DNA of 64,000 nucleotides from a virus. Position 1 is the first letter of the stretch; the number at the start of each line of letters is the position of its first letter. This document shows positions 1 to 64,000 of this stretch, one piece after another. The notes below the pieces were generated by a model that was not told where the DNA came from, did not search any database, and worked only from the letters and a program-made list of their open reading frames with translations. The position numbers and the translations under genes are program-made. The DNA lies in the IMG/VR virus record IMGVR_UViG_3300042341_001047. The stretch is one strand, 5' to 3'.

Positions 1-11
1 TAATTAAAAAA

Positions 12-209
12 TTATTTACTTTTTATAATATTTATTATTTTATCCTTATTCTTCTTCATATATACATCTATCGTTTTAATCTCCCAATTGATATATAAAT
101 CCTCGATTATTTGAATAAGATTAGTAATTTTTTCACCATCACTAACATCAGATATATTCAAGTTTTCTTGATGTTCATTGAACTTTTGTATGTGTTTATT
201 ATTTTCCAT
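12..209 (-). CDS. small hypothetical protein with capsid-targeting-like N-terminus
   Basis: N-terminus MENNKHIQKFNE; TAATATATA late motif upstream. Confidence 0.6.
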   Translation of the reverse strand: MENNKHIQKFNEHQENLNISDVSDGEKITNLIQIIEDLYINWEIKTIDVYMKKNKDKIINIIKSK

Positions 210-290
210 CTTCGTATGTTATTTTAGTGTATATATTAAAAGAAAACCTAAATATATCTGAGTATCGTTATATTCAATTACTTTAAAATA

Positions 291-761
291 CTACAGGTTG
301 AATCTTATGCATTGTTCGGTTATGTATTTAGAGTGTTCTAATTGTAAGTGAGTAGCCAAACCAATAGTTAAGTGTAATCCAAAGTAAGGATCTGGAGTTA
401 AACCCATAGCAGTTCTAATGTTTCTAGCATCATCACAATAAACTTTCAACCACCAGTGACCTTTATCGTTAGATCTAATTAAAGTTGGATCATATTGTAA
501 AGTGATTTCTTTTCCGTGGAATATTTCTCTAGCTTGTGCGTAGATTTCATCATCACATCTATCATTGATAATAGTAACGTGAGTTCCTCTTAAAGGTTTG
601 TTCAACTTCAAGTTGAATCTTTTTTCTAAGAACCAAGCGTAGTAAGCAAAAGTATCATCATCGAACTTCACCATAGCAGTTTTCTTCCAACTAGACTGAG
701 CATTGTGCTTCTTAGTCACGTTAATTGGGTCAAACTCTATAATTCCTTTCAATTCAAACAT
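291..761 (-). CDS. 2H phosphoesterase family protein
   Basis: Two HxT motifs (GTHVTII, GLHLTIG) in 156 aa. Confidence 0.7.
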   Translation of the reverse strand: MFELKGIIEFDPINVTKKHNAQSSWKKTAMVKFDDDTFAYYAWFLEKRFNLKLNKPLRGTHVTIINDRCDDEIYAQAREIFHGKEITLQYDPTLIRSNDKGHWWLKVYCDDARNIRTAMGLTPDPYFGLHLTIGLATHLQLEHSKYITEQCIRFNL

Positions 762-765
762 AGAA

Positions 766-773
766 CAAAGATA
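766..773 (-). promoter_or_regulatory. Bacteroidota-type -7 promoter element (TATCTTTG)
   Basis: TAnnTTTG 4 nt upstream of the 2H gene ATG. Confidence 0.55.
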
Positions 774-813
774 CTTAGAAATATTAATATATACAAAAAA
801 TATAAAATATTAT

Positions 814-1248
814 ATGGTATTATCAACATTAATTATAATGAATTTCATTTGGATAGTTTATTCACTAACAGAAGGAATGAGAGAAGGTTTCTACTGGCAC
901 TATGAGAATAGTTGTAAAAGAGTATGTGACTTTAATGTGAATCCAATATTTAATCTACAAAGAGCTCTAATTTTATTAATAACATCAATAGTTATGGTAG
1001 GTATAATCGGATGGTACTCCCTATTAAGTTCAATATGTATGATACTAATTTTTAGCTTCTTTCACAACGGAACCTACTATCATACTAGAAATAAATTAAG
1101 TAATGGAGATTTATATCCTAAAGGATGGTGTGATGAATCTAGAACATTTCCACCATTTACACCACTAATAAAATATAATAAAAGAACTATAGCAATGGTA
1201 ATAGGTGTTTTATCACAAGTATTCATCTATCTATTTCTACTAAATTAA
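814..1248 (+). CDS. membrane protein
   Basis: Several hydrophobic segments; ATG 814 follows a TAATATATA motif and is preferred to the TTG at 703. Confidence 0.6.
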   Translation: MVLSTLIIMNFIWIVYSLTEGMREGFYWHYENSCKRVCDFNVNPIFNLQRALILLITSIVMVGIIGWYSLLSSICMILIFSFFHNGTYYHTRNKLSNGDLYPKGWCDESRTFPPFTPLIKYNKRTIAMVIGVLSQVFIYLFLLN

Positions 1249-1259
1249 AAATAAATATT

Positions 1260-1448
1260 ATGAAAAAAGAACCTGAAATGATTAAAAATCAATCAATGTC
1301 AAAAGAAGAAATCAACCTATTAAGAGAAAAATTTGTTAATGAATACTCTAAAAAGAAAGGTTGGAATTCAAAAGAATTATCAACACAACAAATGATGGAG
1401 ATAGTTTCTCACAAACAATACAAATCACCTGGATTAATCTTAGGTTAA
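1260..1448 (+). CDS. hypothetical protein
   Basis: 62-aa ORF, A-rich leader, ends at a terminator hairpin. Confidence 0.55.
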   Translation: MKKEPEMIKNQSMSKEEINLLREKFVNEYSKKKGWNSKELSTQQMMEIVSHKQYKSPGLILG

Positions 1449-1451
1449 GAT

Positions 1452-1484
1452 AAAAATATCCTGATTACATCAGGATATTTTTTT
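1452..1484. terminator. bidirectional intrinsic terminator
   Basis: AAAAATATCCTGAT-TAC-ATCAGGATATTTTT between convergent genes. Confidence 0.65.
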
Positions 1485-2550
1485 GCTTTTTAATTCCATT
1501 TGGATTATCACATAAATCACTTGTATAAACAGTACCAATCTCTGGTAACATTTCCATTATATCATATCTGTTTCCAACAAACTCTTGTTTACCTCTATGA
1601 TTTTCAACATATAAAGCGTGACCATTCCAATTAATACTTTTCATTTCTGTATATCCTTGTTCAAAAATCCATCTATAAAGTAAAGAAGTTTCTTCTTCTA
1701 TTTTCTTTTTAGAGATATACATTTTTTTAGTTTTATCACCGAATTTAAAGTATGAGAAGTAATCAGCAGAATAAACTGAATTATCATCACTCTCACCGGT
1801 GTCAATATCATCATAATTATACTGATTTCTTTTTACAGGTAATGTTTCCCAATCAATATTACAAACTGACTTACAAAGTTTAGATAAAAATTCAATATCT
1901 TGATGTTCACTAGTTGTATGTTCTTTGTAATAACCTACAGATATGTTAGTACACTCAGGTACCAAGTCCATAAATTTAGCAGAATCTGTAAGAATACCTG
2001 TATCATCTGGTTCAAAACTTAAATTCTCACCAGCCACATTTAATCGAGTGGCCAATTCTTTTGCAAATTCATCAGAACAACATCTACCATACCATTGGTG
2101 TGTAATAACAGAAGTAGTTCCTCTTCTATCAAAAGAAACAACCTTATTAATTGTTTTTGAAAATTCATTATTTTGCCAATCATTAGAGACTTTACCAGAT
2201 CCTATACAACCAACTTCTTCACCTAAGAAGAAATAGTAAAGTCCTGGAATTTTCTTTTCTATCATATACATCACAACAACCATACCTGCTTTATCATCAG
2301 CTCCTAAAATGGTTTTACCATTAGTTCTAATAAATTTAGTATCTTGAACGTGTGTTACTTTTTGTTGTGTTGAACAAGCCGTGTCTAAGTGACAGGTAAA
2401 CATTGTAGTTGGATTTTCACCAACAACATAATAAAAGTTACCAAACTTATCTTGTTTTGTTCCTTGTGGTAAATATGATTTTAAAAATCCCTCAGTTCCG
2501 TTCGGATATGTGTAACTTGTAAGTTGTAAAAACTTCTTCCTAATTCTCAT
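1465..2550 (-). CDS. M28/M20-type zinc peptidase
   Basis: CHLDT, LGADDKAG, GEEVG, SFDRR and EH zinc-ligand motifs. Confidence 0.8.
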   Translation of the reverse strand: MRIRKKFLQLTSYTYPNGTEGFLKSYLPQGTKQDKFGNFYYVVGENPTTMFTCHLDTACSTQQKVTHVQDTKFIRTNGKTILGADDKAGMVVVMYMIEKKIPGLYYFFLGEEVGCIGSGKVSNDWQNNEFSKTINKVVSFDRRGTTSVITHQWYGRCCSDEFAKELATRLNVAGENLSFEPDDTGILTDSAKFMDLVPECTNISVGYYKEHTTSEHQDIEFLSKLCKSVCNIDWETLPVKRNQYNYDDIDTGESDDNSVYSADYFSYFKFGDKTKKMYISKKKIEEETSLLYRWIFEQGYTEMKSINWNGHALYVENHRGKQEFVGNRYDIMEMLPEIGTVYTSDLCDNPNGIKKQKNILM

Positions 2551-2597
2551 TTTATATAATTTAAGTAAATATAGTTAAAAATAAAGTAATATACAAA

Positions 2598-3131
2598 TTA
2601 TTCTTTATCTTTATTAAAAATTTGATCAATCTTTTTATCTCTAATCCATGATTTGGATAATTCGGTTAAGTCTGAGGTCCAACCAGATATCTTATCAGTT
2701 ATGTAATAGTTATTCTCTATATGATTATTTTTAATTTCATGTTTTACATGATAATCACCAACATCATCTGACATCTTATAGTGATATTCCTTAGCAACGA
2801 TTATATAATCAATATTCAATTTATCTATAATCTCTCTATACTCTATAATAGTCGAAACACTAAGACCCCAAAAGTCAAATATTAAAAGGTCGACTCTAAA
2901 CAAATTAGAACGATTTTCTAATATCATTTTAAATTCGGAAAAATTATTAAATTCTATTTTATTATCTATAAAATATATAAGTGATGTTTTAGCAGAACTT
3001 GAACTTCTGGGTCTACAAATTAACAAAGGTGTTCTACCATCAGTTTCCAAAAAAGATATTATACGACTCAATGCGTATGAGACATCACTTGGATTACCAG
3101 TAATATAATTACTTCTTTTTATCGGTATCAT
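2598..3131 (-). CDS. degenerate RecA/DnaB-like P-loop protein with C-terminal tag
   Basis: ICRPRSSSSAKTS (broken Walker A), DLLIFD (Walker B-like), C-terminal IRDKKIDQIF. Confidence 0.4.
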   Translation of the reverse strand: MIPIKRSNYITGNPSDVSYALSRIISFLETDGRTPLLICRPRSSSSAKTSLIYFIDNKIEFNNFSEFKMILENRSNLFRVDLLIFDFWGLSVSTIIEYREIIDKLNIDYIIVAKEYHYKMSDDVGDYHVKHEIKNNHIENNYYITDKISGWTSDLTELSKSWIRDKKIDQIFNKDKE

Positions 3132-3525
3132 TTATATTCTTCATTCTAACATCAACTATATAGTTGAATTTATGTAAAAATCTCCTACCTATTAAGACAG
3201 GATATCTCATATTTTTTCTATTTGCTAATGATATAAAAAACTTATATGTTGATTCTCCAATTTTTATTTTTGTAAAAACTAAAAATCTTTCTTGTTTTCT
3301 ACCAAATGAACTTTTAACTGAAACCTTCTTAAATTTCTCATAAACAAATTCATTGGAGTCTATTCTAAATTTCAATTTACCATCGACAATCTCAATATCA
3401 TCGACATGTAAAGCTATACCATAAGCACCGGTATCTATTTTACCCTTTAACTTACCAATGTTCAACTCAGGGAAATAAACATTCTCATATCTCCCAACTT
3501 TCTTTTCCACATTTTCACCACCCAT
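3109..3525 (-). CDS. retropepsin-like putative protease (RimK-associated Zn_protease family)
   Basis: GKIDTGA, VKSSFG..QER and R..MRYPVLIGRRFL motifs. Confidence 0.75.
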   Translation of the reverse strand: MGGENVEKKVGRYENVYFPELNIGKLKGKIDTGAYGIALHVDDIEIVDGKLKFRIDSNEFVYEKFKKVSVKSSFGRKQERFLVFTKIKIGESTYKFFISLANRKNMRYPVLIGRRFLHKFNYIVDVRMKNINDTDKKK

Positions 3526-3659
3526 CTCCTCTATAAAATAATTTTATTTTATATATAATTTATTATACCCATCCATAGGGACATCTTAATTAACAAATAT
3601 AGTAATTTTTATTGAACAAATTGATAATAGTTTATATAAATAAAAAATAATATCATTTA

Positions 3660-4424
3660 ATGGCTCATAATTACGCTTTTACCTATGTAATAGGATACAG
3701 ACACAGAATAGACAGACTACAAAATTTAAGAAGAGTACTTGATTGGATCAATGGATTCTCAGGAGCAGAAGTAATAATAGTCGAGCAAGATAAACACTCA
3801 AAGATATCACATCTAAATCTAAAAGCTAAACATATTTTTATAAAATCAAATCTACCATATAATAGATCTTGGTCATTTAATGTGGCTTTGAAAAGCTCAA
3901 ATTCATCAGTAATAGTTTTTGGTGACTCTGATTTAATAATGGAACCTAATCAATTTATAGCTGGTTTACAAGCTCTTCAAACCTATGAAATGGTTAGTCC
4001 TTATCACACAGTAGTTGATTTAACACCAAGTGAAACTGGATTACCAATGGAAGAAGTGGTGAAAATTGAAAGACCTGGAAGAGGAGAAACAGATAACCAA
4101 AAGATTAATATTTCAGGCGGAATATCAATGTTTAGAAAAGAGTCTATCTCAAAAATAGCTGGTTGGAATGAAGACTTTATTGGATGGGGTGGAGAAGATG
4201 ATTATCAAACATTAAAAGTTCATAACTTTTTATCTTGGACAGAACTCAGAGCTAAGTGTTACCATCTTTATCATGATAAAGAACAACCAGAAATGAAATG
4301 GTATCAAAGAAATTTAGATCTACTTAAAAAGACATCTCAAATGGATAAGTCTCAGTTACAAAAGGTTATCTTTAACCAATTGCCAAAAATTGGAATGAAG
4401 AATAAATATGATAATTTCATCTAA
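3660..4424 (+). CDS. glycosyltransferase (GT2/GT7 galactosyltransferase-like)
   Basis: IIVEQD, FGDSD (DxD) and GWNEDFIGWGGEDD motifs. Confidence 0.8.
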   Translation: MAHNYAFTYVIGYRHRIDRLQNLRRVLDWINGFSGAEVIIVEQDKHSKISHLNLKAKHIFIKSNLPYNRSWSFNVALKSSNSSVIVFGDSDLIMEPNQFIAGLQALQTYEMVSPYHTVVDLTPSETGLPMEEVVKIERPGRGETDNQKINISGGISMFRKESISKIAGWNEDFIGWGGEDDYQTLKVHNFLSWTELRAKCYHLYHDKEQPEMKWYQRNLDLLKKTSQMDKSQLQKVIFNQLPKIGMKNKYDNFI

Positions 4425-5184
4425 AGATTTAGAAAAAGTATGTAACTATGTAGAGTCTACAAAACCTTCTTTACCACAAGCATCAATGAACTTCATTGAC
4501 TTTGAAGAAGAACCAAATGAAGAGTATCAAAGAGAAATTAAAAGAAAGAATAGAGAACTTGCTATTGATGCTATTATTGAAGATAAAGTAGAAGAGTTTA
4601 AAAACAGAGAATCATTTATTAATCCATTGGATAATGAAGGATATATACAAACTATATCTCCTAAACTTAAATCAATTAATGTTAAGGGTAAAACCTATTT
4701 AGATTTAACAGATATTTACACAGATATAATGATGACATTAGAATCATTAACATCTTCACCTATGAGTACTCCTCAAAATTTGAATATAAATATTCAAAAT
4801 GATCCTAGTTTAACAGACTTCGAAAATTTGATGGCTTTATCCAGAAGAGTTGTGTCTAAAATAATTTTATTAAGTAATTACATATCATCAACTGGTAGAA
4901 CAGGTCCTGCTAATACTATTATAATTGGTTTAGATGCTTATAAGTATCTTCTTCTTTCCAATGGAATGATGGCTTCAAGTAACGATGGTGTTGTGACTGG
5001 GAATATTAATGGAATGAATGTTATACCATCACCTTATATCAAATCAAATAAGATTATTATGATGAGAAATGTCCAGAAAACCGAGAATGGATTAAATGTA
5101 ATAAATTGTACAAATGATATGAGATACTTCTTAAAAGAGACTCCGAATTATTCTAAGATTATAAATTGGTTTGAAATTATATAG
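4408..5184 (+). CDS. truncated major capsid protein paralog with tag
   Basis: SKIILLSNYISSTGRTGPANTII aligns to MCP TKIAHASNYIATEGRVGPAQYLI; RELAIDAII near the N-terminus. Confidence 0.7.
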   Translation: MIISSKDLEKVCNYVESTKPSLPQASMNFIDFEEEPNEEYQREIKRKNRELAIDAIIEDKVEEFKNRESFINPLDNEGYIQTISPKLKSINVKGKTYLDLTDIYTDIMMTLESLTSSPMSTPQNLNINIQNDPSLTDFENLMALSRRVVSKIILLSNYISSTGRTGPANTIIIGLDAYKYLLLSNGMMASSNDGVVTGNINGMNVIPSPYIKSNKIIMMRNVQKTENGLNVINCTNDMRYFLKETPNYSKIINWFEII

Positions 5185-5716
5185 AGGCAACTCTAACCTT
5201 ATCATACTTTATTAGTAACTTATAAAGTTTTTCATATTCATCATTAGGATTCTCAACTTTTCGTTCATACCATTTATCCTTATTAAAATACTCAACTAAC
5301 ATACCAACTCTAAAATCTTCTTTTTTAGTTGGTTTCCAATATCTTTTTGATTCAACAAATGAGAATGATGTACCATTATGTAAATATGACATATTATCAG
5401 AATCAGTATTATACATTACAATACCCATTGGTATCTCAGAACCATCTTTGAATATCTTCTTAGCATTAGTCTCACCTGTATATTTAATAATAGCACAATC
5501 TTCGTGAAAGTGATTAAGTAGGAAAATAACATCTTTCCTTAAGGTATCATTATCAACACGACCATAAGCCATAACAGAGTCTTCATATTGACCTTTGTAA
5601 TAACCCTTAATAGGTAAAACTTGATATTCTTTAGCATAAAGAATTGAAATCATATCCTCTATTCTAGGTGAGGAAAGTAAAATAAAAGAAGCGTCTCTGT
5701 GTTCTAGTCCGATCAT
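5177..5716 (-). CDS. hypothetical protein
   Basis: 179-aa ORF with late motif upstream. Confidence 0.6.
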   Translation of the reverse strand: MIGLEHRDASFILLSSPRIEDMISILYAKEYQVLPIKGYYKGQYEDSVMAYGRVDNDTLRKDVIFLLNHFHEDCAIIKYTGETNAKKIFKDGSEIPMGIVMYNTDSDNMSYLHNGTSFSFVESKRYWKPTKKEDFRVGMLVEYFNKDKWYERKVENPNDEYEKLYKLLIKYDKVRVASI

Positions 5717-5734
5717 AAAGTATATATTAAATAT

Positions 5735-5890
5735 TTATACTTGATCTGTCACAGTATAGATATCAAGAATACTTTTTTTACTAAGCTTTTTTACTTTTGA
5801 AAAATAAATAATCGCCTCTTCTAATGTTTCGAGCAAAACTCTCGAAATGACCTCTTTGGAGTTTTTTGGTTTTAGATAAAATGTTTTCAT
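5735..5890 (-). CDS. small hypothetical protein (not in ORF track)
   Basis: MKTFYLKPKNSKEVISRVLLETLEEAIIYFSKVKKLSKKSILDIYTVTDQV, 51 aa, fills the intergenic gap. Confidence 0.6.
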   Translation of the reverse strand: MKTFYLKPKNSKEVISRVLLETLEEAIIYFSKVKKLSKKSILDIYTVTDQV

Positions 5891-5914
5891 AGTTTATATA
5901 TCATATATTTAATT

Positions 5915-7156
5915 TTAAATAATTCTAAATTCTTCTAATAATTTTGTCTGGAAAATTGCCCAAACGCAATCCCTGTATTTCTTTTGCATGATTATACTAT
6001 CATGTACAGTAACAACTTTAATTTCAGGATAAAGTGTAATTATTTGTCTTATTATTTGATTGAAAATTAAATTACTCTCAGCCTTCTGTAAATCATATGC
6101 TAGTATTCGATAATCACCATGTTCTTTTTTATACAATTTTATAAAATTATGAATAGTCGGGAAAAGATTTGAGAAGACTTTATCAGCCTTACTATTTGAA
6201 CCATTTCTACCAAAAAGAACTTTATAGGTCATTTCTTTTACATTATTTCTATCACTACTACCAATTGAATTCATAACATACTGGTAATAGTTGCCACTTA
6301 TAGTTAACTCCTTAAATAATTGAAACTCTTCCTCTTTAACCCATTTACTTCCAATATCTTGAATCATCTTTGCTAAAAACAAAGGTTGACTATTTTTAAT
6401 ATCTATTTCAGAAGTTTCCTCACCATCTATCAATAAACAATTTTTTCTAATAAAGGATTTTAATATGGTAAAGTTTGTATGCATCCTACCATAATTATCA
6501 AAATGATAGAATATGTGTTTATCATTTATACACTCAACTGAATATCTATTACGATTATAAACATCAGTATCATCTTGTTTCAACGCATCAAGATAGAATA
6601 TAGACCTATCAAACTGCACTTGAACACTAAATAAATCATCTACAAGCTTAATCTTAATATCATTGTCAATTAATGACTTTTTATCATCTACATCATTCTC
6701 TTCTATTTGTGATATTTTGTTTTTATATTTTTTAAGAAGAACCTTATCACAATTATTATATCGTATAATTTTACCTCTTAAAATATATTCATTTATTGCG
6801 TAGATTCTAGAATTTTTACCTTTTTGATGTTTTGATAAAAGAACAATAACTCCCTTTTCAATGAGGAAGTCCATATAGTAATTATATAAATACCCATACT
6901 TCTCTTTGAGAATGGAAGCCATTAAACTAAATTTATTATTTTTTCTAAAATAATATTTAAGTATAAGGTTATGTAATATATCAACTATATACGCTGATTT
7001 TAATTTTTCACCTTTGTATGTAAAGTTTTTTTGTTTTGATATCTCTTCTAAAGAGACTGGTAGGAATTGTAAGCTATGTTTTTTATTCTCTAAATTCTTC
7101 TTAATTGACTGATATGATTCTATATCACTTAACTTAACTACACTTGAAACTGTCAT
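5915..7156 (-). CDS. family-A polymerase-fold protein without exonuclease
   Basis: YGRMH, motif A EIDIKNSQP, motif B RNNVKEMTYKVLFG, motif C VHDS. Confidence 0.6.
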   Translation of the reverse strand: MTVSSVVKLSDIESYQSIKKNLENKKHSLQFLPVSLEEISKQKNFTYKGEKLKSAYIVDILHNLILKYYFRKNNKFSLMASILKEKYGYLYNYYMDFLIEKGVIVLLSKHQKGKNSRIYAINEYILRGKIIRYNNCDKVLLKKYKNKISQIEENDVDDKKSLIDNDIKIKLVDDLFSVQVQFDRSIFYLDALKQDDTDVYNRNRYSVECINDKHIFYHFDNYGRMHTNFTILKSFIRKNCLLIDGEETSEIDIKNSQPLFLAKMIQDIGSKWVKEEEFQLFKELTISGNYYQYVMNSIGSSDRNNVKEMTYKVLFGRNGSNSKADKVFSNLFPTIHNFIKLYKKEHGDYRILAYDLQKAESNLIFNQIIRQIITLYPEIKVVTVHDSIIMQKKYRDCVWAIFQTKLLEEFRII

Positions 7157-7196
7157 AGATTTTATATAAAAAATCCTGGTTTATGTTTGTAATAAA

Positions 7197-7412
7197 CTAG
7201 ATATTATTAAAAATTTTATTGATAGAATTTTTACGATTAGAAGCCCTTTCTTTAATAAGTTCAGCTCTTAAAAGATTCTCAAGATCTTTTTCAATATCAG
7301 TATTATGATATGAACTTATATCCTTAATCATTTCAGTGGTCCAAGTAGCTTTAATAGCTCTTGTTTCTGCTTTAACTTCAATAGAAGTCATATTAAGATT
7401 AATTGATTTCAT
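7197..7412 (-). CDS. 71-aa gp23 (capsid) fragment with tag
   Basis: VKAETRAIKATWTTEMIKDISSYHNTDIEKDLENLLRAE resembles the conserved T4-type gp23 segment; C-terminal RKNSINKIF. Confidence 0.65.
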   Translation of the reverse strand: MKSINLNMTSIEVKAETRAIKATWTTEMIKDISSYHNTDIEKDLENLLRAELIKERASNRKNSINKIFNNI

Positions 7413-8755
7413 TATTTAGTTAAACTAGGTGGTTCCTTACTAGTTGATTCAGGAGTTATAGGTAATTTACCACCTTTACCTTTTTTCTTCTTTTCACCAG
7501 CTCCTTTTTCAAATTCTGAGTAAACATCAGGATAAACTTCACCTTCTCCATCTTTGTCATATTGAATATCAAAGAAGTCACCAAAATCAAGTAATCCAGA
7601 TCTTGTTAACTCAACCTCATGTAATTTATTAAGATATCTATCAATATATTTATCAATATCATCTACAAATCCATTAAATAAAATAACCGTATTATCAGTA
7701 AAAACACCAATTGGCTTTTTTCTTTTTTTGTTAAATGAACCCAATATAGCTTTGAATATATACTCAAGTTTACCACTTTCTCTTATGTAATCTTTTGTTA
7801 ATTTATTTGAAATAAGTTCAGTATTAATTTTAAATTTCTCTTTATCAAAGAATTCAGGAACTACAAATTCAAAATTTAATAAATCTTCTTTTACTTCAGA
7901 AACATAGATATTAAATAGTTTACATATTAAGTAAATGTAAACCTCATCTTTTTTATCACCTTTAAGTTTAATTTCATCTAAATTAAACGACTGACAAAAA
8001 TTTAAAAAGTTAATTAAAATAAGTGTATAGATTTCAACAAATTCAGTTGAATTACTATCATTCATTCTTTTATATAAAGGGTTAAGTATTTCAAATGAAA
8101 TATCCGTATCTTTTGATCTAACTATTAATTTCTCTAAATTAGATTGATAATCTTCTTCATCCATTAGAAATGAATTAGTAGAACTTGGATTAAGTATTTT
8201 ATAGAAAAAGAAAGCGAATGATTTCTCACCAAACACATACTCTAAATCATCCTCACTTGTATTAACAAAGTATTTAATAGCTTCTATAGCTCTTTCAGAT
8301 ATCTTCCCTTGGAAAACCACCGGTAGAACATCAACATCAAATAGTCTTGAATACTCATCTAACTCTTCTACTCCAAATTCATATTTACCACCTTTATTAA
8401 TAGTGGTTAAAACTAAATGATTTTTAGGAACTCTTGAATATTGTATATTTGCTGGTTGACTATCTGGAAAATATTCAAAACAGAACCACCATTTTTTATT
8501 AAGTAATGATTTAACTCTATTATCTAAACCATTAAGATAATTAATAGCAGGGTTGTAATAATTCTGCATAGCTAAATCAATTAAATTAATTGATTCACTA
8601 CCGATGGATTTAGGTCTTATGTTAAATTCCTTACCATCCCAGTTAACCCATATTTTTGAACCTTGTATATCTTCAAATACAATTATTTCATTTCCAAAAA
8701 TTGAATCTAATATTTCTTGGTCATTTTCACCATTTAATGTAACTAATCTACTCAT
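7412..8755 (-). CDS. RNA-ligase-fold protein, apparently inactive
   Basis: FEDIQGS in place of EKxDGS; CFEYF, PVVFQG and EKLIVR resemble ligase motifs; late motif upstream. Confidence 0.45.
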   Translation of the reverse strand: MSRLVTLNGENDQEILDSIFGNEIIVFEDIQGSKIWVNWDGKEFNIRPKSIGSESINLIDLAMQNYYNPAINYLNGLDNRVKSLLNKKWWFCFEYFPDSQPANIQYSRVPKNHLVLTTINKGGKYEFGVEELDEYSRLFDVDVLPVVFQGKISERAIEAIKYFVNTSEDDLEYVFGEKSFAFFFYKILNPSSTNSFLMDEEDYQSNLEKLIVRSKDTDISFEILNPLYKRMNDSNSTEFVEIYTLILINFLNFCQSFNLDEIKLKGDKKDEVYIYLICKLFNIYVSEVKEDLLNFEFVVPEFFDKEKFKINTELISNKLTKDYIRESGKLEYIFKAILGSFNKKRKKPIGVFTDNTVILFNGFVDDIDKYIDRYLNKLHEVELTRSGLLDFGDFFDIQYDKDGEGEVYPDVYSEFEKGAGEKKKKGKGGKLPITPESTSKEPPSLTK

Positions 8756-8815
8756 TGTGCTTGATTTTTGTTTTTTATCAATAGGGTATATATAAAAATA
8801 TATAACGTCTATAAT

Positions 8816-10651
8816 CTATCTATTATCTATGTAAATGATTACTTCACAGTAATATTCAATAAAGTGTTCATTCCACAAATCCCATTTGATATCAACACCA
8901 TCAAATGAGTAAACTTGTATGTTATTAAATTTAGGAAGTATGTTTTTTCTAAACCATCTAAATTTACATTTATCAAATGTTTCATTATCTCTTAAATGGA
9001 ATTCAGTAACAATTTTTGGAATTGTTTTTAAGAATTCAATATTACTTGGTTGGAATACATCATATTCACCACCCTCACAATCACATTTTAAGAAATCAAT
9101 TTTATCAATTCCATTTTCATCTAAAAATTCTCTAAATGTAAATGTTGGAACACTTTCTGTAACATTATCCCAAGATATTTCAATTTTCTTTTTATCTGTA
9201 ATTGCTCCCTGAATTATTTTCACATTATCTTTACCAACATTTTTATTTAATATATCAATTTGATGTGATAAAGGCTCAACAACATAACATTGTTTTGGAT
9301 TTTTTGGTAGAATTTTATATGTGAATGGACCTATAGACGCTCCTAAATCCACAACAATATCACCTTCTTCTACTTCAAAAAATCTTTCATATGTATTATC
9401 CTCAAATACTTCTTTGATTGCAGCATCTACATACTGATTATCTTTTTTACCCCAATCAAAATTTTGATAATCATTTTCTTCTACTTCACCGTTGATAATT
9501 TTATTGATTTGTTTAATCACCATATCAGAACCTATTTTTTTTGTACACTCAAACATACGTTCTGTATTTTTGTGTTTTGGACACCAATTCCAATCACCAG
9601 CATCTAATCTATCACTATTAAAACATCCATGACAAACTGACTTATTAATTACTCTATAAGTATTTAACAAAGTTTCAGCCCATTCTTCACTAAACCCAGA
9701 TATTAAAACAACAGGTAATCCGATTGACCAAGCTAACCAACTTAATCCAGATGCAAGTCCAATAAAAAACTCACAAGTTGACATATCACTTATAACATCT
9801 TTCATAGAACCACCTGGGAATTTTTGTATTCCTTTTGGTTGAAAGTTACCCATATATCCATCATTCTCTCTGGAATAAAGAACAACTTCATATCCCTTTT
9901 TAATTAAGTAATTCACAACTTCTTGCCATCCTGTTGGATTATTCCAATATTTTGCTTGTGCGGTTGAGTGCATAGCAAATCCAACTCTTTTCTTTTTAGT
10001 TGTAGAGATATTAGGAAGATTAGCAGAAACTTCTTTATAATCAAGTCCTAATATATCACTTGCTGTTTGTTGAAGTGGTATTTTCTTAAAATCTTTTGGA
10101 TTCAAATTTTGATTAAATAATCCATTGTTATAAAACCATCCGATTTTATAGTGAGCATAAATATTCTCAAATCCTTGCCCTGGGCTTACAAATTCTAAAT
10201 CAGGATATTGGTCAATAAATAAATCGTTCATAAATGTAGATATTGCTACCTGACATGAATGTTTCTTTCTGAACTCTTCAGCATATGGGAACCAAGCAAG
10301 TGTATCTCCTAAGGCTTTTGACTCAAGTGAAATATAAACCTTTTTACCAGTAAAATCTATCTTTTGGTCATAAACAACCTGGTCTTTTTTAGTTATTCTA
10401 ACTCTCCAATCAGCATAATACTCCCTATTAACTTTGGTCCACATACCACATCTTATATTAGATGAGTGTACTAGCCTATCTCCATCAATAAATTCAACTA
10501 AAAAGTTATCTTTAGAATTTCCTGATATCTCAACAGTAGGATTTCTTAAAAAAGAAACATTAAAGTTATACTTCTCTGGAATTTTATTTTCTGTAATAGA
10601 GGTACTATTATAAGCGTTAATATATTTCTGTGTTGTTAAAAATGTACTCAT
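8816..10651 (-). CDS. Aah/TibC-like heptosyltransferase fused to FkbM-family methyltransferase
   Basis: ALGDTLAW, FIGLASGLSWLAW, CHGC..WCP..FEC cysteines; C-terminal VVDLGASIG and KCDCEGGE. Confidence 0.75.
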   Translation of the reverse strand: MSTFLTTQKYINAYNSTSITENKIPEKYNFNVSFLRNPTVEISGNSKDNFLVEFIDGDRLVHSSNIRCGMWTKVNREYYADWRVRITKKDQVVYDQKIDFTGKKVYISLESKALGDTLAWFPYAEEFRKKHSCQVAISTFMNDLFIDQYPDLEFVSPGQGFENIYAHYKIGWFYNNGLFNQNLNPKDFKKIPLQQTASDILGLDYKEVSANLPNISTTKKKRVGFAMHSTAQAKYWNNPTGWQEVVNYLIKKGYEVVLYSRENDGYMGNFQPKGIQKFPGGSMKDVISDMSTCEFFIGLASGLSWLAWSIGLPVVLISGFSEEWAETLLNTYRVINKSVCHGCFNSDRLDAGDWNWCPKHKNTERMFECTKKIGSDMVIKQINKIINGEVEENDYQNFDWGKKDNQYVDAAIKEVFEDNTYERFFEVEEGDIVVDLGASIGPFTYKILPKNPKQCYVVEPLSHQIDILNKNVGKDNVKIIQGAITDKKKIEISWDNVTESVPTFTFREFLDENGIDKIDFLKCDCEGGEYDVFQPSNIEFLKTIPKIVTEFHLRDNETFDKCKFRWFRKNILPKFNNIQVYSFDGVDIKWDLWNEHFIEYYCEVIIYIDNR

Positions 10652-11585
10652 CTTTGTTTAATGTTTTTTTTATTGCCTGTGTGTCAATTTCTGTATAACC
10701 ACTAAGGAATGTAATATTTTCATGACTACTATAAGAACCACAATATGTTTTTAAATCAAACATAAGTATTGGAATATCATAACATAAAACTTCTTTTATA
10801 ACTAATGGGTTAAGTTCTAATGTAGAAGTAAATAAAAGCATATCAGAAGCCATTATGAAATCTTCAACATCCGATCTTTCTCCCCAGACTATACAATTCT
10901 CTGGTTTATTATTCATTAATGGTTCCCAATAACTTCTGAAGTTTTCAGCTTGGTTTCCTAAAAAATGAAACTTTATCTTCTCATTCAATAATAATCTAGC
11001 GATATCAAAAATATAAGCTTGATTTTTACCAGGAGTGAATAATCCAATGTTTATAATATGTTTATATCCATCATCTAATCCTAATCGAGTCTTTGCTTCG
11101 GAATCTATCTCTTTTTTATCTATTGGATATTCAATAACAACAGAATCAACTCCAAAGTGACTATACATATTTTTAGACCACTCTGAAACAAAAATAAATT
11201 TATCTGGTAAGTTTACTTTTGAAATTGATTTATCATCAGACCCATGTGTTGTTTCTATTATTTTATATGTTCTATCTTCTTTAAAAATGAAATTACACAC
11301 CTCTATATCCATAAAAGTTTCCGAGAATTCCTCAATGTGTATTATATCAGGTTTTATATTAGTCAATAAGTCAATTAACTTATTTTTATCTCCAAATATT
11401 GGAATAAATCTATCACCAATCAAATCAATAACTTTATTTCTTTGAACAACGTATTGTGATGATAAAAAACTATATTCTATACAATAAATTTCATAGAACT
11501 CTCTTAACATCTCAATTCTTTTTAGAACAAATTGAGGACACCCACCAGTTGACATATGGGGTGTTATAATAATTAGTTTTTCCAT
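10617..11585 (-). CDS. glycosyltransferase family 4 (GT-B)
   Basis: STGGCPQ, GLFTPGKNQ, ASDMLLFTS..ELNPLVIKE. Confidence 0.75.
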   Translation of the reverse strand: MEKLIIITPHMSTGGCPQFVLKRIEMLREFYEIYCIEYSFLSSQYVVQRNKVIDLIGDRFIPIFGDKNKLIDLLTNIKPDIIHIEEFSETFMDIEVCNFIFKEDRTYKIIETTHGSDDKSISKVNLPDKFIFVSEWSKNMYSHFGVDSVVIEYPIDKKEIDSEAKTRLGLDDGYKHIINIGLFTPGKNQAYIFDIARLLLNEKIKFHFLGNQAENFRSYWEPLMNNKPENCIVWGERSDVEDFIMASDMLLFTSTLELNPLVIKEVLCYDIPILMFDLKTYCGSYSSHENITFLSGYTEIDTQAIKKTLNKDEYIFNNTEIY

Positions 11586-11591
11586 ACCCTC

Positions 11592-11618
11592 TTATATAAA
11601 AAATTAAAATATAAGTTT
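11592..11618 (-). promoter_or_regulatory. putative phage middle promoter AAAC-N16-TATATAA
   Basis: Representative of seven sites with 15-16 nt spacing (see findings). Confidence 0.55.
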
Positions 11619-11640
11619 CTATTTTTTAATATATACATTT

Positions 11641-12387
11641 ATGAAAGTTAATAAATATTTTGAATTTGTTCAGGCTGACTTAGAACCTATTAAGTCTTTT
11701 TATATTAAAGATGAGTTGAATCCTAAATTATGGGATAACTTTGAATTAGATGGAGAAGTCAGAGAACAATTGATTAAAATCGCTCAAGACTTTTACGAAT
11801 CAACTGAGCTTAAAGCCGATGTTAAAGATATTATACTAACAGGGTCTTTAGCTAATTACAATTGGTCAGAAAAATACTCTGATTATGACTTACACATTCT
11901 AATTGATTTCGATGATGTTGATGATAATGTTGAGTTGGTTAAAAAGTTTGCTGATGCTGCTAAGAAAAACTGGAATGATGAACATGATATCAAAATAAAA
12001 GGATATGAAGTAGAAGTTTATATACAAGATATTGATGAACCACATAAATCAAGTGGTGTTTTCTCACTACTTAATGATAAATGGAATGTTAGACCAGAAA
12101 AGATAGAATTTGAACCAGATGAAGAAGCTCTTAGAGAAAAGGCAAAATCAGTAATGATGTCTGTTGATGGATTAGAAGAAGAAGTAGATGAAGACAAATA
12201 TGAAAAATTCCATGAAAAGTTAAATAAAGTATGGGATAAAATTAAAAACTACAGAAAAAGTGGATTAGAAGAAGAAGGTGGTGAATTATCACTTGGAAAT
12301 CTTGTATTCAAACTACTTAGAAGAAATGGATACATTGAGAAGATTATGAAACTTAAAAGAAAGTCATATGATAAACAATTCAATTAA
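11641..12387 (+). CDS. Pol-beta superfamily nucleotidyltransferase with capsid-targeting-like N-terminus
   Basis: GSLANYNWS..SDYDLH and EVEVY; N-terminus MKVNKYFEF. Confidence 0.7.
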   Translation: MKVNKYFEFVQADLEPIKSFYIKDELNPKLWDNFELDGEVREQLIKIAQDFYESTELKADVKDIILTGSLANYNWSEKYSDYDLHILIDFDDVDDNVELVKKFADAAKKNWNDEHDIKIKGYEVEVYIQDIDEPHKSSGVFSLLNDKWNVRPEKIEFEPDEEALREKAKSVMMSVDGLEEEVDEDKYEKFHEKLNKVWDKIKNYRKSGLEEEGGELSLGNLVFKLLRRNGYIEKIMKLKRKSYDKQFN

Positions 12388-12389
12388 AT

Positions 12390-13082
12390 ATGGAAATTAA
12401 AATATCAGAAATAGAACAAATATTCAAAGATATCTTTGAAGAAGAAGGTGTCGTAAATACGGTAGAATCCGTATACGAAATGTCACCTGAGGAAGACTTC
12501 TATAAGTTAGTTATCTCAATTCATGGATTAGCGGTACAAGATGTATCAATAATACATACTAAATTTATATTCAAAGCTGATTTAGATAAGAGAAATATAA
12601 TAGAAAATTCATTTATATATCTATATGATTTAAATTGTGTTTATCATAAAATTGAATTCTCTAATGTAGTCGATATGAAGAAGAAGATAGAGGATATAAT
12701 AGAATCTAATAACTTTGGAGAAGACTTACAAATTCTTTCAGATTTTATTGAAGCACCATCTATGTTCTTAAACTACTATATGAGAAGAGCAAAGATTACA
12801 GATTACTCAATCTTTGACGTAGAGTATGAACCTAAGTTCAAAACAACTCCTTGTGATAAAACAACATTCGATTTTAAAATAAACATTAATAATAACTATA
12901 ATATGGAGTTATCTATACAAAAAATAGATAGAACTGATAAAGAAGAATTAGATACTTATAAATTTCAATTCAAATTTATGGATGAAATAGAGACTATTGA
13001 AACAGACACATTAAAAAATGTTCACTTCTTTATAGGAGATAATATAGCTGCCATACTTGATAAAAAATTGAAAAATAAGTAG
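12390..13082 (+). CDS. hypothetical protein
   Basis: 230-aa ORF in an operon-like arrangement. Confidence 0.6.
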   Translation: MEIKISEIEQIFKDIFEEEGVVNTVESVYEMSPEEDFYKLVISIHGLAVQDVSIIHTKFIFKADLDKRNIIENSFIYLYDLNCVYHKIEFSNVVDMKKKIEDIIESNNFGEDLQILSDFIEAPSMFLNYYMRRAKITDYSIFDVEYEPKFKTTPCDKTTFDFKININNNYNMELSIQKIDRTDKEELDTYKFQFKFMDEIETIETDTLKNVHFFIGDNIAAILDKKLKNK

Positions 13083-13747
13083 TGAGATATTTAGAAAAAT
13101 TTGTAACATACTTAAATGAATCTTCTGAAGATATAACAGATTTATCTAAAGAAGATTTAGATGAGTTATTAATTCCTATTACTGACCTAGGAATTGAATA
13201 TTCTTTTTCAGAACCGAGAACTATAACTGAAGGTGAATTTTCCGGATATAAATCTATTAATATAATATTTAGAAACTCTTTTAAATTAGGACCATCTGGT
13301 GGATACACTGAACAAATTATTGATGATAAGTTTTGGGAATTTTTAGATGAGTTAATAGCTCTTAAAAATCGTTTAGAAAGCTCTAGAGTTTCAATAAATC
13401 CACATATGAGACATCATATAATAGTTACTTTTATACAAAAAGCTAAAGTTGAAGGAAGTTTATTTTTAGTTCAACAACTTTTCAACGAGATGAGTAAAAG
13501 AACAAATGTTTCTAAAAGTGACTTTTCAAATAATATGACTAAAAGATTACATAAAGAAGACTTGAAAATTGTTGTTAATTGTAGTAATGGTTATAGAGAA
13601 GGTGCTTATACCGATAGAAAGTGGAATGGTCTTTTTAGAGGTATAGATTTTTCTAAATTTAATGTTGAAAAGGAAATTACTGAAGATAGTTATGGTGATA
13701 AAAGTGCTATCATTACAATAACACTAAAACCCGAATTTAGAGATTAA
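13082..13747 (+). CDS. hypothetical protein with capsid-targeting-like N-terminus
   Basis: GTG start; MRYLEKFVTYLNES. Confidence 0.6.
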   Translation: MRYLEKFVTYLNESSEDITDLSKEDLDELLIPITDLGIEYSFSEPRTITEGEFSGYKSINIIFRNSFKLGPSGGYTEQIIDDKFWEFLDELIALKNRLESSRVSINPHMRHHIIVTFIQKAKVEGSLFLVQQLFNEMSKRTNVSKSDFSNNMTKRLHKEDLKIVVNCSNGYREGAYTDRKWNGLFRGIDFSKFNVEKEITEDSYGDKSAIITITLKPEFRD

Positions 13748-13773
13748 TATATACAAAAAAGTAATTCTATAAA

Positions 13774-14202
13774 ATGACTTATAAAGAAAATACACCTACA
13801 TTCAATGTAAATAGAAAAGTAGTTAACTTTAAAGACTTCTTGTCCGATCCAAAAGGAGAAGAAACAGATTTAAAAAAAGTTAGAAGATCAACTAAGCCTA
13901 ATTCTGAAGACCAACAACACGTTGGGAACTCAAGATATAAATTCAATAAAACAACTCGTAAAATGGATGATTTAAGTCCTGCTGAAATAGATGATAGTAT
14001 TGAAGCTATTGAGGATTTCGAAGGAACTAATGAAAATGTTGATGTTGAGGATAAAAAAATAGAAATATGGAATAGTATAACAGACATGACTCAAGATAGA
14101 CATGCTCCAAAACTTGATAAATGGATAAATAGTTTAAGTGAAGAAGAACTTAATATTATCTATAATAGTATTAAAAAAAACGATTTGTTATCTAAATTTT
14201 AA
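13774..14202 (+). CDS. hypothetical late protein
   Basis: TAATATATA upstream; ends at a terminator. Confidence 0.6.
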   Translation: MTYKENTPTFNVNRKVVNFKDFLSDPKGEETDLKKVRRSTKPNSEDQQHVGNSRYKFNKTTRKMDDLSPAEIDDSIEAIEDFEGTNENVDVEDKKIEIWNSITDMTQDRHAPKLDKWINSLSEEELNIIYNSIKKNDLLSKF

Positions 14203-14203
14203 T

Positions 14204-14232
14204 AAAAAACTCAGAGAAATCTGAGTTTTTTT
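14204..14232. terminator. bidirectional intrinsic terminator
   Basis: AAAAACTCAGA-GAAA-TCTGAGTTTTT. Confidence 0.75.
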
Positions 14233-14455
14233 ATTTAAGTATTTTATTTAGTTTATATTCTCTTTTATCTTCTAATTCAAGTGGTTCAGCTATTAACTCA
14301 CCATCCGATATTTTAATTTGCCATTTATTACCGGTCTTCTCATCTAATAGAACTAACTTACTAATAACTGTACAACCATCAACATCAACATTAATTGCGG
14401 TTGAGTTTGATGAACTATTTATATTAAATACACTAGGATTACAAGCTCTTGCCAT
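14231..14455 (-). CDS. small protein with C-terminal tag
   Basis: C-terminal KREYKLNKILK. Confidence 0.55.
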   Translation of the reverse strand: MARACNPSVFNINSSSNSTAINVDVDGCTVISKLVLLDEKTGNKWQIKISDGELIAEPLELEDKREYKLNKILK

Positions 14456-15188
14456 CTAAAATATTATCAATTTTTATATCTCTTTGTAAAGACGTATATT
14501 GTTTAAATGCCTCAGAAGTTTCATCTTCAATTACAAAAAATAATTTAGAGTCATTTACATTATAATCAATATCATATTCTATGACAATTCTCGGAGCGAA
14601 TGATCCAGGATAAGGTGTTTCATAAGCTTTCATTTCACCTACATTAAATTCAACTGCATTAAACAAACAAATTCTACCATCATTAAATTTCATATATGGA
14701 TCACTATAAACTTCAACACTACCTCCTAATTTACCATAACACTGAGGTTCACCTCCATTTTTCAAATCATGTGTTGTCATATAAGGTGAGAAAGCCGAAC
14801 TATCTTGTAATTCAGAGGCTATAAGTCCAGTAGTAATTAAGTTATTATAATTATCTCCAGTTAACAAACTTACTAATTGCTCAAGATATTTCCTACCATT
14901 CATTAATGAGCCATCAGGTCTTAAGTCTAAGTAATCAAATTTATGAGTAGTAAATAATCTCTTAGTGAGAGTTCTAATAATACTATTTGAAATTTCATTT
15001 TTAATAGCATTAACTAGATGAGGTTCCATATCTATATTAAGATATTCATTTTTCATTTCTGATGTTAAAACGGGAACTGAAAACTTTTTAGTCTCAAAAT
15101 TAGTAAGGTTTTTATTTTCGACCATCCAACGTTGAGAGGTAATAAAATCTCTTGTATTACTATTAAATAAATCTACTATGCTATTCAT
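14439..15188 (-). CDS. truncated major capsid protein paralog with tag
   Basis: LITTGLIASELQD, YSDPYMKFNDGRI and SFAPRI align to MCP LITNGGLAAALQD, YVDPYMRYNDNRI and TFAPRM; C-terminal QRDIKIDNIL. Confidence 0.75.
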   Translation of the reverse strand: MNSIVDLFNSNTRDFITSQRWMVENKNLTNFETKKFSVPVLTSEMKNEYLNIDMEPHLVNAIKNEISNSIIRTLTKRLFTTHKFDYLDLRPDGSLMNGRKYLEQLVSLLTGDNYNNLITTGLIASELQDSSAFSPYMTTHDLKNGGEPQCYGKLGGSVEVYSDPYMKFNDGRICLFNAVEFNVGEMKAYETPYPGSFAPRIVIEYDIDYNVNDSKLFFVIEDETSEAFKQYTSLQRDIKIDNILDGKSL

Positions 15189-15385
15189 ATCAGTTGAAAT
15201 CTTCTTTGTCCATCCTCAGAAGTTGAGTTCCAAATATCTAATGGTCTAACATAAATAGAACCAAAGTTGATAGATTTATAAACTACCAACTTTTCTCCTG
15301 TTTCTGTATGAGTGGCTAAAGTAATTACTTCGTAAGTACCTCCTTTATAATGTTTATATCTCTGTCTCGGTAGTGGATACTCCAT
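15185..15385 (-). CDS. DUF1653 family protein
   Basis: YKHYKGGTYEV...HTETGEKLVVY...YVRP. Confidence 0.8.
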   Translation of the reverse strand: MEYPLPRQRYKHYKGGTYEVITLATHTETGEKLVVYKSINFGSIYVRPLDIWNSTSEDGQRRFQLI

Positions 15386-16337
15386 GATTGATGTTTAATT
15401 TTTTACCAGTAGTTGGGTCATAATTCATAATTAGTAACTCAACTCCTTTTTCTTGTTCTTTTTTAGTATCTGAGTTATTCCCACCTTGAGCAGAACTTCT
15501 AAATACTTCTTTCTCAGTCCAAATATATTGGTCTCTTGGTAACAATTCTTCTAATAAAGGAAAATAGTAATAAGATAATGACCAACGAGATTTTGAATTT
15601 TTAATTAGATCCAATAGTCTTCTATGAGAAGCTGGTCCAAATACTCCTTCTTTATCAGCTCCATACCAAGATAATCTTTTAGCATCATCATCACCATTTA
15701 CATCTGGTCTGTGATATGGTGGATCTAAATACAAGTAAGTATCTTCTGAGTCATATTTATTAATAAGTTCTTCAAAATCAACATTATTGAACTCTTTAAT
15801 AGATTTTAACTTTGCAGTGTATTTGTTCTTTTTTAATTTATCAATAAGAACTTCTAATTTCAAACGGTCTTTATCTTTTTTATAACCATTAAAACCAGCA
15901 CCACGAGGATAAACTGAGTTATGAGCTGAAGTGATTAAGAAAGCATAAATAGAAGCTTTTTTGAAGTCACCTATTTCAAAATCCATATTATCTAGGAATT
16001 CATTCTTAATATATTTCTTATAAATTTCTTTATAGAAGTCCCATTTCTTTAATGGTTCTGTTTCATCTGTATGAAGTAAAGTTTTTTTCAAAGCCTCTAA
16101 ATACTTAACAAATGTTTCAGGCTCAGAACAACACTTATATAGATTCGCCTGGTGACGATTTTTATCATTATAGATAACTACATCAAACTTTAAGTTTGGG
16201 TCGTCCATATATGTTCCCATGGCTCCAGAGAATGGTTCTAAATAGGTTTTTATACTTCCATCTTTAGGAATTTTTGAATTTATGAATTCAATGAAAACAT
16301 TTGAGGATTTACCTCCAAAATAGCTTATTACACTCAT
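15354..16337 (-). CDS. DNA adenine methyltransferase (Dam/D12 class)
   Basis: SYFGGKS, YLEPFSG and YLDPPY motifs. Confidence 0.85.
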   Translation of the reverse strand: MSVISYFGGKSSNVFIEFINSKIPKDGSIKTYLEPFSGAMGTYMDDPNLKFDVVIYNDKNRHQANLYKCCSEPETFVKYLEALKKTLLHTDETEPLKKWDFYKEIYKKYIKNEFLDNMDFEIGDFKKASIYAFLITSAHNSVYPRGAGFNGYKKDKDRLKLEVLIDKLKKNKYTAKLKSIKEFNNVDFEELINKYDSEDTYLYLDPPYHRPDVNGDDDAKRLSWYGADKEGVFGPASHRRLLDLIKNSKSRWSLSYYYFPLLEELLPRDQYIWTEKEVFRSSAQGGNNSDTKKEQEKGVELLIMNYDPTTGKKLNINHGVSTTETEI

Positions 16338-16339
16338 TA

Positions 16340-16843
16340 TTAATCTAATTTATTTTTATCTTTTATTATATCTTCGATTGAAGGTTTTTGATTTGCTAAT
16401 TTTAATTCTTCTCTAACATCCATTAGAATTTTACCAAGATGATTTTCACCTTTACCATTACAAACTCCCCAGAAATAATCATGCCACCAGTTACCCTCAA
16501 TAAGTTCATGATCATCAGTATCAATTAATAATTGAGCCAATTCTTCATTTTTAAACTTCTCGCGAACACCCCAGTTCATTACTTCTAATTTCTTTTCATC
16601 CCAATTACTTCGTAGTTTTACTTTAGAACCTATTCTTTTAACTTCAGCAGGATTTGAAATTTTAGCAATCATTTCTCTGAAATCACCAGGAGTGAAATAA
16701 GTACCATTTATTAATTGCTGATCATTAACTTTCATTGCGACATAAAAGTTTTCAACGGATGGGTATGTAATACCTTGGTGTTCTATCTTACAAGGATAGA
16801 AATTGGATAAGAATCTCCAACGACCTTCAAATTTATCAATCAT
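16340..16843 (-). CDS. NADAR (YbiA-like) hydrolase
   Basis: FLSNFY, YPSVENFY, W..KKLEVM...REKF, D.FWGV...GENHLGKILM. Confidence 0.85.
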   Translation of the reverse strand: MIDKFEGRWRFLSNFYPCKIEHQGITYPSVENFYVAMKVNDQQLINGTYFTPGDFREMIAKISNPAEVKRIGSKVKLRSNWDEKKLEVMNWGVREKFKNEELAQLLIDTDDHELIEGNWWHDYFWGVCNGKGENHLGKILMDVREELKLANQKPSIEDIIKDKNKLD

Positions 16844-16872
16844 AGATATTATATAATTAGATTAAACAAAGT

Positions 16873-17199
16873 TTACCAATACCAAGGTGCATCTTTGTAG
16901 TTATCTTCAAAGATATAATTCTCATCACCTTTCATGATTCTATGTACTACTTGTTTAGATTTGGCTCTTTGTGAACGATTAAGCATATTTCTATACCACC
17001 AAGGTGCGCTATTAAAATATCCATTATATTCATTATGGAATTTTTGACGAAGCCTTTCGTTAATTTCACAAAGACGTGAATTTTGAGGACGACTCCATTT
17101 AGGGTATCTTGGTGTAGAATCGTATATATAATCATGCTCTTTTTTAAGAGAAATATATTCTTTTTCTCTTAACCAGTGTTTGTTTGTGTGTTTTGACAT
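16873..17199 (-). CDS. basic, Trp-rich hypothetical protein
   Basis: 108 aa; SAPWWYR and C-terminal PWYW. Confidence 0.6.
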   Translation of the reverse strand: MSKHTNKHWLREKEYISLKKEHDYIYDSTPRYPKWSRPQNSRLCEINERLRQKFHNEYNGYFNSAPWWYRNMLNRSQRAKSKQVVHRIMKGDENYIFEDNYKDAPWYW

Positions 17200-17256
17200 A
17201 TGTATAAGTTATTTTTTAAATACTTACATGTCAATTCTATCTCTTAATTTTTTCAT
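17193..17256 (-). promoter_or_regulatory. leader peptide (MKKLRDRIDM) plus hairpin covering the downstream start codon
   Basis: uORF 17224..17256; imperfect inverted repeat 17193-17209 / 17222-17234 spans ATG 17199. Confidence 0.45.
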
Positions 17257-17318
17257 ATTCCTAATTTTGTAGACCCAGGTGACCAAGGCAAATGATATGT
17301 TCTGTTATACTTACTCAT
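17253..17318 (-). pseudogene. N-terminal remnant of an RNA ligase gene
   Basis: MSKYNRTYHLPWSPGSTKLGI*; KYxRTxHLPWSPG is typical of RNA-ligase N-termini; TATATTTG promoter at 17323-17330. Confidence 0.55.
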
Positions 17319-17347
17319 TTTACAAATATATATAATTTTCTCATAAT

Positions 17348-17390
17348 AAAAAAAGACCTCACTCCCATTTCAGGAAGTGAGGTCTAAAAA
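17348..17390 (-). terminator. terminator downstream of tmRNA
   Basis: AGACCTCACT...AGTGAGGTCT stem with flanking T-tract. Confidence 0.7.
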
Positions 17391-17412
17391 ATCGATATTA
17401 CTATCGAACTTG

Positions 17413-17794
17413 TGGAGATGACGTTGTACTGCCCAACGTGTCTTTTTCAGTTACTAATAATTACTCATTCACAGGCTTAGAAAGTTTTTCTTAACTTACA
17501 AACTATTTACTTGATTTTGAAAGACTCTAACAAGTAAAAACAATAAATCTCACCTTTTTTAACCCCGTGTGAATCGGGATGGAGAATTTTTTGATAACAA
17601 CTATTGTTTAGACAGTTGCTAGATCTTCTACAGAGATCATGTTGTTTTGTAGAGCCGCTACTAAATCTTCACGAGTTCCTACTTCATTTGTTTTGCCATT
17701 TACGACTTTGCCATCTAATTTATAAATCGGTCATTTGACAACCCGATACCTGCATAAATACCACCACTCTGCAAATCAATTCTAAAACATCCCC
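17413..17794 (-). ncRNA. ssrA: tmRNA (one-piece)
   Basis: Acceptor stem GGGGATG/CATCTCC with G3-U70 and discriminator A; T-arm ACGTTG-GGCAGTA-CAACGT; tag frame 17697..17608; 382 nt; TACATTTG promoter at 17821-17828. Confidence 0.9.
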
Positions 17795-17869
17795 AAGTGT
17801 GTATATTTGTTACTATTCTACAAATGTATATATAATATTCTAAAATAACAAAAAGTTTAATAAATTTAA

Positions 17870-18376
17870 TTAAAAAGGTGTATTATCATCATCTAAACCA
17901 TCACCATAATAAAAATTAAAAGTCAACATTGGTCTACCATCTTTAGCATACCAAATTTCAAATTCAGAATCATATTGTGCTAAGGTATCTCTTTTAAGTT
18001 TTTTAGCAACTTCAAATACTCTTATTACATCTCTTAATCTTTCCTTTTCATTCATAAAAGCAACAATAGAAATATCTAAATCATCATTTGTTATCTCAAC
18101 TTCAACTCCAGTATTTTTGAACATTAATCTAAGAAGATATAGTAAATGACCAAACTGACCATCATCTTCTGAATCATCATCTTCATCGTCATCTTCATAT
18201 GAATAGTCTTCTTCATCATCTGTTAGTTTCTTATAACCTTTATCATCATAAAATTCATCGTCATCATCATCGTCATCACCATCTGTACTTGGATAATTAG
18301 GTCTTCCAAAAAGAGAGTCATCATCATCATCCCAACGACCTTCATTTACTATTTGTGTATACTTTTTAATTTTCAT
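17870..18376 (-). CDS. acidic protein with capsid-targeting-like N-terminus
   Basis: MKIKKYTQIVNE followed by poly-Asp tracts. Confidence 0.6.
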   Translation of the reverse strand: MKIKKYTQIVNEGRWDDDDDSLFGRPNYPSTDGDDDDDDDEFYDDKGYKKLTDDEEDYSYEDDDEDDDSEDDGQFGHLLYLLRLMFKNTGVEVEITNDDLDISIVAFMNEKERLRDVIRVFEVAKKLKRDTLAQYDSEFEIWYAKDGRPMLTFNFYYGDGLDDDNTPF

Positions 18377-19737
18377 TATTTTAGTTCTATTTTTAGGTAA
18401 GTTTCATCAAAGAAAGCAGTATCTTCTATCTTATATTTCTTTAATATAACAGATAAAGATGTTAATGAATCATAAATTTCTTCAATAGCACCATCTTCTA
18501 AATCACATTGTAAAGAAACACCACCACCATCTTCACGGACAACTTTAACATCTATAGCAAATGCTGACTTTTTAAGTTCTGATATTAAACTACCATGTTT
18601 TCTTAAAACTTCTTCATCTAAACCAATTTTTCTAACAGTTGGAAGAGAATTCCAATCAACACCAATACTTGCCTTAGCAAGTTTTTCTAAATATGTAATA
18701 TTTTGATACTCATCTGCAGTGTGTTCATGCATATATCCAACAGAAACATTAGTACATTCTGATATTTCTTCTAAAAATGATGCTGAATCGGTATAAACAC
18801 CTGTTGGATCTAAAGATAAATCCATACCTTGTTTATTATACTCTTTACAAAGAGCTGTTCCAAAATCATTCGAACAACAAACTCTACCTAATTGAGATGT
18901 TATAACTGAGTGATAGTTTCTTCTATCAAAAGAAACACATCTCTTAATATCTTTAAGATAATCAACCTCATCATAAACTGATGAAAGTAATCCAGAACCG
19001 ATTCCACCTCTTTCTTCACCAATAAAGAAATAATAAAGACCTGGTACATTATGAGCCATCATATATAACATAACAGCCACACCAGCTTTATCATCAGCTC
19101 CTAATATAGAATTACCATCGGTAATAATATATTCTTCACCTTTTTCTTCACTTGAATAAAGTTTTGTTATTTTTTGTTCTCTATCAGCAGTATCTAAGTG
19201 AGAAGTAAACATAGTTTGTGGTTTTGAATCTCCTATTATTTTATAATAGTTACCAACGATATCTTCTTCTAATTTTGGAAGAAATTGTAAAACTTCTTTT
19301 TCATAACGATTATCTGCAAAGTGAGGGTATGTTTTAGTAACTAATGAAAGGAAAGTGCTTCTTACATCTTTTGGATTGTATTTAAAATCTTCAACTTTAA
19401 TTAAATTACCATCAATTGGTTCACCAGCAGATAAAGAGTTATACATTCTAAGAAAATCATTAACATCGGAAGGACTTAATAGACTTCTAAAGTAATATTT
19501 AATAAAATTTGATATAGGCATTGGTGTCACTTTACCATCAATAGTAACATCAAATGAATTTTTCTTTTTAGAAACACTAACCGTTTCAATTCTTAATCCA
19601 TTATGATATTTAGCAGATATTTCACCTAGCCAAAGTAGCTCAAATGCTACATAATTATTTGCATCTTCCAGTTCTTTAAGAATACTTTCTAACTCTTTTG
19701 TATAAGTAACTCTTACTGATTTTTTATCTTCTGCCAT
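18376..19737 (-). CDS. second M28-type zinc peptidase with N-terminal extension
   Basis: SHLDT, LGADDKAG, GEERG, SFDRR; late motif upstream. Confidence 0.8.
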   Translation of the reverse strand: MAEDKKSVRVTYTKELESILKELEDANNYVAFELLWLGEISAKYHNGLRIETVSVSKKKNSFDVTIDGKVTPMPISNFIKYYFRSLLSPSDVNDFLRMYNSLSAGEPIDGNLIKVEDFKYNPKDVRSTFLSLVTKTYPHFADNRYEKEVLQFLPKLEEDIVGNYYKIIGDSKPQTMFTSHLDTADREQKITKLYSSEEKGEEYIITDGNSILGADDKAGVAVMLYMMAHNVPGLYYFFIGEERGGIGSGLLSSVYDEVDYLKDIKRCVSFDRRNYHSVITSQLGRVCCSNDFGTALCKEYNKQGMDLSLDPTGVYTDSASFLEEISECTNVSVGYMHEHTADEYQNITYLEKLAKASIGVDWNSLPTVRKIGLDEEVLRKHGSLISELKKSAFAIDVKVVREDGGGVSLQCDLEDGAIEEIYDSLTSLSVILKKYKIEDTAFFDETYLKIELK

Positions 19738-19773
19738 TTATAAAAATATTTTTATTATGTTATATATTAATTA

Positions 19774-20163
19774 TTAAACTTGAATTTCATAAGAATTTGT
19801 ATAATCAACTTTAACTTGACCATCATTCATGTTTGGTTCTTTCTTAACAAACCTTCTTTGACAATAAACTACAGTAGCCTTACTATCTTTAGATGCTTTA
19901 CTATTTTTCTTAGCCAATTCAGCTGCTTTTTTAATAACCGAATCAATAGGAAGATTTTCTCTAACTCTAATAACAACATGAGAACCCGGAACACCTTTAA
20001 CGTGCATCCAAATATCTTCTTTATCAGCTATATTAAATGTTAAGTGGTCATTAGATTTAGCATCTTTACCTACATAGACAACAAATCCGTCTATATCTAA
20101 TTTTTGTATATTAGGGAATTTATCTTTTTTACCCTCGAATAGTGAAAATTGTTTTATAATCAT
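19774..20163 (-). CDS. stand-alone NFACT-R (DUF814) RNA-binding domain protein
   Basis: VGKDAKSNDHLT...DIWMHVKGVPGSHVVI...AAELA..NSK. Confidence 0.85.
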   Translation of the reverse strand: MIIKQFSLFEGKKDKFPNIQKLDIDGFVVYVGKDAKSNDHLTFNIADKEDIWMHVKGVPGSHVVIRVRENLPIDSVIKKAAELAKKNSKASKDSKATVVYCQRRFVKKEPNMNDGQVKVDYTNSYEIQV

Positions 20164-20188
20164 ATACTATATATAAACTATTTAAAAC

Positions 20189-20218
20189 AAAAAAAGACCC
20201 AAGAAGGGTCTTTTTTTT
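20189..20218 (-). terminator. terminator after MCP
   Basis: AAAAAAGACCC-AAGAA-GGGTCTTTTTTT. Confidence 0.7.
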
Positions 20219-20236
20219 AATATTTCAATCAAACTA

Positions 20237-21988
20237 TTAGTTCAATAACTGAGCAGCGTCAGTAACTGTAATAGTCATAAATTGTTTTTGTGGATACCAA
20301 CCAACTTCAGTTACTGCGTATCTTGAACGTAACAACATTCTTGGTGCGAATGTAGCTTCAGAGATTACAGAAATAGACTGAGCCATTAAGTAAGGTACGA
20401 AAATGATACCTGGTTGGTCAGGGTTATTCTTACGACCTAATACGATTCTGTTATCGTTATATCTCATATATGGATCTACATAGATAGAGATGTCTCCGAT
20501 TGAACCTACAGGGTATAATTGACCTTGTCCGTTTAATTTAGATTTAACTGGGTTAATTGTGTAACCAGCGATATCTTGAAGAGCTGCAGCTAAACCTCCG
20601 TTTGTGATAAGGTATTGAGCAGGTCCTACACGACCTTCAGTCGCGATATAGTTCGAAGCGTGAGCAATCTTAGTGATTAACTTTCTTTGAACAGCGTGAG
20701 TTGTTTCACCACCAACATAACCTGATGTTTGATTAGCATAAGCTGTATTCAAGTCAAAGATTGTTGTTCCTGTACCAACAGCACCACTAGATAATGGAGC
20801 ACTAGCCGCGTTTAATGTACCCATTTCGAAGATTTTAGCAACGATTTGTTTAGAGATTGTTTGAGACAACTCATTAACAAGGATAGATTCCATTTTTTGA
20901 ACGATATCCATACCTGTATTAGCTTTGATATCTTCAATTTCAGTTCTTCTAAGAGCTGAAGATACTTCGATAGTACCAACTGCTACAGTTTTAGAAGAGA
21001 TTTTTGGTCCGATAACACCAGCATATGAATCATCATCTGACTGACGAGACATTGGGTAAGAACCAGCAGCACCAGTACCAGCTGTCCAGTTTGCAGAGAA
21101 ACCTGGGATATGGTCTTCTAAAGCAGATACCAATTCGATAGTTTTTGTTCCAGCAACAACATTACCCGTAATAGTAGAGTAAGTACCTACTTGAGTAATT
21201 TGGTCAATCATAGATTGAGTTGGGTTAAAAGTGTTTCTTGCTTGGTCAAATGCCCAAAGTGTAGATGTTCCACTTGCTAAAGCTGTAGCAGTATGAGCTG
21301 TGTTAGCTTGTCTGTAAGCTCTGAAGATTGGGAAACCATCGATACGAGAGAAACCTAAGAACTCAGCAGTACCTCTTTTATCAGCATTTTCTTGACTAGT
21401 TACAGTAACTGTACCAGCGATAGCTGAAGAAGCATTAAGAGATATCCAAACTCTACCGTTTGCTAAACCACCTGTAGTTTCATTGATTGAATTAGTAGCT
21501 AAGAAAGCTCTAATTGATCTTTGAATAGATGCGTTTTCTGGACAATTTAATTTGAAAACTTGTGGTCTTTCATCAGCACCATTAACTGAACGAACGTCAT
21601 CATATTGAAAATCAATATAAAGTAAGTCGATTTTTGGACCTGGAGTTGGTTTAACAGCTACTAAATCTAAACCGATTGTTTGAGCTGCAATTTTCATTGC
21701 TACTGGTAACAAGTTTTGACCTACGTCTCCTGAACCAAGTGATCCACCGTTTCCGTTTCCAGACCAGTTACTACCTAGTAAAGAACCAGCTAATGAAGAT
21801 GGTTGAGCAGCTGTAACAGCTCCCATACCTGCAACGTTAGAAGCGTTAACATACGCATTCTCGTTGATTGAGTGATATTCAGCCATTTCTGACATCCATT
21901 CAACTCTTTCAGCAGATACACCCATGTTTTCCAATACTGGAGTCCACTTCTTAACTGCTTTTTGTTTGTCTATTCTAATGTGTGACAT
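20237..21988 (-). CDS. major capsid protein (gp23-like)
   Basis: KKWTPVLE, DLVAVKP, YVDPY, FVPY and FAPRMLLRSRYAV; strongly biased codons; next to prohead protease. Confidence 0.9.
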   Translation of the reverse strand: MSHIRIDKQKAVKKWTPVLENMGVSAERVEWMSEMAEYHSINENAYVNASNVAGMGAVTAAQPSSLAGSLLGSNWSGNGNGGSLGSGDVGQNLLPVAMKIAAQTIGLDLVAVKPTPGPKIDLLYIDFQYDDVRSVNGADERPQVFKLNCPENASIQRSIRAFLATNSINETTGGLANGRVWISLNASSAIAGTVTVTSQENADKRGTAEFLGFSRIDGFPIFRAYRQANTAHTATALASGTSTLWAFDQARNTFNPTQSMIDQITQVGTYSTITGNVVAGTKTIELVSALEDHIPGFSANWTAGTGAAGSYPMSRQSDDDSYAGVIGPKISSKTVAVGTIEVSSALRRTEIEDIKANTGMDIVQKMESILVNELSQTISKQIVAKIFEMGTLNAASAPLSSGAVGTGTTIFDLNTAYANQTSGYVGGETTHAVQRKLITKIAHASNYIATEGRVGPAQYLITNGGLAAALQDIAGYTINPVKSKLNGQGQLYPVGSIGDISIYVDPYMRYNDNRIVLGRKNNPDQPGIIFVPYLMAQSISVISEATFAPRMLLRSRYAVTEVGWYPQKQFMTITVTDAAQLLN

Positions 21989-22016
21989 AATTTAATTTTT
22001 ATTTTTTTTTGTTATC

Positions 22017-22068
22017 TATATATAACCCTTGTTTTATCTACTTTTCGGAGATGTGGATTTTTTATAGA
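22017..22068 (-). promoter_or_regulatory. late promoter with upstream TCTATAAAAAATCCAC box
   Basis: TTATATATA 22025..22017; box 22068..22053. Confidence 0.55.
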
Positions 22069-24186
22069 TTAGATGTTTTTGAATCTTTCCATAATAGCAG
22101 TAACATCATTATCAGAAAGTTTATCTTCTTGTATAAGACTTTCGTGTGATACTAACTTTTTAGTTACAGATTCATTTGTTTTAAGCTTTCTAGTTGCCCA
22201 GAAGTGCTCAACTTGAGATTCGTTCATTAAAACTTCAGCTGGGTAAAGTCTAGCTTGTGATAAGATAGATTTTTTAGCAGATTCATTCATTTGACTCCAG
22301 ATAGCCTTAGTGTTTTCAGGCATTAATCTGATTACTCTTTCTTCAAGTGTTTCATTCTTTGTTGATAATGCTTCAGCAATTAGACCTAATACATCTTTGG
22401 ATGTGAAATAACTTCTCTCGTTTATGTGAAGTTTAACAGATTCCTGTTCTTCGTCTGATAGTGCATAAAAGCTATCTACTTGTGACTTGTTTAAGAATTT
22501 TAAGAAATTCAAGTCTGTAGATTCAGAAACTTTACGTTTTTTAGCTTCTTCTATTAATTTATTAATTGATTCAGATAATTCAGAATCTTCATGTCCACCA
22601 ACTTCATAGTTATGTGAATGAACTTCTTCTTCATTTTCTTCATTTTCATTTTCTTCTTCATTTTCCATATTGTAAGCCTCTTCTTCGTGAGCTGAAGGAA
22701 CACCATTGTATTCTTCTTCATCTTCTTCAGTAGCGTTAGGTCCACAATTTTCATCTTCTTCAGCATCTTCGAAACCAGCAGCTTGTAATGAAGGGAAAGC
22801 TTCTTCTTCATTTGATTCAAATAATTTACCACCTTTAGAATTTAATTTTTCAACGATTAATCCTTGGTAAGAAATTGATTTGTCTAAGTTTTCAGCGATA
22901 TATTCTGAATAAGCGATATTATCATCTAAATGTTCAGCGATGTACTCAGAGTAAGCGATGTTACCTTCAACGTGTTCAGCTAAATATTCTGAATAAGCGA
23001 TTGAATTATCAACGTGTTCAGCGATGTACTCACCGTAAGCGATACTTTTATCTAAGTTTTCAGCGATGTACTCAGAGTAAGCGATGTTTTTGTCTAAGTT
23101 TTCAGCTAAATATTCTGAATACTCAATGTTTTTATCCAAATTCTCAGCTAAATACTCAGAATAAGAAATGTTTTTATCCAAATTCTCAGCGATATACTCA
23201 GAATAAGAAATATTTTTATCAAGATTTTCAGCTAAATATTCTGAATACTCGATATTTTTATCTAAGTTTTCAGCCAAATACTCAGAGTAGTTAACAGCCT
23301 TTTCAAGATTTTCGGCTAAATAGTCATTATGTTTAATAAGTTTATTTGTAGTCTCTTTTAAAGACTTATTCTCATTAACCATAATTTGAACTTTCTCAGC
23401 CAAATAATCCAAGTACTTAACAACTTGAGAATTTGTGTTATTTAACTCATCGTAATACTCTAAAAGTTGTTCAAGTTTTTTAGGACTTAAGTTACCTTTA
23501 GAAATTGCACCTTTAACTTCTTTCTTAGTAGAAGCTAATTCTTTAACTAAATATTGAGAATAGTCAGTTAACTGTTGTTTAGTAACAAATTCATTTTTGT
23601 TCATATCAAATAGTTGATTTATTTTGGACTCATCGGACATTTCATATATCCTAAAGTTGGAGTTTTGATTATAACCCAAAGACTCGTTAAGAACCTTCAC
23701 GCTCATCTTAGCCGATGCAAATCCTGGATCAGCTACTATATCATAAGTAAATAATTTCTTTAAGGAAACAGTACCATCTGATTCAGTAATACCAGCCGCT
23801 CTTGAAGAAACAAAAACTGGACAACCATCATCAACTAATGCTTTAGCTTCTTTACCCCAATAGGTACTAAGAAGTCTAATTTCACCACTAACAAGGTTAG
23901 ATTCTTTTACATAATTTGCTTTTGTAATTATGTGAGAAGCTCTAGAAAGAGATGTATCAAAAACATCTGGGTGATCAAACTCACCATAAACAGCACCTAG
24001 ACTGCTCATTCTATCATTCATCTCATTTAAAGCAGGAAGAAATTTGTCAGCAGTATAAATTCTTTCATTACGATTTTTAACACCGAATTCCGTGAATGTA
24101 CCACCAAGTATATAATCTTTCTTACCATTGACACTTTCTCTTATAAGAGCATTTGTCGAATTTTCTACAATTAAAACTGGTTTCAT
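22069..24186 (-). CDS. prohead protease (gp21-like) fused to scaffold
   Basis: NRNERIY, GEFDHP, VSSRAAG and TYDIVADPGF, followed by coiled-coil repeats and an acidic region. Confidence 0.88.
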   Translation of the reverse strand: MKPVLIVENSTNALIRESVNGKKDYILGGTFTEFGVKNRNERIYTADKFLPALNEMNDRMSSLGAVYGEFDHPDVFDTSLSRASHIITKANYVKESNLVSGEIRLLSTYWGKEAKALVDDGCPVFVSSRAAGITESDGTVSLKKLFTYDIVADPGFASAKMSVKVLNESLGYNQNSNFRIYEMSDESKINQLFDMNKNEFVTKQQLTDYSQYLVKELASTKKEVKGAISKGNLSPKKLEQLLEYYDELNNTNSQVVKYLDYLAEKVQIMVNENKSLKETTNKLIKHNDYLAENLEKAVNYSEYLAENLDKNIEYSEYLAENLDKNISYSEYIAENLDKNISYSEYLAENLDKNIEYSEYLAENLDKNIAYSEYIAENLDKSIAYGEYIAEHVDNSIAYSEYLAEHVEGNIAYSEYIAEHLDDNIAYSEYIAENLDKSISYQGLIVEKLNSKGGKLFESNEEEAFPSLQAAGFEDAEEDENCGPNATEEDEEEYNGVPSAHEEEAYNMENEEENENEENEEEVHSHNYEVGGHEDSELSESINKLIEEAKKRKVSESTDLNFLKFLNKSQVDSFYALSDEEQESVKLHINERSYFTSKDVLGLIAEALSTKNETLEERVIRLMPENTKAIWSQMNESAKKSILSQARLYPAEVLMNESQVEHFWATRKLKTNESVTKKLVSHESLIQEDKLSDNDVTAIMERFKNI
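22870..23331 (-). repeat. 42-nt (14-aa) coding tandem repeat, about 10 core units
   Basis: YSEY(L/I)AE(N/H)(L/V)DKNI(E/S/A) units. Confidence 0.9.
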
Positions 24187-24214
24187 TTAAATAGTTATTT
24201 TTTAAAATATAGAG

Positions 24215-24366
24215 TATATATTCACTTCAAAAAACCGTTAAAAATAAAGAGTGGATTTTTTACAGAACTTCTACAACAATTGACTTTGTTATACTAAGCA
24301 GGTTCAAAGTAATGTATTTATCGAAATAATGAATATGATTTCCTAAGTGAATGGATTTTTTACAGA
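24215..24366 (-). promoter_or_regulatory. late promoter with two TCTGTAAAAAATCCA boxes
   Basis: GAATATATA 24223..24215; boxes at 24251-24266 and 24351-24366. Confidence 0.55.
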
Positions 24367-24419
24367 GGGGCAGTGATTAACTTAATAAATAATAGAAATT
24401 TTTGCAAATTCGAGGATTT

Positions 24420-24806
24420 ATGATACTAACAAGAGTAATAGATATTAAAATAAATGAATCAAACTTTCAATACTATGAAGATTTGGGATATGATGTAACT
24501 ATTGGGGAAAATATACAAATACCCATAGAGTTAATGTCAAAAGGATCACATTATAAAATAACTTGTAAATGTGATGGATGTGGTATAGAAAAGGATGTAA
24601 TCTTTAAAAACTATATTAAATATGATAATAAGTGGGGTGAATATTATTGTAGAAAATGTTCCGAAGTAAAAAGAAAGAAAACACTAAGAGAAAACTTCGG
24701 AGTTGACTACCCAATACAAAATAAAAAGGTTCTTACTAAGATGAAAAAAACTCTAGTTGAGAAGTATGGTGTAGATAATATCTCAAAGAGAGATAAACAA
24801 AATTAA
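24420..24806 (+). CDS. zinc-binding homing-endonuclease-associated protein without nuclease domain
   Basis: CKCDGCG, CRKC, FGVDYP/YGVDN repeats. Confidence 0.55.
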   Translation: MILTRVIDIKINESNFQYYEDLGYDVTIGENIQIPIELMSKGSHYKITCKCDGCGIEKDVIFKNYIKYDNKWGEYYCRKCSEVKRKKTLRENFGVDYPIQNKKVLTKMKKTLVEKYGVDNISKRDKQN

Positions 24807-24827
24807 ATTCACTAATAGAATAAACAT

Positions 24828-26708
24828 ATGATAGAATTAAAAGAGGGAGATGTATTTGTAGGACAAATAGAATTTTCGACAAACGGAAACGCATCTCTAA
24901 AAATAGAAGAGAAAGAAGTATTCATTTATAAAAAGAATACACTTAACTCATTACACTTAGATAAAGTGAAAATTGAAATATTCAAAGCTGAGAAAAAGCT
25001 AGAAGGAAAAGTTACTGAAGTAGTTTCAAGATATAAGACAGAATTTGTTGGAAAAGTACAAATAGGTAAAAAATCAACATTTGTAATACCAGATAGTAAT
25101 AGAATTCCAGTTGATTTCTATATCAAAGGTGGATTAGTAGCTGAAGATAATCAAAAGGTTATTGTTGAGTTAGTAAAGTGGACTGATAGTAAATCACCAC
25201 AAGGTAAAATAGTTAAAATATTAGGAGATTCTGGTGATAACAACGCTGAGATGAACTCAATTATGTATGAATATAATCTACCTGTTGATTTCCCACAAGA
25301 TGTTATAAATGAGGCTGAATTAGTACCAGAGATTATAACTGAAAAAGAAATTAAATCTCGAAGAGATATGAGAGGTATAACAACCTTAACTATTGACCCA
25401 GTTGATGCTAAAGACTTTGATGATGCTTTATCAGTTAATATAATAAGTGATAATAAAATTGAAGTAGGAGTACACATCGCAGATGTTGCTCATTATGTAA
25501 AACCTGAAACTAAATTAGATGAAGAAGCTTTCAAAAGAGCTACCTCTGTTTATTTAGTGGATAGATGTGTTCCAATGTTACCAGAAAGATTAAGTAATGG
25601 GATATGTTCTCTAAAACCTCACGAAGATAGACTAGCATTCTCTGTTATATTCACATTAGACTATGATGGTAATATATTAGATACTTGGCAAGGAAAAACA
25701 ATAATACACTCTGATAGAAGATACTCATACGAAGAAGCTCAAGAGATAATTGAAGGTGTTGATGGTGATTATAATAAAGAGATAAGAATTTTAGATTCTA
25801 TTGCTAGAAAAATCAGAAAGAAAAGAATTAAAGATGGTTCTATTGAAATGGGAGGCATTGAAGTTAAATTCAAATTAGCACCAGATAACAAGAAACCAAT
25901 TGGTGTTTATTTCAAAGAACAAAAAGAAGCTAATAAATTAATTGAAGAATTTATGTTATTAGCTAATAAATCTGTTGCTAAGACACTTTCAACAGCTGGA
26001 TGGGCAAATGTATATAGAGTTCACGATACACCTAATATCGATAAGTTAAATGAATTGGTTGGAATTTGCAACACATTTAAATACGAATTAGATGTAGATG
26101 TAGAGTCGAATGACTTGAAGAAGTCACTTAACAATTTACTAGTTCAGATTAAAGGAACACCTGAAGAGAATATGATAGAAACATTAGTTACTAGATGTAT
26201 GTCTAAGGCTACTTATACAATCAAGAACATAGGACACTATGGTTTAGGATTTACACACTATTCACACTTTACAAGTCCAATTAGAAGATATCCTGATTTA
26301 ATCACACATAGAATTTTATTTGATTTCTTAAATAAAGGAAAACAGGGAAACCCTGGTAAAGTTGAAGACCAAGCTAAATGGTGTTCATCCCGTGAATTGA
26401 TTGCTGCTAAAGCTCAAAGAGATTCTATTAAATATAAACAAGCTGAATATCTTTTAGATAAAATCGGAAAAGTATTTGATGGAATCGTATCAGGAGTAAG
26501 TGATTGGGGTATGTATGTTGAATTAACCGAAAGTAAATGTGAAGGAATGGTTAGATATCAAACATTAGAAGGTAAATGGTCAGTTGATACAAATAACTAT
26601 ACTATAACTAATGAATTAGGTGATAAAATCAGATTAGGAGATCCTGTTAAAGTTGTAGTTAAATCAGTAGACTTAGAAAGAAAACAAATAGATTTCACAA
26701 TATTTTAA
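24828..26708 (+). CDS. rnr: ribonuclease R
   Basis: TIDPVDAKDFDDA, HIADV, HFTSPIRRYPDL and C-terminal S1 domain. Confidence 0.92.
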   Translation: MIELKEGDVFVGQIEFSTNGNASLKIEEKEVFIYKKNTLNSLHLDKVKIEIFKAEKKLEGKVTEVVSRYKTEFVGKVQIGKKSTFVIPDSNRIPVDFYIKGGLVAEDNQKVIVELVKWTDSKSPQGKIVKILGDSGDNNAEMNSIMYEYNLPVDFPQDVINEAELVPEIITEKEIKSRRDMRGITTLTIDPVDAKDFDDALSVNIISDNKIEVGVHIADVAHYVKPETKLDEEAFKRATSVYLVDRCVPMLPERLSNGICSLKPHEDRLAFSVIFTLDYDGNILDTWQGKTIIHSDRRYSYEEAQEIIEGVDGDYNKEIRILDSIARKIRKKRIKDGSIEMGGIEVKFKLAPDNKKPIGVYFKEQKEANKLIEEFMLLANKSVAKTLSTAGWANVYRVHDTPNIDKLNELVGICNTFKYELDVDVESNDLKKSLNNLLVQIKGTPEENMIETLVTRCMSKATYTIKNIGHYGLGFTHYSHFTSPIRRYPDLITHRILFDFLNKGKQGNPGKVEDQAKWCSSRELIAAKAQRDSIKYKQAEYLLDKIGKVFDGIVSGVSDWGMYVELTESKCEGMVRYQTLEGKWSVDTNNYTITNELGDKIRLGDPVKVVVKSVDLERKQIDFTIF

Positions 26709-27158
26709 ATGGATGGTTGGAGTGTAACAAAGTCTTTTAATATTAAATTAGATAATAATAATTTAGAACAATACGAGAAACTATTATCTAATTTTAGTAA
26801 TTGGAAAGAATATAAAAGAGATATTAAACTAAATTCAATTTTAGAAGATAAAAAGATTGAATTTACTTTAGATATATCCGCACATTCTCTTGGTGTTATG
26901 TATGTAAATGTTGTAACAGATGATAATTATGACTATGATGTTCTTAAAAAATCATCATCTGCTATAAAGTTTATGAAATTTATACTCAAAGGTAATAATG
27001 TTTTAGAATTAGAAATAACAATTAAAACAATGACTACTGAATGGGGTAAGATTATCAGAAACTTAATTGAATCAGGAGTTGAACTAGAACTCAGACAAAA
27101 CATAGTAGATAATCAAGTCAAATCTTTCTACTTTACATATCCAAAAATGACAGCATGA
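26709..27158 (+). CDS. inactive prohead protease paralog with tag
   Basis: EITIKTMTTEWGKIIRNLIESGVEL vs protease GEIRLLSTYWGKEAKALVDDGCPV; no GExxHP or SSR; KRDIKLNSIL near the N-terminus. Confidence 0.6.
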   Translation: MDGWSVTKSFNIKLDNNNLEQYEKLLSNFSNWKEYKRDIKLNSILEDKKIEFTLDISAHSLGVMYVNVVTDDNYDYDVLKKSSSAIKFMKFILKGNNVLELEITIKTMTTEWGKIIRNLIESGVELELRQNIVDNQVKSFYFTYPKMTA

Positions 27159-27592
27159 TGAAATTTATCAACATATTAACAGAAGCCAATCAGGACTATT
27201 TAAATGAAATCATAGATAAAATGTCTATTTCTGAGATTGAATATATCGAATCTTTATATTCCAAATTTAGTGCAATTGAATACATAGATGATAATGATAA
27301 TGAATGTATGTTTGCTATATTAGATGATAACCTATTAGTAGACATATCAAATCTATATAAAAAATATGGAATAAAATTCAAAGTGGTGGATTTATCAACT
27401 GATATATTTTTCGACAACCACTTTGATGTTCTTTTTGAAAATAATATTGGACAAGATATGTCTAATATCATACTTAAATTAATATTAAGTTTCAAAGAAG
27501 ATTTTACTACAAAGGATATTGTTCTTGATAAAATATTAAGTAAAGGAATATCCAGTCTTACAAAATTTGATAAAGAGATTCTAGATAACTAG
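27155..27592 (+). CDS. hypothetical protein with DUF6576-like C-terminus
   Basis: DIVLDKILSKGISSLTKFDKEIL. Confidence 0.55.
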   Translation: MMKFINILTEANQDYLNEIIDKMSISEIEYIESLYSKFSAIEYIDDNDNECMFAILDDNLLVDISNLYKKYGIKFKVVDLSTDIFFDNHFDVLFENNIGQDMSNIILKLILSFKEDFTTKDIVLDKILSKGISSLTKFDKEILDN

Positions 27593-29304
27593 AATTCGAA
27601 TTCCCCACCACCTTCAGCAGGAGGAGTTTCTCCACCCTCAGCCGGAGCTTCTGGAGCGGCTTGAGCACCTTGAGCAGGAGCTTCACCTTCAGCAGGAGGC
27701 GTCTCACCACCTTCAGCAGGAGCTTCACCACCTTCAGCAGGAGCACCACCGGCAGCGGCGGCAGCGGCGGCGACAGACGCAGCATCTTTAGCCCAGTATC
27801 TTTGATTTTCAGCAATTTCCTCTTGAGTAAGTTTAAATACATTGTCTATTAAGTAATCAACGTGGAAGTAAGGTTTCTCACCATTCATAATTCCAACTAA
27901 TGTTCCAAATATCTCAGCTTTCTTAGCTAAGTTTCCTAATTTCTTCCACTCTTCAAATACTTGATTTGAGTTAAAAGTAATATCCATTTGATTCATGATA
28001 ACTTCATCATCTTTCAACTCAGGGAACTCAATTAACATTTGTAATTTAAGAGGTTTAACAATTAATTCTTTAAAGTTAGCTCTTAATCTATTAACAAAGT
28101 TATAAAACTTAATCTCATCTCTTGTCATCTCAGAAGCATCTGAGAAAAGGTTACCACCACCATTTTCTTTATCGAATCTTTGGAAAGGAATTTTAGAAGC
28201 TCTTTTCAAAGCATTATAGAACCAAGTTAACATATCAGACTCATTCAAGTTATGTCCTTCTGGTGAAACTAATTCCATAGCTGGTGTACCAGCATCTCCT
28301 TCAGGAAACCAAATTTGTTTATTATAAGGTAAGTGTTTAGCCCCATTGATACTTAAAGTACCTAATGTATCATCCCATTCTACTTCTTCAGAATAGTCAT
28401 TAATTAATTGACCAATTTGTTCTTCAGCTCTTTGTCTTGATAAACCTTTAATTGGAATAGTAAATTTTTGATAAACGGTAGCATTAATAATGTTAAACAT
28501 AACTCTTGTTTGTTCAAGAATCTTTAACTGATTATATGGTTTAATTAAACCTTCAACATAAGAAGTTTCTGAATAATCATTTTGAGTAGAGTAAGAAATA
28601 TAAACTATTTGAGAATCTAAGAATATTCTTCTTAATTGAGGATCCTCTGGAAACTGAATCCATAAGTGACCTATTGTTGGTTCATAAGCTGGAACTAAAG
28701 TTTCTGGTCTTAATCTATTAAATCCAATGATATTTTTCTTTTTATCATCATAAATAATTTCAAGTGCTAAATAACCATCAACTAAAAAGTCTTTCATCAT
28801 ATTCCAAGCCGTGATACTATCACCGAATCCAAACTTATTATAAATTTTTTCAAAATACTCTTGATATTTATCTTTTACTTCTTGTGGATACTCATTAGAT
28901 AATGTTTTTGGAGAACAAAAGTCTCTATCATCATTGTAAACGATACTCTCATCAGCTATCGAACTAACAAAGTCTCTAATCTCATCTTTAATAGAATACT
29001 CTCTTAGGATTCTTCTTTTATCACCATATGCTTTATCTAAGTAAGGAATAGATTTTCTATTTAATACCGAAGCAACGGCTCTTTGAGAAAAGAAATCATA
29101 CATTGAGTTACCTCTAGCAGCGTATGGATCTTCGTTGATACCAATACCTACTTGATTTCTAACAATCATATCATCATAATTCATACCATATGATGATAAA
29201 CTTCTTAAAATTCTATTAAAAAGTCCTTTGTTTTCAACTGCACTATTTGTGTAAGCGAAATTCGAATTTGATGTATCTTGATTAGATTGATTATAAGAAG
29301 CCAT
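27589..29304 (-). CDS. portal protein (gp20-like)
   Basis: LVDG, IKPYNQLKILE, LKRASKIP..RF, EMTRDEIKF..FVNRLR; Ala/Pro/Glu/Gly tail. Confidence 0.9.
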   Translation of the reverse strand: MASYNQSNQDTSNSNFAYTNSAVENKGLFNRILRSLSSYGMNYDDMIVRNQVGIGINEDPYAARGNSMYDFFSQRAVASVLNRKSIPYLDKAYGDKRRILREYSIKDEIRDFVSSIADESIVYNDDRDFCSPKTLSNEYPQEVKDKYQEYFEKIYNKFGFGDSITAWNMMKDFLVDGYLALEIIYDDKKKNIIGFNRLRPETLVPAYEPTIGHLWIQFPEDPQLRRIFLDSQIVYISYSTQNDYSETSYVEGLIKPYNQLKILEQTRVMFNIINATVYQKFTIPIKGLSRQRAEEQIGQLINDYSEEVEWDDTLGTLSINGAKHLPYNKQIWFPEGDAGTPAMELVSPEGHNLNESDMLTWFYNALKRASKIPFQRFDKENGGGNLFSDASEMTRDEIKFYNFVNRLRANFKELIVKPLKLQMLIEFPELKDDEVIMNQMDITFNSNQVFEEWKKLGNLAKKAEIFGTLVGIMNGEKPYFHVDYLIDNVFKLTQEEIAENQRYWAKDAASVAAAAAAAGGAPAEGGEAPAEGGETPPAEGEAPAQGAQAAPEAPAEGGETPPAEGGGEFEF

Positions 29305-29375
29305 TTATTGTTTTAATAAAATTTATATTATATATTAAAATCAAAGAGTCCCTCCAAACAATTGATAATGTTGAA

Positions 29376-29852
29376 TTATACATAGAAAGTTCTAAAAACA
29401 ACCTTCAAATCTGTTGAAGTTAGCTTACTTTCAACGAAAAATGATTGAAAATCGTCTTGATTTTTAGAAATTGCATCTACTAATTTTTGAAATTTCATAG
29501 CTGATCTTTTCTCTAAAAATTTATTACCTTCACTCCAAGTAATATCACCTGTTTTAGGATCGATAACAGAGTCTATTCTATGTGTATTATTACCAGAGTT
29601 GAATATGGATCTAAGTAAAAAAGACTCACCTGATCTAAATAAACTCATCTCTTGGAACTTAGCCTCAGGAAAAGGTCTAACACCACCAACTAAAATACCA
29701 AAAATCATCTCGTCAACTTCTCTTCTAGACATATTAACAGCGTGTGTTCTTAATTCTTTAGCTCTATCGATTTGCCCAAAATCTTCTAATTTATCAGCAG
29801 CACTGATATATGTTGAGTAATCCAATTCTTCAAATTTTCTGATGTGTTTCAT
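29376..29852 (-). CDS. hypothetical protein with capsid-targeting-like N-terminus
   Basis: MKHIRKFEE; late motif. Confidence 0.6.
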   Translation of the reverse strand: MKHIRKFEELDYSTYISAADKLEDFGQIDRAKELRTHAVNMSRREVDEMIFGILVGGVRPFPEAKFQEMSLFRSGESFLLRSIFNSGNNTHRIDSVIDPKTGDITWSEGNKFLEKRSAMKFQKLVDAISKNQDDFQSFFVESKLTSTDLKVVFRTFYV

Positions 29853-29886
29853 AGTATTTTGTATATTTTATATGATTATATATTAA

Positions 29887-30582
29887 TTATTTATTACCAT
29901 ATTTTTTTTGATTGCTTTGAATTCTTTGTATATGTTTTTTCAATACAACATATTTATCGGAAATTTCTCCTCGAACATCATAGAAGTCATCCATAGATGA
30001 GTTCATTATTTCTTGATGTCTCTTATCCTTATCCTTTAACTTAACTTGCCATATATCAAATAACTTACCTGGATCATATTTATTTTTAGGGTGTCCAGAT
30101 ATTAAAAATCTAGGAACTAAACTCATATCAATTCTATGAACTAATTTAACCAATCTAACATCATATTCAACGATAGAATATTCAAATCCAAACTTTATAA
30201 GTTCAGCATACATACCCTCATAATTAACTTTTAATGGTCTATTTTGGTCTAAATCCTCTTCTGTAATAAATTTATCAAATAAAAAAGCTCTTACTTCAAG
30301 TGGTATAAAATTTAAATTAACACCAAATACTATTATCTGTTTTCCTATTTTTTTATAGTTTGTAACAAAAATAGGAGACCACTTCATCCAATTAGAACTA
30401 TCAAGGTAATGTAAGTGAAAAAACATACCAGGCATTAAATCCTTAACATCAATAGCAAAAACATCTTTATCAGATTTTTGATACTTATTATAAAAATATA
30501 AAGAGTTATTTTTAAAATTATCTGCTATACCATCTCCGTCAACTAACATTCTAAGACCTATTCTATCAACCAATTCCCCCAT
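29887..30582 (-). CDS. DNA end protector (gp2-like)
   Basis: PGMFFHLHY and FGVNLNFIPLEVRAFLFD; divergent from the gp4-like gene. Confidence 0.55.
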   Translation of the reverse strand: MGELVDRIGLRMLVDGDGIADNFKNNSLYFYNKYQKSDKDVFAIDVKDLMPGMFFHLHYLDSSNWMKWSPIFVTNYKKIGKQIIVFGVNLNFIPLEVRAFLFDKFITEEDLDQNRPLKVNYEGMYAELIKFGFEYSIVEYDVRLVKLVHRIDMSLVPRFLISGHPKNKYDPGKLFDIWQVKLKDKDKRHQEIMNSSMDDFYDVRGEISDKYVVLKKHIQRIQSNQKKYGNK

Positions 30583-30624
30583 GAGTTTAATTTTCTTTTA
30601 TATATAAAGAAAACTATTATAGAT

Positions 30625-31149
30625 ATGTTAAATTCAAAACCAAATAACTCTAATTATAATCAAGGAAATTATATACCTAAGAATAAAGACAAGGTAATTA
30701 AGTTAAATACACAAGGTGGTGTTTATTTTAGAAGTTCTTGGGAAAAGAAAATTATGTATTGGTTAGACATGAAATCAGAAATTATAAAATGGGGAGCAGA
30801 ATGTTTACAAATACCATATCAAATGACACACTTTGATAATGGTGACACAAAAGTCAAAAGTCATATATATCACGTTGACTTTTATTATGAAATGAGAATC
30901 AATGGAGAACTAAAACAAATAGTAGCCGAAGTTAAACCAATGAAAGAGTATAAAATGGTTCAAGCTCTAAACGAAGGAAGATTAGAAGTACCTGATAAAG
31001 GAACTAAGAAACTAAAAAACTTTGAGTACGACTTAAAAATGGCTTATAAAAATAAACAAAAGTGGGAAACCGTGATTGAATGGTGTAATAAAAAGGGATA
31101 TACCTTCATTATAATAACTGAAGATCATCTTAAGAAGTTTAATGTATAA
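30625..31149 (+). CDS. head completion nuclease (gp4-like, TnsA fold)
   Basis: YFRSSWE, W.AE..QIPY, YHVDF, EVKP, N..KW....WC...GY.F.IITE. Confidence 0.85.
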   Translation: MLNSKPNNSNYNQGNYIPKNKDKVIKLNTQGGVYFRSSWEKKIMYWLDMKSEIIKWGAECLQIPYQMTHFDNGDTKVKSHIYHVDFYYEMRINGELKQIVAEVKPMKEYKMVQALNEGRLEVPDKGTKKLKNFEYDLKMAYKNKQKWETVIEWCNKKGYTFIIITEDHLKKFNV

Positions 31150-31483
31150 GACTATAAATAAATATCATCAATATAAAGATGATAGAAATACTAGGTAGTA
31201 TATTATCCCAAACTGCATATAACCTTTTACTTAAATGATAAAATGGAAATTTAAGAAGATATAGAGAAAGTAAAGTAATAAATAATACTTTTTGAGATGA
31301 CCATAATCCTATAATCATCCAAACAAAAAATAGAAATTCTGTGAAGTAATAAACTAAGTCTATTTTTTTAATAGCCATTAAATCTTTATTTCTAAAGTTT
31401 AAGTCCAATCTTTGTTTGTTAAAAACAAGAAATATCTTAGTCCATATAAAAACTAAAATAAAATAATAAAAAAAAGTAATCAT
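31139..31483 (-). CDS. membrane protein
   Basis: 3-4 hydrophobic segments in 114 aa. Confidence 0.55.
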   Translation of the reverse strand: MITFFYYFILVFIWTKIFLVFNKQRLDLNFRNKDLMAIKKIDLVYYFTEFLFFVWMIIGLWSSQKVLFITLLSLYLLKFPFYHLSKRLYAVWDNILPSISIIFILMIFIYSLIH

Positions 31484-31785
31484 ATCATTTCTGTGTTATA
31501 TATTATATCTTCAAATTTTATAAGATTTTGAAATTCAACCTCAGATATTTTAACAGAATTTGAAGTGGATAATAAATTATAAATACTATCAGTTAGAAAA
31601 ACTTCAATTCCTTCACCAACAATACTATCATATTCATTGGGTATATCACCAGATTCTCTATTAGAATAAATATTTGAAACAAATTTTATTCTTTCATCTT
31701 CATTAATATGAATTGAGCATCCATTACTAAACACACCATCATTTTGATTTGACTCTTCCCAAAGTTGTAAAATAACCTTATTCAT
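31480..31785 (-). CDS. hypothetical protein
   Basis: ORF coupled to the next gene. Confidence 0.55.
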   Translation of the reverse strand: MNKVILQLWEESNQNDGVFSNGCSIHINEDERIKFVSNIYSNRESGDIPNEYDSIVGEGIEVFLTDSIYNLLSTSNSVKISEVEFQNLIKFEDIIYNTEMI

Positions 31786-31856
31786 TTTTTTAATAATTTA
31801 TAGTCATTTTATAAAACAATTGTGAGAAAGTTTCATAAAATAAAAAAAACTTTAAA

Positions 31857-32966
31857 ATGAGCGTAAAATTAGAATACATTTGGTTAGATGGTTCGGAACC
31901 ACAACAATTAAGAAGTAAAACTAAAATTGTCGAAAAATCAGACACACTTTTGGCAAAAGATTACTCTATGTGGTCTTTCGATGGAAGTTCAACACTACAA
32001 GCAGAATCAGGAAGAGGTAAAAATACAGATTGTCTTTTAAAACCAGTGTTTATAACAAAAGATCCATTCAGAGGATATCCACACAGATTAGTATTTTGTG
32101 AAGTATTAAATCCTGACGGAACTCCACATATAACTAATCACAGATATAAGTTAGAAGAAAAAATGAATCAGTTAGGATTACTTGAAACGATTGATAAAAA
32201 CGAACAACCTTGGTTTGGTTGGGAACAAGAATACACACTAACACATAAGACAGGAAATCCTTTTGTTGAAGGTGAAGGTTTGCCATTAGGATTTACAAAA
32301 GATATTTTACACCCAGGAATAGGAACCTCATTAAATCCAAGACCACAAGGTGATTATTATTGTGGTATTGGAGCTGATACGGTTATTGGTCGTAATATAG
32401 TTGAAGAACATATGGATATGTGTATAGAAGTAGGTTTAGATATATCAGGAATAAACGCTGAAGTATTACTTGGTCAATGGGAATATCAAATTGGTCCAGT
32501 TACATCATTAAATGGATCGGACCAATTATGGGTTTCTAGATATTTACTACAAAGAGTTGCTGAAAAATATGATACTAATGTTTCACTTCATCCAAAACCA
32601 TTAAAAGGGGACTGGAACGGAACTGGATGTCATGTGAACTTTTCTACTAAGGAAATGAGAGAAGAAGGTGGATTGGATATAATCAAAGAAACAATGCCTA
32701 AATTAGAGAGATTTCAAAAAGAACACATTGAAATCTATGGTTTATTCAATGAAGAAAGATTAACAGGACAACACGAAACATCAAGTATTAATGATTTCAG
32801 CTATGGATTTTCTACAAGAGATACTTCTATCAGAATTCCAGCACAAGCTATAATTGAAAAGAAAGGTTACTTTGAAGATAGAAGACCAGCATCAAATTGT
32901 GACCCTTATTTAGTTTCAGAAAGAATGTTAGAAACGGTATATAGTGGTGTTGAAACAGAAGCTTAA
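31857..32966 (+). CDS. glnII: glutamine synthetase type II
   Basis: EYIWLDG, LRSKT, FDGSST, NAEV..GQWEYQ, HPKP..GDWNGTGCH, EDRRPASNCDPY. Confidence 0.93.
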   Translation: MSVKLEYIWLDGSEPQQLRSKTKIVEKSDTLLAKDYSMWSFDGSSTLQAESGRGKNTDCLLKPVFITKDPFRGYPHRLVFCEVLNPDGTPHITNHRYKLEEKMNQLGLLETIDKNEQPWFGWEQEYTLTHKTGNPFVEGEGLPLGFTKDILHPGIGTSLNPRPQGDYYCGIGADTVIGRNIVEEHMDMCIEVGLDISGINAEVLLGQWEYQIGPVTSLNGSDQLWVSRYLLQRVAEKYDTNVSLHPKPLKGDWNGTGCHVNFSTKEMREEGGLDIIKETMPKLERFQKEHIEIYGLFNEERLTGQHETSSINDFSYGFSTRDTSIRIPAQAIIEKKGYFEDRRPASNCDPYLVSERMLETVYSGVETEA

Positions 32967-32979
32967 TATTAATAAAAAT

Positions 32980-33007
32980 AAAAACCTCTCAATTGAGAGG
33001 TTTTTTT
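32980..33007. terminator. bidirectional intrinsic terminator
   Basis: AAAACCTCTC-AATT-GAGAGGTTTTT. Confidence 0.7.
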
Positions 33008-33159
33008 ATTTTAAATAAGTTTTGAATTTTTTCTTTTCGTCTTTTCTGTCTTGAAGGAAATATAGTTATTGGTATATTAGCGGCACCAAATGCTGGTGTC
33101 ATAACTATATCAAATGTTTTTAGATTGATATTAGAGTGAGTGGAGTCCCATGCCATCAT
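32989..33159 (-). CDS. 56-aa prohead-protease fragment with tag (not in ORF track)
   Basis: MMAWDSTHSNINLKTFDIVMTPAFGAANIPITIFPSRQKRRKEKIQNLFKIKKPLN; overlaps the sigma gene end by 29 nt. Confidence 0.55.
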   Translation of the reverse strand: MMAWDSTHSNINLKTFDIVMTPAFGAANIPITIFPSRQKRRKEKIQNLFKIKKPLN

Positions 33160-33496
33160 TTGATCCCTCTATTGATAATAATTTAATTAAATTATCATTA
33201 TCGCCTTTTTTCTTATATAACTCATTAAACCCCTTAGCTATTCCTCTTTTAAAGACTTCGGTGAAGTAAGCAAATGCGTTTACTGATTTATCCTCGTTGA
33301 AATTGTACCAGTTTTGGAACATATCAAGTAATCCGGATTGGTAACAATCTAATTTATCATCATTAGACCAGTATCTCATTTTTTTAATTGTTTTCTTTGC
33401 TAGTAGCTCTAACATTTTCTCAGCATTTCTTGTGAGTTTTCCTTGAGCTTTTGATATGATTACCTCAATATAAAGGTCTTTGTTGTTTAGATACAT
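33131..33496 (-). CDS. late sigma factor (gp55-like)
   Basis: YLNNKDL and W.NFN..KS.NAFAYFT, typical of gp55-like sigma region 2. Confidence 0.75.
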   Translation of the reverse strand: MYLNNKDLYIEVIISKAQGKLTRNAEKMLELLAKKTIKKMRYWSNDDKLDCYQSGLLDMFQNWYNFNEDKSVNAFAYFTEVFKRGIAKGFNELYKKKGDNDNLIKLLSIEGSNDGMGLHSL

Positions 33497-33577
33497 TCAT
33501 ATTCATTATTTTTTTAAGGTTCTTAACCTTTCATGATTTCATGTTATATACTTTTTTTATATAAAAGTTTTAAAATA

Positions 33578-33609
33578 AAAAAATCCTCAAATAAATTTGA
33601 GGATTTTTT
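33578..33609 (-). terminator. intrinsic terminator
   Basis: AAAAATCCTCAAA-TAAA-TTTGAGGATTTTT. Confidence 0.7.
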
Positions 33610-33623
33610 AATATGTTTTGAAA

Positions 33624-34907
33624 TTACGCTCTAACTCTTTCGTTATATTGTAACTCTTTTGTTGCGTTTAATTCAGTGTTTAAAACATCTCTTCTTTTTT
33701 CTAAATTTTTAAGAGCTGTTACTAAAACTGCTGATTCACCAATCATTTGGATAGAACCTTTAACTTTCTCAATGTTAAATTGAACATCTTCTAATTTAAG
33801 AGTGATTTCTCTTTCTTTATCTTCAAGTTTTCTTTTAACGATTAATTCTTTATCTAATCTATTTTCGTAGAAATATGTTAAATCATAGTTTAATTCATTT
33901 CTTACTTCATTTACCAACTCTAAAGCTGATTCATATTTGAAGAAAGAGTTACCATATCTCTCATCACATCTATATAAATATGTACTATTTTTATAATTGA
34001 ATGCGAAGATTTCTAAATAAGGGTTAATTAAGTTATTAACTCTCTTAACAACATCTAATTCTACAAATTTATCTAAGTTTTTAGAAACCTCAAGTAAAAC
34101 AGGATAGAAGTTTTTATTAACAATTGGAATAATTGGAGAATCAAATACACTTTCCAATGTAGTCTCTTCGTTCATCTCATCATCATTGATGAATAAACTA
34201 CTTTTCTTACCAACCGAAAGACCGATAGTTAAATATTCCGAAATTCTGAAATTAACTCTATCTTCAGTAACTGAAGCATATTTCATAGCCGTTTCCAACA
34301 TTCTTAGACTTTTTAATTCTTCTTCGTTTTTAACGTGATTTTCTAAAAGAGTTTTCTCAATTGTATTTTCACTTAAAAGGAACCAAGAATCATTAACAAG
34401 AGCAACGTGACCATCTTCAACTTGTTCAACAATTGTGAATGTAGATTCACCTTTACCACCACTTAAAAGATTATTTCTTTTTTCAGGTGATTTTGTCAAA
34501 TTATGAACAAATAATTTAACTTCTGGTACCCAATCATAGATAGCTAATTCATTAAGAATTTTAGACATTCTATCTTGGTCAGTGTCTAAGTTAATTGTTT
34601 GAAGAAGAACGTTTAATGGTTGTCTATACAACTCTCCTTGATTTTTAGTATTAATCACATTATATAAATTTTTCAACTCATATAATAACTCATAATTCTT
34701 CACATCATCATTAAGATTTTCTAACAAAGATTTAACACTTTTATCGTATGTGTATGGTTTAAGCCTCTCATTAAGAGAGATAATGATTTGTTTTTCAGAT
34801 AACTCATTACAAGCATTCATATGTCCCTCAACTATCCCAGATACTTCCTCCTGTTCAAGAGTTAAGTTCTTTTTGAAGTTAAACAATTCAAGTTTAAGAT
34901 TCTTCAT
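33624..34907 (-). CDS. hypothetical late protein with coiled-coil C-terminus
   Basis: 427 aa; late motif upstream. Confidence 0.6.
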   Translation of the reverse strand: MKNLKLELFNFKKNLTLEQEEVSGIVEGHMNACNELSEKQIIISLNERLKPYTYDKSVKSLLENLNDDVKNYELLYELKNLYNVINTKNQGELYRQPLNVLLQTINLDTDQDRMSKILNELAIYDWVPEVKLFVHNLTKSPEKRNNLLSGGKGESTFTIVEQVEDGHVALVNDSWFLLSENTIEKTLLENHVKNEEELKSLRMLETAMKYASVTEDRVNFRISEYLTIGLSVGKKSSLFINDDEMNEETTLESVFDSPIIPIVNKNFYPVLLEVSKNLDKFVELDVVKRVNNLINPYLEIFAFNYKNSTYLYRCDERYGNSFFKYESALELVNEVRNELNYDLTYFYENRLDKELIVKRKLEDKEREITLKLEDVQFNIEKVKGSIQMIGESAVLVTALKNLEKRRDVLNTELNATKELQYNERVRA

Positions 34908-34985
34908 ATTTTAAAATATTTTTTTTTATATAACATATATATTAAGGCTTAAAAGTCATTTTTTACCATTTTTGAAAATTTATTT

Positions 34986-36143
34986 TTAATTTCCATTATT
35001 AGCATTATTAGGGTCCTGAGCATTAGGATTTATATTTCCACCTGATGCTCTTTCTCTTGCCTTCAGTATATTATTAAACCATCTAGTTCTTTTTGGTCGA
35101 ATATCATAAAAGTCAGTATTTGCAAAAGAACCTAAAGGATCACCTGGACTTGTAGAACCTTGTGTATTATAGAACGATCCAGTCACACCAATATTTCCAT
35201 TTGGACCTTGATTACCACCAGCATTCTCACTACCACCAACGGTACCAAATGCGGGATTGATAGCTCCACCACCAGGACCACCAGATCCACCAGGACCGCC
35301 ACCAACATATCCACTAGGATTTTGTTGATTTCCTGAACCAGGAGAACCAGGAAAAGCACCAGGAGCACCACCAAAAGAATTTGAACTACCATAACCCGGA
35401 GAACCAGGTTGTGCAAAACTATCAGAAATTCCACCAGCCAATGCAAATCCATTTGAATCAGCCATACCCGAACCTTGTGTTTGAGGATATCCAGTTGAAT
35501 TAATTCTATCTCTTCTAAAAGCTGGATAATAAGTCTCAACAGTAAAAGAAACTTTTAATTTAATATTATTATCAGATGTTAAATTCTTCTCTCTAGCCAT
35601 TTCTATTGAATTACTATCAGGCATCAATATAACAGCATCTATATTCATAAAGTTATGTTCAAAATACATAAATTTATATAACCAAAGTGTGTCTAATATT
35701 GCTTGACTACATTTAAAGGTATCTATCTCAGAACTAAGTAATATTTCTAAATCATAATTTACCGTAACCGGAACTGCTCTAACTTTAGCTAAAACTTTTC
35801 TAATCTCAACCTCGTTCTCAACAACCATTCTTAACCAAACATTAGGGTTGGCGAATTCATCAGATTTAATATTAAATCCAGTCATAGTTAGGTGCCCTCT
35901 TGGTATTAAATCAGTGTTTAATTCAACAAATCTGTTTTCAGAAACAATATCATCTTGAAAAGAATCTAGTAAAAATCTTTCATCTCCTGTAAGAGAGTAG
36001 TAAAAAGGAACCTGAACAAATTTATCACCTGAGGAAAATCTATTAATCCATTTTATCTGACCTTCAAGTGTATCTAAAACACAAACGGTAAGATCTCTAA
36101 AAAATATGTCTTCGAAATTAAATCTTTCTCCTATCATAGTCAT
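34986..36143 (-). CDS. tail terminator / neck protein (gp15-like) with Gly-rich segment
   Basis: VQVPFYY, IPRG, AVPVTVNYDL and FTVETYYP. Confidence 0.55.
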   Translation of the reverse strand: MTMIGERFNFEDIFFRDLTVCVLDTLEGQIKWINRFSSGDKFVQVPFYYSLTGDERFLLDSFQDDIVSENRFVELNTDLIPRGHLTMTGFNIKSDEFANPNVWLRMVVENEVEIRKVLAKVRAVPVTVNYDLEILLSSEIDTFKCSQAILDTLWLYKFMYFEHNFMNIDAVILMPDSNSIEMAREKNLTSDNNIKLKVSFTVETYYPAFRRDRINSTGYPQTQGSGMADSNGFALAGGISDSFAQPGSPGYGSSNSFGGAPGAFPGSPGSGNQQNPSGYVGGGPGGSGGPGGGAINPAFGTVGGSENAGGNQGPNGNIGVTGSFYNTQGSTSPGDPLGSFANTDFYDIRPKRTRWFNNILKARERASGGNINPNAQDPNNANNGN

Positions 36144-36204
36144 ATATATTAAATATAAACTTTCTCTTCATGAGATTATATACCTATTAATTAAGCGAAT
36201 AAAT

Positions 36205-37167
36205 ATGTCTGTTAAATCATTACTATTATGGGAAAAGTGGCGTCCAAAAACTATGGAGGATGTCATTCTTTTACCTAGAATCAGGAAACACTTTGAAAAT
36301 GGTGTCAATCAAAACTTTATATTCTATGGTCACTTTGGAACTGGAAAAACAAGTTTGGCTAGAATTCTTATTGGAAAATATACAAAAGATAAACCATTTT
36401 TAGAACTTAACTCTTCTTTATACACATCTATTGATGTTTTAAGAAGTGAGATTGAAGATTTCTGTAAGTTCACTCCAATGATGGAGACTGATTCCGATAT
36501 TAAATATATTTTCTTAGATGAGTTTGAAAGAGTGTCGGCTCAATTCCAAGACGCATTCAAAGCATTTATTGAAAAATATAATAAGAATGTTAGATTTATC
36601 ATTACAACGAATCACTTAAATAAGATTTCAGATGGTATTAAATCAAGAATACCCCAAATAAATTTTGATTGTCAAAATCTTGAAGAAGAGAAATATCTTA
36701 AACAAGAAGTTTACAGAAGAATCAACAATGTAATTCTACCTAAAGAAGGTAAAGAAATTCCTAAAGAAGATTTAGTTTCTATTATTACTAAAAAGTTTCC
36801 TGACTTCAGATCTATAATGGTCGAGGTTCAAAACTATTTAGAAACTGGTAGTTTAGGTGAAAATTCATCCAATGTGTCTAATAAGGTAAAATTAGATTTA
36901 TACTCTTGTATATATGATAAGTCAATGGATTATGAAAAGATATATCACTTCTTAATGTCTAACTTTGGACCTGAAAAAATTGATGTAATGATTAAACTAT
37001 TAGGTAAACCATTTATTGATTGGTCTATATCCGAAAGTAAGAATATAGATAAATTATTTGATTGTAATTTTATTATAGCTGATTATTCATCTAAGTTAGA
37101 AACTAATACAGATCCAATAATATTGGGTCTGACTATAATTGGAAAGTTTAGAGACATTTTAAATTAA
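36205..37167 (+). CDS. clamp loader subunit (gp44/RFC-like)
   Basis: WEKWRP, GHFGTGKTS, LDEFE, SRI. Confidence 0.88.
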   Translation: MSVKSLLLWEKWRPKTMEDVILLPRIRKHFENGVNQNFIFYGHFGTGKTSLARILIGKYTKDKPFLELNSSLYTSIDVLRSEIEDFCKFTPMMETDSDIKYIFLDEFERVSAQFQDAFKAFIEKYNKNVRFIITTNHLNKISDGIKSRIPQINFDCQNLEEEKYLKQEVYRRINNVILPKEGKEIPKEDLVSIITKKFPDFRSIMVEVQNYLETGSLGENSSNVSNKVKLDLYSCIYDKSMDYEKIYHFLMSNFGPEKIDVMIKLLGKPFIDWSISESKNIDKLFDCNFIIADYSSKLETNTDPIILGLTIIGKFRDILN

Positions 37168-37198
37168 ATAAGGGTATAATATATTTAATATATATGTT

Positions 37199-37573
37199 AT
37201 GCCAGCTGATTTTACAGATTTCTACATATTATACCCAGGTCATCCAAGATTCACTGATTCAAAAATCATCGAAGATGATATTATAAGTGTCATTATACAA
37301 AAATGGCAGATGATATTATTTACTAATAAAGGTGATGTTTTTGGATTACCAAATTTTGGAGGAAATTTAGTAGAATTACTACATGAAACAAGACTATCAG
37401 CTGATGTAATACAAGGAGATCTTACACAACAAATATTATCCTATATACCAGAAATATCTGGATTACCATACACATTAAAAGTAAACATATATGAGGATCC
37501 TGAAAGATATCAGGAATGGATGGAAATAGCCTTCACTATATCAGAATATGAAGTTTATGTAAGTGTTATCTAA
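37199..37573 (+). CDS. baseplate wedge gp25-like protein
   Basis: ILFTNKGDV...PNFGGNL..LL. Confidence 0.65.
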   Translation: MPADFTDFYILYPGHPRFTDSKIIEDDIISVIIQKWQMILFTNKGDVFGLPNFGGNLVELLHETRLSADVIQGDLTQQILSYIPEISGLPYTLKVNIYEDPERYQEWMEIAFTISEYEVYVSVI

Positions 37574-37603
37574 AATTGACTGGATTTTTTTATATATAGT
37601 ATT

Positions 37604-38131
37604 ATGAAAAAACTAGTTTATCTAAAGAAATTTAATGAAGCATCTGAAGAAGAATGTGACTTTGAAACATTTAAGGAAATAATGATGGATTTATCTGATT
37701 ATTTTCAATGTGAATTTCATGATTATACCAAAAATCTTGATAATGGCTTTCTAGAAAATGATTATTTTTATGATTGTGAATTAACTATACCTCAGATAAC
37801 CAATGATGATGTAGATGAAGAAGGAACATATCTAACAGCTAGATACCTAAATGATATATTACCACCAACAGATGACCCACAAGATGTCACTGAATTCTAT
37901 ACAGAATTACAAGACTCTGTTGACAATCAAATTGAAAATCTTCAAAAATTAAAGAATAACTTAGATGTTATTATGAGTAATAATAACAAAATTAAAAATA
38001 TATTCAAAATTTTAGAAGAAGAAATAGTTCCAAGATTTGAACACTTTTCAAACTTTGAATTATGTTCAGTTGGATTTGACGGAGATGTAATTAGAATTTC
38101 TTTTGATATGCCCGAACCCGAAGAGGATTAA
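37604..38131 (+). CDS. acidic protein with capsid-targeting-like N-terminus
   Basis: MKKLVYLKKFNEA. Confidence 0.6.
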   Translation: MKKLVYLKKFNEASEEECDFETFKEIMMDLSDYFQCEFHDYTKNLDNGFLENDYFYDCELTIPQITNDDVDEEGTYLTARYLNDILPPTDDPQDVTEFYTELQDSVDNQIENLQKLKNNLDVIMSNNNKIKNIFKILEEEIVPRFEHFSNFELCSVGFDGDVIRISFDMPEPEED

Positions 38132-38739
38132 ATAGGACAACTACTAGCAGTATAAATATACTTATAATCTCTTTTAATTTTAACCCCAAGACTTTCAGCG
38201 GTTGTAACTACATCTTCTAAACATTCAGAATCAGCACCACCAACAATTGTAACTTCTCTACCTTTTAACGATTTAAGTAGTTCATATAATTTCTTAGGAA
38301 CGTGAAACCAGACATGATTATTATTTATAAAAGTAATAATAGTTCCTTCTTTAGTATTGAAGATATCACCTTTTTTCAAAGTTTTCTCTTCTTCCATTTT
38401 ACTAACTTTGTTATAAACTTCTTTATCTAAAATCTTTTTATAAAAATCAGCATCTACATCATAGTTATATCTTTTTTCTATAAGGTCTTTCTGATTAGGG
38501 AAATGATAAAGGTCTTTATGAACTGGAATATCAGGTTTATCATCATATAAATAATCTTTATCCACATTTTTACCATCGACATGATTATCCCACAATTGAT
38601 AAACATTTTGAAAGTTTTTACAATACTTTTTCAATTCATTTAAGTACATCTCAGAAAAGAACTTTTTAAATGACTTCTGAACATCAACAATAATCAATGT
38701 ATCATCGTTATAACTCTCAAATGTTTTAATGAATTTCAT
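38128..38739 (-). CDS. isochorismatase-like cysteine hydrolase with capsid-targeting-like N-terminus
   Basis: LIIVDVQ, IEK, VGGADSECL; MKFIKTFES. Confidence 0.6.
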   Translation of the reverse strand: MKFIKTFESYNDDTLIIVDVQKSFKKFFSEMYLNELKKYCKNFQNVYQLWDNHVDGKNVDKDYLYDDKPDIPVHKDLYHFPNQKDLIEKRYNYDVDADFYKKILDKEVYNKVSKMEEEKTLKKGDIFNTKEGTIITFINNNHVWFHVPKKLYELLKSLKGREVTIVGGADSECLEDVVTTAESLGVKIKRDYKYIYTASSCPI

Positions 38740-38755
38740 ATACTATATATTAAAT

Positions 38756-38785
38756 AAAAAACCCATCAATTTCTTGATGGGTTTT
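38756..38785 (-). terminator. intrinsic terminator
   Basis: AAAACCCATCAA-TTTC-TTGATGGGTTTT. Confidence 0.7.
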
Positions 38786-38806
38786 AATTCTTTGAATATT
38801 TATAGA

Positions 38807-39484
38807 TTAAAGAGGTAATTCTTCTTCACCTTCTTCAGTTTCTTCTTCCTCTTCTTCCTCTTCTTCACCTTGAGCTGGTTGAGCTTGTGCTTGTCCTTGA
38901 ACTGGTTGTGCTTGACCTTGTGCTTGTGCTTGACCTTGTGCTTGACCTTGTGCTTGACCTTGTGCTTGACCTTGACCTTGACCTTGTGCTGGTTCTTCAA
39001 ATTCACCTTGAGTTTGTCCTTGAGCTGGTTGAGCTTGTCCTTGAGCTGGTTGAGCTTGTGCTTGACCTTCTGGTTGAGCCTGTGGCTGAGCCTGTGGTTG
39101 AGCCTGTGGCTGAGCTTGTGGTTGAGCTTGTGGTTGAGTTTGAGCCTCACCTTCAGTTTGTACTTGTGGTTGTGCTTGACCTTGAGTTTGTCCTTGTGCT
39201 TGACCACCCATTAATGCTCCACCTGGAATTTTTTCAACATCTAAGTTGTTCATATTGATATACTTAACGATTTCTTCAGCGATGTCAACATCACCAAAAA
39301 ATTGACGAAGGTTTTTACCAGTAGTATCTTTTACTTTCTTCACATAAGCATTAATTAATGACTGAGGAATATCAATCATAGTCTTAACTTTATAAATATC
39401 GTTTACTTGAAAAACAGACTCTTTAATAATTTCTTCTCTGTTCTTTTTAATACGATAGGTTTCAAATGTTCTAATATGCTTCAT
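38807..39484 (-). CDS. Gln/Ala/Pro/Gly-rich protein with capsid-targeting-like N-terminus
   Basis: MKHIRTFETY; QAQP and QGQA repeats; poly-Glu end. Confidence 0.7.
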   Translation of the reverse strand: MKHIRTFETYRIKKNREEIIKESVFQVNDIYKVKTMIDIPQSLINAYVKKVKDTTGKNLRQFFGDVDIAEEIVKYINMNNLDVEKIPGGALMGGQAQGQTQGQAQPQVQTEGEAQTQPQAQPQAQPQAQPQAQPQAQPEGQAQAQPAQGQAQPAQGQTQGEFEEPAQGQGQGQAQGQAQGQAQGQAQAQGQAQPVQGQAQAQPAQGEEEEEEEEETEEGEEELPL

Positions 39485-39542
39485 TTTATTTGAATATTTT
39501 TTATAGATTATATATTAAGTCTAAAAACTCATTTTTTATCAT

Positions 39543-40052
39543 TTAATGAATAAGTAAAGATAATACTAAGCCTATTATAGCCACTCCACCGATACCACCA
39601 CCAATAATCATTTTTACTTTTTGTTTGTGAATTTTATCTAAGTGTAATTTTATTTCTTTATCCTTATTCTCTATTTCTTTAATATATGTAAGTTCTTTAT
39701 TCTTATAATCAATAATTTGACTTTGTAGGTTTGATATTTCCTTGTCTTTAACTACTATTAAAGACTTTTGATTATTTAATTGAACCTCTTGACTAGCAAT
39801 CACCATATCTTTTTCATTAATAACTTTAATACAAGCGGAATCAACTGATCCTATTTGAACATTAAGTTTTTCAAAAAGTGGAATTAAATCTGTTTTATTA
39901 TCAAGTGCTTGTGCTTGTTCAATTGTCATCACAATAACTTTTTGACCCAATGAGTCAGTCTCAAATCTCGGATATTCTATTACTTGAGCCGAAACACTCA
40001 TTGTTAAAAATAAAAAAGATACACAAATAATATATTTAATTAAATTTTTCAT
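39543..40052 (-). CDS. exported coiled-coil protein with C-terminal TM segment (possible spanin/lysis component)
   Basis: Signal peptide ending VSA-Q, heptads, C-terminal hydrophobic helix. Confidence 0.45.
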   Translation of the reverse strand: MKNLIKYIICVSFLFLTMSVSAQVIEYPRFETDSLGQKVIVMTIEQAQALDNKTDLIPLFEKLNVQIGSVDSACIKVINEKDMVIASQEVQLNNQKSLIVVKDKEISNLQSQIIDYKNKELTYIKEIENKDKEIKLHLDKIHKQKVKMIIGGGIGGVAIIGLVLSLLIH

Positions 40053-40465
40053 TTTATTGTTTTAATTTTTAGAGAATTAATTAAATCCTGATCAGTTCTA
40101 TTAGGAGGATTATTTTTTAATTCTTGAATTTTCTTTCTTGTTTCTTCCATCTCCTTTAATAACTTATTAAGTTGTTCTTTAGAAGCATTAGCTTTAGTTT
40201 TAAATTTCTGTATTTCTAATTCTTGATCAGAAATTTTAATTTTTAATAGAGAATCTTGTTTTCTCAACTCATTAAAACTAATATTAAGAGAGTTTAAGTG
40301 TAATTGAATCGAATCTCTCTTTTCATGAAGTTCTTTGTTCTCTTGTTTTAATTTTTTTAAGTCATCTTTATAGTTATCACTTCCTCTGAAATACCACATA
40401 TAGAAAAATATAAGTGAGAATCCAAGTAATACCAAAATCAGTATAGATTTAATATCCAGTTTCAT
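40049..40465 (-). CDS. N-terminal TM coiled-coil protein (i-spanin-like)
   Basis: N-terminal TM helix then long coiled coil; overlaps the next gene. Confidence 0.45.
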   Translation of the reverse strand: MKLDIKSILILVLLGFSLIFFYMWYFRGSDNYKDDLKKLKQENKELHEKRDSIQLHLNSLNISFNELRKQDSLLKIKISDQELEIQKFKTKANASKEQLNKLLKEMEETRKKIQELKNNPPNRTDQDLINSLKIKTIK

Positions 40466-40543
40466 AAAAACTTTTTAATTTTAATGATATATATAAAATA
40501 ATAAATGTTTCGTGATAAATTATTATCTTTTTAATATTTTCAC

Positions 40544-40551
40544 TATATTTG
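40544..40551 (+). promoter_or_regulatory. Bacteroidota-type -7 promoter element (TATATTTG)
   Basis: Upstream of the HAD-clpS pair. Confidence 0.55.
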
Positions 40552-40577
40552 CATTCGATAAAATTTATAAATAGTAA

Positions 40578-41105
40578 ATGAAGTATAAAAGATTAATATC
40601 ATTCGATTTTGATGACACCTTATGTCACACGCCAAAACCCGAAGAAGGTGAAAAAATTTGGAAAGAAAAAACCGGAACAGATTGGCCATACAATGGTTGG
40701 TGGGGTAGACCAGAAAGTATTGATCCAGAAATATTTTATGTACCATTAAATCAATGGGTATATGCTAAGTATTTAGAAGCAGTGGCTGATCCAGATAACT
40801 ATGTTATTTTAGCAACTGGTCGTCTTAAAAAGAAGGAAGGAATGCTTGCTAATGTTATGAGTATTCTAAATCAACACAATTTATCATTTGATGAAATCCA
40901 CTTAAACTGGGGAGGTGACACATATAACTTTAAAACTAAACTATTTGAAGAAAAAATAGAAGAACTTGGTGTTAAAGAGTTTGTTATGTATGATGATAGA
41001 CACGAACACTTAGTTAAATTTGAAGAATGGGCATCTGAACATCATGTTGATGTAACAATAGTAGACGTTATTAAAAAAGAAGAGACTAAATATAAAAATA
41101 TATAA
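40578..41105 (+). CDS. HAD-superfamily phosphatase (RNA-repair-like)
   Basis: FDFDDTL, LATGR, K, YDDR. Confidence 0.75.
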   Translation: MKYKRLISFDFDDTLCHTPKPEEGEKIWKEKTGTDWPYNGWWGRPESIDPEIFYVPLNQWVYAKYLEAVADPDNYVILATGRLKKKEGMLANVMSILNQHNLSFDEIHLNWGGDTYNFKTKLFEEKIEELGVKEFVMYDDRHEHLVKFEEWASEHHVDVTIVDVIKKEETKYKNI

Positions 41106-41108
41106 TTT

Positions 41109-41393
41109 ATGGCAACAATTACAAAGAAGAAAACAAAATCGAAAGTACAAGAAATTTTAGCAAAACCTTATAAGCTAATTCTTCACAATGATGATCACAA
41201 TACATTTGATTGGGTTATTACTTGTTTAATGAAAGTTTGTAACCACGAGTTAGAACAAGCTAATCAATGTGCTCATATAATTCACTATAGAGGAAAGTGT
41301 GATGTTAAATACGGAGATTTAGAAACAATCTCAACAATGAAAGATAAACTAAGAGGTGCTGGTCTTTCAGCAACTATGGAGTCTAATGATTAA
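41109..41393 (+). CDS. clpS: ATP-dependent Clp protease adaptor ClpS
   Basis: LILHNDDHNTFDWVI..L..VC.H...QA.QC..IIH..GKC.VK.G. Confidence 0.88.
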   Translation: MATITKKKTKSKVQEILAKPYKLILHNDDHNTFDWVITCLMKVCNHELEQANQCAHIIHYRGKCDVKYGDLETISTMKDKLRGAGLSATMESND

Positions 41394-43519
41394 CTATTAA
41401 ACCAGTTTTTCCCCTGACTACCTTTATATCTATTCATTTGTTGCTTTCTTATTTTCAGGACTTGTCCATAATCAACTCCGTCAACATAGTCCATATTTTT
41501 AAGACTTTCTTGAACATAGTTTGTAAATTCTTTATCAACAAATTTACTAGACCAATCCTCTACCATTTCAGAAAATTCATGTCTACTAAATATAGTAGTA
41601 GCATTAACTATAGTCATAACACTATCATCATTCCCAACATCAGCCGCATATCTAGTATTACCGGCTGTTGTTGTGTGCTTGACAAAAGTTGTTATTTCTC
41701 TGATATTATCTTCATTGTTTATAACAAATGATTTACTTTGCATTAGGTCTTGATAATCTTTAACCATAAGATTTTTATTCTCACCTACCTTTAAACCCAT
41801 TTTTTCTTCAGTTGCGTCAGCTCTATGTTTATATCTAACAAAAACCGAAGAACCATAGTTATTATTACCATCAAAAACATGTGGTAACTCAGCAAATAAA
41901 GTATTACCATAGTTATTTAACTCAACTACTACTTTAATATTTTCTGGATTTAAGTATTCAAAGACGATCATATAAAGTAACTCAGCTAATTGTTTAACTG
42001 AAATAAAATTATTTCTGAAAATACCAATTTGTTCTAGTCTAAAGAAATCAACAATAGATTTATAAGACGCTTTTTGAGATTCTATGAGATCTTTCGGTTT
42101 CTCAGAAACTCTAAAAATGTTTATTATAGAGTAATCTTGACCTAAACCTTCAGATATATCAACTGAAATGACTATTTTATAATCTTTTCTTTTAAGTGGT
42201 ATGAATATATCATCATCATCAACCCACTTTAAGTCGTTATAACTAAATTTAAGTTTTCTATCAAACTCTTGTATTTCTTCAAATACATAGTTCTTTTTAT
42301 TTCTCAACAAATCATCAATAATAGCCTCATTAAGTAATGATTTAGAAGCATTAATAAATCTTAGTCCATATTCTTGATTGAAGGCATCTTCACCACCGAT
42401 ATCCTTTATAGCCTCTTCTTTCCAAGTTGTCATTTCAGATATAGCTAAAATAGGAACTTCAAATCCATTCTTATCAATAAAAGTTGTTTTCTTAACTTCT
42501 TCATCTGTACATTTATCATTATTATAAACATAGATAACATCTTTCATATTATCAGTGATATACTTCATCTCAAGTTTTGTATGTTGAGACCATCTATCCT
42601 GCACTACTTGAAATATCTCTTCTTTAGTAACACCATACTCATACATTTTATGAGCGTTTAATCTAATATAAGTTATAAATCGACCCGGAACTTGATACCA
42701 ATAAACCCTCATCGCTTTATAGTTATTCTTTAGTGGATCTCCATCTGGTCGTTCAGCATCAATTAGTAATCTATGGAATAAATTCATACCATTTGGAGTT
42801 GATGTAATAATAATCTTTGAATTTTGAACGGCTGATACGGTTGGGAAAGCAGCAGTATAGTAAGGTTCAATAATATTTGAAGGAATATGAGCAAACTCAT
42901 CTAAGTAAAGTACGTCAATCGTAAAACCAATAGCCGGAGTCTTTGTTCTAGCAGATGTTTTAATTCTACATCCATTTTCAAATGTTAATGACTTCTGATT
43001 CCAAGTTTTAATACCGGGTTTTAAGAAGAAAGGTAATAAAGAGTAGATAGATTTAATCTTATCAACAATTTCAACAGCGGTATCACCTTTGTTGGCAACA
43101 ATCATTATGTTCTTATCATTATTAAATAGAATAGTATGTAACATAAAAATAGAAGATGAGATAGTCTTACCTACCTGACGAGATGCCATTAAAATACTAA
43201 ATCTATTATTAACAAAGTTGTCAAGCATTTCTTTCTGATAATCTCTTAGTAGAATATTATCAATAGATCCATCTTCTGTTTTAACCTTACAATATTTTTC
43301 GGTAAAGTAGTGAACATCTAAAGCACATCTAACATACTCCTGTTGTTCGTCAGGTGTCATCTTAAATGAGGCACCCGCTCTTCGAAGACCAACCTCACTT
43401 TTTAACCAAGGGTTTTGGTATCTTTTAACGACTACTCCATCGTTTATTTTATCTGTTGCTTCATCTACTAATTTAGTAGTGAAAATCATCTGTCTTTCTT
43501 GTTGTTTAGCTACTGCCAT
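41390..43519 (-). CDS. terminase large subunit (gp17-like)
   Basis: LRDYQ, ASRQVGKT, LYLDEFAH, ITSTPNG, SVDISEGLGQDYS, NDDSVM. Confidence 0.92.
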   Translation of the reverse strand: MAVAKQQERQMIFTTKLVDEATDKINDGVVVKRYQNPWLKSEVGLRRAGASFKMTPDEQQEYVRCALDVHYFTEKYCKVKTEDGSIDNILLRDYQKEMLDNFVNNRFSILMASRQVGKTISSSIFMLHTILFNNDKNIMIVANKGDTAVEIVDKIKSIYSLLPFFLKPGIKTWNQKSLTFENGCRIKTSARTKTPAIGFTIDVLYLDEFAHIPSNIIEPYYTAAFPTVSAVQNSKIIITSTPNGMNLFHRLLIDAERPDGDPLKNNYKAMRVYWYQVPGRFITYIRLNAHKMYEYGVTKEEIFQVVQDRWSQHTKLEMKYITDNMKDVIYVYNNDKCTDEEVKKTTFIDKNGFEVPILAISEMTTWKEEAIKDIGGEDAFNQEYGLRFINASKSLLNEAIIDDLLRNKKNYVFEEIQEFDRKLKFSYNDLKWVDDDDIFIPLKRKDYKIVISVDISEGLGQDYSIINIFRVSEKPKDLIESQKASYKSIVDFFRLEQIGIFRNNFISVKQLAELLYMIVFEYLNPENIKVVVELNNYGNTLFAELPHVFDGNNNYGSSVFVRYKHRADATEEKMGLKVGENKNLMVKDYQDLMQSKSFVINNEDNIREITTFVKHTTTAGNTRYAADVGNDDSVMTIVNATTIFSRHEFSEMVEDWSSKFVDKEFTNYVQESLKNMDYVDGVDYGQVLKIRKQQMNRYKGSQGKNWFNS

Positions 43520-43569
43520 AATTTTAGGAACAATATCTTTTTAATATATATTGTAAAAAACCACCTTCT

Positions 43570-44205
43570 ATGTCAAAAGCAGAAAATGAAAGAAATAGAA
43601 TAAAGGATGAATTTGATGAAATTCAGTCCGAAAGCGGAGAATTTGATATCAGCAAACACTTAGCAAGACCTGAAGATTTACCAGATTTAGGAGCAATTGA
43701 GATGTATGATTATGACTCAGATATGACCGTTGCTTCACAACAATCAATGGAAGTATTAGAATCACTTGTAGATTTATATCTAAGTGACGTACCACAATTA
43801 AAAGAACACCCATATATAAAAAATAAGCTGAGAGATGATGCTTTAGTTTATGCTGAAACAATCTTCTTATCAAAAATGACTAGAAAGAACTTCTTATCAC
43901 AATTGAGACAAGTAGATAATGGTGACAATTCAGCAAGAATGCACGAGGTTGTCAACCAAACAATTGGCCAAATTAGAGAAAACTCTAAATTCTCATCTAC
44001 TCAAAGAACTGAATTGGAGAAATTTTATAAAGGACTAAGAAAAGATTTAGGTTTGAACGAAATCGAAAGTCCAGATGTTCAAAAAGCAATTGATGACTTC
44101 TCAGGAGAAATGCCAGAGTCAGATACAGGTGCTATCATGGATAACAGAAAGTTGAATGATTTGATTAAAAATGCGATGATAGGGAAAGATAAAGATTCTA
44201 AGTAA
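43570..44205 (+). CDS. helical hypothetical protein, possible small terminase
   Basis: Divergent from terL; SARMHEV resembles small-terminase motifs. Confidence 0.35.
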   Translation: MSKAENERNRIKDEFDEIQSESGEFDISKHLARPEDLPDLGAIEMYDYDSDMTVASQQSMEVLESLVDLYLSDVPQLKEHPYIKNKLRDDALVYAETIFLSKMTRKNFLSQLRQVDNGDNSARMHEVVNQTIGQIRENSKFSSTQRTELEKFYKGLRKDLGLNEIESPDVQKAIDDFSGEMPESDTGAIMDNRKLNDLIKNAMIGKDKDSK

Positions 44206-44206
44206 A

Positions 44207-45052
44207 TTATCTATACTTAAAACTTTCAAAAGCCTTAATCAAGTTACTAAATTCAATTTTTACCTTTGTTGTAACGAATCGGTTAACTCTATTACCAGTA
44301 ACAAGGTTAACAAAAAGTAATCTTTCTTCTTGTTTTAATTCACTTTTAATTCTATCCTTTAAATTAGAATCGGTATTAGAAAGTAAAACGGTTAAGAGTT
44401 TATTTGAATCGATTGCTAATTTTATAGCATTTTCTTCATCATCATAAAAATACAATTCAGTATATTTCTGTAACTCTTCTTCAGTGAATTTATCACCTTC
44501 TGTTTTCAATCCTATAATGTGTTGTAGTAATAGTCTAGCTTTTTTATAAGATATATCATCACTATTTCTATTATAGAATGTCTCAGAGATGAAATAATAC
44601 TTTTTAATTTTTAATCCATTTTCTTTTAATTTCTCTTCTATTTTAGAAATCATTACTTCATAGTTTCTTTTATTATTTCTAGAACATATAAAGTAAATAT
44701 CATCATCTGTATTTTTAAGATGTAGTATATTATCTAAATTTAGTGTATATTCTAAATTCTCCATTAACTCTTTATTCATAAATTCCTGCATAGAGAATAT
44801 TAGATTAGAAAAATTAGCTTGATGATTTTTAGATTTAACTTTTATCTTATTCATAAAATCCGAAGAAACCCAATAGTCGGTTCCTCCAAACTTCATAGAG
44901 CTTTCTTGACCTTTATAAATACCTTTTTTTATTAAATTAAACTCGGATTGAGATATTTTTAATATAGGTATACTAGGCACAGCTTTATCCACAACCCAAA
45001 CCATACTATTAGTATTTAATATAACATCGATGTCAAAAAAGTGAGCTTTCAT
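44207..45052 (-). CDS. HAD-like hypothetical protein
   Basis: HFFDID, ICSR, FYDDE; C-terminal LIKAFESF. Confidence 0.5.
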   Translation of the reverse strand: MKAHFFDIDVILNTNSMVWVVDKAVPSIPILKISQSEFNLIKKGIYKGQESSMKFGGTDYWVSSDFMNKIKVKSKNHQANFSNLIFSMQEFMNKELMENLEYTLNLDNILHLKNTDDDIYFICSRNNKRNYEVMISKIEEKLKENGLKIKKYYFISETFYNRNSDDISYKKARLLLQHIIGLKTEGDKFTEEELQKYTELYFYDDEENAIKLAIDSNKLLTVLLSNTDSNLKDRIKSELKQEERLLFVNLVTGNRVNRFVTTKVKIEFSNLIKAFESFKYR

Positions 45053-45327
45053 TATTTAAAATTTGTTACTTTATATCTTACCTGATGAGGCATACCATCA
45101 AATCTACTTCCTTCATATTCTTTATCTTTCCATTCAATTCCACCACTAAGTTCAGAATCAAAGCTTTTACATTTATAACAATATAAAGGAGCCATCATTT
45201 CAATATCATCCATTGGTTCATTTTTTGTTATTTTAACATCTGGATTCACAGGTACCATATCTTCTTTTCTATAAACAAAAGTCGCTTTACACCAGGCATT
45301 TCGACAAATAGATTTTAATTGTTCCAT
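45052..45327 (-). CDS. small zinc-ribbon protein
   Basis: CRNAWC ... CYKC. Confidence 0.55.
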   Translation of the reverse strand: MEQLKSICRNAWCKATFVYRKEDMVPVNPDVKITKNEPMDDIEMMAPLYCYKCKSFDSELSGGIEWKDKEYEGSRFDGMPHQVRYKVTNFK

Positions 45328-45340
45328 GTAATTATATATT

Positions 45341-45372
45341 AAAAAAAAATCCCATCATTTAGATGGGATTTT
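45341..45372 (-). terminator. intrinsic terminator
   Basis: AAAATCCCATC-ATTTA-GATGGGATTTT. Confidence 0.65.
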
Positions 45373-45394
45373 AATTAACATATATATTTTTTAT

Positions 45395-45850
45395 TTATTT
45401 TACCATATCTCTACTAATTGCAAAGTTGTATAAAATTGGTAGATTAAGATACTTTACAAATCCGTCTCTTACATCTGCTAGTTTTTTTGATTTTTTAATG
45501 ATATTTATTATTAGAAATCCAAATTCTTCTTGAAATTCTAAATAACTATCACACCATGGTTTATTATAGTGGTTTAGTGTTCTCCACTCTGCATAACCAC
45601 CTGTTAACCAAAATAAGGCCTTCTCAGGTGTTATATCTTCATAAATTATTTTATCTATCTCGGTATTCCAAATCGGGTCATTCCATTCTAATTTTCTCAT
45701 AAGAATTGATACACCTTCTGCAATGTCAGAAGTTGACTCTTTTCCTATTTCAAAAAAATAATCACCTGATTCTTTTTTAACTCTGATTACATTTTGATTC
45801 AAAATTTCCTTAGCTCTTTCTTCTTCAAGAACAATTCTTTTTCTCTTCAT
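45395..45850 (-). CDS. hypothetical protein
   Basis: 151-aa ORF. Confidence 0.55.
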   Translation of the reverse strand: MKRKRIVLEEERAKEILNQNVIRVKKESGDYFFEIGKESTSDIAEGVSILMRKLEWNDPIWNTEIDKIIYEDITPEKALFWLTGGYAEWRTLNHYNKPWCDSYLEFQEEFGFLIINIIKKSKKLADVRDGFVKYLNLPILYNFAISRDMVK

Positions 45851-45859
45851 AATAATTTG

Positions 45860-46162
45860 TTATTTTTTTATATCTTGAGTTAAATTAACACCACTATGCC
45901 ATTTTCCCCCAAAATTACCACTCTCCCATATCCCGTTTTCCCAATTTCCATAAAAGTCACCATTTTTAAAAATACCATAGTGCCAGTCTCCAGTAAAGAA
46001 ACTACCACCATTCCAAATAAGTGTACCTTTTTCTATCTCAATTTGAGCATTCTCGATTTCCGAGTCGATTAACCAATAAAAATTCTCACTTAAAAGAATA
46101 TCATCGATTTCTACCTCTGTGGTATAAGTCTTATTACGATATTTTAGCTCTATGTATCTCAT
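45860..46162 (-). CDS. protein with G-x-(W/F) short repeats
   Basis: WNGGSFFTGDWHYGIFKNGDFYGNWENGIWESGNFGGKW. Confidence 0.6.
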   Translation of the reverse strand: MRYIELKYRNKTYTTEVEIDDILLSENFYWLIDSEIENAQIEIEKGTLIWNGGSFFTGDWHYGIFKNGDFYGNWENGIWESGNFGGKWHSGVNLTQDIKK

Positions 46163-46272
46163 ACAAAAAATTTAATTGTATAATATATATATTCAATTTT
46201 TGAACAGTTAAATAATTGACCTTGATTTTTTATCAAAAAATGGTGGTGCTTAAAAAAAATATATTTTAAAAT

Positions 46273-46301
46273 AAAAAAACCGGAATTATTCCCGGTTTTT
46301 T
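46273..46301 (-). terminator. intrinsic terminator
   Basis: AAAAAACCGG...CCGGTTTTTT. Confidence 0.65.
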
Positions 46302-46326
46302 AAGATTTGTATAAAAATAGGTATTT

Positions 46327-46674
46327 TTATTGACCATCAAGAAAACTTTTTTCGTTTTCAGTTATGGATGTGATACCATATTTAGCAATTTTATCAAGTA
46401 TTGAATCTACATCCATTACAACTTCTTTTTTAGCCAATGTGATTGTTTCCATTTTTGACAAGAAATCCATGTATTCGTCAGAGTAAATCATTTTTGTGAT
46501 CTTCTTAGTAGTAAAAGCCACTAATATACCAGAACTCAAGTCGATCCAGATTTTAACAGAGTCAGCTTTTTTATGTTTGTCTAAGAAATCATAATTAAGT
46601 TTGTATACAGAAGCAAGTTCTTGAAGTTTGCTTTGATTGTATTTTGTTAAGTCGATACAGATTATATTTTTCAT
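46327..46674 (-). CDS. early protein with DUF6576-like C-terminus
   Basis: VDSILDKIAKYGITSITENEKSFL; TTTG-N20-TATATTTG promoter upstream. Confidence 0.6.
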   Translation of the reverse strand: MKNIICIDLTKYNQSKLQELASVYKLNYDFLDKHKKADSVKIWIDLSSGILVAFTTKKITKMIYSDEYMDFLSKMETITLAKKEVVMDVDSILDKIAKYGITSITENEKSFLDGQ

Positions 46675-46693
46675 AGTGGATTTATTATTTATA

Positions 46694-46725
46694 CAAATAT
46701 AACAATAATTTCAATTCAAATCAAA
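46694..46725 (-). promoter_or_regulatory. Bacteroidota primary-sigma promoter (-33 TTTG / -7 TATATTTG)
   Basis: Both elements present with 20-nt spacing. Confidence 0.65.
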
Positions 46726-46855
46726 TATTATGATATATATTTTTTATTATTTTCAATAAATATTATCAATGTCTCAAATATACGGACTTATTATGAATAA
46801 TGAAAAATAGAGTTAAATCTTTTAATATATACTTTTGAAAAAAATACATATTTAT

Positions 46856-49603
46856 ATGAAGTATATTAGTGGAAGAGATGAATTTCTTAGAAAAAGTATC
46901 AATAAAGTAAATGAATTTAAATCTTTAGAAGAAAAATATCCATCTCTGAAAGAAGAATATAAATCATCTGATTTCGAGCTAATACTTGAAGATAGTGGTC
47001 CTTTTGCAAATGATATTCCTTGGGGTGACTCATTATTAGGTAGATTAATTAATAGTACAATCAGAAAAGCTAAAATACAAGCTAATTTAGTTAGAATGAA
47101 AGGCGTTGTTTCTCGTTTAAAAAGTACATTTGATGACTTACTATTAGAATCAAAAGTAAATGACTTAGATGAAAGTGATTTAGCTGAATGGGCTAAAATT
47201 AGAAACTTCATATATCTTTATAACTTAGAAAAGGCTGTAAAGAATATGCATGTTGAAAAGACTCCTTTACAAGAAATAAAAAACTTAACTAATATAGCTA
47301 TTGAAAAAACAGAAGAAACTGCTGATATACCTAAGAAAAATGAGTTACTAAGACAATTAAATGAATGGAAGAAGTTTTTAGATTCAATTAAGGAAGAAGA
47401 TAACGTAACCGAAGAGGATATGGATCCAGAGAAAAAAGCTGAAAGAATCTCAGGTGAAAAAGTTTATCTATCATATATTGCTAATTTTCAAAGTGCTCTT
47501 AGAATCGTTAATAAATTTATAGTAGCTAACAAAAAAAGATCAGACGCTGTTCTTCCACACTTAGCTGGAAATAAAGGGTTTAAAGACGGAAAATTAACAG
47601 ATGCTGAAAAAGCAGAATTAGCTAAGAAAAAGGTACCAACAACAGGAGCTACAACAACTACAGTTGGGGCAACACAATCTGTTAATGCATCACATGAGTA
47701 TGAATTTAATTGGGTTTACTCAATTAACGAGGCTACTCCACCAGTACCACCAGCTCCACCAAAGTCAGATAGTAAAGTTTATAACTTAATAAAATCACTA
47801 CATGGTGTAGTTGCTCAAATAATGCCACCAAAAGAAAAGGGGTCTCAAATTGAAGGTATAAATGATTTTCTTAAAAAGGATATAAATGCACTTAAGAATG
47901 ACCAATATAAAAACCCAATTAAAAAAGTATATCAAACAGTTGCCAAAATTACAAAAATTGGTGATATAGCTAGTTCTGAGAATGATATAAATGCTTTATT
48001 GGCTAGGCCTGAAGATTTGGGTAAAAGAATGGCTGAACTTTATATAGTATCAAAAACAAAAGAAGATGGTAAATTCGAAGGACTTGATAAAGAACTACAA
48101 GATGAGTTAGCTATCTTTAACACTACAATGAAAGGTGCTTTATATTATAATCTTCAGTTTGGAAAACAACAATCAACTGAAAAATCAAATAAACCCGAAG
48201 ATAAAAAAGAAAGTATTATTAAAAAATACGATCTATTTATGAAAGTATTTGAAGCCGATGAAGCTCAAATAACAGAAGATAAACCTGAGGATAAAAAAGA
48301 GGATAAAAAAGAAGATAAATCAGGTGAGGTCGGAGATAGACCTAAATCAGGTTTTATAACAAAGATACAAGACTGGTGGGGCCAAAATATGGACTTAAAA
48401 GAGTGGATGATGGACAAAGCCGAGGTTGAAAAAATAAGAATAAACTTAGATAAAAAACTTGCTGAGAAAAAAGATTCTGTTACAATAAGTAGTATTGATC
48501 CTGTATTAGAAATATGTAAAATATTTAATAGATCTTATAGAATACACACAACACAAGTCATACCAACTGGAAGAAGTGGTGGTAAAGTATCTAACAAAAC
48601 ATACATGGAATATACTTGTTTTGGTTCAGGATCACCAGCAAATGCAGGTGAAGGAGGAGGACCATATAGAAATAATAAGTTATTTGATCAATGGTATGAT
48701 GCTGTGATGGATATACTTAAAGAGAAAAAATATCAACCTATATTTAATGTTGGAACAAGAATGAAAGTTGGTGATGAATATATCGACAGAGCTGGATCTA
48801 ACTTAGGTAAATTTATGAGAGATATGTTAGAAGGTGATGAGTTCTTTACTAAGAGTAAAGATGGTGGTGGTCCACAATCAAAATTCTTAGATAAATATTT
48901 TGGATATAAAGATCCAGCAAATATAGAAAAAGACATAGCATATGAAGGAACAGCTGAGATGGATGAAATTAGCACAGTTGCTGGAAGTATGCCAAAACCA
49001 ATTGATATTAGGTTTGTAAAAACTCTGATACCATACACCGAAGCTAAGGAATTGGTAGGAACATTTTTTGCTATAAAAGACAAAACATCATCCGAATATA
49101 CTTTCTTTTTCATACAAAGTATAGATGGTGACTTTGCTTATGTTTTATTTAGTAATGGATTTGGAAAATTCAAAAATTCAATATCTAGAGGAGCACCAAA
49201 AGGTAACTATAATTCAAAAGATGGTGACGTTAAACTTGGAAATAATGTAACAACAGAAACAAATTCAAATGGATTACCATGGTCAATATATGGTGCAAAG
49301 ATAGCTATAAAAACATTGATAAATGTATCAGGTGGAATTGCAAATACCAATAAGAAAACATTAACTGGAATAGGATTATCAAAAGATGATGAATCTAAAA
49401 TTGTAGTTGGTGGTGGAGAAGAAAAAGGAGGAGTTAGAGATGAGATAACACCAAGTGAGATAATAACTCTAATAAAATTAGAAGGTGAAGTACCATCAAA
49501 TAATAGATATAAACTATCAAAAGCGGAAACTGATAAACTTAAAACACCTTTCTCTAAGTTACTAAGAGAAATACCAGAAATAAACTCAACAAGCTTTAAA
49601 TAA
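46856..49603 (+). CDS. large putative virion/internal protein
   Basis: About 915 aa; late motif; internal IIKKYDLFMKVFE motif and low-complexity linkers. Confidence 0.6.
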   Translation: MKYISGRDEFLRKSINKVNEFKSLEEKYPSLKEEYKSSDFELILEDSGPFANDIPWGDSLLGRLINSTIRKAKIQANLVRMKGVVSRLKSTFDDLLLESKVNDLDESDLAEWAKIRNFIYLYNLEKAVKNMHVEKTPLQEIKNLTNIAIEKTEETADIPKKNELLRQLNEWKKFLDSIKEEDNVTEEDMDPEKKAERISGEKVYLSYIANFQSALRIVNKFIVANKKRSDAVLPHLAGNKGFKDGKLTDAEKAELAKKKVPTTGATTTTVGATQSVNASHEYEFNWVYSINEATPPVPPAPPKSDSKVYNLIKSLHGVVAQIMPPKEKGSQIEGINDFLKKDINALKNDQYKNPIKKVYQTVAKITKIGDIASSENDINALLARPEDLGKRMAELYIVSKTKEDGKFEGLDKELQDELAIFNTTMKGALYYNLQFGKQQSTEKSNKPEDKKESIIKKYDLFMKVFEADEAQITEDKPEDKKEDKKEDKSGEVGDRPKSGFITKIQDWWGQNMDLKEWMMDKAEVEKIRINLDKKLAEKKDSVTISSIDPVLEICKIFNRSYRIHTTQVIPTGRSGGKVSNKTYMEYTCFGSGSPANAGEGGGPYRNNKLFDQWYDAVMDILKEKKYQPIFNVGTRMKVGDEYIDRAGSNLGKFMRDMLEGDEFFTKSKDGGGPQSKFLDKYFGYKDPANIEKDIAYEGTAEMDEISTVAGSMPKPIDIRFVKTLIPYTEAKELVGTFFAIKDKTSSEYTFFFIQSIDGDFAYVLFSNGFGKFKNSISRGAPKGNYNSKDGDVKLGNNVTTETNSNGLPWSIYGAKIAIKTLINVSGGIANTNKKTLTGIGLSKDDESKIVVGGGEEKGGVRDEITPSEIITLIKLEGEVPSNNRYKLSKAETDKLKTPFSKLLREIPEINSTSFK

Positions 49604-50169
49604 TGAGACACTTAAAAAAATTCAAACTATTTAATGAGGAAGTTGATTTTGAAACAAATATCACTGATGAGCCTGATTTAAAAATGTCTAAGGAAAAATT
49701 ATCAACATTAAAGAAAAATCTTACTGATTATAAGACGAAGAAACCTTTACTAGATAAAGCTTACCTAACAGCTCTAACAGACATTGATTTAAAATCGGCT
49801 GTAGATGGAATTGTTGGTAAGACTGACACTTTACCAGAAAAAGATAGGAATCCTTTTTTAGTAGAATATTTACATGTAGCTAATCTTAAAAGAAAAGTAG
49901 ATAAGTTTCAAAAAGATATAACTAAGGATAAAATATCAAAAGATGATTTTCAAGAAGAATTAAGTTTAGCAACTGAAACTAGTACAAAAGCTGCTGTTAG
50001 TAAAAAGTTAACCGATATAAATACAAGAATATCGACTAAAACTACTACTATATCATCATTAGTTAAAGATATTTCAGATGCTCAAAAGGCTCTTGATACA
50101 AAAATGTCTAATGTAGAAAAAGAAATGATGGATTATATTAAAAAAATATCCTCAGAAACTCAAAAATAG
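49603..50169 (+). CDS. coiled-coil protein with capsid-targeting-like N-terminus
   Basis: MRHLKKFKLFNEE. Confidence 0.6.
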   Translation: MRHLKKFKLFNEEVDFETNITDEPDLKMSKEKLSTLKKNLTDYKTKKPLLDKAYLTALTDIDLKSAVDGIVGKTDTLPEKDRNPFLVEYLHVANLKRKVDKFQKDITKDKISKDDFQEELSLATETSTKAAVSKKLTDINTRISTKTTTISSLVKDISDAQKALDTKMSNVEKEMMDYIKKISSETQK

Positions 50170-50230
50170 AAAAAATATCGTTTTTTAAGTTTTATATATA
50201 CTACATAACATAAAAAAAATTATAAATAAT

Positions 50231-53200
50231 ATGGCAATTCAAATTGGAAAATACAAAAGACCAGGAATCTTCATAGAAGAATTTGACAATTCAATTATCA
50301 GTAGCCCAATAGTAGAGGGAATTACTAACATGGTAATTGGTGTGTCTAAAAAAGGACCAGTTAATACTCCTATTAGATTAACTACTACAGGTGATCTTGA
50401 ATCTATCTTTGGTCAATTGGACAGAGGTTTAGAAAGAAAAGGTTCTTTTTTCCACAGAACAATAGCTAAGATGTTAGAGTCATCTCCTGTTTTCGCTATC
50501 AATCTTTTAACTACAGATGATACATTAGATTTAATTGAATATAAATCTTTATCAGCATCTTCAGGATATGTAAATGATATAGAAAGAGAAGGACCTTATA
50601 GAAGATTCTTTGATACTACTGGATTCTGGAAAAGAGACGCTGAGTCTTTCATGAATCTTACAAAAAGTAATGTTGGATATTCTGAAAGAGCATTCAGCTT
50701 AACAAACTTATCTGATAAGTATGTTACTGCATTTGTAGTAAAAAGTGCTAGAACTGGATTTGATAGAACATTAATCGAATGGTATGGTTCTATTGAAAAA
50801 CTTCCAGCATATGTTAATGCTAATGACTTCGCATCTGACTATTTAGTTGATGTTATCGTTGTTAGTGGTGACTGGTCAAATTATCAAGAATTGGCAATTG
50901 ATACAAGATGGAGTGCTTACTTTAACGCATCTGGTTTAGTTAAAACTCAATTAAGATCTTTCGCTAATGATAGAAATGTTACATTGTTAGCATACTACGA
51001 AGGATTGTCATTGATTCCATATTTTAGAGATTCAAACGGAACAAACATATTTATTGAAACTACAATTAACAGAGATACTGATAGAACTGGATTATTCTGT
51101 TCATTCAATGCTGATTTAGTTGAAACAGACTATTACAATGGTTTATTAGACTTAGTTGGTAATACAATAGCTGGTGAGAATGAGACTGATATTGAATTCT
51201 TATCTTATAAAGAAACTATAGCTGAATCAATTGAGATTACAGCAGTTCCTCTTGATTTACCAGGTAACGTAACAGCTGTCTTAGGTGGTAGTTTTAGTTA
51301 TGTTCAATTTCCACACGCATTTGACTCAAGTTTACCAGGAGATAGTCCTGTATCAAGTGGTGTTATAGATGCTAGTAACTTCGATAATAGAACTTCTTGG
51401 TTTGGTGAGAATTATGTTCATAATGTTGTTCAAGACTCAACAGTTTCAGCAGCATCTGCATCAATATCTATATCATATAATGTTGCATCTGGAGCATTTG
51501 CTGTAATTGGTGATAAAGAAGTTCCTGTTTCTGGAACAACATCATTAGTAATAACAGCTAGTGATTATGCTTTTTCAGGATCACAATTAACATTTGCATC
51601 TGTATTCACACTTGATTCAACAGGTGAGATTTCAGTAACAAGTAATTTGGTTGGTAGTCCAGCAGGAACACCAGCGAATCCAACGGTTGCTTTAAGTGAC
51701 ATCGTTCTTGGATACGCTACATTTAGTATGATAAATCAACAAATTATCCCAACATCTGTAAAAATAAATCCAGTAAATATTGGAACAAGTAGTACAACAT
51801 CAGGTTTTGTTGATTACAAATTTGGAACATCAATTACAGATGATTATTTTATCGCAACACAAAGTACAGCAGGTTCAATTAAAGTTGAGTTCCAAAACAC
51901 GAACACATCTGCATCACCAGCTAACTACAAACAATATAGAAGATTTAAGATGTTCTATAAATTAGTTGACCTAATTAGTTCATCTAATAAAGATAAAATG
52001 TCTATATGTTTAGGTCCAAATCTTGGATATAGAAAAGTAAGTCTTTCATCAATGACTATAACTGATATTGTTGCAACAACAACAACATCAAACAAATCAT
52101 TTGTATTAAACACTGGTTTAACTAATGTTGAATTAGCTGATGTATTGAAAGGTTACTTATCATTCTACACAGTAGATAACGAGTTTATCCTTGGTACTGA
52201 TTCTGTATCTACAAAAGAAGCACAACCAACAGGTACTAATGGTGTTGTTGGTAGATACTCTAAATTCTACTCAAGATACTTTGATGGAATAATTAATACA
52301 GGAGATTACTTCTACTCAAATAAAATTACAATCGCTCCACCATTTGCGGTTGGAGATACAGTAAATGTAATATTCATTGATGGTGAAGATAATACAAATG
52401 GTGGAACAAATATGGGACCTACTTCTTCATTCGCTGGAAATAATTATGTAGTGATTGAAAGTTCAGTTGACCCAGCATGGGGTACTTATGACCAATTTAT
52501 AGTTCCTAATTCAGAAAAGAATACGGGTACATTTACTATCATAGATACCGATTCGTCATTAGCTTCAGACCTTGGATATGGTGCTGGATACTACGCATAT
52601 GGAGTAACTGAAGAAGTAGTATATGAAGAATTATTTAATGTAAATACTATATTTGATTACAATATCAAACATTACTTAAAAATGTATTTAGATAATGATG
52701 GAGTTTTAGAAGTTGAGTTCAAAGATGAAACGTTCACAGCAACTGAGCCGGTAGATGTAACATCAAATAATACATTCTTTATTCAATCAGCTAAATCAAA
52801 CTTCAAACAAACAATCGAAGTTGAATTACCAGCTGGATATATTCAAGTACCTAATAAGATACTTGTAACAGGAACAAGATACACTGAAGTAAGAGTTGGT
52901 GACTTCTTATCAGCATACTATGACTCAAGTTTATTAGCAATTGGTGAAGTCCCAAGAAAACTTACAAGAATTCTTTCTAAAAGACAATATAGTGGAGATC
53001 CTACTTTAGTTGAAATCACTTGTGACTCTAGAATCGCAACAAGTTATAGTGGTTCAGCATTACAAGCTACAAGATATACTTCTGTTGACAATTACGCAAC
53101 AACTTACAAGGCAATATCTCTTAAAGGATTTAGAATTAGACAAGCATCTTTACCTGATGGAACTGAAGCTAGACAAAACTCTATTCTTAACTTAGTTGCT

Positions 53201-54151
53201 AAAGGAACACCATTGTTCAAAGCAGTAACTAATAAAGAAGCAATTGACTTTAGATATTTAATAGATTCATTTGGACTTGGTCTGACTGAAAGATCTAAAC
53301 AACAATTGGTTGATATATGTGGTGATAGATTAGACGCATTTGGTGTCTTAAACATGCCTTCGATGAAGTCATTCAAAAACTCATCTTCTCCATCTTTTGT
53401 TAACTCTGAAGGAGTTTTACAATTAGAGTATGTAGCGAGTGGAGGAGACCCTGAAAGTTCACCAGCATTCCTTTACTCATTCGGTGACGGAGCAGGTTCA
53501 ACTTGTGTTGGTTACTTTATGCCGTATGTAGTTACAAATGATAATGGTAGACCAGTTGATGTTCCACCAGCAGCATGGGTAGCAACTACATATATGAGAA
53601 AACAAAACTCAAATGCAAGTGGTATAACTCCTTGGACAATTGCAGCGGGTGTTACTAATGGTAGAATCACTAACATCGTGGAAACTGAAATGGATTTTAC
53701 TTTAACTGATATCGAATATATTAACCAAGCTCAAATGAACCCTATCGTGTTCAAGAGAAATAGAGGAAATGTAATTGAGACTGAAAACACAGCTCAAACA
53801 CTTTACAAATCAGCTCTTTCTTACATTCACGTTAGAGAGGTCCTTATCGAACTTGAAAGAGAATTATCAAGTATGTTATTAGACTTCCAATGGAAATTTA
53901 ATACACCTGATATTAGAGCTGAGATTAAACTTAGAGCTGACGTAATTTGTGAGACTTACGTTTCTAGAAATGGTTTATTTAACTACTTCAATAAAATGGA
54001 TGAGGAAAATAACACTAATGAGATTATCGATAACCAAATTGGTGTCCTTGATACATATGTTGAACCAATCAAAGGTATGGGAATAATTGTGAATAACATT
54101 ACAATTCTTAGAACTGGAGCAATCAACGCAGGTGGTTTCATGAATGGATAA
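50231..54151 (+). CDS. tail sheath protein (gp18-like) with large insertions
   Basis: RPGIFIEEFD, G.SKKGPVNTP, SALSYIHVRE, FN...RA, D..NNT.EIID; 1306 aa. Confidence 0.9.
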   Translation: MAIQIGKYKRPGIFIEEFDNSIISSPIVEGITNMVIGVSKKGPVNTPIRLTTTGDLESIFGQLDRGLERKGSFFHRTIAKMLESSPVFAINLLTTDDTLDLIEYKSLSASSGYVNDIEREGPYRRFFDTTGFWKRDAESFMNLTKSNVGYSERAFSLTNLSDKYVTAFVVKSARTGFDRTLIEWYGSIEKLPAYVNANDFASDYLVDVIVVSGDWSNYQELAIDTRWSAYFNASGLVKTQLRSFANDRNVTLLAYYEGLSLIPYFRDSNGTNIFIETTINRDTDRTGLFCSFNADLVETDYYNGLLDLVGNTIAGENETDIEFLSYKETIAESIEITAVPLDLPGNVTAVLGGSFSYVQFPHAFDSSLPGDSPVSSGVIDASNFDNRTSWFGENYVHNVVQDSTVSAASASISISYNVASGAFAVIGDKEVPVSGTTSLVITASDYAFSGSQLTFASVFTLDSTGEISVTSNLVGSPAGTPANPTVALSDIVLGYATFSMINQQIIPTSVKINPVNIGTSSTTSGFVDYKFGTSITDDYFIATQSTAGSIKVEFQNTNTSASPANYKQYRRFKMFYKLVDLISSSNKDKMSICLGPNLGYRKVSLSSMTITDIVATTTTSNKSFVLNTGLTNVELADVLKGYLSFYTVDNEFILGTDSVSTKEAQPTGTNGVVGRYSKFYSRYFDGIINTGDYFYSNKITIAPPFAVGDTVNVIFIDGEDNTNGGTNMGPTSSFAGNNYVVIESSVDPAWGTYDQFIVPNSEKNTGTFTIIDTDSSLASDLGYGAGYYAYGVTEEVVYEELFNVNTIFDYNIKHYLKMYLDNDGVLEVEFKDETFTATEPVDVTSNNTFFIQSAKSNFKQTIEVELPAGYIQVPNKILVTGTRYTEVRVGDFLSAYYDSSLLAIGEVPRKLTRILSKRQYSGDPTLVEITCDSRIATSYSGSALQATRYTSVDNYATTYKAISLKGFRIRQASLPDGTEARQNSILNLVAKGTPLFKAVTNKEAIDFRYLIDSFGLGLTERSKQQLVDICGDRLDAFGVLNMPSMKSFKNSSSPSFVNSEGVLQLEYVASGGDPESSPAFLYSFGDGAGSTCVGYFMPYVVTNDNGRPVDVPPAAWVATTYMRKQNSNASGITPWTIAAGVTNGRITNIVETEMDFTLTDIEYINQAQMNPIVFKRNRGNVIETENTAQTLYKSALSYIHVREVLIELERELSSMLLDFQWKFNTPDIRAEIKLRADVICETYVSRNGLFNYFNKMDEENNTNEIIDNQIGVLDTYVEPIKGMGIIVNNITILRTGAINAGGFMNG

Positions 54152-54166
54152 TAAATAATAAAAAAT

Positions 54167-54198
54167 AAAAAAACCAGATAGAAATATCTGGTTTTTTT
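54167..54198 (+). terminator. terminator after sheath
   Basis: AAAAAACCAGATA-GAAA-TATCTGGTTTTTT. Confidence 0.75.
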
Positions 54199-54324
54199 AT
54201 TTTAAAATAGTTAAACTTTCTACTCTTTTTTAGTTATAAAACTAACGATAAAAATATATTTGTTCAAAAAACAGAAGAGAGAACGAATACTAATATATAA
54301 TAAAATAAAAAATAATTACACAAT

Positions 54325-55269
54325 ATGTCTAATGAAAACGAAATGAGTGAAGAAGAATACCTTAAGAAACATCTTAGTGGTATAGATAGCTCAAGTAATA
54401 ACTCACAAAACTCTGATATCCCGTTTGTAGCTCAACCAAAAGTTGATAATACAAGAACAACTGACCTTCAGTATTTTAACTTCAATATTGAAGAGTTACC
54501 TTGTGGTGATTTCTACCCAACTGGCACACTATTTATGGTAAGACCAGCAAAAGTAAGAGAAATTCAAGCATATTCAATGGTTGATGATAATAACTTTTAT
54601 GATATAGTAGAAAAAATGAATGATATGTTACAATCTTGTGTAAGAATTAAATACTCAGATGGTAAAATAGGTTCTTATCTAGAAGTGAAAGACCAAGATA
54701 GATTATATTTACTATTCTTAATAAGAGAACTTACTTTCCAACAAGGAAATACATTAACAATTCCAGCGAAATGTGGAGTTTGTTCTACTGAATTATCAAT
54801 TGATCTTAAAAGAGAAAACTTTACTTTCCATGATGTTGATGAAAAATTGGATAGATATTTCAGTTTATCTGATAGAACATATCACTTTTCTACAGTAAAC
54901 GGAAGAAACTTTGAATTAACACCACCAAATATTGGTCTTCAAAAAGCTTTCACAGATTATATCTTAAGAGAGAATAATGAGAAAAGAACTCCAAATCTTT
55001 CTTTCTTAAAGATTATTCCTTTTATGTTAGGTGGAAGAACTACAATTACATATGAAGGAATCAAAGCTAAACTTAAAGAGTTTGAAGAAATAGATGATAT
55101 TTCATTCCAATTCCTAAACGCAGCTGTAAGTAAAATGACTTTTGGTATCAAGGAATTGAAGAAAACCTGTACGTGTGGTGAGGAGGTCCACACAGATATG
55201 CAATTTCCCAACGGAGCCTCAGGTATTTTCATTATTCACGATGCCTTTGAAGCATATATTAAAGAATAA
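54325..55269 (+). CDS. baseplate hub assembly protein (gp26-like)
   Basis: LPC.G.FY, VRPAKVRE, DRLYLL..IRE, CGVC and CTCG pairs. Confidence 0.6.
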   Translation: MSNENEMSEEEYLKKHLSGIDSSSNNSQNSDIPFVAQPKVDNTRTTDLQYFNFNIEELPCGDFYPTGTLFMVRPAKVREIQAYSMVDDNNFYDIVEKMNDMLQSCVRIKYSDGKIGSYLEVKDQDRLYLLFLIRELTFQQGNTLTIPAKCGVCSTELSIDLKRENFTFHDVDEKLDRYFSLSDRTYHFSTVNGRNFELTPPNIGLQKAFTDYILRENNEKRTPNLSFLKIIPFMLGGRTTITYEGIKAKLKEFEEIDDISFQFLNAAVSKMTFGIKELKKTCTCGEEVHTDMQFPNGASGIFIIHDAFEAYIKE

Positions 55270-55492
55270 GTTATTGCTACAAAAACATTTCAAAACTCAA
55301 GAAATATCAATGGATGAGTGGCCATTTTGGATGTTTGAAGAAAACATAAAACTGGTAAACGAAATCATAGAAGAGGAAGATTCAGAGAAAAAGAAACAAG
55401 AAGGAGAACAATCAAAAGGAATGCCGAACTTCGACGCAAACTCAATGATGAAAAACGCATCTAGTTTCTCAAGTAACATACCCAAATTTTAA
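55241..55492 (+). CDS. baseplate hub assembly chaperone (gp51-like)
   Basis: NKLLLQKHF....SMDEWPFW.FE; overlaps the upstream gene; ATG 55241 preferred. Confidence 0.5.
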   Translation: MPLKHILKNKLLLQKHFKTQEISMDEWPFWMFEENIKLVNEIIEEEDSEKKKQEGEQSKGMPNFDANSMMKNASSFSSNIPKF

Positions 55493-55499
55493 TTAAAAT

Positions 55500-55574
55500 A
55501 AAAACCCACTTCGGTGGGTTTTTTTATGCAACAAAAAGGCATAAAAAAACCATCAATTTTTATTGATGGTTTTT
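55500..55574. terminator. two terminators between convergent genes
   Basis: AAAACCCAC-TTCG-GTGGGTTTT and AAAAACCATCAAT...ATTGATGGTTTTT. Confidence 0.75.
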
Positions 55575-55590
55575 AATTAATATTTAAATG

Positions 55591-56217
55591 TTATTGACCA
55601 TATCCAGAAACTAGTGGATTAGTAATTGTAAAGTCATTATCAATATATTCATCAATAAAGTAGTCATAGATAAAGTCAGCTTGAAGATTCTCCATAATGT
55701 TATTAGAAGACCAGTCAAGTGCGTAACCAGCTAATTGTTTGATTTGTACGTTTTGATAAGTAACACGTCTTAATACAACACCTTTTTTATCATGTTGATT
55801 AACGATAACTGTACCAATGATATCACTCTTATAGTGTAATGAACCATTTTGAGAATTGAATACTAAATCGTACCAAGCTTTCAAAGCATTCCATACCTCC
55901 ATCGAACCTGCTTGATTTACGTTAACATTGAATTTAATGTTAAATTCACCAGCGGTTTTAGTTGGAGTTGTCAAAAATTGACGAGTTGAATACTTGAATC
56001 TTTGTTCTTTGATACCAACGTCAAATTGAGTTAAGTTCATATCAATATTAAGTGCGTTTTGTAATAACAAAACTGGGTTTCTCCCTTGAGCAACCAAAAT
56101 TGTAGGTAAAACGAATGTCACCTCAAATAAGTTAAGGTAAACTACTTCATCCGGAAATGTTCCAGGTCCACCTGGAGATCCTACATTTATCAACTGTGTA
56201 TAATGTGGTAATGGCAT
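55591..56217 (-). CDS. tail tube protein (gp19-like)
   Basis: NLFEVTF, W.DLVFN..G....KSD, LDWSS, F.YDYF. Confidence 0.75.
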   Translation of the reverse strand: MPLPHYTQLINVGSPGGPGTFPDEVVYLNLFEVTFVLPTILVAQGRNPVLLLQNALNIDMNLTQFDVGIKEQRFKYSTRQFLTTPTKTAGEFNIKFNVNVNQAGSMEVWNALKAWYDLVFNSQNGSLHYKSDIIGTVIVNQHDKKGVVLRRVTYQNVQIKQLAGYALDWSSNNIMENLQADFIYDYFIDEYIDNDFTITNPLVSGYGQ

Positions 56218-56331
56218 ATTTTTTTTAATTATTTTTTATAAGTTATATATTTTAATTTTTACTTCCTTTATCTCTATTTTGAAAATTATGTTGTAAAAAA
56301 TGCCATTTCCACTATTTAATAAATAGTATAT

Positions 56332-56679
56332 ATGAATTGTAATTATAGATACTGTAATAAAGAAATTGTTTGGGGTAGACCAGATAGAAAGTTTTGTAAC
56401 AAAAATTGCAAGTCAAAAGAAAATGCCATAATAAAAGAACTAAAGTCACTTAATAGAAGAAACAAGGGAAATAAAGACTTTGTAGAAAAATCAAATATTA
56501 AACATAACTATAAGTACAACTATGACTTAACAGTATATGAAAATTGTAGAAGTTTAGTTAAAATAATATGCCCAATACACGGAGAATTTGAACAAACACC
56601 AAATGCTCATCTATATGCTGGAAGTGGATGTGAGAAATGCGCTAGAGAAGCTAGAAGAAAAGAAACAATTTCAGAATAA
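56332..56679 (+). CDS. zinc-binding homing-endonuclease-associated protein without nuclease domain
   Basis: C....C / FC...C and IICPIHGEFEQTPNAHL..GSGCEKC. Confidence 0.6.
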   Translation: MNCNYRYCNKEIVWGRPDRKFCNKNCKSKENAIIKELKSLNRRNKGNKDFVEKSNIKHNYKYNYDLTVYENCRSLVKIICPIHGEFEQTPNAHLYAGSGCEKCAREARRKETISE

Positions 56680-56705
56680 TTTCATATAAAAAGAAAACGT
56701 TTTTA

Positions 56706-57830
56706 ATGAAAGTTTTTATTACAACCGATTGGCATTTTGGAGTATATCTAAATAACCTAGATAAATGGTTAGATATGATGGAAGATTACTTCTACAACTC
56801 TTTTATCCCATACATCAAAGAAAATTCAAAACCAGGAGACATTCTTATTCATTGTGGTGACTTATACGACAATAGAACATCTATTCCTATCATTGCATCA
56901 TATAAGGCAGAGAAAATACTTATAGAGCTATCTAAAATACTACCACTACATATTATAGTAGGTAATCACGACCTTTGGAATAAAGGATCTAATGATATAA
57001 ACTCAGTTAGGTTATTCAATCACGTTCCAAATGTGTCAGTTTACACACAAACAACATCTATTGACTTAGATGGTCAAAAATTGATTCTTATGCCTTGGGT
57101 AGAAAAGAGATTAGATATGATTAAAGAAATTGATAGTAATCCAGGTGATTATCTTTTCTGTCACTCTGATTTAAATGGATGTTTAATGCACTTAAATTCA
57201 GTTGCTCACAGAAATGCTGATAAAATCGATGTTGATAACTTTGGAAAATACAAACACGTTTTTTCAGGACATATTCACATTCGACAAACTAACAAAAACT
57301 TCTCTTTTATCGGATCTCCTTACCAAATGGATAGGAATGATATGGGTGATCAAAAAGGTATAACTATACTTGATTTATCAAGTGATAAAGTTACTTTTGA
57401 ACCAAATACATATTCACCAGTATTTAAAAAATTCAGAGTTGTTAACGAAGAAGATATTGATAAGTTAGATGAGTTAAAAGATACTAAAGATTATATAGAT
57501 TTAGCTATATCAAACAATCTTTTAATTAGTAATAGAAAGCTTCGTAGAAAGTTAGAAGTGATGTTAGAAAAAGGTAATTTTGCTTCTGTAGAGTATATTG
57601 ATGATATTACTAAAGAATTAGTAGATGGTGAAGAAGTAAATGAATCCAATGACATTGAATTTGATGAAAATGGAATGGAAATATCTGTTCAATTAGAATA
57701 CGAGGATTATATCAAAGAGTATATCTTGAAACAAAAATATGATAGTGATAATTTCAAATCAGGAATTGTAAATGAATTTGATGAAGTCATTAAGATATAC
57801 AATGAAAATTATAAAGTCAAATCTGACTAA
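56706..57830 (+). CDS. recombination nuclease (gp47/SbcD/Mre11-like)
   Basis: TDWHFG, GDLYD, GNHD, FSGHIH, GSPYQ. Confidence 0.88.
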   Translation: MKVFITTDWHFGVYLNNLDKWLDMMEDYFYNSFIPYIKENSKPGDILIHCGDLYDNRTSIPIIASYKAEKILIELSKILPLHIIVGNHDLWNKGSNDINSVRLFNHVPNVSVYTQTTSIDLDGQKLILMPWVEKRLDMIKEIDSNPGDYLFCHSDLNGCLMHLNSVAHRNADKIDVDNFGKYKHVFSGHIHIRQTNKNFSFIGSPYQMDRNDMGDQKGITILDLSSDKVTFEPNTYSPVFKKFRVVNEEDIDKLDELKDTKDYIDLAISNNLLISNRKLRRKLEVMLEKGNFASVEYIDDITKELVDGEEVNESNDIEFDENGMEISVQLEYEDYIKEYILKQKYDSDNFKSGIVNEFDEVIKIYNENYKVKSD

Positions 57831-57858
57831 AAAAACCCATCTTTAGGATGGGTTTTTT
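57829..57858. terminator. bidirectional intrinsic terminator
   Basis: AAAAAACCCATC-TTTAG-GATGGGTTTTTT. Confidence 0.7.
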
Positions 57859-58109
57859 GTTAACTTTATTTTTAAATCATTTGTTCCTTTTATTAATCGA
57901 TGATAAGTACCCATTGGTATAAATACTTCTCCTTTTATTTCTTTAGGTAGTTCATTGTCAATTTGAATTAACCAATCTGTTTCACCAATAGACTCAATTA
58001 TTCTATCTTCTCTATCACGATGCCACATAAACTCACCAGAATCGACCATCTGACTGAATTCTCTGATAAAAGTGTTATCACTTAATTTATTTTCTTGAAA
58101 TGGTAACAT
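57843..58109 (-). CDS. cupin-like small protein
   Basis: WHRDREDR ... FIP.GTYHRLIKG. Confidence 0.6.
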   Translation of the reverse strand: MLPFQENKLSDNTFIREFSQMVDSGEFMWHRDREDRIIESIGETDWLIQIDNELPKEIKGEVFIPMGTYHRLIKGTNDLKIKLTKNPS

Positions 58110-58693
58110 TATATAATCTTATTAAAATTTTCAATTAAAGACTCATCAAATATTGCTACATTTTTAGAACCTCTTTCTACTACATAAAATCCATCATATC
58201 CTTTAGACTTTATTTGATTGATAATTGGATCAGACTCAACAACTCTCCAAGCTCCATTTTTTACTCTCCATAGATAATGATAAACACTTTGTTCTTTTTC
58301 TGTTATATCAAATTCCTCATCTGTGTCCGGATTATATCCTTTCATACCATTACTAACTTTGATAAACTTAGTACCATTTACCTCATCGATATAATTATTA
58401 TCTATCATTTTTTGAATCACTGTAACTAAATCTAATTCTTTCATTGTTTCAATATCCATTAGATTACATAACTTAATATTAGATTTAAGTTTAACTTCAA
58501 AAACAGAGGCATCAGGAAATTCATCTTTCTCATCAAGTGAGGCAAAGTTTTTAGCAAAGTCTAAATTATTCGTTAAAAATATAGCACCTGCGAATCTTTT
58601 CTTTTCAGGTGGAAAATCACCTTTTCTGTTACCATGATATAATTTTTCACTTGTAGTAGATTCAAATAATTGATATGTTTTTAAGTATTTCAT
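58109..58693 (-). CDS. ADP-ribosyltransferase-like protein with capsid-targeting-like N-terminus
   Basis: LYHG...GAIFLT.N..FAKNFA...GYDG; MKYLKTYQLFES. Confidence 0.5.
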   Translation of the reverse strand: MKYLKTYQLFESTTSEKLYHGNRKGDFPPEKKRFAGAIFLTNNLDFAKNFASLDEKDEFPDASVFEVKLKSNIKLCNLMDIETMKELDLVTVIQKMIDNNYIDEVNGTKFIKVSNGMKGYNPDTDEEFDITEKEQSVYHYLWRVKNGAWRVVESDPIINQIKSKGYDGFYVVERGSKNVAIFDESLIENFNKII

Positions 58694-58696
58694 ATA

Positions 58697-59269
58697 TTAC
58701 CAAAAACCGGGATAAGTGCGTCCTCCAAAAAGATGACCATATTTATTGAGTCTGCAGCTCCAATATCCAGCTTTAGTCTTATCTTTCTTTAAATGACATT
58801 GGTGTCTAGCAGCAAATGACTTTCTTGCCTTAGGATTACTAACTTTAGCAGTTAACCCACCATGAACATCACCAAAAGAAATCTTTTTAACATTTCCTTT
58901 TGCACTCTTGACATATACATAGTATTTTTTAACACCACCACGCATTGGATAATTTAATTTAACATCTTTACCTTTATATTCGGCTTCCTCTCTTATCTCT
59001 TCTATATTTTCCATAGGTAAATCTAAAGGAACTAGTTCACCATTGAACATTCCAAACTTACCAATATCAGTTGATTCATATAATTCTTTATCAACATCAC
59101 ATAGATTAACTTTACCTAAATCAAATAATTGTCTAGCTTCTTTGATAACTTCATAGAAAGCTTCTGAACCTGGTCTGAATATATTTTCAGTAATAGGTTT
59201 ATTATTCTCTAGGTGGTATTTAAGAGACTCTGATACATTAACAGATTCTGTGAATTTTATAATCTTCAT
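58697..59269 (-). CDS. conserved phage protein (DUF6321-like basic C-terminus)
   Basis: KKISFGD, ARKSFAARHQC, AGYWSCR; MKIIKFTES. Confidence 0.55.
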   Translation of the reverse strand: MKIIKFTESVNVSESLKYHLENNKPITENIFRPGSEAFYEVIKEARQLFDLGKVNLCDVDKELYESTDIGKFGMFNGELVPLDLPMENIEEIREEAEYKGKDVKLNYPMRGGVKKYYVYVKSAKGNVKKISFGDVHGGLTAKVSNPKARKSFAARHQCHLKKDKTKAGYWSCRLNKYGHLFGGRTYPGFW

Positions 59270-59283
59270 AAATTATATATTTT

Positions 59284-59712
59284 TTATTGATTAGCAATTG
59301 AATTTATAAAGTCTGAAATATTCATAACTTTAACATCATTTTCTGGGTTTGATTGTTCAACCTCTTCAACTTCACCACTACAAGTACAATCCTGACAACA
59401 TCCACAATCTTCTTGACCATTACATTGATCACAACATCCACATCCAACTTCTTGAGTAGGTACTTGAGGTTCTTGTGAGAATTCTTCTCCTTCAGGTTTA
59501 ACCCCAACTTCGATTTCGATTGTAAAGTTTTCGAAATTTTTAATCTTTCTTAGTTTATCAAATTCTTTTTTAACCTTTTCTTGATCTTCAACTTCTGTTT
59601 TAAATGATGGCTTCTCATCTTTATCAGCTAAAACCTCTACATTAAAAAGAACTTCTTGGTCTTTGACTTTCTCATCCTTTTTTGTTTCGTTAAATTTTTT
59701 AATTTGTATCAT
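59284..59712 (-). CDS. acidic protein with Cys cluster and capsid-targeting-like N-terminus
   Basis: MIQIKKFNE; CGCCDQCNGQEDCGCCQDCTC. Confidence 0.6.
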   Translation of the reverse strand: MIQIKKFNETKKDEKVKDQEVLFNVEVLADKDEKPSFKTEVEDQEKVKKEFDKLRKIKNFENFTIEIEVGVKPEGEEFSQEPQVPTQEVGCGCCDQCNGQEDCGCCQDCTCSGEVEEVEQSNPENDVKVMNISDFINSIANQ

Positions 59713-59722
59713 AGTTTATTAT

Positions 59723-60097
59723 TTATTTTTGGCTTAATTTTTTTACAATTAAAGCACATTTTTCATATTCCTCTTCGGATTCCAACTCATCTTTATATTC
59801 CATAAGTTGTTTTCTATCACCTAATTCTAATTTAAGTCTGAATCTAACTTCTCTTAATTCATCCATATTATTAACTTCAGAGTCTATTAATTTATCAATA
59901 ACATCTCTATCAAATTGCGACATTTTTAGAAATTGATTCCAGTTATAAACATCATTCTCAGATAGAAAGTCTAAAATATTAACAACACAAGAATCAACTC
60001 TACTAAGTTTAGTAGTCTTGTTCTTTTTCTTAGAGTTATTAAATATCTTCTTAAAAAACTCTTCGTTGATAAATTGATTATATCTGTTAATTTTCAT
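59723..60097 (-). CDS. protein with capsid-targeting-like N-terminus and UVR-like C-terminus
   Basis: MKINRYNQFINEE; ELESEEEYEKCALIVKKL; ATG 60097 follows a late motif. Confidence 0.55.
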   Translation of the reverse strand: MKINRYNQFINEEFFKKIFNNSKKKNKTTKLSRVDSCVVNILDFLSENDVYNWNQFLKMSQFDRDVIDKLIDSEVNNMDELREVRFRLKLELGDRKQLMEYKDELESEEEYEKCALIVKKLSQK

Positions 60098-60167
60098 ACT
60101 CTTATATATTAAATTCACTTACTAAGAAAAGATAAATTAATATATATGTAAAAGTTTACATTATTAA

Positions 60168-63100
60168 ATGTCAAATCATAAAAACCTATTATTCTTCAAC
60201 AAAGAAGGAGATTATTTAAATTTCAACTACAACTATACGACAGATAGATTTGAAGGAGATTTACTTTTTCACGAAAACTCTTCAGATACTTTCAAAACAT
60301 TAGGAATTTATATGTTGGAGAATATACCATCATTTGAGTTCGAACTACCTGGAACGCTAACCTTAAATAAATTCCAGTTATTCAATGAATATGGATTGTT
60401 TTTCTATAATAGCAAATATGAGAATCAAAGTATTAATAGAATTGAACCCATTAACAATGATCCAACATTTTATTCGAAATGGATATTTGGTGATAACTTT
60501 GAAAAGAAATTTCCAATAGGTAGTATAATTAGATTTGATTCAGTATTTTTAGAGTTCAACAATCCTACACAAACTTATACCGTTGTATCAACGAAAAAAG
60601 GAGCTGTAATGATTATAAGTTCTGTTGATAATGCAACATTTGAGTCAATGTATATTTCACAATATTCCGATCAGTCAATATATGTAGGAAGAACAATATC
60701 AGCAATAAATGGAATTGGAGTTTATAATTATATAAATAGTTTATATAGTGATAATCTTTCTTATTGGAATGAACCACAATTTTATGATAAATTATATAAA
60801 AAGAAAAAATTAAATATAATAAACTCACAATTAAATGATGGGATTTACACAGTAAAAGAAGAAGAACTAACAGATAACAAACACTTTGAATACTACACAT
60901 CAGGAATGAATGGTGAAGATATAATAATTGAGGTTGTTAGTAAAACAGATTTACCAAGAATATATGATGGTGGTTTAAATATAAACCAAGTATCAAATCA
61001 AATAACATCAGGTGGTGAGATTTTAACATTCTCATACACATCAAATGTAGGAGCTAACGGACCATATACATCATTAACTTCAAATGGCGCATCATCTTCC
61101 GTAACGGGAACTGGTGGATTATTTGATGTTGTAGTTTCCGGTGGTGTTGTATCATCAGTTACAATAAATAAAATAGGTAAACAATATACTGTTGGTGATT
61201 TATTTGTTATAGATGGTGTATCTATAGGTGGTAGCACAATAATAGATGATATTTATATAACTATAAATAGTGTAGCGGACCCGATAGTAAGTGTAGAAAA
61301 TAAAATATACTTCTCTAGTAGTGTTCCGGATATATTAAAACCTGGTAGAGAATTTAAAATAATAGGCTCAACAACAAATCAAAACTTCTTTACTATAGCT
61401 AATATTCCTACATTTACGGGAAACACACAAGAAACATTCTACGGAACTCAATCACAAGTTCTTTGGAATAATAAAATATATCAATGTATATTAGCTTATA
61501 CTCAAAGTTTTACTGGAGCAACTCAGTTTGTAGATCCATATACAACAGAATATTGGTCACCGTCCATAAGTTATATAAAAGTTGACCAAGTAGTAACACC
61601 TGAAATATTACTAGGTGCTCAAATATACCTAACAACTGATAGAATATATTTTGGATATGGATTCACATATAGCACGGCAGCAACTTTAGCATCTGCTGCT
61701 GAAAAATATAAAGATGATTTAAAGTCATTTAATATTGATTTATTTTATGAAAATAATAAATTAAAGGCAGATTTAATATATCCGAGTAAATATGCAGAAG
61801 TAAATTTCTATCAAAATCAAATTGGACCAACATATTCAATAGGAAATGTTACACAAACATATGAGAGAGTGACTCAAGTAGAAGAGTCTGTAAACTCTGA
61901 ACTAAATTATGATATATCTCAAAATATTTTGGTCAATATTGTATTTACAGATATAGATGAATATGGATTTAAAGTTATTATAAACGGACAAGTTTATCAA
62001 GAAGAATTAGCAGCGATATACAGCGGTGGTCTTTTAGATATGCAAAGAACAATTGACAGAACTCTTAGAAATTGGCTAGCTAGACATTATACAGAACTAA
62101 TAGGATTAGGTATAATAGCTGATATACAATACACGGGTCCTATATTTTCACCATTTGTAAACTCAATAAAACTACAAACACAATATCCGAATGTTCCTTT
62201 AATAATAGATGATATTTTTGTAGGGATAACTGCTGATTATTATATTGAACACTCTAGAGTTCTTTTTAGTAACAATGATTATACTAATACTAGACCAACT
62301 ATTGGACCAGTTTTAACTTTAACTATAAATGACGATGAATTTAGTCAAAATACAATATATCAAACCGGATCATATTCACAATATCCTGATATTCCGGCTA
62401 CTTTATCAGCATGGGTTGATGAACACGGAGACTATTTAAGAACATTTGGAATTTTAGTAACACCTATAAATAATTTACTAAAATTTGATGTTAAAAGATT
62501 AGATAGGAGACTTGATTACACTATAAACACAGGCAAATTATCAATACCAGGTATTATAGACTACACAATAACTAAAAAAATAAAGGGTAATGATGGTTTA
62601 CTTATAACCTCAAATGAGGTATCTTTACCTACTGATTTAGTATCATTTGAAGATGCTGGATTTGCAACAGGAATGGTTTTCTCTATTAATAATACCATAC
62701 ATCCTTATAACAATCAAGAGTTTGTTATTCAATTTTTGGATCCACAAGTCTTAAATTTAAGTTATCAGGGACCATTCTGGGGATTAACATCTGGAATTTG
62801 TAATTCATCAGCATTTATCACATTAGCATTTGACACTGGATATGGACAAACAGCATGTGATGGACCTATTGTTGGACCAACTCCTAGTGGAGCAGGACCA
62901 TATCAAATAGGAGCATTTGATCCATCAGCATTTACTTTAACATATAATCCAAATACTTATACACTAAACACATATAATCTTCAAGGTTATCCAGGAACAT
63001 CAGGCTTAGTAGACTTAATCTATGTTCAGTTATCTAATTCAATTTATGCTTTTGGAGATGACTTAACGGTAATGGATTCATATATAACTAGCTATTTAAC

Positions 63101-64000
63101 AACAGTCTATTTACCTGGAAATACTCAAAGTATTGAGATAGAGTATAACTCATATAATAACTATCTTTATTGTTTATCAAAGAATAATATATTCGTAGTT
63201 GATCCTCTACTAAATACATTAGTAGCAACAATGTCACTTGCTAATAACGCACATGATATGGAAATCAATCCAAACAATGGTGATATTTATGTAACATATG
63301 ATAATAGTCCAAATATTGATATTTGGGACTATACAAATACATTAGCTGTGACTTTAGGAACATCATCACTTAATTTTCCACCATCTGCAACATCTTGTGG
63401 AAAGATGGTATTTAATGAATTTGAAGGTGATATGTATGTAATAACAGATGCTAATCAAACTCTTAGAATAAATGGAGGTCCTAGTTTACCAGGATACTTA
63501 CCACCAAATTCATCAAATCCTAATAGAACAATACAAACAACTTATGGTATACCAGGATTAACAAATTCAATATTCTATGAACCTATTAATGAAGCTATTT
63601 ATGTTTATGGTTCTTCTAGTTTATGGAAAATTGACAATGGTGTGTCTCAGTCAATTTCTGGAATAACAACACAACCATTTAATGATATTATATTTAATAA
63701 TCTAACAGGTGAGATGAACATTTCAGATTCATCAACATCATTTAAATCTCTTAATCTATCTACTGATGCCATTACAATAAATACTGGAGTATCAAACTAT
63801 GGTTATTTAGCATTAAATCAATTTGACGGAGATGTTTATTTATCATCACTTTCATCAAATAGTGTTAGTGTAATTAGACCAACAACAGGAGCAGTGGTTC
63901 AAACAGTTCCTTTACCTTCTGGTAGTACAAGAATTATATACAATCCAGACAGAAGATCAGTTTGGGTAATAGAACCATCTACCAATACGATAACAGAAGT
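60168..64000 (+). CDS. very large virion structural protein (baseplate/fibre-like) with beta-propeller repeats; runs off the window end
   Basis: MSNHKNLLFFNKEGD...; same frame at the window end (VWVIEPSTNTITE); YVTN-like repeats after about 62950; not every codon was checked. Confidence 0.75.
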   Translation, partial: MSNHKNLLFFNKEGDYLNFNYNYTTDRFEGDLLFHENSSDTFKTLGIYMLENIPSFEFELPGTLTLNKFQLFNEYGLFFYNSKYENQSINRIEPINNDPTFYSKWIFGDNFEKKFPIGSIIRFDSVFLEFNNPTQTYTVVSTKKGAVMIISSVDNATFESMYISQYSDQSIYVGRTISAINGIGVYNYINSLYSDNLSYWNEPQFYDKLYKKKKLNIINSQLNDGIYTVKEEELTDNKHFEYYTSGMNGEDIIIEVVSKTDLPRIYDGGLNINQVSNQITSGGEILTFSYTSNVGANGPYTSLTSNGASSSVTGTGGLFDVVVSGGVVSSVTINKIGKQYTVGDLFVIDGVSIGGSTIIDDIYITINSVADPIVSVENKIYFSSSVPDILKPGREFKIIGSTTNQNFFTIANIPTFTGNTQETFYGTQSQVLWNNKIYQCILAYTQSFTGATQFVDPYTTEYWSPSISYIKVDQVVTPEILLGAQIYLTTDRIYFGYGFTYSTAATLASAAEKYKDDLKSFNIDLFYENNKLKADLIYPSKYAEVNFYQNQIGPTYSIGNVTQTYERVTQVEESVNSELNYDISQNILVNIVFTDIDEYGFKVIINGQVYQEELAAIYSGGLLDMQRTIDRTLRNWLARHYTELIGLGIIADIQYTGPIFSPFVNSIKLQTQYPNVPLIIDDIFVGITADYYIEHSRVLFSNNDYTNTRPTIGPVLTLTINDDEFSQNTIYQTGSYSQYPDIPATLSAWVDEHGDYLRTFGILVTPINNLLKFDVKRLDRRLDYTINTGKLSIPGIIDYTITKKIKGNDGLLITSNEVSLPTDLVSFEDAGFATGMVFSINNTIHPYNNQEFVIQFLDPQVLNLSYQGPFWGLTSGICNSSAFITLAFDTGYGQTACDGPIVGPTPSGAGPYQIGAFDPSAFTLTYNPNTYTLNTYNLQGYPGTSGLVDLIYVQLSNSIYAFGDDLTVMDSYITSYLTTVYLPGNTQSIEIEYNSYNNYLYCLSKNNIFVVDPLLNTLVATMSLANNAHDMEINPNNGDIYVTYDNSPNIDIWDYTNTLAVTLGTSSLNFPPSATSCGKMVFNEFEGDMYVITDANQTLRINGGPSLPGYLPPNSSNPNRTIQTTYGIPGLTNSIFYEPINEAIYVYGSSSLWKIDNGVSQSISGITTQPFNDIIFNNLTGEMNISDSSTSFKSLNLSTDAITINTGVSNYGYLALNQFDGDVYLSSLSSNSVSVIRPTTGAVVQTVPLPSGSTRIIYNPDRRSVWVIEPSTNTITE

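Follow-up and report, generated by a model that had tools for sequence, protein, structure and literature searches.

A portable N-terminal leader on unrelated proteins of a giant lake phage and its possible role as a capsid-targeting propeptide

The internal proteins of phage T4 are highly basic and begin with a peptide of the MKTYQEFIAE type, which is cleaved after Glu by the protease gp21; this capsid-targeting N-terminus (CTS) was reportedly described by Mullaney and Black in 1996. Carriers of the CTS are the internal proteins IPI–III, Alt and gp24 (PMC3012670, PMC8442874, PMC5694885), and in T-even phages the internal proteins have diverse bodies with one conserved CTS in front (PMC3012670). 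Alt is both packaged and injected (PMC5512222), and all proteases of the gp21 family cut after Glu (PMC5694885). In the phiKZ-like giant phages, whose heads contain a large set of proteins (about 50), cleavage by a gp21-family protease likewise takes place after Glu (SPN3US gp245, phiKZ gp175), and the propeptides are thought to target proteins into the prohead; these are, however, mostly 100 residues or longer and share no single short motif, and only 8–19 proteins are processed, at A/S/G-x-E sites (PMC5694885, PMC10052503). Polyvalent and solo effectors contain conflict-type domains (ART, peptidase, methylase), are late and are predicted to travel with the DNA, but what identifies them is their domain architecture and fusion to MuF or portal domains rather than a detachable short peptide (Iyer et al. 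2017, PMC5512222).

Here, we focus on a short N-terminal leader in a window (the whole stretch of DNA analysed, 64,000 nucleotides) that is a fragment of a huge Bacteroidota-type phage, a giant lake phage. The nearest records are LR756502 and LR745206 (~640 kb); LR745206 is a complete relative, termed W02, and further relatives (W01, W03, W04 and W05) were compared. The clade is uncultured, and we found neither a virion proteome for it nor a paper on the shared N-terminal leader of this phage. Similarity to known proteins supports a head module of the T4 type that includes a gp21-like protease:

20237..21988, minus strand: major capsid protein (gp23 type) with an N-terminal propeptide; Pfam Gp23, 3.9e-28, from residue 91
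22069..24186, minus strand: head protease fused to scaffold; Pfam Peptidase_S77, E 0.0017 (below the curated cut-off), residues 22–138
27589..29304, minus strand: portal protein (gp20 type); Pfam Portal_T4, 1.7e-60

Immediately upstream of the capsid gene is the protease–scaffold gene, whose product matches T4 gp21 (BLASTP 6e-4), with GEFDHP aligned to GELNHP and VSSRAAG to VSSRGLG. By eye, its extended stretch of 14-residue repeats looks like coiled coil; the repeats contain 11 of the protein's 13 [LI]AE sites (0.28 expected), and there are four [LIVMF]NE[SN] sites where 0.2 are expected. The capsid propeptide contains an I-N-E-N site, in which E-N is invariant in seven sequences, that aligns with I-F-E-N of T4, and T4 gp22 contains S-I-F-E-S. 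We presume that the protease–scaffold fusion both recognises and cuts the leader.

The leader spans 9–12 residues and has a short form, M-K-[YH]-[LI]-[KR]-x-[FY]-(N)-E-S, and a longer form that closes with [LI]-F-E-S. Its core, K-x-[ILV]-[KRQE]-[KTQ]-[FY], occurs seven times in the first 13 residues of contig genes, against 0.09 expected from internal positions. With a gapped HMM derived from the W02 leaders and a threshold of 8.3 bits (the top 0.2% of internal-Met peptides), nine contig genes have solid leaders. These are listed below, where 'box' denotes the putative late promoter motif [AT]ATATATA:

12..209, minus strand: KHIQKFNE from residue 5; 65 aa; HMM 10.2 bits; box 20 nt upstream
13082..13747, plus strand: MRYLEKFVTYLNES, GTG start; HMM 10.0 bits; operon-internal
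29376..29852, minus strand: MKHIRKFEE; HMM 20.2 bits; box 24 nt upstream
37604..38131, plus strand: VYLKKFNEA after a 3-residue extension; HMM 13.5 bits; box 5 nt from ATG
38128..38739, minus strand: MKFIKTFES; HMM 19.3 bits
38807..39484, minus strand: MKHIRTFET; HMM 18.6 bits; box 24 nt upstream
49603..50169, plus strand: MRHLKKFKLFNEE; HMM 21.2 bits
58109..58693, minus strand: MKYLKTYQLFES; HMM 23.2 bits; predicted ADP-ribosyltransferase fold
59284..59712, minus strand: MIQIKKFNET; HMM 8.7 bits

Four further genes are borderline, at 6–7.4 bits, and are backed by orthologues or by the W04-type variant MIKxFKLFE; one of them, at 72789, lies beyond the window. The other three, and three weak candidates, are as follows:

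59723..60097, minus strand: borderline; MKINRYNQFINEE; HMM 7.4 bits; box 5 nt upstream
19774..20163, minus strand: borderline; MIIKQFSLFEG; HMM 6.0 bits; NFACT-R domain
46856..49603, plus strand: borderline; MKYISGRDEFLRKS; 915 aa; HMM 6.1 bits; box upstream
17870..18376, minus strand: weak; MKIKKYTQIVNE; long run of poly-Asp; closes the head operon
11641..12387, plus strand: weak; MKVNKYFEF; HMM <3 bits; probable nucleotidyltransferase
58697..59269, minus strand: weak; MKIIKFTES; domain also present in cultured T4-like phages

None of the 474 internal Met sites of the contig exceeds the PSSM threshold, and none exceeds the HMM threshold. The shared N-terminal motif, first pointed out in a preliminary description of this DNA, is thus real and far above chance. 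The 'about 15' carriers proposed there become nine solid and four borderline genes; the list had mixed strong cases with weak ones (17870, 11641 and 58697) and with one gene, 27155..27592 (plus strand, MMKFINILTE), that we reject as a leader gene (PSSM -4.4; outside the 26 best HMM scores and so <3.1 bits).

Orthologues bear on individual genes. W02 has MKHLTQFFDYIKESSE for 13082 (in an operon headed by a box at 11641), MIYLKKFNES for 37604, MKYLKKYKIFLE for 49603 (which has the 915-aa gene on one side and the tail sheath gene on the other) and MKHIKRFNEA for 59284. The borderline genes 59723 and 46856 correspond in W02 to MRKIDTYIEFINEE and to MKYLSKRSEYLK (PSSM score 11.8), and the orthologues of 17870 begin MKLKKYKDIFEK and MKINKYKKFLEK; the acidic stretch of 17870 resembles the acidic tail of T4 gp67. 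Gene 29376 is directly upstream of the portal gene, which its W01 orthologue likewise adjoins, and the body of 38807 contains GQAQPQ low-complexity repeats and a poly-Glu tail. In two of the nine solid window cases (12 and 37604) the motif begins 3–4 residues past Met, while in W02 it begins at Met1 in nearly all leader genes.

The cargo identities suggested in the preliminary description fared unevenly. For 19774, just downstream of the capsid gene, the NFACT-R domain stands (Pfam NFACT-R_1, 1.8e-16, from residue 24) and the leader is borderline, with a W02 orthologue, MIKKYKLFKEG, that fits the W04-type leader. The nucleotidyltransferase call for 11641, where the leader is weak, finds support only in a language-model (Atlas) lead to NTP_transf_2 (score 0.98), with no Pfam hit. 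The 'cysteine hydrolase' at 38128 finds no support, its body having neither a Pfam nor a fold match. The ART-like call for 58109 has some support at the level of structure prediction: its AF2 model (pLDDT 89; residues 1–14 <50) retrieved ART-superfamily enzymes in 50 of 50 among the matches listed, at Z of only 5.5–7.5, the best being a cyanophage A4 pre-ejectosome protein. Among orthologues of 58109, Y19-H20-G21 is invariant and the leader switches between its long and short forms. The protein has no Pfam match, and its Atlas lead is to ART-PolyVal (score 0.94).

The leader is a portable N-terminal element on unrelated proteins. In W02 it is found on 132 of ~990 ORFs (13%), against 6 of 2879 internal-Met controls, and the 132 bodies fall into 123 BLAST clusters, which bears out the earlier claim that the carriers are unrelated; folds and domains among the bodies include ART, NFACT-R, NUDIX, GH108, Peptidase_M15, Hc1, NIF and methyltransferase. 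Synonymous codon usage equals genome usage at every leader position, so conservation is at the peptide level. Between orthologues, K and R, F and Y, and I and L are exchanged, E8 is invariant and a hypervariable linker follows; in the 114 orthologues of 38128, residue class is kept at positions 3–5 and 7, E8 is invariant, and positions 11–12 are hypervariable. Long and short forms interchange by indel with [LI]FES kept, and the Glu is invariant across the orthologue sets examined. [LIVMFY]-x-E occurs within residues 6–15 in 106 of 132 W02 leaders, against 200 of 810 other N-termini; about 20% of leaders are without a hydrophobic P3, and those of the T-F-E-S type have an aromatic residue at P2. 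The leader helix is amphipathic, with basic positions 2, 5 and 6 and hydrophobic positions 3, 4 and 7 (plus 9–10 in the long form). AF2 models place it detached from the fold: in 58109, residues 1–10 have pLDDT 37 and the body ~90, and in 38128 residues 2–7 form a separate helix.

All 13 solid or borderline contig genes have the [AT]ATATATA box directly in front or at the head of the operon, and in the window this box also precedes the genes for capsid, protease, portal, terminase and sheath, at a distance of 21–31 nt. As a statement about sequence, the previous assignment to late promoter motifs and late operons is therefore upheld. Among operon-heading genes of W02, the box precedes 31 of 35 leader genes but 86 of 268 others (odds ratio 16, p 1e-10), while the host-type promoter TAnnTTTG occurs alone in none of the 35 and in 40 of the 268; counted by operon, a box stands at the head for 112 of 131 leader genes and for 277 of 811 others. 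Judged by promoter class only, these figures support co-regulation of the leader genes with the head genes. Only 4–5 nt separate the end of the box from ATG in many leader genes, whose mRNAs may therefore be leaderless.

How, then, does the leader compare with the described systems? Like the T4 CTS, it is a peptide of 10–20 residues at the extreme N-terminus of unrelated proteins, amphipathic and with Glu at its end, in a phage that has a gp20/gp21/gp23-type head module and carrier genes clustered in variable loci; as with Alt, one putative cargo (58109) is a predicted ART-fold enzyme. It differs in having no sequence similarity to MKTYQEFIAE. That peptide scores -21.4 with the leader PSSM, a value reached by 39% of internal-Met controls; the description 'T4-like' is thus not borne out by sequence, and the likeness is one of kind, not homology, with no tie by descent. 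There are also ~130 carriers per genome, compared with fewer than 10 in T4; the bodies are mostly acidic where those of T4 are basic (a median pI of 4.8 vs 5.6, with pI >9 in only 5%); the protease is fused to the scaffold, unlike in T4; and the leader is known from sequence alone. Unlike in polyvalent effectors, each domain here forms a small protein by itself and has a tag of its own.

We lean, with some reserve, towards reading the leader as a portable capsid-targeting propeptide that works like that of T4. The amphipathic N-terminal helix would bring proteins made late to the scaffolding core of the prohead during assembly and dock them there; the scaffold-fused gp21-type protease would then cut after the invariant Glu (F-N-E|S, [LI]-F-E|S), and the cargo would remain in the head and enter the next host along with the DNA. 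Docking, cleavage, packaging and injection are each inferred here. The predicted ART fold of 58109, in parallel with Alt, counts in favour of injected cargo, as does the match to a cyanophage pre-ejectosome protein.

Much of the evidence for a tag (enrichment, unrelated bodies, peptide-level selection and detachment) would equally fit a late address tag for a partner other than the prohead, such as an assembly chaperone, a membrane patch or another phage-built structure, with the proteins acting in the producing cell instead of being injected. We regard this as rather unlikely, though more probable than the other rivals: late co-expression suits any late function, acidic bodies and a share of 13% of genes are easier to accept if the proteins are not packaged, and no co-variation was seen between leader and scaffold repeats. 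Against it, no candidate reader was found, and it gives no role to the invariant Glu in a gp21-type site that is repeated in the scaffold and the capsid propeptide; small, late-only effector-like ORFans and a putative ART-fold enzyme are also easiest to understand as stores for the next infection. The clustering of leader genes (51 adjacent pairs vs 18 expected) and a second motif, [ED]-L-x-D-x-G, downstream in 14 of 132 could instead mark the shared N-terminus as a relic of one much-duplicated, fast-diverging gene family. This is highly improbable given the unrelated, well-defined folds among the bodies, and the 58697 homologue in Flavobacterium phage immuto has another N-terminus (MIRLQEIVG), while Methylophilales phage Melnitz carries the domain at the C-terminal end of a protein of 650 aa.

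A reader of a different kind could be a phage ClpS adaptor at 41109–41393 (Pfam ClpS, 7.3e-19), in which we presume, by eye, that the N-D-D and H-Y-x-G-K stretches of E. coli ClpS are retained. The leader would then be a degradation or stability signal, perhaps exposed when trimming bares Tyr, Leu or Phe, that times the turnover of ~130 proteins; in its favour are the strictly N-terminal position of the tag, the occurrence of ClpS in W01, W02 and W03, and an M28-family peptidase at 1465–2550. We nevertheless think it very unlikely: ClpS is absent from W04 and W05, yet at least 30 leader genes occur within 400 kb of W04; Met-Lys is not a ClpS degron (Leu, Phe, Tyr, Trp); residues 7–11 and the Glu are conserved although ClpS does not read them; and the motif starts 3–4 residues in for two window genes. 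The ClpS genes already known from jumbo phages are, moreover, likely host-directed adaptors (PMC7824862). Least credible of all is conservation at the nucleotide level, as a translation-start or initially transcribed element of leaderless late mRNAs or as a recombination cassette of promoter and start. The short spacing between box and ATG would suit it, whereas the genome-like synonymous codons, the residue changes that stay within chemical classes and the leaders kept in operon-internal genes without a box of their own (13082, 49603, 58109 and 59284) do not.

Under the capsid-targeting reading, >100 distinct effector-like proteins, most of them orphans, could be pre-loaded per capsid in this clade of ~640-kb Bacteroidota phages by a removable tag of 9–12 residues and injected with the DNA, a tentative proposal that we rate as quite possible. 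A removable capsid-loading label is the principle of T4, known there for a few proteins; by analogy, it would here probably apply to about one-eighth of proteins. If so, the tag would serve as a sequence-only predictor of injected proteins, and infection would open with a ready-made arsenal some ten times more diverse than any known. Several observations speak against packaging. At 13% of genes, the cargo would be far larger than in any studied phage, and the tagged bodies are acidic while T4 internal proteins are highly basic. The leaders without a hydrophobic P3, about 20% of them, and the failure of the T4 CTS to score with the leader profile count on the same side. The leader is present on two W02 peptidoglycan hydrolases, an odd cargo if they are endolysins, and the W04 scaffold repeats are identical though the leader consensus differs; tag and scaffold were not seen to co-vary. 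Capacity, on the other hand, speaks for packaging: one copy of every tagged W02 protein amounts to only 2.9 MDa, vs 413 MDa of DNA, and the 240-kb phage SPN3US carries >40 MDa of ejection proteins (PMC7411985).

Unrelated proteins of this huge phage begin with a common peptide of 9–12 residues (the leader), which is very probably a portable address tag carried by late proteins. The window forms bases 1022–65021 of an 86.8-kb viral fragment with 28% G+C. The capsid protein shares 73% identity with its counterparts in two uncultured phages of ~640 kb, LR756502 (W01) and LR745206 (W02); the value is ~52% for LR756504 (W03) and for LR756501 (W04, 735 kb), and 29% for Lak phages. The LR-record relatives are Mahaphage genomes of Al-Shayeb et al., where Bacteroidetes hosts were predicted (PMC7162821). 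Public metagenomes contain the clade in abundance: a single tagged protein has 1241 relatives. A late region of T4 type is present in the window, with the following components and neighbours:

20237–21988, major capsid protein (Pfam Gp23, 3.9e-28)
22069–24186 (−), protease–scaffold fusion of 705 aa, upstream of the capsid gene
24828–26708 (+), RNase II/R-type exoribonuclease
27589–29304, portal protein (Pfam, 1.7e-60)
41109–41393 (+), ClpS adaptor (Pfam, 7.3e-19), adjoining the terminase gene
41390–43519, large terminase
50231–54151, tail sheath protein
within the late region, gp15-like protein

The exoribonuclease is full length (RNB 6e-109, with CSD2 and S1 domains) and sits on the opposite strand, inserted between the portal and protease genes. 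Alongside ClpS and the NFACT-R protein encoded at 19774, the enzyme points to a set of genes for RNA turnover or ribosome rescue. Auxiliary genes are found at 31857–32966, 30625–31149, 15354–16843 and 1465–3525, the auxiliary set comprising a glutamine synthetase-like protein, a TnsA-like endonuclease, a Dam methylase and NADAR, an M28 peptidase and a Zn_protease (RimK-associated type). The 670 nt at 17200–17870 hold no convincing ORF, and no tmRNA was found at ~17413–17794 by ARAGORN (whole window) or Rfam (E <= 0.01, 17100–17950). Truncated capsid-like proteins and mini-proteins (14231–15188, 7197–7412, 4408–5184) share a C-terminal motif, for example ...DIKIDNIL, ...KLNKILK and ...INKIFNNI, that is distinct from the N-terminal leader.

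Counting the first 13 residues of each gene on the contig, a six-residue core of the leader turns up seven times, where internal positions would predict 0.09. A position matrix (PSSM) iterated on the whole W02 genome, with internal Met sites as the null, identified the leader in 132 of ~990 ORFs compared with 6 of 2879 controls, and a gapped HMM found 137 such ORFs. The short form has the consensus M-K-[YH]-[LI]-K-[KTS]-[FY]-(N)-E-S and the longer form M-K-[YH]-L-K-T-Y-K-[LI]-F-E-S. On the contig, the HMM returned nine solid genes (12, 13082, 29376, 37604, 38128, 38807, 49603, 58109 and 59284, named by start coordinate) and four slightly under its threshold (19774, 46856, 59723 and one past the window end), while none of the 474 internal Met sites exceeded either the PSSM or the HMM threshold. 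Because of this grouping, and because the borderline genes are backed by orthologues, roughly two-thirds of the ~15 leader proteins named in the preliminary description stand; 11641, 17870, 58697 and 27155 score low. Tagged W02 proteins are small (median 161 aa) and acidic (median pI 4.8 versus 5.6). Their genes cluster (51 adjacent pairs, with 18 expected), and every 50-kb bin of the genome holds some of them.

The association with late expression can be followed through promoter motifs. A promoter-like box, [AT]ATATATA, lies 21–31 nt upstream of the capsid, protease, portal, terminase and sheath genes, and TAnnTTTG, the Bacteroidota −7 promoter consensus, is frequent at genes without the box. 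Among operon-heading genes of W02, the box precedes 31 of 35 leader genes and 86 of 268 others (odds ratio 16, p 1e-10), whereas the host-type motif alone precedes none of the 35 and 40 of the 268. When operons are counted, a box stands at the head for 112 of 131 leader genes, compared with 277 of 811 others; within the window, each of the 13 solid or borderline leader genes lies behind a box or within a box-headed operon. Equal frequency in early and middle genes, which the preliminary description had said would undo its proposal, is thus not what promoter class indicates, 'late' being a label taken from the company of structural genes. The enrichment of TAnnTTTG at untagged operon heads (40/268) is compatible with a host from the Bacteroidota whose polymerase transcribes an early or middle gene class. 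At many genes (e.g. 5177, 19774, 37604, 38128, 45052) the box ends only 4–5 nt before the ATG, and late mRNAs of this kind may be leaderless; in structural genes an A-rich leader of 21–31 nt separates box and start instead.

Once the leader is removed, the 132 tagged W02 proteins fall into 123 BLAST clusters, and only ~11 have a Pfam domain, with differing identities (NUDIX, NIF phosphatase, Hc1 histone-like, GH108, Peptidase_M15_4, methyltransferase, Zn_protease and DUF6576). Among the window proteins for which a cargo identity had been suggested, 19774 is indeed an NFACT-R protein, and 58109 is predicted to adopt the proposed ADP-ribosyltransferase (ART) fold: all 50 listed structural matches to its model are ART enzymes (Z 5.5–7.5), the top one of these 50 being a cyanophage pre-ejectosome protein. 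The protein at 11641 is likely a nucleotidyltransferase. The label 'cysteine hydrolase' given to 38128 was not borne out, as neither Pfam nor a fold search at E <= 0.001 (model pLDDT 65) placed it in a recognisable family. That the leader is an add-on is shown by 58697, whose domain cultured T4-like phages carry behind another N-terminus or at the C-terminal end of a longer protein.

At every position of the leader, synonymous codons are used just as in the whole genome (e.g. Lys AAA 0.75 against 0.74). In 114 orthologues of 38128, chemical class is kept at positions 3, 4, 5 and 7, with interchange of K/R, F/Y and I/L; Glu8 is invariant, and positions 11–12 are the most variable of the protein. 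In orthologues of 58109, a three-residue indel interconverts long and short leaders with [LI]-F-E-S kept. Together, these patterns argue that selection acts on a peptide with a linker behind it. The AlphaFold models are in line with this, showing residues 1–14 of 58109 at pLDDT <50 and its body near 90, and a separate helix at residues 2–7 of 38128, followed by coil.

The protease–scaffold fusion begins with a gp21-like domain (Pfam S77, E 0.0017) that is 27% identical to T4 gp21. Its GEFDHP and VSSRAAG align with T4 GELNHP and VSSRGLG, the segments with the catalytic His and Ser. The domain is followed by about eleven tandem 14-residue repeats (Y-S-E-Y-[LI]-A-E-N-L-D-K-N-I), an acidic stretch and a conserved tail, a design common to W01–W04 and degenerate in a fifth compared genome (W05). 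T4 sequences carry L-T-E-A in gp23 and L-R-E-S in gp24, cut after the Glu in each case, and S-I-F-E-S is present in gp22. The fusion protein has 13 [LI]-A-E sites (0.28 expected) and four hydrophobic-N-E-[SN] sites (0.2 expected), the latter numbering zero in terminase and sheath. The commonest leader endings are F-N-E-S, L-F-E-S and I-F-E-S, and the capsid propeptide has an I-N-E-N site, its E-N invariant, that aligns with T4 I-F-E-N. All studied proteases of the gp21 family cleave after Glu (PMC5694885).

As to function, we lean towards a capsid-targeting propeptide that would act, by analogy, like the T4 capsid targeting sequence (CTS). The leader helix would dock onto the scaffold core, the protease would cut the leader off at Glu, and the cargo would be kept in the head and then injected. 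T-even internal proteins place one CTS in front of diverse bodies (PMC3012670), T4 Alt is a packaged ART (PMC5512222), and the CTS MKTYQEFIAE takes foreign proteins into heads (PMC8442874). The likeness to T4 does not extend to sequence homology: the T4 CTS fails to match the leader profile, so the leader is an analogue whose status as a homologue is not demonstrated. T4 internal proteins are basic, whereas the tagged bodies here are acidic, and a fifth of leaders have no hydrophobic P3. A further caution is that a leader on 13% of genes is, to our knowledge, unprecedented. Capsid capacity is no obstacle, since one copy of each tagged W02 protein amounts to 2.9 MDa against 413 MDa of DNA, and SPN3US (240 kb) packs >40 MDa of ejection proteins (PMC7411985). 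Neither the capsid nor the protease protein gave a match in PDB sequence searches. In 50,697 phage records, tblastn with 29376 and 58109 hit the uncultured relative only, or nothing; no cultured phage that has a proteome can serve as a proxy.

The main alternative is that the tag is read by a late partner other than the capsid. A separate rival has the phage ClpS, a protein already known from some jumbo phages (PMC7824862), as the reader. Its gene tracked the strict leader pattern across five genomes, being found in W01–W03 and absent from W04 and W05; yet W04, without ClpS, has a leader variant of its own (MIKxFKLFE), carried by at least 30 genes within 400 kb, and this reading is therefore rated improbable. 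Other origins of the motif were rejected. A nucleotide-level element is ruled out by leader codon usage and by operon-internal genes that retain the leader, and a single diverged paralogous family is rejected for most carriers by the cluster count and unrelated folds. The scaffold repeat loosely resembles the leader (K-Y-L-D-Y-L-A-E, K-Y-L-K-K-F-N-E), but no scaffold position scores >10 under the PSSM and the repeats are unchanged where the leader differs, so the leader is not a copy of it.

Matches to a strict DNA pattern of the leader, counted per record (controls 0–4)
W01: 57
W02: 43
W03: 23
W04: 7
W05: 11
Lak-A2: 5
T4: 2

By HMM, 400 kb of W03 and W04 hold 38 and 30 leader genes, each genome with its own flavour. 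If the tag does load the capsid, ~130 proteins per genome, most without a known family, would be marked as virion cargo by sequence alone. Much of the dark matter of huge phages would then become a well-delimited functional class, made up of proteins that act within seconds of the start of infection (counter-defence and host-takeover factors, for example). Part of the purpose of these very large genomes would be better explained, and Bacteroidota phages would gain a packaging tag that is short and transferable. We found no paper containing the leader strings, nor 'capsid targeting sequence' together with 'huge phage' in any of the 15 best-ranked papers. In the cultured, T4-like Methylophilales phage Melnitz, neighbouring genes (1901–6564, 11004–11399) start with MKKFSELTSE, MKKFSEIIEA, MQGFKTFLSE and MKNFKNHIAEE, which may be a CTS-like leader set of its own; one carrier in this set is an NMNAT-like enzyme.

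Follow-up and report, generated by a model that had tools for sequence, protein, structure and literature searches.

The window analysed here is the whole 64,000-nucleotide stretch of the virus record IMGVR_UViG_3300042341_001047, in which seven scattered ORFs carry the same short peptide, referred to below as the tag. A sequence-only reading of the window had described this peptide as R-x-x-(K/A/S)-(I/L)-(D/N/Q)-x-(I/L)-(L/F/I); all seven frames were found to be open and to contain a single match each, at the place where that reading had put it. The consensus of the tag is hydrophobic-R-[D/E/N]-x-K-[I/L]-[N/D/K/E]-x-[I/L]-[L/F/I, or G-I]. The seven carriers are listed in Table 1 (the text names them by their first position) together with the intact major capsid protein (MCP), which is the parent of the MCP-like copies, and the intact head protease, which is the probable parent of ORFs 26709 and 32989.

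Table 1. Tagged ORFs and intact parent genes in the window
Feature	Position	Strand	Tag (aa)	Tag (DNA)	Basis
177-aa RecA/KaiC-like protein without Walker A	2598..3131	-	164-172	2616-2642	Foldseek
258-aa protein with MCP-like segment	4408..5184	+	49-57	4552-4578	blastp to own MCP
71-aa mini-copy of one gp23 segment	7197..7412	-	60-68	7209-7235	Pfam Gp23
74-aa protein, body without family match	14231..14455	-	65-73	14237-14263	Motif, ortholog
249-aa compact HK97-fold paralog of capsid protein	14439..15188	-	236-244	14457-14483	Foldseek, blastp
Intact MCP, 583 aa, gp23 family, without terminal tag	20237..21988	-			Pfam Gp23 E 3.9e-28; phrog_138
Intact head maturation protease fused to repeat-rich scaffold-like region, 705 aa	22069..24186	-			phrog_207 E 1.8e-30
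149-aa protein, protease-core-like	26709..27158	+	37-45	26817-26843	hhalign to own protease
56-aa putative mini-copy of head-protease aa 137-197	32989..33159	-	41-49	33013-33039	Pairwise alignment

The tag lies 1-7 residues from the C-terminus in five of the seven proteins and near the N-terminus in the other two (aa 49 and aa 37), which bears out the earlier description of a portable module found at either end. As had also been observed, the ends of the intact MCP and protease are free of it. Each of these two proteins contains an internal tag-like stretch without the Arg, at aa 379-387 of the MCP, with which the tag of ORF 7197 aligns, and at aa 185-193 of the protease, just past the catalytic domain, with which the tag of ORF 32989 aligns. 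In view of these alignments, the resemblance in these two carriers could in part be that of an inherited helix and not of an added module. In confident AlphaFold models the tag is predicted to be helical in both proteins modelled, being placed within the C-terminal helix (155-176) of ORF 2598 and closing the C-terminal helix (226-244) of ORF 14439.

The 93 ORFs of the contig (27,071 aa) gave seven matches to the pattern, whereas 2000 shuffles yielded 0.156 matches on average and never more than 3. The tag is thus commoner than in shuffled proteins of the same Lys/Ile-rich composition (7 vs 0.16), one of the comparisons on which the sequence-only reading had made its proposal depend. A tag profile run on the non-coding shadow frames (63,309 aa) gave no matches, and because of the shuffles and the shadow frames together composition was excluded as the source of the tag. 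We detected no DNA similarity among the seven loci beyond the 27-nt motif. Since synonymous codon usage within the tag equals that of the genome, the tag is a feature of the protein, with selection acting on the protein, and on both of these counts we rejected a regulatory element or a repeat at the DNA level. We also rejected the possibility that introns or recoded stops had split real genes: stop usage was ordinary, ORF length was constant in relatives, and intact MCP and protease genes were present. No description of such a tail or decoy system turned up in the papers searched.

Three of the tagged bodies (ORFs 4408, 7197 and 14439) are MCP-like, as proposed earlier, with Pfam Gp23, blastp to the phage's own MCP and Foldseek in agreement. 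The weakest of the three, ORF 4408, shows a local match only, its aa 139-193 matching aa 428-472 of the MCP (blastp 4e-5 to 8e-5), with a Pfam Gp23 E value of 0.031 that falls below the cut-off; its orthologs keep the tag. ORF 7197 corresponds to a segment made of a strand and then a long helix, and was assigned to Pfam Gp23 (PF07068) with 40.1 bits (E 4e-10, cut-off 24.4) and to phrog_138. It shares 33-44% identity with the MCPs of many T4-like phages vs 26% with the MCP of its own phage. ORF 14439 matched the MCP by blastp (1.7e-7), and its AlphaFold model (pLDDT 84, pTM 0.79) retrieved T4 gp24 (1yue, 1e-7) and T4 gp23 (7vrt, 1e-7, TMq 0.57) in Foldseek; R236, K239 and I240 are invariant in its 90 homologs of 225-264 aa. 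The earlier description of the head-protein copies as truncated or broken therefore fits ORF 7197, a single segment, but not ORF 14439, which is a complete compact HK97 fold of constant length in the 90 homologs. None of the three copies (71, 249 and 258 aa) has the architecture of the 583-aa shell protein, with its N-terminal propeptide and insertions. A grouping of ORFs 4408 and 14439 into one family was discarded, as hhalign aligned the tag only.

The other two head-protein relatives, ORFs 26709 and 32989, had been read as protease-like bodies without catalytic residues, and hhalign and pairwise alignment point the same way; searches of both against family-profile libraries gave no match. 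Residues 59-128 of ORF 26709 resemble protease aa 61-126 (hhalign E 1.2e-5 and 81% probability, with thin alignments as input). The position aligned to the catalytic His is not His, and the alignment stops before the Ser-bearing stretch, for which ORF 26709 has no matching motif. This protein has 303 homologs, and the best 120 of the 303 are all ~149 aa long and 84-100% identical. ORF 32989 follows protease aa 137-197 collinearly (pairwise E 4e-4 across 61 columns; the agreement is closer in relatives) and spans that part alone, keeping neither the catalytic His nor the Ser. This ORF and the end of a gp55-like late sigma gene (33131-33496) share 29 nt. The same arrangement of tagged ORF and late sigma gene is found in the related genome LR745206, and in one relative a 179-aa form reads through both ORFs. 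A lost C-terminus of a split gp55 was considered for ORF 32989 and rejected, given its collinearity with the protease and given that the conserved sigma, which has no tail, is complete at 121 aa in 373 homologs. The genes at 1465-2550 and 18376-19737, tried as head proteases, turned out to be M28-like peptidase paralogs without the tag.

A sixth body had been likened to a dead DnaB/RecA ATPase, and ORF 2598 does have a RecA/KaiC-like fold. Its AlphaFold model (pLDDT 91) matched KaiC (CI), RadA and RecA in Foldseek with E values of 8e-5 to 1e-3 and a TMq of ~0.5, and the family alignment showed no conserved Gly-Lys-Ser/Thr where a Walker A motif (GxxxxGK[ST]) would follow the first strand. Among 59 representatives of this family only F78 and the tag residue R164 are invariant. 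ORF 14231, which overlaps the end of the ORF 14439 gene, carries a body that matched no family profile, and its candidacy as a protease relative found no support.

The same tag was also sought in two related phage genomes of 635-642 kb, LR745206 (complete) and LR756502. The pattern of the sequence-only reading matched 58 times in LR745206 vs 1.5 times expected from shuffles, and the tag profile, with which about one false match per proteome is expected, gave 152 matches in 151 of the 952 proteins (16%). A scan of related phages had been suggested as a check, and the tag proved to lie far beyond the level of false hits (152 vs ~1). Of the 152 tags, 127 lie no more than 8 aa from the C-terminus and 91 at 0-2 aa from it. 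Its carriers are mostly mutually unrelated proteins of 75-150 aa: the tag is present on 29% of all proteins in this size range and, at the C-terminus, on only 1 of the 212 proteins of at least 250 aa, and only 1 of the 151 tagged proteins matched another tagged one by blastp. The Arg is near-invariant (151 of the 152 tags). Orthologs in LR745206 and LR756502, at 33-52% overall identity and with the rest of each protein drifting to 25-50%, retain the tag, and in families that have diverged to 25-30% identity few columns stay invariant, among them the Arg, Lys and Ile of the tag. Tags also occur inside two helicases (UvsW-like and DinG-like), on a 77-aa ORF adjoining the polymerase gene and, in LR745206, on mini-ORFs with the motif A and motif B stretches of DNA polymerase B or an N-terminal piece of the MCP; the large replication enzymes of this relative are mostly without it. 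The view that the tag marks broken copies of core genes did not survive this survey, as ~16% of the proteins carry the tag and these are mostly small, with no link to core genes detectable at the level of blastp. A region of LR756511, considered as an informative relative, was set aside because it belongs to an unrelated phage of 41% GC, matched by its true MCP and free of tags.

Tagged genes also differ in their likely expression class. A late-promoter-like motif, assigned to this class from its place before capsid, portal and terminase genes, was present genome-wide within 70 nt upstream of 9% of tagged genes vs 28% of other genes (Fisher 8e-8) and vs 25% of size-matched genes. In the window, ORFs 2598, 4408 and 7197 are downstream of genes with this motif. 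A distinct N-terminal leader, whose form recalls that of the T4 capsid-targeting sequence, was found on 45 proteins, whose genes are enriched in the motif (47%), and none of the 45 proteins carries the tag in addition.

The tag is under selection as protein, portable across folds (it is attached to HK97, RecA-like and protease-like bodies and lies inside two helicases), and biased towards the C-terminus. Being kept by selection, it probably allows its carriers to plug into one partner, and a single shared partner would be the most economical reading. We consider it on balance probable that the tag is a portable docking or address helix read by this partner. The tag would make up the final two to three turns of an alpha-helix at the protein end, and this clade of phages, with genomes of roughly 600 kb, would attach it to about a sixth of its proteins, most of which are small, mutually unrelated and probably not products of late genes. 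One reader would recognise the helix, and very different bodies would be brought to the same place. The position of the invariant Arg in the middle of the hydrophobic face suggests that the reader may offer a groove with an acidic pocket. The seven proteins of the window would then belong to this class, their bodies just happening to derive, in inactive or shortened form, from the capsid protein, the head protease and a RecA-like ATPase. As to the partner, a hub of the host (a protease adaptor, for instance, or the machinery of transcription or replication) is a tentative candidate, and something outside this list carries similar weight; the phage sliding clamp appears less likely than either, and the prohead and association of tag with tag are both improbable.

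The tag might be the sliding-clamp-binding peptide of this lineage, equivalent to the tails at the C-termini of T4 gp43, gp33 and gp55, in which case the carriers would ride the phage clamp. The phage is of T4 type, with a gp23 capsid protein, a gp44-like clamp loader and a gp55-like sigma; the tag sits at the extreme C-terminus and its core (hydrophobic-D/N-x-hydrophobic-hydrophobic) is like that of the gp43 tail. The tagged helicases, the tagged ORFs beside the polymerase gene and overlapping the late sigma gene, and a candidate clamp in LR745206 (139078-139866, phrog_223 E 1.8e-4) fit this proposal as well; a search for a clamp (PF02916, phrog_223) in our own contig, about 15% of a genome, found none. 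We nevertheless regard it as unlikely: the tail of DNA polymerase 43B in LR745206 is a different, T4-like one that has neither the Arg nor the Lys, the gp55-like sigma has no tail and the ORF next to it appears to be a protease fragment and not the sigma C-terminus, large proteins almost never end in the tag, and at least 150 clients would be unprecedented. Still less probable, and the least so of the alternatives considered, is a capsid-targeting signal that would load carriers into the prohead by attaching to capsid protein or scaffold, in the manner of the C-terminal part of the HK97 protease. Head-protein relatives make up five of the seven carriers in the window, three of the seven lie downstream of genes with the late-promoter-like motif, and the tag-like stretch of the protease comes right after its catalytic domain, but the depletion of that motif before tagged genes and the existence of a separate late-gene leader that never co-occurs with the tag argue against the tag as a signal for capsid cargo.

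A short amphipathic helix could also cap a fold, act as a degron or mediate self-association. The tag may have no shared reader at all, being intrinsic to its proteins as a C-terminal cap, self-association zipper or recombination joint, or a by-product of Lys/Ile/Asn-rich sequence. In both models it belongs to a longer helix at the protein end, its conserved basic and acidic positions match and could pair between copies, and the parents have tag-like helices at aligned sites. Against this, composition was excluded, and a near-invariant Arg and a Lys on unrelated folds and at either protein end would be hard to obtain from folding needs alone, so we think this improbable. Slightly better placed, yet still doubtful, is the original proposal that the tagged inactive copies are bait for host sensors of capsid, protease or recombinase or for the assembly of rival phages, with the tag delivering the captured target to a protease or sink common to all. 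In the window, six of the seven bodies represent core proteins in inactive or partial form, ORF 7197 is nearer to T4-like capsid proteins in general than to the MCP of its own phage, the relative has tagged mini-ORFs with polymerase and MCP pieces, and all copies are retained as ORFs in relatives. The tag is not specific to baits, however, because most of its carriers have no core-gene link detectable by blastp. In addition, the full HK97 fold of ORF 14439 and the conservation of ORF 26709, which equals that of core assembly proteins, fit ordinary roles in head assembly, and these two stable genes could be ordinary assembly parts. An extension, 'body plus handle', has at least 150 small binders, including the capsid, protease, recombinase and polymerase-motif mimics, each capturing a different host or rival-phage protein that the helix hands to one hub, such as a protease or sequestering machine. 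We hold this to be just as doubtful; if true, it would be the phage counterpart of the viral adaptor families that hijack degradation machinery.

A docking helix with one reader would resemble several known systems. The clamp tails of T4 gp43, gp33 and gp55, which bind gp45, and the PIP-box and beta-clamp motifs are likewise short end peptides on unrelated proteins with a hydrophobic-x-x-hydrophobic-hydrophobic core, and they plug many clients into one hub, as the tag may do. Unlike them, the tag has an invariant Arg, a Lys and at least 150 mostly tiny carriers, and it is absent from the relative's polymerase and late sigma. The ankyrin/PRANC (F-box-like) and BTB-kelch families of poxviruses combine variable target-binding bodies with one conserved C-terminal module for docking to a hub. 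Here too many proteins of a large DNA virus share one module, but the poxvirus modules are folded domains that dock on eukaryotic SCF/cullin ubiquitin ligases, whereas the phage tag is a helix of 9-12 residues. The adaptors SspB and RssB consist of a substrate-binding body and a short C-terminal peptide that tethers them to the protease ClpX; such an architecture would make the bait-plus-tag reading work, although the ClpX-binding tails do not match the tag in sequence. The T4 capsid-targeting sequence and the C-terminal part of the HK97 protease are similar in that a short terminal peptide addresses unrelated proteins to one assembly. The T4 sequence is N-terminal and cleaved, however, and the N-terminal leader described above fits that role better than the tag does.

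If one peptide does address a sixth of a giant phage proteome to one partner, that partner would give a working context to more than 100 proteins of unknown function, and the retention of small inactive versions of core proteins by these phages would be accounted for as well.

The window derives from a virus contig of 86.8 kb (28% GC, ~15% complete) with a DNA identity of ~78% to two uncultured phage genomes, LR745206 (634,780 bp) and LR756502 (642,428 bp). The gene content of the region is T4-like. A homing-endonuclease-like ORF (phrog_12131) is flanked by the protease gene and a large nuclease gene. The two M28-like zinc peptidases (phrog_4191) are paralogs, 45% identical over 249 aa; the tagged RecA-like gene lies directly upstream of one, and the capsid gene upstream of the other. 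In the scaffold-like part of the protease a 13-residue unit, Y-S-E-Y-[L/I]-A-E-N-L-D-K-N-I, is repeated in tandem about a dozen times. The unit resembles the T4 capsid-targeting sequence, and the [L/I]-A-E triplet present in every copy is similar to the T4 head-protease cleavage motif.

Coordinates of the genes and sequence features considered in the window and in two phage genomes
Feature	Genome	Coordinates	Strand	Match
Major capsid protein (MCP), gp23 family	window	20237-21988	-	Pfam Gp23, 3.9e-28
Head protease fused to repeat-rich scaffold region	window	22069-24186	-	
Tandem 13-residue repeats in protease gene	window	~22850-23340	-	
Portal	window	27589-29304		
Large terminase	window	41390-43519		
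gp44-like clamp loader	window	36106-37167		
gp55-like late sigma	window	33131-33496	-	
Tagged protease-fragment ORF	window	32989-33159	-	
Homing-endonuclease-like ORF	window	24402-24806	+	phrog_12131
M28-like zinc peptidase	window	1465-2550	-	phrog_4191
M28-like zinc peptidase	window	18376-19737	-	phrog_4191
Leader-bearing ORF	window	29376-29852	-	
Leader-bearing ORF	window	38128-38739	-	
Leader-bearing ORF	window	38807-39484	-	
Leader-bearing ORF	window	49603-50169	+	
Family B DNA polymerase gene	LR745206	130568-131992	-	
Family B DNA polymerase gene	LR745206	232803-234344	+	
Protein with shared or similar tail	LR756511	5146-5718		
Protein with shared or similar tail	LR756511	6969-8810		
Protein with shared or similar tail	LR756511	8804-8977		

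The sequence-only reading had described a short helical tag, R-x-x-(K/A/S)-(I/L)-(D/N/Q)-x-(I/L)-(L/F/I), in seven window ORFs, named here by start coordinate. This pattern matched once in each ORF, at the site proposed, and a search of the 93 contig ORFs (27,071 aa) gave those 7 matches only; 2000 shuffles gave 0.156 matches on average and never more than 3. Across the whole of LR745206 the same pattern matched 58 times, with 1.46 expected. A tag profile with a threshold set at about one false match per proteome gave 152 matches in 151 of the 952 LR745206 proteins; 127 of these matches lay at most 8 residues from the C-terminus and 91 lay 0-2 residues from it. The tag was carried by 29% of LR745206 proteins of 75-150 aa, and a C-terminal tag by only 1 of the 212 proteins of at least 250 aa. 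The non-coding shadow frames of the contig (63,309 aa) gave no match; those of LR745206 gave 23 extra matches, most of which appear to stem from overlooked small ORFs that likewise have the tag at their end.

No DNA repeat was found around the seven motifs. Since the Arg, Lys, Ile and Leu codons within the tag match genome usage, the constraint acts on the protein. The motif was kept in the orthologs from LR745206 and LR756502 despite an overall identity of only 33-52%. Residues R236, K239 and I240 of the tag were invariant in the family of 14439 (90 homologs of 225-264 aa, identity down to 30%), and the only invariant columns in the family of 2598 (59 cluster representatives, identity down to 25%) were F78 and the tag Arg. 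In the AlphaFold models the tag lies in the final turns of a helix that ends the protein, 226-244 in 14439 (pLDDT 84 overall) and 155-176 in 2598 (pLDDT 91 overall). We conclude that the tag is real, selected, portable and helical.

Six of the seven bodies had been called by eye as broken copies of core phage proteins, and the calls were good except for the word broken in the case of 14439. This protein matched the phage's own MCP (blastp 1.7e-7), and the near-full-length alignment of its model to T4 gp24, gp23 and other HK97-fold shells indicates a complete compact HK97 fold. The ORF 7197 matched Pfam Gp23 above the cut-off, and its residues 1-55 were 33-44% identical to capsid proteins of many T4-like phages compared with 26% to the own MCP. 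A convincing local match to MCP residues 428-472 was found for 4408, with a weak Pfam score and no alignment to the 14439 family beyond the tag. Profile alignment placed 26709 on residues 61-126 of the own protease (81% probability, E 1.2e-5) with loss of the catalytic positions; identity among the best 120 of its 303 homologs was 84-100%. The ORF 32989 is collinear with protease residues 137-197, and its relatives match more closely. A RecA/KaiC/RadA-like fold was found for 2598, in which the Walker A motif is absent, and family and protease comparisons gave no match for the body of 14231. The tags of 7197 and 32989 align with parent segments that resemble the tag but lack its Arg (MCP residues 379-387 and protease residues 185-193, respectively). 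Refinement of a native helix may have given rise to the tag in these two ORFs; alternatively, each fragment may have been fused to a tag at a point of sequence similarity.

The bodies of the window ORFs had led to the proposal that tagged inactive copies act as decoys, an account that now appears improbable. Copies of core genes are a minority of the carriers in LR745206, and the tag does not mark them as a class; the earlier sample was biased because the window covers the head-gene region. When the 151 tagged LR745206 proteins were compared by blastp, 1 matched another tagged protein and 6 matched an untagged one. Many resemble small beta-barrel mini-proteins by eye, a few mini-ORFs hold motif A or motif B of DNA polymerase B or an N-terminal piece of the MCP, and the tag also occurs internally in a UvsW-like and a DinG-like helicase. 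A decoy role is conceivable for those tagged proteins that have core-protein bodies. That the tag directs cargo to the capsid or prohead is less probable still, because a second shared address fits capsid targeting better. This N-terminal leader, M-K-[Y/H]-[L/I]-[K/R]-x-F-[N/E]-E, is found at the start of 45 proteins of LR745206 and of four contig proteins, all with otherwise different bodies; none of the 45 has the C-terminal tag. Of the two addresses, the leader is the stronger candidate for capsid targeting. A motif, (T)TAATATATA, enriched at these leader proteins (47% of the 45), precedes the genes for the capsid, protease, portal and terminase as well as large virion-type genes; in LR745206, 172 genes have it no more than 60 nt upstream, with 12 expected. 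We infer that it is a late promoter. It occurs in the 70 nt preceding 9% of tagged genes; the figure is 28% for the other genes (Fisher 8e-8) and 25% for genes of matched size. A host-type TAnnTTTG motif is slightly more frequent ahead of tagged genes (15% versus 9%, p 0.05). The (T)TAATATATA motif commonly ends just 4-5 nt ahead of the ATG, which would yield leaderless late mRNAs.

The tag might instead be the clamp-binding peptide of this lineage, since T4 clamp-binding tails resemble it in core and position (for gp43, the tail sequence was taken from the T4 record) and LR745206 has a sliding clamp candidate at 139078-139866. Judged from these sequences, we consider this unlikely: the split DNA polymerase of LR745206 has a different, T4-like tail, the late sigma is a complete protein of only 121 aa without the C-terminal tail of its T4 counterpart, and the tag is nearly absent from large enzymes. 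The two polymerase genes lie ~100 kb apart, and a tagged 77-aa ORF is found near the C-terminal half. The tagged protease-fragment ORF 32989, in the +1 frame, shares 29 nt with the end of the late sigma gene. LR745206 has the same arrangement, and a 179-aa form in one relative reads through both ORFs.

In the unrelated phage LR756511 (595 kb, 41% GC) two adjoining proteins share the tail L-L-K-E-F-G-W and a third nearby has a similar one, which may be another lineage-specific tail. The tag studied here is a proteome-wide address, and the best reading of it is that its carriers probably have one partner in common.

What the first reader, a model, noticed from the sequence alone, without database searches (positions are those of the whole stretch)
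7197..7412. 71-aa capsid fragment that resembles other phages' gp23 more than this phage's MCP
EVKAETRAIKATWTTEMIKDISSYHNTDIEKDLENLLRAE follows the canonical T4-type pattern (V.AKSR.LKA.(Y/W).E.AQDL...HG.DAE.EL..IL..E). The resident MCP reads VAVGTIEVSSALRRTEIEDIKANTGMDIVQKMESILVNE at this position. A captured foreign capsid epitope plus tag could interfere with competing phages or mimic a widely sensed epitope.
Basis: partly seen in the sequence, partly recalled or inferred. Interest (0 to 1): 0.75.

Follow-up and report, generated by a model that had tools for sequence, protein, structure and literature searches.

The report
Tagged capsid-fragment mini-gene of a megaphage
A giant uncultured freshwater phage keeps a tiny, selected gene that encodes only the most conserved strand-and-helix piece of a T4-type capsid protein plus a short basic tail; the piece resembles ordinary T4-type capsid proteins more than the phage's own, but it is an old inherited gene, not a fresh capture, and its job (probably molecular mimicry) is untested.

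Summary
ORF 7197-7412 (minus strand, 71 aa) matches Pfam Gp23 over profile positions 132-185 (E 4e-10). This corresponds to T4 gp23 residues 259-301, the strand and helices that lead into the spine helix. It is more canonical than the phage's own capsid protein (20237-21988): 40.1 against 23.7 Pfam bits like for like, and 39% against 24% identity.

"Captured foreign" is not shown. The gene sits in the same slot in every related megaphage examined (385-642 kb). It usually shares one base (TAATG) with a conserved 447-aa gene. It belongs to a large family: 65-68 of the best 150 representatives at 50% identity have the same design. It is under purifying but relaxed selection (omega about 0.4, against 0.04-0.13 for its neighbour).

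The tail R-K-K-S-I-N-K-I-F is the most constrained part. It recurs on other mini-ORFs that carry other gp23 pieces, and a variant, REKKLKRIF, ends nine consecutive genes in another phage.

Complete relatives have one full-length capsid gene, of the divergent type.

The most likely function is a free-standing mimic of the canonical gp23 element, docked through the tail. This is inferred, not shown.

This scan had already noted such tagged mini-copies on other DNA. I found no paper that describes them.

The parts
7197..7412 (-). Mini-gene, 71 codons plus stop. Its start ATG shares one base with the stop of the upstream gene (TAATG). Its own frame is closed one codon upstream of the ATG, so it cannot be a frameshift fusion.
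   Evidence: It is intact in all 14 relatives retrieved by DNA.
7248..7409 (-). gp23-like part, residues 2-55. Residues 1-25 are extended (the strand that returns from the E-loop and insertion domain). A short helix spans 26-35, and the spine helix starts at 40. This corresponds to T4 gp23 259-301.
   Evidence: Pfam Gp23 positions 132-185, E 4e-10. PDB sequence match to T4 gp23. AF2 model with pLDDT 81.8 and helices 26-35 and 40-67. The naming of the structural elements rests on general knowledge of the HK97/T4 fold.
7200..7247 (-). Basic amphipathic tail, residues 56-71, core R60-K-N-S-I-N-K-I-F68. It is the most conserved part of the family and is modelled as a continuation of the spine helix.
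   Evidence: R60, K61, I64, K66 and I67 are invariant. Position counts over 92 tails. Pooled omega is 0.21 against 0.42-0.59 for the gp23-like part. The same motif ends other mini-ORFs.
7412..8755 (-). Upstream 447-aa gene of unknown family, with a Lys/Gly-rich C-terminus. It ends exactly at the mini's start in most relatives.
   Evidence: 1848 homologues, none named. Omega 0.04-0.13. No Pfam, PHROG or PDB match.
5915..7156 (-). Downstream 413-aa gene of unknown family. It is the neighbour that stays with the mini when the 447-aa gene is moved or separated.
   Evidence: L060/L061 and the P0044 locus.
20237..21988 (-). Resident major capsid protein, 583 aa. Its equivalent segment spans residues about 322-392 (window about 20813-21025).
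   Evidence: The segment is almost invariant in seven megaphage genomes.
4408..5184 (+). 258-aa gp23-like paralogue. It weakly matches Pfam 184-305 and has an internal tail-like helix, NRELAIDAII. It lies in the same conserved gene block on the opposite strand.

Best explanation
Shown:
- This is an old, vertically inherited accessory mini-gene of a clade of freshwater megaphages (385-642 kb).
- The protein is a free-standing copy of one contiguous element of a T4-type major capsid protein: the strand that returns from the E-loop, a short helix and the spine helix.
- It ends in a basic amphipathic motif, R-K-x-S-I-N-K-I-F, that the clade also puts on other small proteins. Some of those carry other gp23 pieces.
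- The gene is kept open and under purifying, though relaxed, selection.

Inferred:
- It works as a mimic. Without the rest of the HK97 fold, it offers the canonical version of the element to whatever binds that element.
- My preferred target is the folding or assembly of canonical gp23-type capsid proteins of T4-type phages that infect the same cell. The megaphage's own capsid protein has diverged at exactly this element, so it would be spared.
- The tail docks the bait to a shared partner or place that I could not identify.
- Origin: probably a duplicate of the lineage's own ancestral capsid gene that kept the ancestral sequence. Capture from another phage at the root of the clade is not excluded.
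For: Identity:
- Pfam Gp23 E 4e-10 over positions 132-185, PHROG 138, T4 gp23 residues 259-301.

More canonical than the resident MCP:
-.

No second, canonical full-length MCP from which it could be a broken copy:
- Complete or near-complete relatives hold one full-length Gp23 match of the divergent type, plus five or six short gp23-like ORFs.
- The resident segment is almost invariant in seven genomes.

Age and inheritance:
- The slot is the same (447-aa gene, mini, 413-aa gene) in LR745206, LR756502, five metagenome contigs and 12 IMG/VR loci. The TAATG overlap is kept in most of them.
- There are 29 clusters at 90% identity.
- A profile search gave 727 hits at E <= 1e-3. Of the best 150 representatives at 50% identity, 65-68 are 52-80 aa proteins of the same design.

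Selection:
- Omega is 0.14-0.81 in 28 pairs, against 0.04-0.13 for the neighbouring gene.
- Pooled omega is 0.42; the tail is 0.21 and the N-terminal seven residues 0.15.
- The ORF is intact in 14 of 14 DNA-retrieved loci in a 29% G+C genome, where about 8% of random codons are stops. That estimate is my own arithmetic.

The tail is a protein-level motif:
- It recurs with different codons on other mini-ORFs.
- A variant ends nine consecutive genes of an unrelated 25% G+C phage contig. These include another gp23 strand mini, a gp23 C-terminal mini and a weak prohead-protease-like ORF.

Mimic reading:
- The family keeps the canonical residues S10, V13, R18, L20, A22, W24, T25, E27, D31, L32 and D39 that the resident MCP has lost.
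- It evolves several times faster than its neighbour, as accessory conflict genes often do.
Against: - No binding or phenotype has been shown.
- Selection on the gp23-like part is only moderate (omega 0.4-0.6).
- The two most distant relatives have lost most of the spine-helix half.
- Conservation across the 52 columns does not correlate significantly with conservation in full-length gp23 (Spearman 0.19, p 0.19).
- In the HK97 fold this element packs largely within its own subunit (general knowledge), so a trans-acting copy would have to act during folding.
- The host is unknown, and so is whether T4-type phages co-infect it.
- Origin is unresolved. The 52-column tree has weak support and puts the long resident branch inside the mini grade.
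Confidence: 0.4

Rival explanations
1. Decoy for host immunity. The mini binds a host sensor that recognises this conserved capsid element and blocks it without setting it off. The tail supplies localisation or a second contact.
For: Many bacterial sensors detect conserved cores of phage capsid and other core proteins (Avs7, Avs8, Avs10, Dsr1; PMC13581612, read). Fast evolution of the mini fits a conflict gene. Other tagged minis carry pieces of other core proteins.
Against: A decoy should copy the protein that is actually made in the infected cell. Here the mini differs from the resident MCP at the very residues that define the element. The sensors described in that paper read large fold surfaces, not a 50-residue piece. 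No sensor is known for this element. The one known gp23 peptide trigger, Gol, lies elsewhere in gp23 (own knowledge; the mini maps to residues 259-301).
Confidence: 0.2
2. Helper of the phage's own head. The mini either assists folding or assembly of the resident MCP, or complements the 258-aa gp23-like paralogue in the same gene block (fragment complementation), giving a small accessory head protein.
For: The Pfam match of the mini ends at position 185 and that of the 258-aa ORF starts at 184. The two genes lie in one conserved block in 11 of 12 IMG/VR loci. Start and stop coupling to a highly conserved neighbour suggests fixed-ratio expression.
Against: The two genes are on opposite strands, 2 kb apart. 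The 258-aa family seems to have its own copy of the helix plus tail-like motif (hhalign, co-linear, E 0.03). The P0044 lineage shows no 258-like gene called next to the block, and L065 gives no hit to it. The resident MCP segment is invariant while the mini varies widely, so there is no sign of co-evolution.
Confidence: 0.15
3. Origin rival. The gp23-like part was taken from a canonical T4-type phage rather than duplicated from the megaphage's own capsid gene.
For: It is closer to canonical gp23 than to the resident MCP by every measure. Complete relatives have no canonical full-length copy.
Against: There is no close full-length donor. The nearest relatives are orthologous minis in a fixed slot across deeply diverged genomes, so any capture is ancient. 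Other gp23 pieces of these genomes are resident-like: the 249-aa ORF has DPYMKFNDGRI against resident DPYMRYNDNRI, and the L019 mini has PGVIFVPYI...LRSRYS against resident PGIIFVPYL...LRSRYA. The tail aligns co-linearly with the resident spine helix ISKQIVAKIFE. That match is not significant on its own.
Confidence: 0.3
4. Decaying leftover of a broken capsid paralogue with no function of its own.
For: Omega reaches 0.8 in distant pairs, and there are in-frame losses in the helix half.
Against: The frame is open in all 14 DNA-retrieved relatives despite saturated synonymous divergence. The start coupling and tail are conserved. The family is large.
Confidence: 0.05

Closest known systems
T4-type major capsid protein gp23 and its vertex paralogue gp24 (Pfam PF07068; T4 gp23 structures 5VF3, 6UZC)
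   Same: There is clear sequence homology to one contiguous element, T4 gp23 residues 259-301. The canonical residues R, W/Y, E and D of the strand and first helix are kept.
   Different: It has 71 residues where gp23 and gp24 have about 430-580. It covers 54 of 376 profile positions and cannot form an HK97 fold or a capsomer. It carries a non-gp23 basic tail. It sits away from the head genes among sugar-modifying and unknown genes.
Gol peptide of T4 gp23, which with EF-Tu triggers the e14 Lit protease (own knowledge)
   Same: It is a short stretch of gp23 that acts, or could act, as a peptide in its own right. It is also among the most conserved parts of gp23.
   Different: Gol lies in the N-terminal third of gp23 and is not a separate gene. 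The mini maps to residues 259-301 and is a free-standing, selected gene.
Phage anti-defence proteins that compete with a sensed structural protein, such as DSAD1 of SPbeta against DSR2 (named in earlier scan note e1-5648660; not read here)
   Same: The idea is a small phage protein that occupies the site meant for a conserved virion protein.
   Different: DSAD1 is not a fragment of the sensed protein as far as I know. No sensor is known for this gp23 element. Nothing was tested here.
T4 capsid targeting sequence on internal proteins IPI-III (own knowledge)
   Same: One short shared peptide on many unrelated small proteins, possibly read by one partner.
   Different: The T4 signal is N-terminal and is cut off by the prohead protease. 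This motif is C-terminal, basic and helical, and no cleavage site was seen.
Capsid-redirecting proteins of phage satellites (P4 Sid, SaPI CpmB, PICI Ccm; own knowledge)
   Same: Accessory proteins that interfere with another phage's capsid assembly. Ccm is itself an HK97-fold relative.
   Different: Those are encoded by satellites and act on their helper phage, and they are whole domains. This is a 50-residue element in a megaphage genome, with no shown effect.

Membership tests
Gp23 major capsid protein family (PF07068, HK97 fold) | Significant match to the family profile | tested here: met
   40.1 bits against a cut-off of 24.4, E 4e-10, but over profile positions 132-185 only.
Gp23 major capsid protein family (PF07068, HK97 fold) | Complete fold: N-arm, E-loop, P-domain sheet and A-domain | tested here: not met
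   71 residues. The AF2 model is an extended stretch plus two helices. There is no longer or fused form. It is a derivative of the family, not a capsid protein.
Gp23 major capsid protein family (PF07068, HK97 fold) | Placed in the head gene module | tested here: not met
   It lies 13 kb from the resident MCP, between genes of unknown family and next to glycosyltransferase and methyltransferase genes.
Tagged mini-copies of phage core proteins in megaphages (a class noted only by this scan; no paper found) | Small ORF made of a conserved piece of a core protein | tested here: met
Tagged mini-copies of phage core proteins in megaphages (a class noted only by this scan; no paper found) | Ends in the clade's shared motif R-K-x-x-I-x-K-I-F, conserved at protein level | tested here: met
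   The same motif is on other minis with different codons. A loose DNA pattern was only modestly enriched over its reversed control: 12 against 5 and 9 against 6.
Tagged mini-copies of phage core proteins in megaphages (a class noted only by this scan; no paper found) | Kept by selection across relatives | tested here: met
Gol-type gp23 peptide (Lit activator) | Corresponds to the Gol stretch in the N-terminal third of gp23 | tested here: not met
   It maps to T4 gp23 259-301. The location of Gol is from my own knowledge.
Anti-defence decoy or sensor inhibitor | Binds and blocks a host sensor | not testable with these tools
   No host and no sensor are known.
Dominant-negative inhibitor of rival capsid assembly | Binds canonical gp23 or its assembly factors and lowers rival phage yield | not tested
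   This needs expression in a host of a T4-type phage. Only the sequence prerequisite, canonical rather than resident-like, was tested and met.

The most novel reading that the evidence does not exclude
The mini is one bait of a megaphage 'bait plus docking tail' system. Free-standing copies of the most conserved elements of T4-type core proteins are each joined to one short helix that is read by a common partner. They intercept either the assembly of rival phages in the same cell or host sensors of the core phage proteome. The megaphage's own capsid protein has drifted away from the bait sequence, so it is not caught.
Probability: 0.3. Interest if true: 0.85.

Novelty: new variant of a known kind. 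Interest (0 to 1): 0.6.

Why it matters
- If the mimic reading is right, megaphages carry a modular toolkit against rival phages or host sensors, made of recognisable pieces of core proteins.
- The family is large and easy to find by profile, so the idea can be tested directly with T4-type phages in laboratory hosts.
- It also warns annotators: a Pfam Gp23 hit on a 60-75 aa ORF in a large phage is neither a broken capsid gene nor an assembly error.
- If the gene turns out to be a minor head-assembly factor, the finding is of modest, specialist interest.

Tried and rejected
- **Complex prediction** of the mini with its 447-aa upstream neighbour: no verdict. It is not used as evidence either way.
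- **AF2 fold of the 447-aa protein** from a 15-row alignment: mean pLDDT 33.5, unusable, so no fold search was run.
- **Sequence searches of the neighbours.** Pfam and PHROG searches of the 447-aa and 413-aa proteins gave nothing usable, and PDB sequence searches gave nothing.
- **Search for longer or fused relatives**: none found, so it is not a domain of a larger protein in close relatives.
- **Frameshift fusion to the 447-aa gene:** rejected. The mini's frame has a stop one codon before its ATG.
- **Split gene with the 258-aa ORF:** considered because the Pfam coordinates abut at 185/184. It is kept only as a minor rival, for the reasons given under that rival.
- **Tree of the 52-column segment**: too weakly supported to decide origin. 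The resident branch is long and probably misplaced.
- **Tail as the second half of the spine helix.** It is co-linear with the resident MCP and with the 258-aa family. But a motif score for the resident window is reached by 60% of shuffles. Other minis have a full canonical spine helix, then a linker, then the tail. This stays unresolved.
- **T4 late promoter motif TATAAATA:** not enriched. The sigma-70 scan was uninformative.
- **ARAGORN** found no tRNA or tmRNA in the window.
- **Whole-record searches** of two metagenome contigs were not possible.
- **Literature searches** for capsid-fragment decoys, dominant-negative capsid fragments and the relatives' accession numbers found no description of such genes.

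Full report
**What is there.** The window is part of an 86.8-kb IMG/VR fragment, estimated 15% complete, 29% G+C, of a very large phage. Its nearest named relatives are the uncultured megaphages LR756502 (642 kb, a French lake) and LR745206 (635 kb, Japanese subsurface). It matches Pfam Gp23 at E 4e-10 (40.1 bits, cut-off 24.4) over profile positions 132-185, and PHROG 138 'major head protein'. A profile of the family finds T4 gp23 chains in the PDB at residues 259-301. By general knowledge of the T4/HK97 fold, that is the strand returning from the E-loop and insertion domain, a short helix and the first half of the spine helix. An AF2 model from a 70-row alignment has pLDDT 81.8. Residues 1-25 are extended, helix 26-35 follows, and one unbroken helix spans 40-67 and runs through the tail.

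**Is it more like other gp23 than the resident MCP?** Yes.
- The resident MCP is ORF 20237-21988 (583 aa, Gp23 99.4 bits).
- BLASTP of the mini against it finds nothing.
- The mini-family profile gives 46-51 bits on canonical gp23 proteins and about 11 bits on resident-type MCPs.
- Identity over 52 columns is 38.6% to ten canonical gp23 proteins and 24.2% to seven resident-type MCPs.
- Against the curated Pfam model, the equivalent 71 residues of the resident MCP score 23.7 bits and the mini 40.1.
- The resident segment is therefore divergent but still gp23-like. It is almost invariant across seven megaphage genomes.

**Is it a fresh foreign capture?** No evidence supports that.
- No longer protein shares enough with it to score.
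- Its closest relatives are 29 clusters of 58-71 aa proteins.
- An exhaustive profile search gave 727 hits at E <= 1e-3. Among the best 150 representatives at 50% identity, 65-68 are small proteins of the same design, strand plus helices plus tail.
- In LR745206, LR756502, five metagenome contigs and 12 IMG/VR loci the mini sits in the same slot. It lies between a roughly 445-aa gene and a roughly 413-aa gene, and usually shares one base with the stop of the former (TAATG).
- Where the 445-aa gene has moved (L060/L061) or another gene has been inserted (the P0044 locus), the mini stays with the 413-aa gene.
- Complete or near-complete relatives (385, 476, 635 and 642 kb) hold exactly one full-length Gp23 match, of the divergent type. 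They also hold five or six short ORFs that match other parts of the profile.
- Several of those pieces are plainly resident-like. The 249-aa ORF at 14439-15188 shares DPYM.(F/Y)ND.RI with the resident MCP. A 61-aa ORF in LR756502 reads PGVIFVPYI...LRSRYS against resident PGIIFVPYL...LRSRYA.
- In-house duplication is therefore the known source of gp23 pieces in this lineage. The mini may simply have kept the ancestral strand that the full-length gene later lost.
- A tree of the 52 columns cannot decide.
- I put ancient capture at about 0.3.

**Selection.**
- Across 28 pairs, omega of the mini is 0.14-0.81. The upstream gene shows 0.04-0.13 at the same divergence.
- Pooled over 15 sequences, omega is 0.42. 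It is 0.21 in the tail, 0.15 in the first seven residues and 0.4-0.6 in the gp23-like part.
- All 14 relatives retrieved at the DNA level have an intact frame.
- The two most distant copies have lost most of the spine-helix half in frame but keep the strand and the tail.
- The gene is functional, evolves fast, and its tail matters most.

**The tail.**
- R-K-x-S-I-N-K-I-F ends the mini.
- The same motif ends other mini-ORFs in LR745206 and LR756502. These carry a spine-helix piece (Pfam 164-194, E about 1e-3) or a C-terminal gp23 piece (308-356, E 2e-4).
- In the window it also ends the 59-aa ORF at 32989-33168, and a variant ends the 249-aa gp23-like ORF.
- In an unrelated 25% G+C phage contig, another gp23 strand mini opens a run of nine consecutive genes. 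All end in R-E-K-K-L-K-R-I-F-type tails written with different codons, so the motif is kept at the protein level.
- Whether the tail of this particular mini is an added module or the lineage's own version of the second half of the spine helix is unresolved.

**Function.** Nothing was shown directly. I favour a mimic, for three reasons:
- The family keeps canonical residues of the strand and first helix that the resident MCP lacks.
- It evolves like a conflict gene.
- It belongs with other tagged pieces of core proteins.

Because it copies canonical gp23 rather than the phage's own MCP, interference with co-infecting T4-type phages fits slightly better than a decoy for sensors of the phage's own capsid. 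Host sensors of conserved capsid cores are now known to be many (PMC13581612), so the decoy reading stays alive. A role in the phage's own head, including complementation of the 258-aa paralogue in the same block, is the third option.

**Earlier notes and literature.** Earlier notes of this scan describe the same design in this genome and in other megaphages. I checked the parts that bear on this ORF myself. Four literature searches and three papers gave no description of such genes.

Noticed in passing
window 4408-5184 (+): A 258-aa ORF whose C-terminal 160 residues weakly match Pfam Gp23 positions 184-305 (E 0.03). Its N-terminal part holds a helix with a tail-like motif, KRKNRELAIDAII. It is conserved in the same gene block as the mini in 11 of 12 related loci.
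   Followed up: partly
window 14439-15188 (-): A 249-aa gp23-like paralogue (Pfam 174-301, E 1e-3) that shares DPYM.(F/Y)ND.RI with the resident MCP and ends in RDIKIDNIL, a variant of the tail.
   Followed up: partly
window 32989-33168 (-) and 33131-33496 (-): A 59-aa ORF ending in RRKEKIQNLF overlaps the end of a 121-aa gene that matches PHROG 234 'late sigma transcription factor' (E 4e-6). LR756502 has the same pairing (L023). T4 gp55 binds the sliding clamp through its C-terminal tail (own knowledge), so the tail might be a clamp-binding peptide. Untested.
   Followed up: no
window 5915-7156 (-): The conserved 413-aa neighbour has no Pfam, PHROG or PDB match. By eye it has strings that recall family A polymerase motifs (GRMHTNF, IDIKNSQPLFLA, VHDS). 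This is an unverified impression.
   Followed up: partly
window 7412-8755 (-): The 447-aa gene is very conserved (1848 homologues, omega 0.04-0.13) but has no family and did not fold (pLDDT 33.5). It ends in a Lys/Gly-rich stretch. One homologue is labelled as from a Synechococcus lacustris MAG (P0225), which may be mis-binning or a host hint.
   Followed up: partly
L051 4001-7459: In a different 91.7-kb phage contig (25% G+C), nine consecutive genes all end in REKKLKRIF-type tails. They include a gp23 strand mini, a gp23 C-terminal mini (YIWVPYI) and a 145-aa ORF with a weak prohead-protease (Peptidase_S77) hit. The run follows a 1222-aa SbcCD-like gene.
   Followed up: partly
proteins P0059, P0061, P0070, P0103, P0165 and P0091, P0092, P0108, P0113: There are two other architectures around the same gp23 element. 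One is 90-125 aa proteins with an F-K-F-F-R-G-like motif at both ends; some have a Gol-type stretch placed after the spine helix, out of gp23 order. The other is 190-220 aa proteins that begin ..LPGFCF.. Their genomes are unknown.
   Followed up: no
LR745206 and LR756502, G001-G005: Each megaphage genome holds one full-length MCP plus five or six short ORFs. Together these tile much of the Gp23 profile (positions about 26-51, 126-185, 155-194, 174-305, 220-260, 300-376).
   Followed up: partly
window 3660-4424, 8816-11585: The mini's block is flanked by sugar-modifying genes: Glyco_transf_7C, a GT9 plus FkbM methyltransferase fusion, and GT1. A mini of the FKFFRG class (P0061, L042) also sits beside epimerase and glycosyltransferase genes.
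   Followed up: no
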